This document shows positions 1-35,080 of a DNA stretch of 35,080 bases, piece after piece. Positions within the stretch are counted from its first letter, which is position 1; each line of letters opens with the position of its first letter. Made by a program: the position numbers and the translations under genes. Below the pieces are notes generated by a model that was not told the DNA's origin, made no database searches, and saw only the letters and a list, made by a program, of their open reading frames with translations. Origin of the DNA: Chiloscyllium plagiosum (lineage: Eukaryota); contig NC_057752.1 of NCBI RefSeq assembly GCF_004010195.1, forward strand, positions 6,897,474 to 6,932,553, written 5' to 3'.

Positions 1-180
1 CCCCCCCCCTCCTCTAGCTTATCTCTCCACGCTTCAGGCTCTCTGCCTTTATTCCTGATGAAGGGCTTTTGCCCGAAACGTCGATTTTGCCTGTCCTCGG
101 ATGCTGCCTGAATTGCTGTGCTCTTCCAGCACCACTGATCCAGAATCTGGTTTCCAGCATCTGCAGTCATTGTTTTTACC
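1..180 (+). mobile_element. Penelope-associated terminal repeat (pLTR-like) fragment
   Basis: Same family as 25541-25748, 28295-28735, 29573-29790, 31176-31260 and 31794-31998; carries a hammerhead core. Confidence 0.75.
52..86 (+). ncRNA. Minimal type-I hammerhead ribozyme motif (family 1)
   Basis: CTGATGA(55-61)-A-GGGC TTTT GCCC-GAAA-CGTC; predicted cleavage after C82. Stem I is weak (about 2 bp). Confidence 0.7.
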
Positions 181-377
181 TACAGCATTCCTCTAACTGC
201 CCATTGTAATCAAAATTTTCTTCCCTGTACATCAAGGGTCAACTGAGGAGAAAAAGAATACTACTAGCTTCTTATACTAATACAAAATTTAAAGAAACAT
301 CTCCTTGCTGATCCTCACACTCTCTCTCACTCTGCAATCTCTCTCTGTCTCTGCAATCTCTCTCCTGTAATAACCTG

Positions 378-1434
378 ATTTGGAGGTGCCACTGTTGCAT
401 TGGGGTGTACAAAGTTAAAAATCACACAACTCCAGGTTATCGTCGAGCAAGTTTATTTGGAAGCAGTAGCTTTCGGAGCGCTGCTCCTTCATCAGGTGGT
501 TGTGGAGTATAAGATTGTAGGACACAGAATTTAAAGCAAAAGTTTACAGTGTGATGTAACTGAAATTATATATTGAAAAAGACCTGGATTGTTTGTTAAG
601 TCTCTCATCTTTAACAGTTGGCATGTTGGTTTTGGTTCTTTCATATGTAAATTCCAGAACTTAAAGTTACATTCTCAAGTGACCTTTAACAATAGGTGTC
701 ATGTTGGCCCAGATAATGCATTGAAGATTTGAGGTGCCTGTGTGAGGCTGTCTGCGCCCCGGTGTTCAGACTGATTCTAATCTAAAAAAAGGGATCAACA
801 AAATCTTACATGGATTCATGCAGTTTTTGAGCAAAATAAAATGTAATTCTGCAAGTACAAATGCACCCCACAATCTTATGGGTGTGTGTGTGTGTGGGGT
901 GAGTATGAGTGTCTGTGAGAAACTGTATGTATGTGTATGAGTGTGAGTGTAAAGGGGTTAAGTCTGTGAGAGGGTGCATGTGAGAGTGTATGTGTGTGTA
1001 TGAGAGAGAGCTTGTATATGAGAGAGGGTCTGAGTGAGTGTATGGGTCTGTAGGTGTGTGTGTCTATATATTTGTGAGTGTGTGTCTGTGTGTAGTGCAG
1101 TGGAGTCACCTGTCATGTAACATGAACCCAAGGTCCCGGTTGAGGCCATCCACATGGGTACCGAACTTGGCTATCAGCCTCTGTTTGGCCACTTTGTGTT
1201 GTTACCTGTCCCGAAGTCTGCTTTGAAGACGGTCACCTGAAGGTCCAAGGTTGAATGTCCTGGACCGCTGAAGTGTTCTCCGACTGGGAGGGAACACTTG
1301 TCTGTTGATTGTTGTGCGGTGTCCATTCGTCCGTTGCTGTAGCCTGTGCTCGGTCTCATACGCTGTCTATCTCATACGCTGCAGGCAAGGATGCTCTGAG
1401 GCATGGTACATTGATGAGACCGAGCAGAGGCTAC
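378..1434 (-). mobile_element. Penelope-like retroelement 3' part (GIY-YIG endonuclease remnant, TG-rich tract, pLTR) with inverted 5' piece
   Basis: Minus strand reads CSLPVGEHFSGPGHS and QRLIAKFGTHVDGLNRDLGF; plus strand 1358-1433 reads YAVYLIRCRQGCSEAWYIDETEQRL (GIY-YIG motif). Frameshifted and contains stops. Confidence 0.8.
464..498 (-). ncRNA. Minimal hammerhead ribozyme motif (family 2)
   Basis: Minus strand: cac CTGATGA A GGAGC AGC GCTCC GAAA GCTA ctg. Palindromic AGCT stem III; first stem-I pair mismatched. Confidence 0.6.
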
Positions 1435-2869
1435 CCTACCCCGGACATCATGAGATTTTGCTTTTCACAGTAACCTTTGATGTAGCACTTCATCAAATGC
1501 CTTCTGAAAATCGTATCAACTTACACAGAAAATTCAGCACAGTGGCTGTACCAACACCCCATGGACTGTGGCAATTTGAGTAAGTGACTCATCAGCAGCT
1601 TCTCTGGGGCACATAGCGGCAGAGGCATTGGAGTGAAGGCCACATCTAAATTCTTTTAAAAGCCTCCAGTACTGCAATCCTCCCAGAACTCCAATCATAG
1701 CCTCCATTGTCAAAATTAAACTTTCTTCAATCCACCATTGCCAGCGATGTGGGCCTGAAGGTCTGGAATTTCCTCCCTAAAATACTCCACCATTCTCTTC
1801 AAGATGTTACTGAAAATCTATCACTTTGATCAAGCTTTTTTGACTGAGTAATGTAACTTCCTTTGGCTTGAGTTATCTTGGCACATCATACGTTATATAT
1901 AGTGTTGATATTCCCCAGCTAAAACTAACCCAAAATTAGAAAAAACCTTGAACTTGGGAGAACTGGTCATTCCCCTTTCTTTGTATAAGTGTTTTCCGAA
2001 AAAACTTAAAAGCCTTTTCAAGTAGATATTCCCAGACATATTGGAACCTCTGCCTTTACAATGCCTCTCAGAAAAAAAACAAGGACAGAATAACCTTGTT
2101 AAAGGAGCAGCATCATCACAACAGGTGTCAAATTTGTTGACAACACAAAGACATGCCAGAATGCAAGTTGCAAACAGAATACAAGGAGATTACAGAAAGA
2201 TATAAAAATGAGTGGGCAAAGATGTGGCAAGTGAAGAATAACTTGGAAAAATGTGTATTTTTCCATTTTGGCAAGAATAACAAAATCAGATCATCTATAT
2301 GGTGAAAGATTGCAGAGTTCTGACATGCAGATGCAATCTGGATGGCCCCATGCATTAATCACAGCAGGGTAGTTTGTAGATATAGCATCCACTTGCTAAT
2401 CAATCAGCATCCTCCTCTCATACCATATGAAATGTCAGTTTTCACTTTGAATTAGTATTCTTACAAACTGCATTGATGAGGACAATACAAAAAGCTTTGA
2501 CAAAATGTATTTTTTCCAGCAATACTTGAGTTCTTCAGTATTAGAAGATGAAACAGTTTAAGTTTTCATTCCTATAGTATATTATGGTTTAATCATGTAA
2601 AAGTCATATTATACTTGAATAGCCTAAGAAAAAAAAATTACTTTTAATTTTTCTAAAGGAAAATATCCAAACATTTCTCCATATCTTACACATGAAACCA
2701 ACTCATGCTCATCTTCAACTTTGATGATTTCAAGTTTTGCTGTATGTATTTCTTTCTTGGCCTCGCCAACTTCTGACTTCAAATGGAACTCCTACATTGT
2801 TAAAGCTGCCTCCAAGATAGAGACAGCATATTGTGTACTAAAGAGATATAGATGTGAGTTAAACACTAA

Positions 2870-3000
2870 ACAAAAATAAAGAACTTCAGATGCTGGAAAT
2901 CAGAAACAAACAGAAATTGTTAGGAAAACTCAACAAGTCTGCCAGCATCTGTGGAGAGAGAAACAGAGTTAACCTTTCGGGTCCAGTAGCCCTTCTTCAT
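2870..3000 (-). mobile_element. Penelope-associated repeat (family 3) with decayed hammerhead
   Basis: Minus strand aTGAAGA AGGG ctactgga CCC GAAAggtt; body similar to 10910-11021. Confidence 0.55.
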
Positions 3001-3029
3001 GCATGTTTGTTTATTGTTGTCACATGTTG

Positions 3030-3140
3030 ATATTTTCTAATCACCCCATTAAGAGATGTTATCACAAACTTCTGGAGCAGGTGGGACTTGAACCCAGGCC
3101 TCTTGGCTCAGAGATAGGGACACTACCACCATGCTACAAG
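3030..3140 (-). mobile_element. Short tRNA-derived SINE, solitary copy of the 20707-22088 unit
   Basis: Reverse complement has tagtgtccctatctctgagcc, B box GGTTCAAGTCC and the gattagaaaatat tail. Confidence 0.75.
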
Positions 3141-5469
3141 CATGCTTGCTATTACGTTATTTAATTATTAGCACAGGTTCTAGTCGCACACATTCATACT
3201 TATACAGCAAATGTTATTTTAACTGGCACTTGATAAACTGGCCAAAATTATATACCTCAAATACTGTCCAATTATGATATTTTTAAAACTTTATTTACCT
3301 CAGTATAAGCATGCTTGTTGTTCAATTGAATGACCACATGAAATATCAACAGTTGATTCAATTTCAAGTCAATTTCTCCTCAAGTACCGTGATATCCAAG
3401 TCGTCGGATGAGGGTGCAAGTGAGAAGGCCCTCTGCCAGTAAGTTTTGTTTAAGGCAAAGTTGCGTTATTATTTAAACTCCCTTGGAAGTTTCAAACAAG
3501 AATACACCTGAAGTCTGAAATGGTCAAATTCACAACGCATTACACTTTTCAAAATTGTTTCAGAAAATGCTAGCATGATTGGTAAAGACAGCATGTGTTG
3601 TTTATCCCTAATTGCTCTGGAGAATGTGGTATTGAGCCACGTTCTTGAATCCTGCAGTCCGTGGGGAGGTACCACAGAGTGATCAGGAAAGGTTCAAGAT
3701 ATGTGGCTTAGAGGGTAACTTACAGGTGGCAGTATTTCCACACGTTTGCTGCTCTCCTCCTTCTAAGTGGCAGAAGTCATGGGCTTGGAAGGTGCTGTGG
3801 AAGGGGTTTAGTATCTCATATAAAATACACACTGTCGCTTAGTACTGGTAAATAGATAGTGAATATTTAAGGTGACATATGGGGTGTCGATCAAGTGGGT
3901 TGCTTTGACTTAGATAGTGTTGAGCTTCTTGAAGTTTGTTAGGACCACACTTATCCAGACAGGTGCAGAGCATTCCATCACACATATTGTGTTTATCCTT
4001 AAAGCCTTTCCCCATACCAGAAATGGTTTCCTTGGAAGCACAACTCCCAGGACAGATGACCAACTTGTCAGTGTACTGATCCTCAAACTGAAAGCATGCA
4101 AATTGCAAACTCTAAATTAATGTAATTAATAAATAAATTTAATAAATCAGAACCAAGACAGAATATAATTTACAAAACATAATGTACAAGAGTATTAAAA
4201 GAAAATCAAAGTCCTTCTTTTCCTCCAAACACAGAGCTCAAACAATGAATAGCTCAGGATGCATGCCTTTTAGCACACTGGTTGAAACTGTAAATGTACA
4301 CGTGGAACTCAGTCTGTACAACAGACATGCTTGGGAAGCAAGTTGGTTGCTTAGAACTTTAAATATTACTGCATTTATATCAATATTTCAAATTTGTAAG
4401 ACCCATGGTCAAAGAGATAAAAATAGTTCTACATCCTTCAACAGTGATCTCCGGATTGCATCAAAGTTAATATTCAAAAATTATTCAGACTGTTTAAAAC
4501 CATTGCAAACTTGACTTCTTTTCAACCTTATTTTTAATATCTTTTACAATTAAGAATTGGACTATCAAAAAATTCAGTCTCTTTATACACAGTACAGTTC
4601 TTGCATTTATTAATCTGTAGGCATCCATACTAGAAATACTACAGATTTGTTACGTACTTTACTGGAAGTTGTTCAACTGTGATTTTTCCCAGTAATTACA
4701 AACTAGGCATCACAAAAACTGGGTCACGTTTACAGCATAGGACCAGGAAGTTAGATTAATCTCATCATGGAACTGATGATTTTGTACAAATTTGGAAAAA
4801 CAGAATTTTTACTGACTAATCCATAATTTTAACATTCCAGTCACTAAAACAGCGTCAGCTGAGGAGTTTGGTAGACATTTCGAACATTACCAAACCCCAC
4901 AAGCATAAAACAAAGAATTGTTCGGTTTTTGGTTTTTATTCTTCTTTGTCTGGTTGGGGTATTCTTCCTGGCAGTAGTGATAAAGAGAACCACCGACCAG
5001 TGATAATATTCTGGAGGTACAGGAATTCAGATCACTGCATTTTCAATGGCTGCCATAGAGCAGTTGCAAGCAGCTTTGGCCAGATTTCACTGTGCAATTC
5101 ATTGGTTGAATCACAGGGACTTCAATGGCAATTTGAGTGATGAACCTGTGCTGGCTGATGGGGAATATTTTGTGGATACATAAAACACATTCTCACCTTA
5201 ATCTTTGCGAACAACAGCAAGGTCTAAGCGATAGTTCTGTTACTAGTGAGCAATTTGGTAAGTTCCTCACTCATTTTGTGTTGCAAACATTCAGTCCAGA
5301 GTTCTCAATCTTTGGCATTACTTATTTCATAGCCCCATGGGTGGCTATTAAAGTCAGAGATAATATCAAGTTTGAATAAATGCACTTCGAAACACTGGCT
5401 TTGGCCATGTCAAATCTAGGACATTTTTGGAAATAGCAATCTTTAGCTCTTGCAGCTGAATCGCACTGG

Positions 5470-5820
5470 TCTAACATTGAGTATAGGAGTTGAGAGTCAT
5501 GCTGCGGCTGTACAGGACTTTGGTTAGGCCACTTTTGGAATATTGCGTGCAATTCTGGTCTCCTTCCTATCGGAACGATGTTGTGAAACTTGAAAGGGTT
5601 CAGAAAAGATTTACAAGGCTGTTGGCAGGGTTTGAACTATAGGGAGAGGCTAAATAGGCTGGGGCTGTTTTCCCTGGAGCATTGGAAGCTGGTGAGTGAC
5701 CTGGTTTAGAGGAGTATGGGCCAAATGCTGACAAATGGGACTAGATTAGGTTAGAATATCTGGTCAACCTGGACAAGTTGGACCAAGAGGTCTATTTCAA
5801 TGCTGTACATCGCTATGACT
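5470..5820 (+). mobile_element. CR1-type LINE 3' fragment
   Basis: Translates to LYRTLVRPLLEYCVQFWSP...LERVQKRFTR, followed by a 3' tail shared with 10040-10477. Confidence 0.8.
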
Positions 5821-5989
5821 CAAAGTAGCTTCTTCAACTGTGGTGAAGGAAAATATAACAAAATTCACGATGCTTTCTTCACACATTCCACATTCCCAAG
5901 CCACATTTTGGGTGGCAGTACTTATTCATGAGGCAGCCCCCACAGGTACAGTAATGGTTAGCATGTTGGCCATTTGAGTGTGATAGTAA

Positions 5990-8340
5990 TGGAACTGTGT
6001 CTTTGAACATGCAAGTATCTCAAAACAAAAATCACAGAATTGAGGGACTTTCCCAGGTGTTGGTGAGCCCTTGTCCCAAAACTTCTGGCAGTTTGCTTGG
6101 AGAACCAGACTACTATGGTTGCTTCTCTCAAGATAGCAAGATTGTTAAATCAATGTTCAGTTGCCAGGACAATGACATCAGTTGTGATTTCTCACTTAAT
6201 AGAGTGAGCCACGTGAAGGCTGCCATCTTCCACTCCAAATGACTGACTGGCAAAACTTTACATTAATATGTCAAATCTAGAAGCATCCCAAAAGTACAGC
6301 AAGAGACAATGGTCATTGGGAAATTGTTGTGAAGTTGAAGGCATGTACTGTTCCTTTATGTGAGAGAGTGAAAGCTGGCAAACACCTGTGATGTCACAGA
6401 GCATACTGGACACTTTGAAGATGTAACATTTGGGCTGTAACTTCGAGCGCTGTAACGGTACAGAGTTGTTTTCACAGCAGTTTGAATTTAACCAGTTTAA
6501 ATTATGCCCCAAGATACTAAAACCCGATCGAAGTTGAATTTTACTGTTTTGACAACATCAAACTAATGAGATGATCTGATGCTTTGGGGTATAAAAAGCA
6601 GGCATTTTGTACAGTTAGCCAGAGAAAGAGCACCTTCTGCCCTCAGACTGCCCACAAACCCTCTCTAAAAATGTACCTTTTTCATATGGAACATCTGTGC
6701 AGCAGAAGACCAAAGATGACCCAGGAGATGTACAAACAGAGGAAGTTTGACACCCGAAGACGACAACCGTGGTCTGGTTTTGAAAACTGATTTTCTATAA
6801 ATTTAATGGGGACTTTATTGGATCAGTATATTGTTATAGAGTGGGAGGTAGATAACAAATCTTTCAGAGAGAGGAGGCTTAGAGTCGTAAATAGTTGTTG
6901 TTTAGTGTTCTCTTTTGGAGGTAAAGAATAAAATTGTAATTTTTTTCTTTAAATAGTGGAATTTGGGTAGTTCTCTGTCACTCACACTTTAACAGATTAC
7001 AAGGTGAGATGAGTTTTTTTGTCTGTTTGGTTTAAATTAGCAGAAGGGTTTACCCAGTGTCCTGGGTAATCCCAAAAGTATAGCAAGAGACAATGGTCAT
7101 TGGGAAAACTGACCTATGACCCAGGAAGCTTGACGTCAATATTACTGATGCACAGGACATACTAAATTTTTGAATGCATCATCATCTGGCGAATCAGTCA
7201 TCAAGTGAATGAACCTCAAAGAACAAATAAATTCCAGCCAAAGTGCAGCTGTTGTGGCAAGATTTTGCCATTGCAGAACACACAGACTCAATTCCAGAAG
7301 AAAGCCAAAGACTGGCACAGCCTTTGTAGATCAGTCCTTGGTCTAAAGGACTGATGCTGAAAATCACAAAGGTCATTCCCTGCCTGAAAAAACAATGTGT
7401 GCTTGGGAAAATAAGAAATAGATAGCTAAGTGATCACTTGCGTGACAAAGTAAACTTCTACAGCTCCTCAACAAGGCTCATTACTTGTACTGATGTTCTT
7501 CAAGATTTAGACCACGAACATGCTACCAATGAAGTTGTGCAATTTGCATATGCAGATGATCTTGCCTTGCAAACAGCCTTCATGAACATCAAATCGACCT
7601 TGGATGGAATGTAAATTCTAATGGAACAATATTCCCAGAATTGGAATCTCAAATCAAATCTGGACAAAACCAGTTCCTGGATTTCATCACGACAACAGGA
7701 ACACTAAGCACACCCCAAAAATTGATCTTCTTTGCCAATATTGTGCAACATGATCTTGCACTTACATATTGTGGAGTGAAGTTGGACCATACGCCTAAAG
7801 AAGGTAGCCACTAATACAAAGATAAGGATGAACCTGTTTTTGAACATGGCAAGCACAAGCTGAAGAGCAATCAGCAGGATTGCACTGGACATCACAGATG
7901 GCTTTCAAGTACTATGGATCAGTACAGACCAGAAGTTGCCACACAGATCCAACTGAATAATGCAACGCAAGACTGAAACCCTCAGGTTGACTCAGAAGTC
8001 CCTTTGTAGTTCTACATCTCTCCATTCATTAGCTGCAATGCTAGAAAGTCCAAATAGAGTAAAATGAACATCTGTCCACCAACACACCAATAATATCCAT
8101 TAAAATTGCACAAGTTCCTTTGGACCCACATGCTTAATTTTTCCAGCAGTGTAACTTTAGTAATGAAAAGTTTACACAGTCAGATTGAACTATCAGAAAG
8201 AAAGAAACATCTTGGGAAAGATCAATTCATGTGAAAAACTAAACCATATTTGCACAAAACATGGCAGATTAGGATAACTGATACACAAACAGAAAGTTAC
8301 AAACTTGTCAATGTGTAATTATAGTCACCTGAAATTGACC
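5990..8340 (+). mobile_element. Old Ingi/Vingi-like LINE remnant, interrupted by an LTR-like insert
   Basis: IEGLS endonuclease-start motif near 6040, QFAYADDLAL RT motif near 7540-7570 and GVKLDHT near 7775. Heavily decayed; clade assigned from motif recall. Confidence 0.5.
6325..7060 (+). mobile_element. Solo LTR-like element
   Basis: Starts TGTT, with TATAAAAA near 6590 and AATAAA near 6927. Related copy on the minus strand at about 24380-24906 and a 3' piece at about 25200-25275. Confidence 0.6.
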
Positions 8341-8737
8341 ATGGAACACTGATTCAAATTTCCCAGGCTTAATGATCTGAGAACAAAATTATCTTTGCTG
8401 CTTACAGCTGCGTCAGCCATAACATTGCTGATATCAGTCATCCACCATGGGAAAATCACCAAGTGGAAGTTGGAGACATACCCACTGAATGAACAACATC
8501 AGCCTCAGTACACTGTGCAGCTTTTACTGGCTGGATTTAAAGTAGCCTGGAAATCTTACCCAACCACTGACGTTTAATAAACACAAAGCTTGAGGGAAAA
8601 CAGAGGCAATAAGCCAAGGAGGGTAAAAGAAGATTCTAGATGGAGACTTACTCAAAACAGAAATCAGGCACCAAAATCGGTTCAGGTTTCAAACTCAGTC
8701 CTATACTAAAATGGAACTTTGGTGCAAGTCATTACAG

Positions 8738-9013
8738 GGACAGCACAGTGGCTCAGTGGTTAACACTGCTGCTTCACATTGCCAGGGACCTGGGTTTGTT
8801 TCCAGTCTTGGGCGACTGTGTGGAGTTTGCACATTCTCAGTGTCTGTGGGGTTTCCTCCCACAGTCCAAAGATGTGCAGGTAAGGTGGATTGGCCATTCT
8901 AAATTGCCGTGGGAAATACAGGGATAGGGTAGGGGGTTAGAACACTCTTCAGAGAGTTGGTATGGACTCAATGGGCCAAATGGCCTACACCCACACTATA
9001 AGGATTCTATGAT
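8738..9013 (+). mobile_element. HE1/V-SINE-like tRNA-derived SINE
   Basis: A box TGGCTCAGTGG, core tgtggagtttgcacattctc...gggtttcctcc and a CR1-like tail. Confidence 0.8.
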
Positions 9014-9289
9014 TACAGTGTTTTAAAAAAAAAAATTCACTGTGCCTCTTAAATGGAGCTAGATTTTTATTGCGCACCACATTCTTTTCATAATCAGAAG
9101 CTGCACAGCAATACAAAGAGAAAAATAACAATTTTATTTTAATTTGACAAACAAGCTATCAATTCATTAACACTTTAGCATGACAGTGGCTTTGAGCAGT
9201 CACAGATGTCTATATATATATCCCACTTGGATTGACTAGCGTGATCTGAAAACAAACAGAACTTGCGTCCCAATTGCACAACTGAATGG

Positions 9290-9630
9290 TCAGTCACCAG
9301 AGGATACAGATTTAAAGATAATAGTGCAAAAAAAATGAGGGAGGATAATAATTTTTTATTTAAACATGACAAATTACAATCTGGAAGGCTCTGCCTCCAA
9401 GAGTATAGAAGGACATTCAATGGTAACTTTCCAAAGGGAATTGTGTACATACTTGAAAAATGGAAAATTTGCAAAGTGTGTGTGTGTGTGTGTGTGTGTG
9501 TGGGGGGGGGGGGGTGTTGGCGGTGGGAAAGAGAGAGGCAGTAGTACTAACTGAATAGGTCTTTCAAAGAACCACCACAGGCACAGTGGACTGAATGGCA
9601 TCCTTCTATGTTGTAATAGTCTATGAACAA
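9290..9630 (+). mobile_element. Decayed CR1 3' end containing a (TG)n/(G)n microsatellite (9476-9514)
   Basis: Similar to other CR1 tails in the window; simple repeat seen directly. Confidence 0.6.
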
Positions 9631-9789
9631 TCAGCTTGAGAATGAATTCAGCCTCTCTCAGGCTCACTCTTAATAAGTGTTAACAATTTACGAAAATTTC
9701 AAGAAAGGAAAGAATGAATGAACAAACTTGCATTTCATGACCTCAATAAACAAATGCTTTGGCCGAAGTATTTTCGGGTGCAGTCAGTG

Positions 9790-10010
9790 TTATAATGTAG
9801 AAAATGGAGCAGCCAATTTGTACACAGCAAAACTTCGCAAATAGCAATGTAGGATTGACTAGATAATCGGTTTCAGTAAAATGTTGGTCGAGGAATAAAC
9901 ACAAGCTAGGACGTCTCAGCTCTTTTTTGGTAGTGCCAGTTGATCTTTTATATTCACTTGAAAGAGGCAAGTCAGGGTTTCAGTCTAGCATCGCATCCAA
10001 AAGATAGCTG
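9790..10010 (-). mobile_element. DeuSINE (SacSINE1/AmnSINE1-like) remnant
   Basis: Resembles the reverse of the Deu domain; related pieces near 22130-22200 (-) and 31530-31610 (+, gatgtaaaagatcccat). Recognised from memory only. Confidence 0.45.
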
Positions 10011-10039
10011 CTTTAGTCTCAATCATTCTTCTTTTAAAC

Positions 10040-10477
10040 GTTGCCAGGGTTGGAGGATTTGATCTATAGGGAGCGGCTGAACAGGCTGGGGCTGTTTCCC
10101 CTGGAGCGGAGGTGGAGGGGTGACCTTATAGAGGTTTATAAAATCATGAGAGGCATGGATAGGATAAATAGACAAGGTCTTTTCCCTGAGGTAGGGGAGT
10201 CCTGAATGAGAGGGGAAAGATATAAAAGGGATCTAAGGGGCAACTTTTTTCACACAGAGGATGGCACGTGTATGGAATTAACTGCCAGAGGAAGTGGTGG
10301 AAGTTGGTACAATTACAGCATTTAAAAGGCATCTGGATGGGTATATGAATAGGAAGGGTTTAGAGGGATATGGGCCAAGTGCTGGCAAATGGGACTAAAT
10401 TAGGTTAGGATACCTGGTTGGCATGGATGGGTTGGACCGAAGGATCGGTTTCCCTGCTGTACACCTCTAGGACTCTA
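10040..10477 (+). mobile_element. CR1-type LINE 3' end
   Basis: Translates to ERLNRLGLFPLE..GDLIEVYKIMRGMDR, followed by a typical 3' UTR. Confidence 0.85.
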
Positions 10478-10565
10478 AATGAGCTGCTTAAAAAAGGGAC
10501 TATGCAGCAATAAAGATCACAAAATGGAAAAAATAGTTTAAGAAAAGCAATTCAGAGTTACACTT

Positions 10566-10629
10566 GTTTAGCGCCACACACGTTTAGCGCCACACACGTT
10601 TAGCGCCACACACGTTTAGCGCCACACAC
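10566..10629. repeat. Minisatellite, 4 perfect copies of GTTTAGCGCCACACAC
   Basis: 16-bp units start at 10566, 10582, 10598 and 10614; no spacers. Confidence 0.95.
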
Positions 10630-10652
10630 GGCCTTTGGACACTCAAAAGCAC

Positions 10653-10658
10653 TTTATT
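10653..10658 (-). terminator. Candidate SUOX polyadenylation signal AATAAA
   Basis: tttatt on the + strand, about 660 nt after the stop codon, followed on the minus strand by GT-rich sequence. Confidence 0.55.
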
Positions 10659-11314
10659 GCCAATGAATCCCATTTGAAGTGAAATCACTTGTGTTTTTAA
10701 ACTTCTTGCAGGTCTTAAAATTCTACAGCTAAATATTTTGAAATTTTGTTCTCCAAGCAACAAGTCATGGTCACTTTATGACAGTATATTATGTCATGCC
10801 CAAACAAAAATGAGAAAATTGATTCAAATACAAAATAGAAGCCACTACATTGGTGTTTTTTTTTTTAAGCCATGTCTGGAAATGCCTAAACAACAAAAAA
10901 AAAGAATGGCAGAGGCTAGAAATCACAAACAAAAACAGAAATTGTTAGGAAAGCACAGTAGGTCTGGCAGTATTCATGCAGAGGTAACGTGACCTGAACC
11001 CAGCAATTTCTGTTTTTGTTTCTACAAAATCTCTAGATGCATCTCTGAACATTAATCTGCTCTAGACTTGTCATTCAGAGGTTTTGTTCTTTTGAAAAAA
11101 GAAAATCCAAATTAATCAAATAAACGCAATCAGCAATGAAGGCATTCACTAAGAATTTTGAATAGAGAAATACTGAGCTCAGTAATTCAAATAGAGTGGC
11201 TTAAGAGAACTTGACTGTATATATAGTTAATGCGATGACATCAAGAACTATCCCACAGGGCAACTGTATATAGCCAAACATTCTTCTGTAATCAGAGATA
11301 TTCAGATCCAGATT

Positions 11315-12802
11315 CTAACCACTATTAGGTTTGATTGTAATTTTCACCCGACTCCAGGAATTATTCAAAACACCACGTAAATTCCAGATGGGTGCAACGG
11401 TATCAGGTTGCACGTTGTAGTTGTTGTCCACAGCTTTGCAGATTATCTCCAAGTTCTTCTGGCCCTTTGGCAGAGGCATAGTGAGCTGCCACAGTTTCCA
11501 TGCCCATGCCTGACCGGCATCCTGCTTCTCCCCAGTTAAGTCAGCTACTTTCCAAGTCTTCCCACCATCTAATGAGACATCGACTCGAATCACTTCTTGG
11601 CCACCTCCACTCCATGCATAACCTTTCACCGTGATCTCTTCATTGTCTGCAGAGATATAATCATTATTGCAAGGTGTCGTTATGGCAGACTGGATGGGGA
11701 GTTCTTGGATTGCTGGCGCAGTACTGAAGTCAACAGTATCCCAATCTACAGAGGGAGAAAACCCTTTATAGTCATTCACCTGCCAATGGCTCTGGCTTTC
11801 TTCTTTACTTACAATGATCTTGCTCAACCACTTCACATTGCGTGCTCCAACCACTCCAGGCACAATGACACGCAGGGGAAAGCCGTGATCCCTGGATAGA
11901 TCTTCACCATTCATTTCATATGCAAGTAGCACATCACCATCTTTAGCCAATGCCTTGCGAATGGAAATAGAGGCCCCATAGGGGATCCCGGTCAGGTCTT
12001 TATCAAGTCCCTCAAATTGGACATGCTTGGCATTTGTGTTCTCTGGTAGCCCTGCATACTTAAGGACATCAGAAAGCTTGACCCCTCTCCAGGTAGCATT
12101 ACCAATAGCTGCCATCCCCCAATTCAGTCCCTTTACCTGACGCACAGCATTCATTTCAGAGCGCCGATTCCCTGCACATTGCAATGTAGCAGTTATTGTG
12201 TGCTTTGGAAACTTGGTCTTGAGATCATCAAGAGTTAGTTGGATGGACTTCAGTCCCTCTCCTATAACCTGCAAACGGTACGTTTTTGGATCAACTTCTG
12301 GTACAGGCAAATGATTTCGTTTGAAGAAAATTTCATTTGGGGTAATGTAATTTTCAGACAGGAGTTCTACTGGTGGTTCTGCATTAAATGGCTTTAAGCT
12401 ATTCACCTTCAAAACAGGGTGTCTCAGGGGTTCATTTCCATAAGGATCATCCACATCCATGATTGCCTGCTTTTGATCTTCTGGGCTCAGCTCTCCAATT
12501 CTGTACTCTTCAAGTATGGAGTAAACATGTTCTTGATTGTGGACTGCATACATTGCCCAGAATGGTTCAATGGCACCACCAGCAGCAAGCATGATCTTAT
12601 CCCCTCCGGGATGTAGGTCCACAAACTTTGTAATATCATACACACTAGTTTTATAGGTGACCCATACCCCATCTGCAAGAGATTTATGTTTGGCAACATC
12701 CTGCCTGGTATAGATTGAGTTAGTTGGTTTCACCTCATTGCCCAATGCTGACACAGTTTGGCTGGTCAATTCTGTGGTAGTTTTAGGCTCTGCTTGCTGC
12801 AC
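11315..12802 (-). CDS. SUOX: Sulfite oxidase, last coding exon (cytochrome b5 heme domain, Moco domain, dimerisation domain)
   Basis: 495-codon ORF with b5 motifs ([21 protein letters not shown]), [10 protein letters not shown], the Moco-ligating [35 protein letters not shown] and WNLRGVLNN. It begins at a splice acceptor (tcttctag|GTG CAG, phase 0), so the listed start 'M' is really Val. Stop TAG at 11317-11315. Confidence 0.98.
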
Positions 12803-13281
12803 CTAGAAGACAAAATAAAAGACTATAAGACTATAGCTCATGGGAAAAGAAAATCCTCAAACTCAGACTTTCGCTCATCAGTTGAAGCTCAGAGGCAGCA
12901 CTGCAACTGATGGATTTGGGCAGAATGAATCAGCTGAAGTTCCCATTCCTGACTGTAGTCCAGATGCTGAAGTGTAAGTTGGGCAAGTACAGCATTATCC
13001 TCAGTTACCATCACCACTGACACTCATGTTCAAGATCTATACTCAAATATTAGCCACTTCGGCAAAGTACTATGATCGCCATGCTCATTGGAATGCACTG
13101 CACATGCCAGAATCCTCAGGAGAAAATGAAGTGTTGAAGTGAGAGTTAGCATCAGCAAAGATCTGTCAAGAGATGGTCTTTAAGGAATAAGATATATAAT
13201 TTAAAAACAAAAATTATTACACGTACTGAGCAAAGCTATTATAAAGCTGTTAATAAAGATGCAATAGATATTCCCTCATAC

Positions 13282-13474
13282 CTGCTGTCTATGCAAGCCA
13301 TAAACTAGGACAGCACCTGTACCCGCCAGGACCCCTACAACCAACTGTCTCCATCCAGTGTTAGAAAATTGGTAGCCCATACTTCTGCCACCGTTGGCAG
13401 CTGTATTCTTCCATCGTGCGAAGCCGCATCCTGAACAGGCCTGCAGAAGTAGTGCAGAGGTCTCTATCCGTACT
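13282..13474 (-). CDS. SUOX: SUOX coding exon 2 (bipartite mitochondrial presequence with hydrophobic segment)
   Basis: Acceptor ctgcttcctttttcag|A (phase 2) and donor CAG|gtatga (phase 0); 193 nt. Encodes VRIETSALLLQAC...GWRQLVVGVLAGTGAVLVYGLHRQQ, resembling the GW...GAVLAY stop-transfer segment of vertebrate SUOX, and joins the last exon in frame. Confidence 0.9.
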
Positions 13475-14529
13475 CTGAAAAAGGAAGCAGGAATGGAAAA
13501 AAGAAAAAGTGCACAGCTTGATACATTCAATTTCAAATTGCAATATGTTCCTATCATCCTGCAGGAGCCAGTATTTAAGACTTACTTAACCAAATTGCAG
13601 GTTCATGCCTCCACACTATTTAACTTGCTGAATGGTAAGCATTACTGAGTGACAAAGCCAAGGTGTCCAGATCTCGAACAATGAGTGCAATGACAACGTT
13701 CAGTTGAGTTCAGTTATCACATCAGGATCAATAATTTCTTGAATGTAGAGTTAAAAAAAATGGGGGGATCATATTGGACATGGTAGCATGGGGATTAATG
13801 TTACTGCACAAATAATCCCGAGGACTGAACTTAATGGTCCAAAGACAGTTTATCAATTAGAGATTAGTCAATCTCTGATTACTTTCTTTTATCATTTAAT
13901 ACCCACATCCCCAATCACATCTCAACCCTGCCTCCCTGGGAAAATGTTATCCCCCAAATTTACTCACCAACTCTAAACCATCTTGCATTTAGCCCTCTAT
14001 TCACCACGTTACTGCAGCCACAATTTATGCAAATGCATTCTTAACTCCTCCTTTGATGTTCAAGTTATCAATAAAACAACTACTTTCTCTTGCCCTGGTC
14101 ATTACCCTGATACGGCCCTCATCTGCATTCCCTTAATTCCAAAGATGACGACTTTTAAAGAACACGTAGGTAATTGGTTTAGCCATCCACAGCCAGATTT
14201 GATCAGACCACTTAAAAACATGGTCAGGTCCTGCTCTCATCCGTGGAAATTGCTCACTGCATTCCAGGCAAAGGTGACACTTTCCTTCATGGTAAGTAAT
14301 TTTCTTAATTCCCTCTTCCTTGTAGCCTTCACCCGCAACTCCAGCAAATGCAGGAAGCTCATGGGCTTCCTTGTCACTAAGATTGAGCGTCTGCCACATC
14401 ATTCCCTTCAACTAGCCCACCTGGTTAAACTTCCTCAAAAGAGTCCCCTAAATTTGAACTTATATCTTACTCTAGTTACATACATACAGATTTGGAGATG
14501 GGTACACCAAGGGGCCCCTCAAGCCTGCT

Positions 14530-16620
14530 CACCATGGAATAAGATCATGACTGATCTGATCACTTCACATTCCCACCTACCTCTGACAACTTTTCACCTT
14601 CTTGCTGAGCAAAACTCTATCCATCCTGCCTTTAAAAATATTTAGATTCTTCTTCAAAAGACAGTGAAAACAAACAGTTCCAAAGACTTGATCAGCGAAA
14701 AAAATTCTCATGCCGAAAATGGCAATTCCTTATTTTGGAACAATGATCTCTAGTTCTAGAATTTCCCACAAAAGGAAACATCCTTTCCACATGCACCCTG
14801 TCAAGACCCCTCAGGATCTTACGTATTTCACTCAAGTTGCTCCTTAGTCTACTGAACAGATGCAGACCGAGCTTGTCCCTACATTCCTTACAAGACAACC
14901 CGCCTATTCCAGGCACTTGTCATAAATATTTTTCGAACTGCTTCCAATGCACATCCACCATCCTTCCTTAAATAAAGGGGACCAATACTGTACACTATTA
15001 CAGATGGGGTCTCACCCTGTATAACTGAAGCATGGTCTTGCAACTTTTGTATTCAATTCCCCTCACAATAAGTGACAACATTCTATAAGCTTTCCTCATA
15101 CTTGCATACTATGTCCTATCCTTCTGTGATTAATGTATTAGGACATTCAGATTCCTCTGCATGACAGAGCTCTGCAATCTCACACCATTTAGATACTGCT
15201 TTTTTAAATTCTTCCTGTCAAAATGGGCTATTTTACATTTTTCCACATTATACTCCATTTGTCACATCGCTGCCCACTTCCTTCGTAGCAATGTGTCATC
15301 ACAATTTATTTTCTTGCCTGTCTTTGTGTCACAAGTGAATTTAGTGACCGTACCCTTAAATCTCTTCACCCAAGTCATTTATATAAACTGTTAAATGTTG
15401 AGGCCCCAGCACTGATCCAGTGGCACACTGGACAAACCAGAAAATGGGCCATTTATGCTTTCTGTTTCCGTCAGCCAGGCAATAGACTATCCATAACAAT
15501 AAGTTCTCCCCAACACCATGAGCTTTTACTTTCCTCATCAATAATTTGATGTGGCACCTTACCAAATGCCTTCTGAAAACTTACGTACATCCACTGGTTC
15601 CCCTTTATCCAAAGCAGACTACTTCCTCAAAAGAACTCTAGTAAATTGGTTAATCATGATTGCAGTTTCAAAAAATCACGTTGTTCTGTCTGATTATCTT
15701 GATTTTTTTTTTAAATGCCCCTCTATAATGTCTCTATAAATAGGGAAAAATCATAGAATTCCTACAGTGTGGGAGCAGGCCATTTGACCCGTTGAGTCCA
15801 CACAGACCCTCTGAAGAACATTCCAATCCCCTACCCTATCCTTGTAAACCTGCATTTTCCCCACAGCTAATCCACCAAACCTACACATCCTTGGCCATTA
15901 CGGGCTATTTCACATGGCCAATCCACCTAACCTTCACATCTTTTGAAACCCATGGTGACACAGGGAGAAAGTGCAAACTCCATACCGTCGCCAGAGGGTG
16001 GAATCGAACCTAGGTCCCTGACGCTGTGAGCAGTGCTAACCACTGAGCCACCACACTATCTGATATGCTGACGCTTACGACAGATGTTAAGCTAACTGGT
16101 ACGTAGTGTACTGCTTTTACTATTCCCAATAAATGAGTTGAATTCATTAGCTAATCATTAGATTTGGAATCTTTCTCAAATCAAGGGAGTCTGGAAAATT
16201 AAAACCAACACAAATCAACTATTTTACTAGCCACTTCTTTCAAATGAAAGACATCAATCAGGATCGAGGACTCGTCAGCCCACAACTCCATCAATTTGCT
16301 CAGTACCACTTCCCTGGTGATTGTAAATTTTCTTAAGTTCCTACCTCCTTTCCATTTCCTGAATTACAGCTATTCCTGGGATGTTACTTATATTTTCTAT
16401 AGTGATGACCAATGCAAAGTTCATCAGCCATCTCCTTACTTTCCATTATTAATTCCCCACACTCAATTTCTACAAGATTAATGCTCACTTAGTTAGTTCT
16501 TTTCTTTTTTAAATCTCTCGACAAACTTATTACTTTTACATTTCTAGTTAGCTTTTTTCTTAAGTTAATAAGGAGGACAAAATTAAAGTAATTCTTTGAT
16601 ATTTGTTTATATTCTGTCCA
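14530..16620 (-). mobile_element. Decayed CR1 LINE, interrupted by a SINE at about 15750-16052
   Basis: GSVLGPQHLTVYINDL, KILRGLDRVHVERMFP and KLLMRKVKAHGV remnants. Confidence 0.75.
15750..16052 (-). mobile_element. HE1/V-SINE-like SINE
   Basis: Minus strand gtggctcagtggttagcactgc, B box GGTTCGATTCC, core ggagtttgcactttctcc. Confidence 0.8.
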
Positions 16621-16629
16621 AACGTCGCT

Positions 16630-17207
16630 GTCGACACTATGGCTTTAAGAAGTGCAATTTGTCTTAAGACCTCCCTTCAAAAAGACAGAGGTATTTATTT
16701 GAAGCCAATAAAGTGAACAGTTTGTGAGGGCGAGAGGTTTTTTTTGTTAAGTTGGAACAATAGAAGCAACATGAATGGGTACAGCAAGGCATCCACAGAA
16801 CCAGGGTTTTCGTTTAGTTTTCAGCAGTTGTTGGGGTTTGAAGTTGGCAGTGGAATCTTTACATTTTTGTCAGACACAGCAAGAACCTGAAATTCTCTCT
16901 GCTGCCAGAATCACTTTTGAGACAATCTATTTTACCAAATTTGCCTTTACCAAGGGGGTGTTGGGAACATTGCTGTTTAGTAGTTAATCTGTTATCCTGT
17001 TAAGTTTCCCAGTAGAGTTAAAAGTTATACCAATTCTTCTTTCTTTGGTTTGTATTAACTCTAGGGTAAGAATAAACTGTGTTTTGCTTAAAGCTAACCA
17101 ATTAAATCATATCAGGAACACAGCGCCTTACACTTGCCTTTAAAGATGATAAAAATTAGGGTCTAAGCTATCTCCTTGATACATTTGGGGGTTTGGTTTG
17201 GTCCGTT
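16630..17207 (+). mobile_element. Possible solo LTR-like insert
   Basis: Starts TGTC, AATAAA near 17070, and sits between LINE fragments. Termini not confirmed. Confidence 0.35.
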
Positions 17208-17214
17208 CCATCTC

Positions 17215-19350
17215 TTTAAATTCTCTACGCAAATTGTAAACAATTGCGGCCCCACTGATCAATAACCAGAAAAAACACAAATTAACACGCTCTCTTTGCT
17301 TTCTGTTAGTTAGAAATATTCTATTCATGCTAATACATTACCTGTAATGTCATGCACCTTTATCTTATGCAGCCTTTTGTGCGGCACCTTCTCGAATGCC
17401 TTTTGGAAATCCAGATACACCACATCCACATCCCTGTTGTCCACTGTGCTTGTAATGCCCTCAAAGAATTCCAGTAAATTAGTTAAATATGACCTGCCTT
17501 TTATGAACCCATGCAGCCCAAAGGGACAATTTATTTATTCTTTATTGATTCACGGGATGCGGGAATTTATTGCTGATCCCTAATTGCCCTGAGGGCAGTT
17601 AAGAGTCAACCATTATGCTGTGGGTCAGGAGTCACATGAATTTCAGACCAGTTAAGGATGGCAGTTTCCTTCCTTAAAAAGGACATTAAATGAACCAGAT
17701 GGGTTTTTCTGTCAATTGACAATTGATTCACGATCATTATTAGATTCCTAACTTCAGATATTAATTGAATTCAAATTCCACCATATGCCTTGGTGGGATT
17801 TGAAACCGGGTCCCCGGACCATTATCTGGGTCTCTGAATTAACAGTCCAGTCATAAATATCACTAGGCCATCACCACTTCCCAATTTCTAACCAAATATT
17901 TCATTTTTTTCCCCTCGATTATAAATTCAAGAATTTTCCCCTCTATAGAAGTTAAGCTAACAGGCCTATAATTACCTGCCTGGTGATCTATCCCCTTTTT
18001 TAAACAGTGAAATCACATTTGCTGTTTTCCCAAACTGCTCGAACTGCCCCAAGTCCAACGAATTTTGGCAAATTACCATGAATGCATTTGCTATTTCCCC
18101 CGCCATCTCTTTCAGTACTCTGGATGCATTTTATCAGAGCCAAGAGACTAGTCTACCTTTAGCCCAACACTACCTCTTTCGTGACCATAGTTTCTAGGTT
18201 CTCATCTGCCATAGCCTCCTTGTCATCAATTATTGGCACGTTATTTGTGTCTTCCACTGTGAAGACCGACACAAAATACCGGTTTAATGCCTCAGCCATT
18301 TCTTCATTTGCCATTATTAAATCTCCCTTCTCATCCTACAGAGGACCAATGTTTACCTTAGCCATTCTTTTTAAAAATTTTACACATTTGTATAAACTTT
18401 TGCTATCTGTTTTTATAATCTGAGTTAGTTCACTCTCATAATCCATCTTACCTTACTTTTTAGCTTTTTGTGGCTCTGTTGACCTTAAGATTTCTCAATC
18501 TTCCAGTTTCCCCACTAATCTTTGTCACTTTATATGCATTAGCTTTCATTTCCTTAGTTATCCACAGCCGGTTTGGTACGTTTTGGTGCAGCCGTTTGGG
18601 CGCCGGAGTTTTGGCATGGCAGTTTAGGCTCCAAACCTATTTTGGCGCCAGCGCATTTGGCGACAGACGTTTTGGCGTTAAGAACATTTCTTTATTTGTA
18701 AATGTACGTTACAGTTTTTAGTGATTAACAGATTTAATGTTTTTAATTTTCAATAAAGTTACAGTTAAGACTTTTTAAAGTTCTACCTTTGAATGATGAT
18801 GAATTAATCAACATTTTTTCCCTAGCGCCAAAACATCCGCCGCCAAATGGGCTAGCGCCAAATCGCCGGTGCCCAATCGTCCCATTCCAATCCACAGCTG
18901 ATTAACCCTTTTCCTACAGTTCTTCCTTTTCACAAAATGTATACTTTTGCTGAGCACTGTGAAAAATCCTTTGAAATTCCTCCACTATCCCACCATATAG
19001 TCTTTGCTCCTAGTCTACTTTAGCCAACTCCTCCCCTCATCCCATTGTAGTTTCCTTTGTTGAAGCACAAGACACTGGTATTGGATTTTACCTTCTTACT
19101 TTCCATTTATATTTTAAATTCAACCATACTGTGATCGCTTCTTCTGAGAGGATCCCTATCTGGGAGATAATTAATTATTCCTGTCTCATTACACAGGATC
19201 AGATCTAGGATAGCTTGCTATCTCAGTTTCATCAGAGTATGCAATGGAACCTATTGCAGATACATTCTATGAACTCGTCAAGGCTGCCTTGACTAACTTG
19301 GTTTCACCAATCAATATGTAGATTAAAATACTCCATGATAATTTCTGTTT
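17215..19350 (-). mobile_element. Decayed CR1 LINE, interrupted by a tRNA-headed repeat (about 17570-17878) and a MITE (18569-18889)
   Basis: Minus strand [19 protein letters not shown] near 17370-17425 and AEALNRYFVSVFTVED near 18260-18300. Confidence 0.75.
18569..18889. mobile_element. Non-autonomous Mutator/foldback-like DNA transposon (MITE) with 9-bp TSD
   Basis: ATCCACAGC at 18560-18568 and 18890-18898; imperfect inverted ends built from TTTGGCG / CGCCAAA subrepeats; AT-rich core. Confidence 0.75.
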
Positions 19351-20706
19351 TGAACTGTCTATTCAAATTTTGCTATTACCTTAACTTTCTCTCACAACAT
19401 CACTGACCAAATGAAGAAAATCCAAAATCTAAAGCTATTTGCACAAATGTACATAACAGAGGTTTCAATCAAGTCACCTCAAAAACAAGCCTCAACTTCT
19501 CTCATCACCCGACATTGCTAAATCCAAATGGATATTGCAAATGTTCCATTGTTTATCTTGCCTACAGTGAGAATAGGCATCCAAACCTGCACACAATATT
19601 CCACCATGGCCCAATTGAACTTTTAGAAGCTCAATATCACTTGCAGATCACAAGGAGCTGCTTAGCGATTGACATCTACAAATAAAACCCCAGATCCAAT
19701 TTGCTATTTCTGACTATATTTACTTGTGATATAACCTTTAAGTACCCATGTATCTCTACATCTGCACCTCTACTTAAAAGTATATTTCCTTAGCTTCCTT
19801 CCGAATATTATTTCGCATTACATGCCACTCTTTTTTAGAACCTTTGTTATCCTTTTCCATGCTCAATCCTCATTTGGCATTAAAAGCAACCTTTCATATT
19901 GTTCCCTCAAGTAACAAGTTCAGATCATTTATATATGCAGTGAACAAATATGATCCTAAAATCTCACTTCAGTCATCCAAAGGATGACAATATTATTTTG
20001 AATTTTAAAAAACCTTCTGTACATATCTCTCAGACTGGCATTTGTAACTCAATAAAATATAAAACACCTGGTTTTACATGTCCTATTCTCCTAATTTCAT
20101 GTCACAGGCAAAGTTTTTAAAACTGTTATATTTACATTGCTGTCTATTTAGTATTATTCATGCTTTCCTGCTATAAAATCTGTATAATCAAAACTACCTC
20201 CCATGCTATTGCAAATATAACTGAACCATTAAATTTAAAATATTTGTTCAATTTATTGTCAAAACTCTGAAAAACTTCTAATGTGTTATTACCTTCAAGG
20301 CCACAGCCTCAAAATGATAGGACACTTCCAGGCATTGATGGATATTTCCTCTTTGGCCAAACTATGTCAAAAATTTATACTTCTATATCTTCTTTCTGAC
20401 TGCCAAAGTACTTCACAATCAATAGCATAAGGAGTGCACTGCCACACCAACACCCCTCCCCTCCCCTCAGCTCTTCCGACAACCACCTTCTACCCCAAGT
20501 GTAATAGTCTGTGCAAAACACATTGGACCGTACAGTCACCTACGGATTCGCCCCAAGAGTGGAAGAGAATCATTATGGTCTGTGAGGGACCACCAATGAA
20601 ATAAATTAAACAAACAATGAAATACTTTTGAAATGTAGTCACTGTTGCATTTGTTATGAATATATAGCTCATGGTTTAAGCTTTAAAATGTAATTTTAGT
20701 TTTAGC

Positions 20707-22088
20707 CAGTGTAGTGTACCTAACTGAGCCAGAAGGCCCAGGTTCAAGTCCCAACTGCTCTAGAGGTGTGCAATAATACCTGAACAGGTTGATTAGAAAA
20801 CATTTGTGCCAAGACAAATAAATAGCCATAAATAACATTGAGTAGGTAATGTTGGTGTAGTGATAATATCACTGTACTAGTAATCCACACACTCCCCAGG
20901 CTAACATTATGGATTCACCATGACAAATGGTGAACTTTTAACTTAGTTACTAAGAGGCACTTGTGGTGCAGAGATAGGTCCCCTGGCTCAGAGATAGAGA
21001 CACTATGTTCAAGCCCCACCACTCCAGAATTGTGTCATAACATCTTTGAACAGCTGGATTAGAATATCCACCAGATGGCTGTTAAGAGCTCTTGTGGTAC
21101 GACCGTAGTATTCCTACTTCTGAGCCAGAAAGGTCCAGGTTCAAGTCCCACTTTCCTGGAGGTGTCAAAACATGTCTGAATAGGTTGATTAAAATAACTA
21201 CCACAGAATCACTGTAATAGGTACGTGAAACCTGACAAGCCAGGTGGCTCCTCAGAATTGGATTGGAATGCTTGCCTGCTAGAGAAGAAATGCTTATCTG
21301 AACTAATTTCATCAGGAATGGAAAAATCTTTGGGCTCTGAGGTATAGTGGTAGTGTCTCTACCTGTGGGCCAGAGGCCAAGGTTCATGTCCTATCTGCTC
21401 CAGAGGTGTGTCATAACACATCTAAACAGATTGATTTGAAGTATCTAGAGGGAAGAGTCTTGTCTGCTAAAGGTTCATGTAGAACAGTGGTAGTGTCCCT
21501 ATCTCTGTGCCTGAAGATCTGGATTCAAGTTTCACCTGGCCCAGAGGTATCATGCCATATCTGAATAGGTGGATTAAAAATAAACTAGAAAGTTAAGGTG
21601 GTATTTGATAGCATTTATGGATGAAACTTCTATTTCTGCAAAAAGGGGCTTTTGTGGTGCAGTTGTCGATCCCCACCTTTGAGCCAGGAGCCCCAGGTTT
21701 AAATCCCACCTGCTTCAGAGGTCTACCATAACATCTCTGAACAAATTTATTAGAAAACCCATCAGCCTAACTTCTATCCTAGGAAGCCAATTTTTGTTTT
21801 AGGGGAGGGAATGGTGCAATTGTAATGTTACTGGGCTGGTAATTCAGAGGCCCAGTTCTTTAGGAGGCTTTTGTGGTGCAGTGGTATTGTGCCTACCTCT
21901 GGGCCAAGAGGTCCAGGTTCAAGCCCCATCTACCCCATGTGTCATAACATCTCTAATAGGTTTGATTAGAAAATATCTACCAGAGGGCTCATGCAGTGCA
22001 GTGATAGTGTCCCTACCTCTGAGCCTGAAGGCCTGGGTTCAGAGATGTGTCATAACACGTCTGAACTGGTTGATTAGGAAATATATAC
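20707..22088 (+). repeat. Cluster of about 8 co-oriented ~120-bp tRNA-derived SINE units
   Basis: Units at about 20707, 20954, 21085, 21332, 21471, 21645, 21864 and 21983, with A box TGGTGCAGTGG-like, B box GGTTCAAGTCC and tail ctgaacaggttgattagaaaa. Confidence 0.85.
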
Positions 22089-22331
22089 CAGGAATAACTC
22101 CTGAGCTATTCTGCAAAAAACTTTCAACATTCTCTTGAAGGGCAGACAGAGGTGTGCATTTTAACTGAAAACAGCACCTCTGACAATGATTCTGCAGTGT
22201 CATCAGAGACAAAGCTCATACTATTTTCCCCAAGAGTATGTGGGGTAAAGCCCTTATTAAAATGAATTATTTTACAACAGCCAAATCAATGCATTACGTG
22301 TAAAATAACCAAACGATGGAATTACCAGTAC

Positions 22332-22387
22332 CTGCTTTGCATTTGCCAGATATTCAAAGCAGATCGTGTACAATGAAGGAATGACAT
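22332..22387 (-). CDS. SUOX: SUOX first coding exon (MSFLHCTRSALNIWQMQS-R); full exon 22395-22332 with 8 nt of 5'UTR
   Basis: Strong acceptor tctcttttttttcag|GTGCAGTG ATG, 56 coding nt, donor CAG|gtactg. Phase 2 matches exon 2 (AG+A = Arg). The short phase-2 first coding exon parallels mammalian SUOX. 56+193+1488 = 1737 nt = 578 aa plus stop. Too short to appear in the ORF track. Confidence 0.8.
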
Positions 22388-22957
22388 CACTGCACCTGAA
22401 AAAAAAGAGAAAAATATATTTTTTTAGATCAGGTTTTAATTATTCTGTATTTCATGTTTCAATCTATCTCCATTGTAACTATCCACCCCCAATGAGATTC
22501 CTTGCTGAAGTCCAACTCCAAAAGCTTGAGTCATGCTCCAATCCTTCATGCAAGAGAAACATCAAAGTTCCACTTGTAAATCACCTTATTCGGGAGTTTA
22601 ATACTTTGATGTAGTAAAGTTTAGAGGCATGGCCTGGATGATTTCAAAGTGAAAAGTATGAAGTTGATTTCTAGGTATGGATGGAAAGAATTGATGGAAG
22701 CAATGTTCAGGCTCAGAAACAGTTATGGAAAACCAGTGGCTCCAGTGACTATTTGAGGAACAAATAGTCAGTGGCTGCATGGTTTGGCCAGTAGAGACTG
22801 AGTTGATTATGAGCCAGAGGCTGACCCGGGGTTCCAGAGGTCACTGTAGTATTAACAGTGCAGATTCAGAATAACAGTGTAGGGTTAGCGAGACCTGTGC
22901 AGCCCAGGTATTCCAAGATAGTGAAGGGCAAATTGACGAAATCTGTGTAGATGAGGG

Positions 22958-23455
22958 AGCTGAGGAAGAACGATCAGTCCTCAGCAGAGGCCTTACCTTC
23001 ATCCCCCCTCTGCTCTTGGATCAATGAATTCGACACATGTTGTGACATTAAACACCTCTTCTGCCACCTCCAGGCTTACTTTTTCCACCAAGACTCCCAC
23101 CCACCTTCTGAGGACCCCTTCTCCCACCTCCAACACACCCCACCCACCTGGACACCCCAAGCCGGTCTGTTACCCACCCTTGATCCCATCGCCACTCCCT
23201 AATCACCCGACACCTGGAGGAAGAACGCGTCATCTTCCACCTTGGGACCCTCCAACTCTACGGCATCAACGTGGATTTCACCAGTTTCCTCATTTCTCCT
23301 CCCCCCACCTTATCCCCAGTTCCAACCTTCCAACTTGGCACTGCCCTCATGACCTGTCCATCTTCCTTCCCAACTATCCGTTCCACCCACCTCTCCGACC
23401 TACCACTATCATCCCCACCTTCACCTACCTATCGCACTCTCAGCTACCTTATCCT
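22958..23455 (+). mobile_element. Internally deleted Penelope-like retroelement
   Basis: ERSVLSRGLTFIPL..INEF..AYFFHQDSHPPSEDPFSHLQ..WTPQAGLLPTLD (N-terminal to RT) joined to RHLEEERVIFHLGTLQLYGINVDFTSF (C-terminus) and a C/T-rich tail. Confidence 0.7.
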
Positions 23456-24325
23456 TCCTATAATGCGGTGACCAGACCTGCATGCAATACTCCAAGTGCG
23501 GCCGCGCCAGAGTTTTGTACAGCTGCAGTATAACTTCATGGTTCCGAAACTCGATCCCTCTATCAATAAAAACTAACACACCTTCTGAACAACCCTATCA
23601 ACCTTGGTGGCAACTTTCAGGGATCTATGTACCTGGACACTGAGATCTCTCTGCTCATCTACACTACTGAGAATCTTACCATTAGCCCAGTACTCTGCAT
23701 TCCCGTTACTTCTTCCAAAGTGAATCACCTCACACTTTTCCACATTAAAATCCATTTGCCACCTCACAGCCCAGCCCTGCAGCTTATCCATGTCCTCTGT
23801 AACCTGCAACATCCTTCGGCACTATCCACAACTCCACCAACCTTAGTGTCATCTGCAAATTTACTAACCCATCCTTCTATGCCCTCAACCAGGTAATTTA
23901 TAAAAACGACAAACAGTGGACCCAAAACAGATCCTTGCAGTACCCCACTAGTAACTGAACTCCAGGATGAACATTTCCCATCAACCACCACCCTCTGTCT
24001 TCTTTCAACTAGCCAACTCCTGATCCAAACCACTAAATCACCCTCAATCCCACGCCTCTGTATTTTGTGCAATGGGCTTATCATGGGGAATCTTATCAAA
24101 TGCTTTACTGAAATCCATACACACCACATCAACCGCTTTACCCTCATCCACCTGTTTGGTCACCTTCCCAAAGTACTCCAAGGTTTGTGAGGCACGACCT
24201 ACCCTTCACTAAACTGCGTTGACTATCTCTAAACATCTCTATTTCCAGATGATTATAAATCCTATCTCCTTAACCCTTTTCACACATTTACCCACAACCG
24301 AAGTAAGGCTCACTGGTCTCTAATT
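23456..24325 (-). mobile_element. CR1 LINE reverse transcriptase fragment
   Basis: [30 protein letters not shown] and WQMDFNVEKCEVIHFG; frameshifted. Confidence 0.92.
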
Positions 24326-24379
24326 TATTCTTTAACTCCAAGAAAAAAAAACGAACTATCTACACTGTAATCCTCCTTT

Positions 24380-24906
24380 GTCCGATCAATTTGTCTACCT
24401 CCCACTCTACAACACTATACTGATCCAATAAAACCCCCGATTAACTTTTAAAAAAAAAAATCAATTTTCAAAAACCAGTCAGGTGTTTATTTTCCTCTGT
24501 AGATTTTTCCTGGGTCTTTTCTTCAGTCTTCTGCTGCACAGATTTCATATGAACAGGTACCTTTCAGAGAGCATGTCTGCAGTCAGTTTGTTGGTGCTCT
24601 TTTCCACTCTGGCTAACTGTTCAAAATGCCCAATTTTTTTTAACTCCAAAACATCGGATTGGCTCATTGAATTTTACTGGTTTGATGTCATCAAAACAAA
24701 ATTTGATTGGAATTTGGTTTCTTGGGGCATAATTTAAACTGGCCAAATTCAAATTTGTTGCGTACCATAACAACTCTGCTCAGCTATTTGTTTCACAGCC
24801 AAATGTTACATTTTTAAATTTTTCAGCACACTCTGTGCTTGTAAAGTCCTTGCCAGCTTTCACTCTCTCTCTTAAAGGTACAGTACACACCTGCAACTTT
24901 ATAACA
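24380..24906 (-). mobile_element. LTR-like element related to 6325-7060
   Basis: Minus strand starts tgttataaagttgcaggtgtgtactgtaccttt and shares gagagtgaaagctggcaa and ccagtttaaattatgccccaaga. Confidence 0.65.
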
Positions 24907-25390
24907 TATCCCTTAATTCTTTGAGATATGAAAACATCTCAGTCTTGAATTATTATACTCCACAACCCCTTTAGTATCCATCCACTGTGGTAGACTGAAT
25001 TCAGTAAAAGCTGGAATAAAAAGCATAAAAGCCCATCTACTTTGCTAATGCTCTTTCATGAAGGAAACCTTACCTGGTCTGGCCTGTGACTTCAGACCCA
25101 CACAATGCATTTGATACTTGGATAGACATTAAATGCTGACCTAGTCAGTGATACTCAAATGCCATGAACAATTTTTTAAAAATCAAATTCTCCTCATACT
25201 TTTACAGATTACGAGGAGAGGTGAGCTTTAATGTGTCTCTGGTTTAAATTAGCAGGGGAGTTTACCCATGTCGTACCAAATGGCACAACCAGAAAAGTGA
25301 AATTGTAGCAGAAAATCACCCATGATCATCTTGAATGGTTGAGCAGGCTCAAAGAGCTGTAACCTACTTCTTATGTTGGCTCTTATATTG

Positions 25391-25820
25391 AAAACAACAA
25401 ATGCTGGAAATCACAGTGCAGCATCCATGGTTGGTGGGGGGGTTGGTGGTGGGAGGGGAGAGACAGAGACAGATAACGTTTTGAGTCAAGATGACTCTTC
25501 ATCAGAACTAGAGTGTGGAGGAACACCATTTAAATTTTAGGCAAAAGTGAGGACTGCAGATGCTGGAGAATAGAGTCAAGAGTGTGGTGCTGGAAAAGCA
25601 CAGCAGGTCAAATAGCATCCAAGCAGGGGATTCAACATTTTGGGCAAAAGATTACTGATGAACGGCTTTTGCTAAAAAAAAAATCAATTATCCTGCTCCT
25701 CAGATGCTGCCTGACCTGCAATGCTTTTCTAGCACCACACTCTCGACAATTTAATTTTAGCTTGCTCGCTCGCCATGGATGCTGCCTGACCCACTGTGAC
25801 CTCCAGCATTTGTTGTTTGT
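25391..25820. mobile_element. Nested inverted Penelope-associated repeats with decayed hammerheads
   Basis: Outer arms at about 25391-25430 and 25773-25820; inner family-1 inverted insert 25541-25748 flanked by AATTTTAG (25533-25540, 25753-25760). Confidence 0.7.
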
Positions 25821-26098
25821 AGTACAGATTCCAGGATCTGCACTAATTTGGTGCCAGTAAGTTTCAATGTTCCAAGGTCACAAATACTGCAGAAATGCAA
25901 GTCTTGCAGGTTTGGTTTACACTTTTCCTCAAGTGAGCAGCATTTGGAAAAGGGAGGCTACAGTGAGGGGAAAAGATAGAATGGGGGGGGGGGGGGGGGT
26001 AGAAAAGAAAGGGGGAATCAAAACCATCGCTTCCAACAATACAGAAAATAGCATTTTCCAGAAATAAAACTACATTCATTTTCTTAACGAAATTGGAG

Positions 26099-26099
26099 C

Positions 26100-26135
<36 letters not shown>
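26099..26135 (+). repeat. (GAAA)n(GATA)n microsatellite
   Basis: Seen directly. Confidence 0.9.
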
Positions 26136-26136
<1 letters not shown>

Positions 26137-26599
26137 TATTTGATAGCACAGCAGAGCCCCAGAAGTGTAGAGGTGGATATGGTACAGACCACCGTGTCAG
26201 CTTGCAGAGATCATGACTGTTCTTGGCACTGCTGACCACAAGGAATCCTACATCAGCTCAGTGAACCTGACATTTCAGAACCACTTTCGTGATTAAAAGT
26301 TGAAATTCCAAAAAGAATACACGCGTGATGATCAGTTGTTTCTTTTACAGAAAAGATGGTTTTTTTAAAAAAAATGCCCAATGGTTTAACCCTCTCATTA
26401 AACTCAGTTTGAAGTTTCAGGACAACATTGCCAAATAAAATGGGTTCAATTGCAATATACTTTAAAACTTTTAACGTTTAAGTCGAAATACGTTAAAAAA
26501 AAACTCGTGATTTAAAATGTTTCGTTGCTTCTGCCTTGATAAAAACCTTTGAGCATCATCATTAAGAAAATATTCAGACTTTCAAATCCCCTCAGAAAC

Positions 26600-26770
26600 C
26601 ACCCCTCACCCAAGCCCAACGACACTTTACCAGACGATTCCACACGACGCGTCATTCGATTGACACGGGAGCAGCATGCGCATGCGTGGTATCAGGCCAG
26701 CGCCTGTGACGTCTATTTATTTATGGCTTGAGCGCGAGCCGCGTTGATCCAGATGTCGAGTGTGATGACA
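26600..26770 (-). promoter_or_regulatory. CpG-rich SUOX promoter and probable non-coding exon 1
   Basis: Non-repeat CpG cluster. Palindromic GCATGCGCATGC (26674-26685) contains an NRF1-like TGCGCATGCG; CRE-like TGACGTC at 26707-26713. Minus-strand donor candidates TGG|gtgagg (exon end 26610) and CTG|gtaaag (exon end 26631). The ATG exon has an acceptor, so an upstream exon is required. Confidence 0.65.
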
Positions 26771-27409
26771 GTAACTGGAAGAGCAATGTGCAGCTGCACT
26801 GTTTCCCGGACAGTTCGTGGCTGTCTGAGGAGTTTATATACATGTATTCCCCATAGATTATTTTAATGTAGAACAAAAAAAAACATGCTGTAAAAATTGA
26901 GTTAGTCTACCGCTATTTGTAGAGGGAAAGCCTGACCTGTCAATTATATCCGGCGGGTTTTTTTTCTTATTCAGATTTTGTTTTGGCGATTTGAATACTC
27001 CGTCTGACTCCCACTCGAGGCCTGTGAGCTCTGGCTACGATGCTATTTCAGTGAAGTTCAACATAAGCCTGAGGAACATTTCAACTCGTTTCCTTTTTCT
27101 TTGCAGATTTGTTTTTACCTTTTTCTTACAGCAATTGTTCATGAGTCTGTCATTCACACCTCACCTAAACCTATCTTTTGTACCAATTACTGACCTCTTT
27201 GCTTTGCATGATCAACCCTGTAGGCATTTAATCTCTCTGAACTTGCCACACTTTTTGCCCTTTTATTGCCTTTAAAATATGTTATCTCTTCAATTTTTCT
27301 CAGTTTTGACAGAAGGACATCCACCTGAAATTTTAGCTGATTTGTCTTTCCATAGATACTTTATTGCTGGAACAGCACAGCAGGTCAGGCAGCATCCAGG
27401 GAACAGGAG

Positions 27410-27445
27410 ATTCGACGTTTCGGGCACAGGCCCTTCTTCAGGAAT
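27410..27445 (-). ncRNA. Minimal hammerhead ribozyme motif, intact
   Basis: ATTC CTGAAGA A GGGC CTGT GCCC GAAA CGTC GAAT: 4-bp stem I, 4-bp stem II, palindromic ACGT, GUC triplet. Confidence 0.75.
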
Positions 27446-28358
27446 GAGCAGAGAGTGTTCAGCAGATATCACTGGGATGCTTTTTTGCCATTATTATGGC
27501 AATAATGTTTTTTTCAAATTTAAAAAAAAGTTATGATATTTCAGCTACTTTAATCCCATGTGTATCACTGATGATTTGTATTTACTCTGTGGAAATTTTA
27601 ATTGAGTAGAAGATTTTACTGCATTTTACTTTCTGATTTGCTGTTTGAGAATACTTCAGTGTAATTGGCTGCCAACTCCCTGCGGTGATATCACTGTTAC
27701 TGTATGCCTAGTGTTTGTCTTGATCTTGCACATATCAAGAAAGGGAAACTTCATGCCTCAGAGATCACTAGATAGCAGAAAATCCCTTTAATACTTCAAA
27801 GTACTCTTTTGGTATGATCCTAGATATTGAATATTGTTAGATATTATTACTGGAGCGAATCATAGATTTACATTTAAATAGTTCCCATTTCTGTCTTTGT
27901 TCACTCCTTTCCTCAGCAATATTTTGTGTTTGATTTTGTCTACTTTCTGTGGTTTTATTTACCCTAATGAAGAAGAGCATATCTTCTCAACATCACAACT
28001 ATTGATCTCACCCTGCTTGGCTGTTGTATGGAACCCCCTACGTGTTAACCCCTTAAAGCCAAATACATAACAATATTGTCAAATTTGATGGAATTTTAAT
28101 GCATTTACTTTAGGGGAAATTTGGCATGTTAATATGCTGCAGTTTTTCTTATCTGCGATGTTTTGTGTTATGTTGCTGAAAATATTACTGATGAAATACT
28201 TAGCAGTTGTAGTAAAATCATGCGTATACTTAGGATGAAGAAGATTATGAGTACCACATATGCTTGGTCCAGTTCTTGTTGGATTCATTTGGATATCAAA
28301 GTTGAAACTTTATTGCTGGAACAGCACAGCAGGTCAGGCAGCATCCAGGGAACAGGAG

Positions 28359-28394
28359 ATTCGACGTTTCGGGCACAGGCCCTTCTTCAGGAAT
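28359..28394 (-). ncRNA. Minimal hammerhead ribozyme motif, intact
   Basis: Identical to 27410-27445. Confidence 0.75.
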
Positions 28395-28609
28395 GAGCAG
28401 AGAGTGTTCAGCAGGAGAAGATAAAAGGTAGGGAGGAGGGACTTGGAGGAGGGGCGTTGGAAATGTGATAGGTGGAAAGAGGTCAAGGTGAGGGTGATAG
28501 GTCGGAGTAGGGTGGAGGCGGAGAGGTCAAGAAGAAGACATTTCCAACTCCCCTCCTCCAAGTCCCTCCTCCCTACCTTTTATCTTCTCCTGCTGAACAC
28601 TCTCTGCTC

Positions 28610-28645
28610 ATTCCTGAAGAAGGGCCTGTGCCCGAAACGTCGAAT
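28610..28645 (+). ncRNA. Minimal hammerhead ribozyme motif, intact
   Basis: Identical motif on the opposite strand (right arm of the palindrome). Confidence 0.75.
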
Positions 28646-28879
28646 CTCCTGTTCCCTGGATGCTGCCTGACCTGCTGTGCTGTTCCAGCAATAAAGTTTC
28701 AACTTTGATCTCCAGCATCTGCAGACCTCACTTTCTCCTTTTCCATAGATACTGCCAGGCTTGGTGAGTAAGTGAGGATTTTCAGTTTTCATTAGAAATT
28801 TTAGGAACTTAATCATAGGATGAATGAGCAAACATGGTGAATCAACCTTCCCACATTCACACGTCCATTATTCGTAGTC

Positions 28880-29572
28880 AGAGAGTCTACAGCACAGATA
28901 AAGGTTCTTTGGCCCATTGAGTCCACACTGGTCAAAAACAACCATCTAACTATTCAAATTTCATGTTCCAGCATTTGGCCCATATCCATGTGCATCATAG
29001 CATCACCAGTGCACATCAAAATATTTCAAAAAAGACATGAAAGTTTTTGCCTCTGCCACTCTTACAGGTAGTAGTTCCAGATTCCCACCACCCTCTGGGT
29101 GAAAACAATTTCCTCACATCCTCTGTAAACCTCCTGCCTTAAATATATGCCTATGATCATTGATCCCTCAAACAAGAAGGAAAGTTTCTTCCCATTTCCC
29201 CTGTTTGTACCTCTCATAATTTTGTACACCTCAATCATATCCCCTCTCAATCTCCTCTGCTCCAAGGAAAACAACCTCAGTCTTTCCAACCTCTTCTCGT
29301 TAGTAGAACTCTTCAATCCTGGCAATATCCAGAACTGCACACAATACTCTAGCTGTGGCTTACCAATGTTTTATAAAGTTCCAGCATCACCTCCCTGATA
29401 TTAAACTCTATGTCTTGTCTAATAAATGCAAGTATCCCACATGCCTTCTTAACCACTATCTATCCCACTACCTTAAGGAATCGGTGTTCATGCACACTAA
29501 GGTCCCTCTGTTCTTCAGTGCTTCTCTGTCCCAAGGACATCACCTCACACTTATCTGAATTGAATTCCATTT
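28880..29572 (-). mobile_element. CR1 LINE 3' fragment
   Basis: LERLRLFSLEQRRLRGDMIEVYKIMRG..FTQRVVGIWN and QMEFNSDKCEVM. Confidence 0.85.
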
Positions 29573-29897
29573 GGGAGAAAGTGAGGACTGCAGATGCTGG
29601 AGACCAGAGTTGAAAAATGTGGTGCTGGAAAAACACAGCAGGCCAGGCAGCATCCGAGGAGCAGGACAATCGACGTTTCGGGCATAAGCCCTTCTTCAGG
29701 AACGAGGCTGCTGTGTCAAGCGGGCTGAGGTAAAAGGTAGGGGGGAGGAAGAAGATTGCAGGTCAAGAGGGCGGTGTTGAATCCGGGGGTTGGGACTGAG
29801 ATAAGGTGAGGTACCGAACTACCCAAATGGCCTCCTTCTTCAAAGACTGCAATTTCCCCTCCGACGTGGTCGACGATGCTCTCCACCGCATCTCCTC
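29573..29897. mobile_element. Penelope pLTR (minus) joined to an inverted ORF fragment (plus)
   Basis: Minus-strand hammerhead at 29669-29702 (CTGAAGA A GGGC TTAT GCCC GAAA CGTC); plus strand about 29815-29897 reads RTTQMASFFKDCNFPSDVVDDALHRIS. Confidence 0.7.
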
Positions 29898-30403
29898 TTT
29901 TTGAAGGTAGAACCAAAGTATGTATTTAATTGGTCTGCTATCTGTTTATTCCCCATCATAACTTCCCATGTTTCTGACTGTACCTTACTTCACATCTTTC
30001 CTATTGTGTGGTGACCATAACTCTACTAAATACTCTAAATACTCTACATGAAATTTAACCAGTCTTAGATAACTCCCTTTTGCCTCAGAATATGTGTAGT
30101 TTCTGTTCTTATCAGTTTAATTGCTGATGTCTCCCGAACGTGGGAGTGTTTGTATTAAATGGATTTTTGGAGCAGGGAGATGGGTTAAGGGCTTGCTCTG
30201 TCCTCTCCATGTATCAGCCTGGTATTGCAGTGTTTCCAGGAATGGTGCACCCAATGCCTACCCAAGTTCAAAAGCAGGTTAATGTAATGTGAATCTCTTG
30301 CCTTTACTAGTTTGCCGTGTTGATTGCAGTGATTGTTCCATCTATTATCTTTTCAGTTGCATGAAACTATCATCTTTTGTTATGAGTTTTCTGTCTTATA
30401 AAA

Positions 30404-30698
30404 AGGGCGGCACGGTGGCACAGTGGTTAGCACTGCTGCCTCACAGCGCCAGAGACCCGGGTTCAATTCCCGCCTCAGGCGACTCTCTGTGTGGAGTTTG
30501 CACATTCTCCCCGTGTCTGCGTGGGTTTCCTCCCACAATCCAAAAATGTGCAGGTTAGGTGAATTGACCAGGCTAAATTGCCCATAGTGTTAGGTAAAGG
30601 GGTAAATGTAGGGGAATGGGTCTGGGTGGGTGGCGGGTCGGTATGGACTTGTTGGGCCGAAGGGTTTGCTTCCACACTGTAAGTAATCGAATCTAATC
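30404..30698 (+). mobile_element. Young HE1/V-SINE-like SINE
   Basis: gggcggcacggtggcacagtggttagc (A box), GGTTCAATTCC (B box), V core, CpGs retained, (TAATC)-like tail. Confidence 0.88.
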
Positions 30699-31793
30699 CC
30701 TGCTCTTGTACCTTCGTCCTATAGGATACTGTCTCCTTTATTGACAACTATCTTTAACTTTCTTGCCAACTTTAATGACTTATGCATGTGTACACCCAGG
30801 TCTTTTGCACTCCCTTTAGAATAGTATTCTTTATACTGTCTCTCCATGTTCTTTGTATCAAACCTCATGCTTCTTTGCACTGAATGTTATCTGCCACCTA
30901 TTTGCCCATTCTACCAATGTGTCAATATCCTTTTGAAGTTCTACACTGTTCTCCTCTGTTTACAATTCTTCCAAGTTTTCTGTTGTCCACAAACTTAGAA
31001 ATTTTGCTGAACAATACTTTCAGGGATATGGAGTGAATGGAGCTAAGATACAGACATTCATATATGTAACACTCAGGAGGAAAATGGTGGACAGCTTTAA
31101 ATTTAAGAATTAATTCCTCATTAGTTTATTTTTAATCTAAAAATAGTTTGTGTTCAATATTTGCTTTGATTCTGCAGGGCTTTTGCCCGAAACGTCGATT
31201 TTACTGCTCCTCGGATGCTACCTGAACTGCTGTGCTCTTCCAGCACCACTAATCCAGAATTTTATGGTCAATTAATATTCTGACATTGCAGTAAGTTTGT
31301 GTGCAGCATATCATAAAATATATGCATTCTTCTTGTGTTTCACTTTGGATTAATAGGTTAAGAAGTAATTTCTTATGGAATGTACTTTATTACCTTCAAT
31401 GTCCTCAGTTCCATTTGGCATGGACTCAAACGATTGTGGTTCCAAGCTTTGTTGCAGAACTTCACCCTGACACTTCATAAATTATTTAATGAGTGCTGCA
31501 GGTTAGAGATTCTATCTTCAGTTGAGATTTTTAAAGCAAAGGCTTCATGTATCTGTTCTGCGAGATGTAAAAGATCCCATAGTCTAACTTGAAGAACGAC
31601 AGGGTGTCTGACCCACCACTGTCCCTTAAAACTTAAAATCAGGCAGACTGTTCTAACTAATTACATTAACTGTGTACTGCATTTTTCAAGACATTGAAAG
31701 CAATTGATTAGTTTTAATGCATCTTGGAACTTCTAGAGGATGGTGATACAGGAACATAGGAACAGGAGTAGGCTATTCAACCCCTACAGCCTA

Positions 31794-31998
31794 GGCAAAA
31801 GTGAGGACAGCAGATGCTGGAAATCAGAGTCTAGATTAGAGTGGTGCTGGAAAAGCACAGCAGGTCAGGCAGCATCCGAGAAGTAGGAAAATCGATGGTT
31901 CGGGCAAAAGCCCTTCATCAGGACTGAAGAAGGGCTTTTGCCCGAAATGTCAATTTTCCTACTCCTCGGATACTGCCTGACCTGCTGTGCTTTTCTAG
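31794..31998. mobile_element. Head-to-head inverted Penelope pLTR insertion with 13-bp TSD
   Basis: CCCCTACAGCCTA (31781-31793) and CCCCGACAGCCTA (31999-32011); back-to-back hammerhead cores at about 31890-31952, both mutated. Confidence 0.8.
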
Positions 31999-32264
31999 CC
32001 CCGACAGCCTATTCCACCATTCAATGAGAATGTGGTGCTCAGTAAATAATCACATACAGGAAGAAAGTAAATATATGGCCAAACCAGCAACAGTACATTT
32101 TAATGTCCTAATTTAAAGCTTCCACAAGAGTAGTAATTTGGTCAGGTCACCTGGGTGTGTGCACAACTCTGTTAAATCTAAGGAGAGAGGCAGGCAGCTG
32201 TCTTAATTGCAGAAGTGCATTTCCCTACCAAACATTAATTAGGCTACATTTTAGGGGGGGGGGG

Positions 32265-33960
32265 GGAAACTTGCAAATGGTGGTATTCCTTTGTGCCTGT
32301 CAGCCTTGTCCTTCCAAACAGAAGTGGTCTATGCTAATGTCTACAGTGCTTCTCGTGGACGGTACACACTGCTGTTACTGTGTGTCAGTAATTCAGGGAG
32401 TGAGTGTGGATGTGGTGCCAATCAAGTAACTGCTTTGTCCTGGATGGTTTCAAGCTTCTTGAGTGTTGTTGGAGTTGCACTAACCGAGGTAAGTGGAGAT
32501 TATTCAATTGCACTCCTGGCCTGTGCTTTGTAGATGGTGGACAGGTTCTGGGGAGTCAGGAGGTGAGTTTCTCGCTGCAGGATTCCTAACCTCTGACCTG
32601 CTCTCTGGAGGAGGCCAAGATGGATCATTCACTCAGCACTTCTGGCTGAAGATTATTCAAATGCTTCAGCCTTGTTTTTTGCACTGATGTGCTGGCATCC
32701 CCCATCATTGAGGATGGGATTATTCATGGAGCCTCCTCCTCTAGTGAGTTGTTTACAAATTCACAACTGGAAATGGCAGGACTGCAGTGTAGATCTGATC
32801 CATTGCCTGTGGAACTATTTAGCTTTGTCTGTCACTTGTGGCTTATGCTGTTTGGCATACAAATATTGTAGTCCTGTTTTGTAGCTTCACTTTTAGGTAT
32901 GCCTGGTGTTGCTGCTGGCTTGATGGTAATGTTAGAATAGGGGATATGCCTGATCATGAGGTTTCAGATTGTGTTGGAGTACAATTTTGCAGCTGCTAAT
33001 GGCCCACAATGCCTCATGGATGCCCAGCCTTGATCTGTTCAAAGCCTGTTCCGTTTATCATTATGACAGTGCCACATAACACAATGGAGAGTATCCTTAT
33101 TGTGAAGACGGGACTTTGTCTCCATGACAACTGTGCACCCTTACTATTGCTGTTATGGACCAATGAATTTGCAGAAGCAGAGTGGTGAAGATAAGATTAT
33201 TTGTTTTGTCTGAACACTGCCACAGATTGAGTTTAACAGTTATGTCCTTTAATCAATAGCAGCGCTGCAAATCACTCTTGGTGACGAACATTGAAGTTTT
33301 CCACCCAGAGTACATTCTGGCCTTTGCCAGAAGTGGTAATGAACATATAGGAGCACTGATTCATCAGCTGAGAGGGGATGGGGTACATAATTATCAGGAG
33401 GCCTTGCATTTCCCATGCTTGCCATCAGAGTTCATGGGGTCTACAGTCCTTGAGAAATCCTTGGGCAAATCCATCCTAACTATATATCAGCGTCTTTCCA
33501 CCTTTATTGGGTTTGCCTTACCAGTGGGACAGGACATACAGAGGGATAGTGATGGTGTTGTCCAGGATATTAACTATAAGGTATGATTCCATGAGTATGG
33601 CTATTTCAGGCTGTTGCTTGACTAGTCTCTGACAGCTCTCCTAATTTTGGCATCAGCCCCCAGACGTTGAGAAGGAGGACTTTGCAGCGTCAACAAGGCT
33701 GAGTTTGCCATTGTTGTTTCTGGTGCTTTCATCGAAGCCTGATGGTCCATCCTGTATCATTCCTTTTTGAGCCTTTTTAGTGGTTTATACAACTAAATGG
33801 CAAGCTAGGCAAGATCAAGTAAGGACAAATTTTCTTGCCTGAAGGACATTACTGAATCAGAGAGATTTTTAACACAATTGACAATGGTTTAATGATCATT
33901 ATTCACCTTTAAATTCCAGATTTTTATTAAATTCAAATTCCACCATGTGCAATGGTGGAG
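32265..33960 (-). mobile_element. Old LINE remnant (CR1/L2-like) with tRNA-like 5' head
   Basis: Similar to about 3590-4000 and 17570-17878; the minus strand near 33290-33310 reads like a GDFNVHH-type endonuclease motif. Decayed. Confidence 0.55.
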
Positions 33961-34430
33961 TATCTGGAGTTGAAAACAGTGCTGAACAATTGTCAGAGAA
34001 CATCCCTATTTCTGATCTTGTGATGGAAGGTTCAAGACCCAAAATATTTGAGGTAACAAACAAGCCCAATTACAAAATCAAACCTTTCATTTGTTCAGAT
34101 TTGTGTTTGCCTCAATTCCTGACCCCACACAGGTTAGGTAGACTTTGAGGGTCATAAACCTGTTCTACTCAACAATTGCTTCATAGATTTCATAGAGAAC
34201 AATTGGCTAGATTAGCTGAGTAAAATAGATTAGATGCAAATAAAGAAAACAATGTAGGTCTTGACTTCGTGGCAGTGTAACATATGTGATGGCAGGTTGT
34301 TGGCCTGTCTCTTCTCTGGTCTCATTTTATACTTTTTATCCACCCTGAACTGTTTATGCTCTTCTGAAATGGTAGACTTGTCATTGCACTGCATAGGCAC
34401 AGTTATGACAAAGTCCAAAAATGTGTTGTG

Positions 34431-34674
34431 CTTTTTCTGTACTTTCATGCAGTGTCATTTCCTACAGTCAAGTGCTAATAACAGATAGAGAGGCTTTTTA
34501 CACCTGTGTTACTCTGCAACCGGCCATTAATCCGAGATGGATTCTTAGAACACTTTTTCTGTACTTTCATGCAGTGTCATTTCCTACAGTCAAGTGCTAA
34601 TAACAGATAGAGAGGCTTTTTACACCTGTGTTACTCTGCAACCGGCCATTAATCCGAGATGGATTCTTAGAACA
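34431..34674 (+). repeat. Perfect 122-bp tandem duplication
   Basis: 34431-34552 equals 34553-34674. Confidence 0.93.
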
Positions 34675-35080
34675 GTTGGTGCTGGAGCCTACCAGGGAGA
34701 AGGCAATTCTGGATCTGATATTGTGCAACAAACCAGAATTGATCAGGGACCTCGAAGTGAAGGAGCCATTGGGAAATAGTGACCATAATACAATAAGCTT
34801 CAATCTGCAATTTGAGAGGGAGAGGGTACAATCGGAAGTGACAATATTTCTGTTGAATAAAGCTCTGAGGGAGGAGCTGGCCAAAGTTCAATAGTGCAAT
34901 ACCTTAACAGGGATGACAGTGGAGGAACAATGGCAGATATTTCTGTGTATAATGCAGAAGATGCAGGATCAGTGCATTCCAAAAAGGAAGAAAGATCCTA
35001 GGAAGAGGCATGGGTGGCCGTGGCTGACGAGGGAAGTTAAGAAACATATAAAGTTAAAAGAGAAAAAATATAACATAGCA
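34656..35080 (+). mobile_element. CR1 LINE endonuclease/tether fragment, running off the window
   Basis: GFLEQLVLEPTREKAILDLILCN..LEVKEPLGNSDHNTISF. Confidence 0.9.

Follow-up and report, generated by a model that had tools for sequence, protein, structure and literature searches.

What are the short hammerhead-like motifs scattered over this stretch of the Chiloscyllium plagiosum genome, and what brought them there? The stretch (35,080 nt; GCF_004010195.1, contig NC_057752.1, 6,897,474-6,932,553, forward strand), referred to below as the window, had been predicted from its letters to hold about 11 minimal hammerheads from at least three Penelope-associated families, as part of a very large genomic load possibly spread by short, non-autonomous, retrozyme-like units. 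According to the literature, such minimal hammerheads cleave as dimers. In addition to the window, a wider sample of 403,789 non-N bases (about 404 kb) of the same genome was used for motif and copy counts.

All six motifs that had been called complete were found in the window (Table 1), and they have one layout in common: CUGANGA, one bulged base, a stem II made entirely of Watson-Crick pairs, GAAA, a palindromic ACGU or AGCU, and H. The loose pattern CTGANGA-N8-30-GAAA matches 17 times in the window, against a mean of 3.44 and a maximum of 9 in 100 shuffles. A strict descriptor, which adds a paired stem II and a palindromic helix III, is matched by all six motifs and by nothing else in the window, and 20 times in the wider sample, compared to a single match in total over 20 whole-sample shuffles (about 0.05 expected per 404 kb). 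Because both patterns exceed the shuffles by far, a chance origin of the motifs is excluded. The suspected decayed or truncated copies near 2969-3000, 25473-25508, 25630-25685, 31176-31200 and 31890-31952 proved to be real remnants. The observation is borne out, with 13 hammerhead-derived motifs counted against the earlier figure of about 11.

The core (CUGANGA ... GAAA, position 17 being H) is intact in the six window motifs and in the 20 sampled copies. Class 4 stands apart from classes 1, 2, 3 and 5 in the base bulged between A9 and 10.1 (U instead of A) and in the 10.1-11.1 pair (G-U instead of G-C). Stem III is indeed reduced to a bare palindrome at positions 15.1-16.1, which can pair only between two copies (ACGU in classes 1, 3, 4 and 5, AGCU in class 2); the helix III loop is absent and the monomer folds into stems I and II only. 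Because the motifs have no helix III loop, Rfam would be expected to miss them: none of its hammerhead families (type I, II, III, HH9, HH10) reached the gathering threshold in the window, and relaxing the cutoff to E<=10 brought no hammerhead match either, be it for the window as a whole or for 131 bases around 28614-28641.

Table 1. Hammerhead-derived features of the window. Positions count from the first base of the window; arms of head-to-head pairs are given with their own strands.
Feature	Position	Strand	Hammerhead and other details
Class-1 PLE tail, copy A	4..182	+	Hammerhead 55-82 intact, loop UUUU, N7=U; full 3' tail; 5' side extends past the window edge, where a run of N lies
Class-2 5'-truncated PLE	376..1357	-	Hammerhead 467-495: core, GGAGC/GCUCC stem and AGCU intact, stem I degenerate; ORF C-terminal remnant 1121-1357 (tblastn E=1.3e-9 against residues 798-877 of P0001); tail extends to ~376, the ORF-start position in a full-length relative
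Class-5 (GGGUC/GACCC type) old remnant	2925..3000 (bounds approximate)	-	Core CATGAAGA; one stem II pair broken, helix III gone, downstream GATGCTGG block kept
Class-3 remnant	25390..25510 (lower bound approximate)	-	Hammerhead 25476-25505: GAGUCA/UGACUC stem perfect, ACGU present, G12 to A at a CpG (CpG decay); downstream GGATGCTGC...TTCCAGCA block kept
Class-1 head-to-head pair, decayed	25538..25741	.	Arm I 25538-25650(-): truncation inside stem II, full tail; arm J 25655-25741(+): core kept, GAAA/ACGU lost, short 3' end
Class-1 solitary copy B	27355..27465	-	Hammerhead 27414-27441 intact, loop CUGU; starts 24 nt upstream of core, ends 10 nt beyond short 3' end
Class-1 head-to-head pair, young	28290..28738	.	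Arm C 28290-28539(-), hammerhead 28363-28390 intact; arm D 28538-28738(+), hammerhead 28614-28641 intact; 98.9% identity over 177 nt; both reach 76-149 nt upstream of core; full tail in arm D only
Class-1 copy E	29570..29748	-	Hammerhead 29672-29699 intact, loop UUAU, full tail; repeated sequence upstream runs on to at least 29850
Class-1 copy F	31173..31260	+	5'-truncated within the core and therefore without CUGANGA; ends 15 nt beyond short 3' end
Class-1 head-to-head pair	31790..32002	.	Arm G 31790-31933(-), full tail; arm H 31924-32002(+), short end; cores 2 nt apart; helix III broken in both by CpG decay; bounded by direct repeat CCCC[T/G]ACAGCCTA

Stem II divides the motifs into four classes in the window, one more than the minimum that had been proposed, and into at least five genome-wide. 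Exact searches of the genome returned 81,470 places with the GGGC/GCCC pattern, 18,482 with GGAGC/GCUCC and 2,307 with GUUACCU/AGGUAAU; together these three patterns amount to at least 102,259 intact motifs, which bears out the predicted load, and two older classes exist besides. Extrapolation from the 404 kb suggests that class-1 stubs number, as an order of magnitude, around half a million.

The association with Penelope-like elements (PLEs), proposed originally from the letters alone, rests for classes 1 and 2 on linked coding sequence. At a class-2 locus (L004), a frameshifted ORF lies between two direct hammerheads spaced 2,517 nt apart; in tblastn it covers residues 1-749 of P0001, a protein of 881 aa. 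The longest piece of this ORF (410 aa) has 107 protein matches, the best at 1.8e-116, and most of these homologues carry a precomputed RVT_1 domain, many of them also GIY-YIG. At a class-1 locus (L006), both arms have a GIY-YIG ORF (22.9 bits, E=1e-4) whose end precedes the hammerhead by about 160 nt. Classes 3 and 5 are tied to PLEs by a downstream sequence block common to class 1, their only such link. Longer copies have about 75-160 nt between the reverse transcriptase/GIY-YIG ORF and the hammerhead downstream of it. The distance from the hammerhead to the 3' end of each copy runs from about 50 nt in copies with the short end up to about 125 nt in tailed ones, and a single full-length element, the only one examined, has its next ORF start about 110 nt downstream of the hammerhead. 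The window motifs are not free-standing; they are part of 5'-truncated PLE copies.

How these copies are built was read from 67 class-1 copies within the 404 kb. Forty-two of them start between -12 and +9 of the first core base and ten farther upstream, while none of the 67 starts at the predicted cut site. Their 3' ends are discrete (short, +15 and tailed), the tail adding about 48 nt. Thirty of the 67, about half, are arranged as 15 head-to-head pairs, 13 of which have the full tail on one arm and a shorter end on the other. Direct repeats of 9-17 nt (9 nt for the pair at L006) enclose the whole pair in at least 8 of the 15 cases, and one pair has a private 19-nt duplication present in both arms. 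Each head-to-head pair is a single insertion within one target-site duplication.

Much of this is familiar from PLEs with an endonuclease. Craig et al. (2021; PMC8557442) describe PLEs in which the tail is one-sided and a 5'-truncated copy stands inverted, and Frangieh et al. (2024; PMC11167929) report that both strands are cleaved and extended and that two internal reverse-transcription starts define the tail. The copies examined here have the same 5' truncation, inverted 5'-truncated neighbour, tail at one end only and discrete internal 3' ends as the elements in the accessible text of these two studies, with the hammerhead likewise at the junction of terminal repeat and ORF start. They differ in a tail of about 48 nt instead of the published 30-40 nt and in having, about 15 nt beyond the short 3' end, a third discrete one. 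In addition, most insertions here have arms of about 85-135 nt and break off at the hammerhead's 5' edge, a miniature form that we did not find stated in the same portions of PMC8557442 and PMC11167929.

The motif itself also has close published relatives. In the available part of their study, Cervera and de la Pena (2014; PMC4209133) place minimal hammerheads in PLE terminal repeats and note pairs on opposite strands 100-700 bp apart; the min-HHR is also treated by Lunse et al. (2017), as cited in the part of PMC6765202 at hand. Judging from the same text of PMC4209133, the metazoan PLE motif and ours share the core, the extra base between 9 and 10.1 and G10.1-C11.1 (in four of five classes here), and both have no helix III loop, a palindromic 15.2-16.2 and a short stem I; both occur as several consensus families per genome, mostly as solo motifs from truncated PLEs. 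By contrast with that description, head-to-head pairs account for around half of the sampled class-1 copies here, many with directly abutting arms. PLE hammerheads of this kind are already on record, and what is unusual here is the very high copy number: that source gives about 4,000 motifs for coelacanth and about 9,000 for Xenopus tropicalis, against 102,259 here by three exact patterns alone.

We consider it likely that endonuclease-bearing PLEs carry these minimal type-I hammerheads in their end module, and that the window holds 5'-truncated insertions of that module whose ribozymes are inert in place. If published PLE biochemistry applies here, both DNA strands would be cut by the PLE protein, which would also start reverse transcription at alternative internal RNA sites, giving rise to the short, +15 and tailed 3' ends. 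Copying would then run back through the hammerhead, with most products stopping at its 5' edge. Judged by comparison, the hammerhead would most likely serve as a dimer-dependent element for self-cleavage or RNA pairing, in PLE RNA that is multimeric or paired.

Patterns of conservation bear on whether the fold matters. Among unselected copies (35-53 per position), the major base has a share of 0.94-1.00 at non-CpG core positions, and all 18 non-CpG constrained hammerhead positions reach at least 0.91, whereas of 48 positions in the following 49 nt, 14 have a share below 0.86 (Fisher p=0.007). Within the hammerhead, the share is 0.53 at N7 and 0.50 at the third base of loop 2. Across the five classes, stem II differs in sequence (4-7 bp) and is fully paired in each, as had been claimed, and intact exemplars have 3-6 contiguous stem I pairs of differing yet complementary sequence, in a comparison that was not blind, classes 1-4 having been chosen with pairing in view; a U-U mismatch occupies the third stem I pair in 75% of class-1 copies. 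Both stems thus change in compensatory fashion. Because the core is invariant while N7, loop 2 and the stems vary and the stems stay paired, these alignments point to selection on the hammerhead fold in the source elements. Two blocks downstream of the hammerhead, GATGCTGCCTGA and TTCCAGCA, match the core in conservation, so that conservation does not single out the ribozyme.

Direct signs of cleavage were sought in RNA. Of 1,568 poly(A) single-cell reads on the repeats, 95% continue into unrelated flanks and therefore derive from copies embedded in other transcripts. The 1,568 reads show no site in the repeats, the cut site included, at which molecules begin or end, in a library ill-suited to capturing cleavage ends, and no back-joined reads at unit length are listed among them. 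The computed pairing of two hammerheads yields -11.9 to -15.1 kcal/mol, and two separate monomer folds are better, at -19 to -29 kcal/mol. Low in vitro activity has been reported for such minimal motifs (PMC4209133, in the part available), and hammerhead mutants still insert, the hammerhead being dispensable for insertion in vitro according to the accessible text of PMC11167929.

We think it unlikely that the RNA copied by the PLE enzyme has its 5' end marked by the hammerhead while helix III pairs two RNAs, the main role of the motif in animals being pairing and end definition instead of cutting. Miniature insertions would then be run-off cDNAs of an 85-135-nt RNA reaching from the upstream edge of the hammerhead to the internal reverse-transcription starts. 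The palindromic helix III would join two RNAs in a dimeric particle, and both cut DNA ends would prime together to produce the head-to-head palindromes.

It seems improbable that the units of about 85-135 nt form a separate non-autonomous family, SINE-like or retrozyme-like, that is self-transcribed and relies on PLE enzymes acting in trans for its mobility, possibly via circular RNA. Such a family would suit the very high copy number and the 42 of 67 starts at the hammerhead 5' edge, which a defined short RNA would give, and a preprint (10.64898/2026.07.22.740005), in the portion available, makes the case that animal retrozymes stem from PLE terminal repeats and reports them from one cartilaginous fish. 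Animal non-LTR retrozymes, as far as described in the accessible parts of Cervera and de la Pena (2020; PMC7229834) and Li et al. (2026, preprint), do share with our motifs the type-I hammerhead, the weak palindromic helix III and kinship to PLE terminal repeats, but those same parts present them as tandem repeats in head-to-tail order whose transcripts are circular RNAs. No head-to-tail array at unit spacing occurs among the 67 copies in 404 kb and none was seen among the first 100 listed class-1 places in the genome; the only close direct pair, 134 nt apart, consists of two copies matching different references. At least four loop-2 sequences (TTTT, TTAT, CTGT and TCAT) are represented among long copies that reach into the 3' UTR or ORF, the poly(A) single-cell RNA contains neither junction reads nor end pile-ups, and an internal promoter was not identified. 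Since tandem units were not found, the suggested spread by retrozyme-like units is unsupported. Short copies look like by-products of longer PLEs and not a separate lineage, because they are solitary or head-to-head, with target-site duplications, variable 5' ends and long relatives.

Improbable, too, in our judgement, is that the sequence is kept for a purely non-catalytic role (a template RNA start, a protein-binding site, or RNA-RNA pairing in which the palindromic helix III keeps two RNAs together and lets both DNA ends prime) and never cleaves in vivo: the 5' ends gathered at the upstream edge of the motif, away from the cut site, the two-armed half of the copies, the lack of RNA ends at the cut site in the poly(A) single-cell reads and, in the part of PMC11167929 available, normally inserting mutants, no reads ending at the cut site, a predicted dimeric protein and extension of both strands would all agree with it, but C3, G5, A6, G8, G12, A13 and A14 are invariant in five classes with differing stems, which pairing or a binding site would not need, and plant, fungal and protist PLEs have canonical or monomer-stable hammerheads, one active in vitro (PMC4209133, accessible text).

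With its PLE-borne motifs, Chiloscyllium plagiosum adds a vertebrate to the heaviest known carriers of hammerhead motifs among genomes; knowledge of hammerhead catalysis is unchanged by these findings. The many independent insertions offer a natural data set of starts, ends and arm relations for PLE integration, a process still poorly understood. Repeat annotation is affected as well, Rfam being blind to these motifs, and so is assembly, because palindromic pairs form long hairpins, which also attract spurious microRNA matches. The young pair in the window is one such case, its long hairpin drawing microRNA-like matches.

The window holds hammerhead motifs far above chance frequency. A loose core pattern gave 17 matches against 3.44 expected, a number reached in 0 of 100 shuffles. 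With a strict descriptor, which adds to the core the requirement that stem II is paired and helix III palindromic, we found 6 matches in the window. A sample of 403,789 non-N bases drawn from four genome locations had 20, and 20 shuffles of that sample had 1 altogether. The six in the window are the complete hammerheads of the original prediction, and each consists, in order, of CUGANGA, one bulged base, a fully paired stem II, GAAA, the palindrome ACGU or AGCU, and C or A. The decayed or truncated copies it had listed are likewise real remnants, with CpG-decayed cores, half a core or the stem of a further class. No hammerhead family from Rfam was found in the window, whatever threshold was used, which fits motifs without a helix III loop.

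Hammerhead motifs, remnants and conserved blocks (window positions unless stated otherwise), and genome-wide counts of the stem-II classes
Feature	Position	Strand	Detail
Intact minimal hammerhead	55-82	+	
Intact minimal hammerhead	467-495	-	
Intact minimal hammerhead	27414-27441	-	
Intact minimal hammerhead	28363-28390	-	
Intact minimal hammerhead	28614-28641	+	
Intact minimal hammerhead	29672-29699	-	
Decayed motif	25476-25505	-	GAGUCA/UGACUC stem perfect; G12 to A at a CpG
Decayed copy	31173-31260	+	first half of core absent
Head-to-head pair	25538-25741		CpG-decayed cores
Head-to-head pair	31790-32002		CpG-decayed cores
Remnant of a further class	2969-3000	-	GGGUC/GACCC stem
Blocks GATGCTGCCTGA and TTCCAGCA	243-254 and 267-274 of class-1 reference; e.g. 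window 28659-28690	+ (window example)	
Class 1, GGGC/GCCC	genome-wide		81,470, exact pattern
Class 2, GGAGC/GCUCC	genome-wide		18,482, exact pattern
Class 3, GAGUCA/UGACUC	genome-wide		38, CpG positions relaxed; 4 intact
Class 4, GUUACCU/AGGUAAU	genome-wide		2,307, exact pattern
Class 5, GGGUC/GACCC	genome-wide		2,848, CpG positions relaxed

The motifs had been predicted to be Penelope-associated, and coding sequence adjacent to two classes bears this out. Self-comparison and alignment place all class-1 motifs of the window within one repeat, for which a long two-armed copy from elsewhere in the genome (L006) served as reference. Both arms of L006 contain an ORF in which a GIY-YIG domain was recognised (22.9 bits, E=1e-4) and which stops some 160 nt before the hammerhead. 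This ORF aligns with the last 230 residues of database proteins that bear RVT_1 and GIY-YIG annotations. The class-1 endonuclease ORF at L006:2571-3320(+) also carries CNRRRCNTC (CX4CX2C) about 40 residues before LLYIGETG. Zinc-finger-like linkers of this kind are known from Neptune-type Penelope-like elements (PLEs), and the motif ahead of GIY-YIG hints that class 1 may be Neptune-type.

For class 2, a full-length element elsewhere in the genome (L004) has two hammerheads in direct orientation, spaced by 2,517 nt and contained in a 229-nt direct repeat, with a frameshifted ORF between them. A 410-residue piece of this ORF matched 107 proteins (best E=1.8e-116), RVT_1 being annotated in most and GIY-YIG also in many, and the ORF in full spans residues 1-749 of an 881-residue homologue. 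In the window, class 2 is represented by a 5'-truncated element, roughly 1 kb long. Its ORF remnant, at 1121-1357(-), corresponds to residues 798-877 of the same homologue (E=1.3e-9), and the element's 3' end extends to the point matching the ORF start in L004. Endonuclease-bearing PLEs are defined, in the published descriptions, by a reverse transcriptase that carries a GIY-YIG endonuclease at its C-terminus and is flanked by hammerhead-containing terminal repeats (PMC4209133; PMC8557442). A Pfam search of the whole genome for GIY-YIG gave one scored match only, on a 1-kb contig. Three further loci with hammerhead pairs 1-2.4 kb apart (L003, L005 and L007) were set aside as coding evidence, having no Pfam match in the two scanned of their ten ORFs of at least 120 aa and no tblastn match across the loci.

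Stem II had been expected to differ between families and stay paired. We distinguish five classes, in whose intact exemplars stem II is canonical at every pair. Stem I is distinct in sequence yet complementary over 3-6 pairs in each class (AUUC/GAAU, CAC/GUG, AGCU/AGCU, CCA/UGG and UCAGUU/AACUGA), and a bulged base follows A9 in all five. Paired stems and the bulged base are the grounds on which Cervera and de la Pena, in their published account, regarded such motifs as non-random (PMC4209133). The between-class comparison of stems is supportive, but it is not blind, classes 1-4 having been noticed or retrieved with pairing in view.

Exact intact motifs from three classes sum to 102,259 in the 3.56-Gb genome, in agreement with the very large load that had been proposed; reversed-pattern controls gave 0 each time. 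The strict descriptor gives a density of the same order, 38 per Mb outside the window and 50 per Mb with the window included. The density of class-1 stubs across the 404-kb sample (three contiguous genome stretches plus the window, chosen without regard to the hammerhead) is 166 per Mb, which extrapolates to roughly half a million genome-wide. The window, with 10 class-1 copies in 35 kb, has about 1.8 times the density of the remaining sample. Published motif counts are about 4,000 for coelacanth and about 9,000 for Xenopus, as given in PMC4209133, and a literature search on hammerhead ribozymes in shark PLEs found no paper. The elements described here are a very copy-rich example of an already described kind of PLE hammerhead.

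To describe how copies begin and end, we used 67 class-1 copies detected by four reference copies in the 404-kb sample, numbering starts from the first core base. The majority, 42, start at -12 to +9; 10 start at -13 or further upstream, running into 3' UTR or ORF where the sequence permits, 4 start at +10 to +27, and 11 beyond +32. Several of these last apparent starts proved to be other classes that align only through the conserved downstream block. The cut site falls at +28 to +32, an interval in which none of the 67 starts. At the 3' end, partly assigned by hand from printed coordinates, copies form three groups, ending where TTCCAGCA ends (0 to +4), about 15 nt beyond it, or about 48 nt beyond it (full tail). 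The 5' part of the window's first copy (A) is concealed by a run of N, a gap or withheld sequence, which takes up the last ~2.3 kb of the 10 kb upstream of the window (L002) and abuts the window's first base.

Head-to-head pairs, 15 in number, account for 30 of the 67 copies. The full tail is confined to one arm in 13 pairs, the opposite arm having a shorter end; of the other two pairs, one has it on both arms and one on neither. Direct repeats of 9-17 nt adjoin the outer ends in at least 8 of the 15 pairs (two with one mismatch), a 9-nt repeat flanks L006, and each pair is therefore one insertion. One pair shares a private 19-nt duplication between its arms. Arms are reciprocal best matches in only 3 of 8 pairs because the subfamilies are too uniform to discriminate. 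In the window, arms C and D (28290-28539 and 28538-28738) share 98.9% identity across 177 nt, and only D has the tail; arms G and H have cores 2 nt apart, the tail only on G, and the flanking repeat CCCC[T/G]ACAGCCTA; I and J form the third pair. MicroRNA-like matches at 28407-28596 merely reflect the long hairpin made by C and D.

These copies fit the published picture of PLE insertions, as described in PMC8557442, in their strong 5' truncation, inverted truncated partner adjoining the unit and one-ended tail. For an Anolis PLE in vitro, the account in PMC11167929 has both DNA strands cut and then extended, with reverse transcription beginning at two internal sites whose spacing equals the tail; the hammerhead is situated where repeat and ORF meet, and insertion does not require it. 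Two of the patterns described here bear on PLE integration, namely that 5' ends cluster at the upstream edge of the hammerhead and that pairs follow a strict one-tail rule.

Excess conservation of the core over its flanks was found in part. Among unselected class-1 copies, the major-base share is 0.91-1.00 (mean 0.96) at all 18 hammerhead positions outside CpG, N7 and loop 2, whereas it is under 0.86 at 14 of 48 non-CpG positions over the following 49 nt (Fisher p=0.007). The share is 0.53 at N7 (A or U) and 0.50 at the third loop base, so subfamily differences fall exactly where hammerheads tolerate change. However, the downstream blocks GATGCTGCCTGA and TTCCAGCA, sited next to the short 3' end and common to classes 1, 3 and 5, are as conserved as the core, and the conservation signal is not exclusive to the ribozyme. 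These blocks probably serve initiation of reverse transcription. UGCUG...CAGCA is able to form a small hairpin directly at the short 3' end, which may be a signal for its start.

Folding of a copy D monomer yields stems I and II only, and the minimum-free-energy dimers are domain swaps rather than double hammerheads. Double-hammerhead pairing is feasible at -11.9 to -15.1 kcal/mol, worse than two separate monomers at -19 to -29 kcal/mol, and stem I contains a U-U mismatch in 75% of class-1 copies. A poly(A) single-cell RNA run, of which about 2% was used, had 1,568 reads on window repeats, in both orientations, and 0 on the unique DNA between them. Since 95% of these reads continue into unrelated sequence, they derive from copies embedded in other transcripts. 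RNA ends at the cut site had been proposed as a check; none, nor any other molecule start or end on the repeats, was reported among the 1,568 reads, from a library type that captures cleavage ends poorly. A second RNA run gave 0 reads on the window stretch, and none of the listed records that contain this stretch is RNA. At window 29694, 57 reads (run X19) share one identical foreign flank beside a copy starting 5 nt into the core; a truncated stub therefore sits inside a well-expressed transcript somewhere in the genome.

The proposal that the motifs spread by short, non-autonomous, retrozyme-like units is unsupported because tandem units are absent among the 67 sampled copies and each subfamily has long parents. 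The motif may have a non-catalytic, RNA-pairing role, for which the 5'-end clustering and the one-tail rule leave room. The folding and RNA data, together with the finding that 0 of the 67 copies start at the cut site, agree with the published position that RNA serves as template unprocessed and that ribozyme activity is low. The most suitable reading of the dispersed copies is as inert relics, with any hammerhead function residing in the source elements, where the ribozyme is a predicted one.

Other features share the window. A U2 snRNA match at 30069-30255(+) (120.7 bits, E=3.6e-24) is separated by 320 nt from the 5' side of PLE copy E. This match lacks 6 nt of stem-loop I and has GUAGUU in place of the branch-point-binding GUAGUA, so it is probably a pseudogene or variant copy. 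A 495-codon open frame at 11315-12802(-) encodes predicted cytochrome b5, molybdopterin-oxidoreductase and Mo-co dimerisation domains, identifying a putative sulfite-oxidase-like gene with a single large exon. Two adjoining 125-nt units, 99.2% identical, form a tandem duplication at 34431-34677(+). An array of ~100-nt repeats (66-78% identity) occupies 20711-22099, with a relative in opposite orientation at 3026-3138. Finally, an inverted repeat pair of ~600 nt (6325-6932 and 24324-24906, 70% identical), beside which an ORF at 23764-24159(-) has a weak RVT_1 match (E=7e-4), is a separate retroelement, unrelated to the PLEs.
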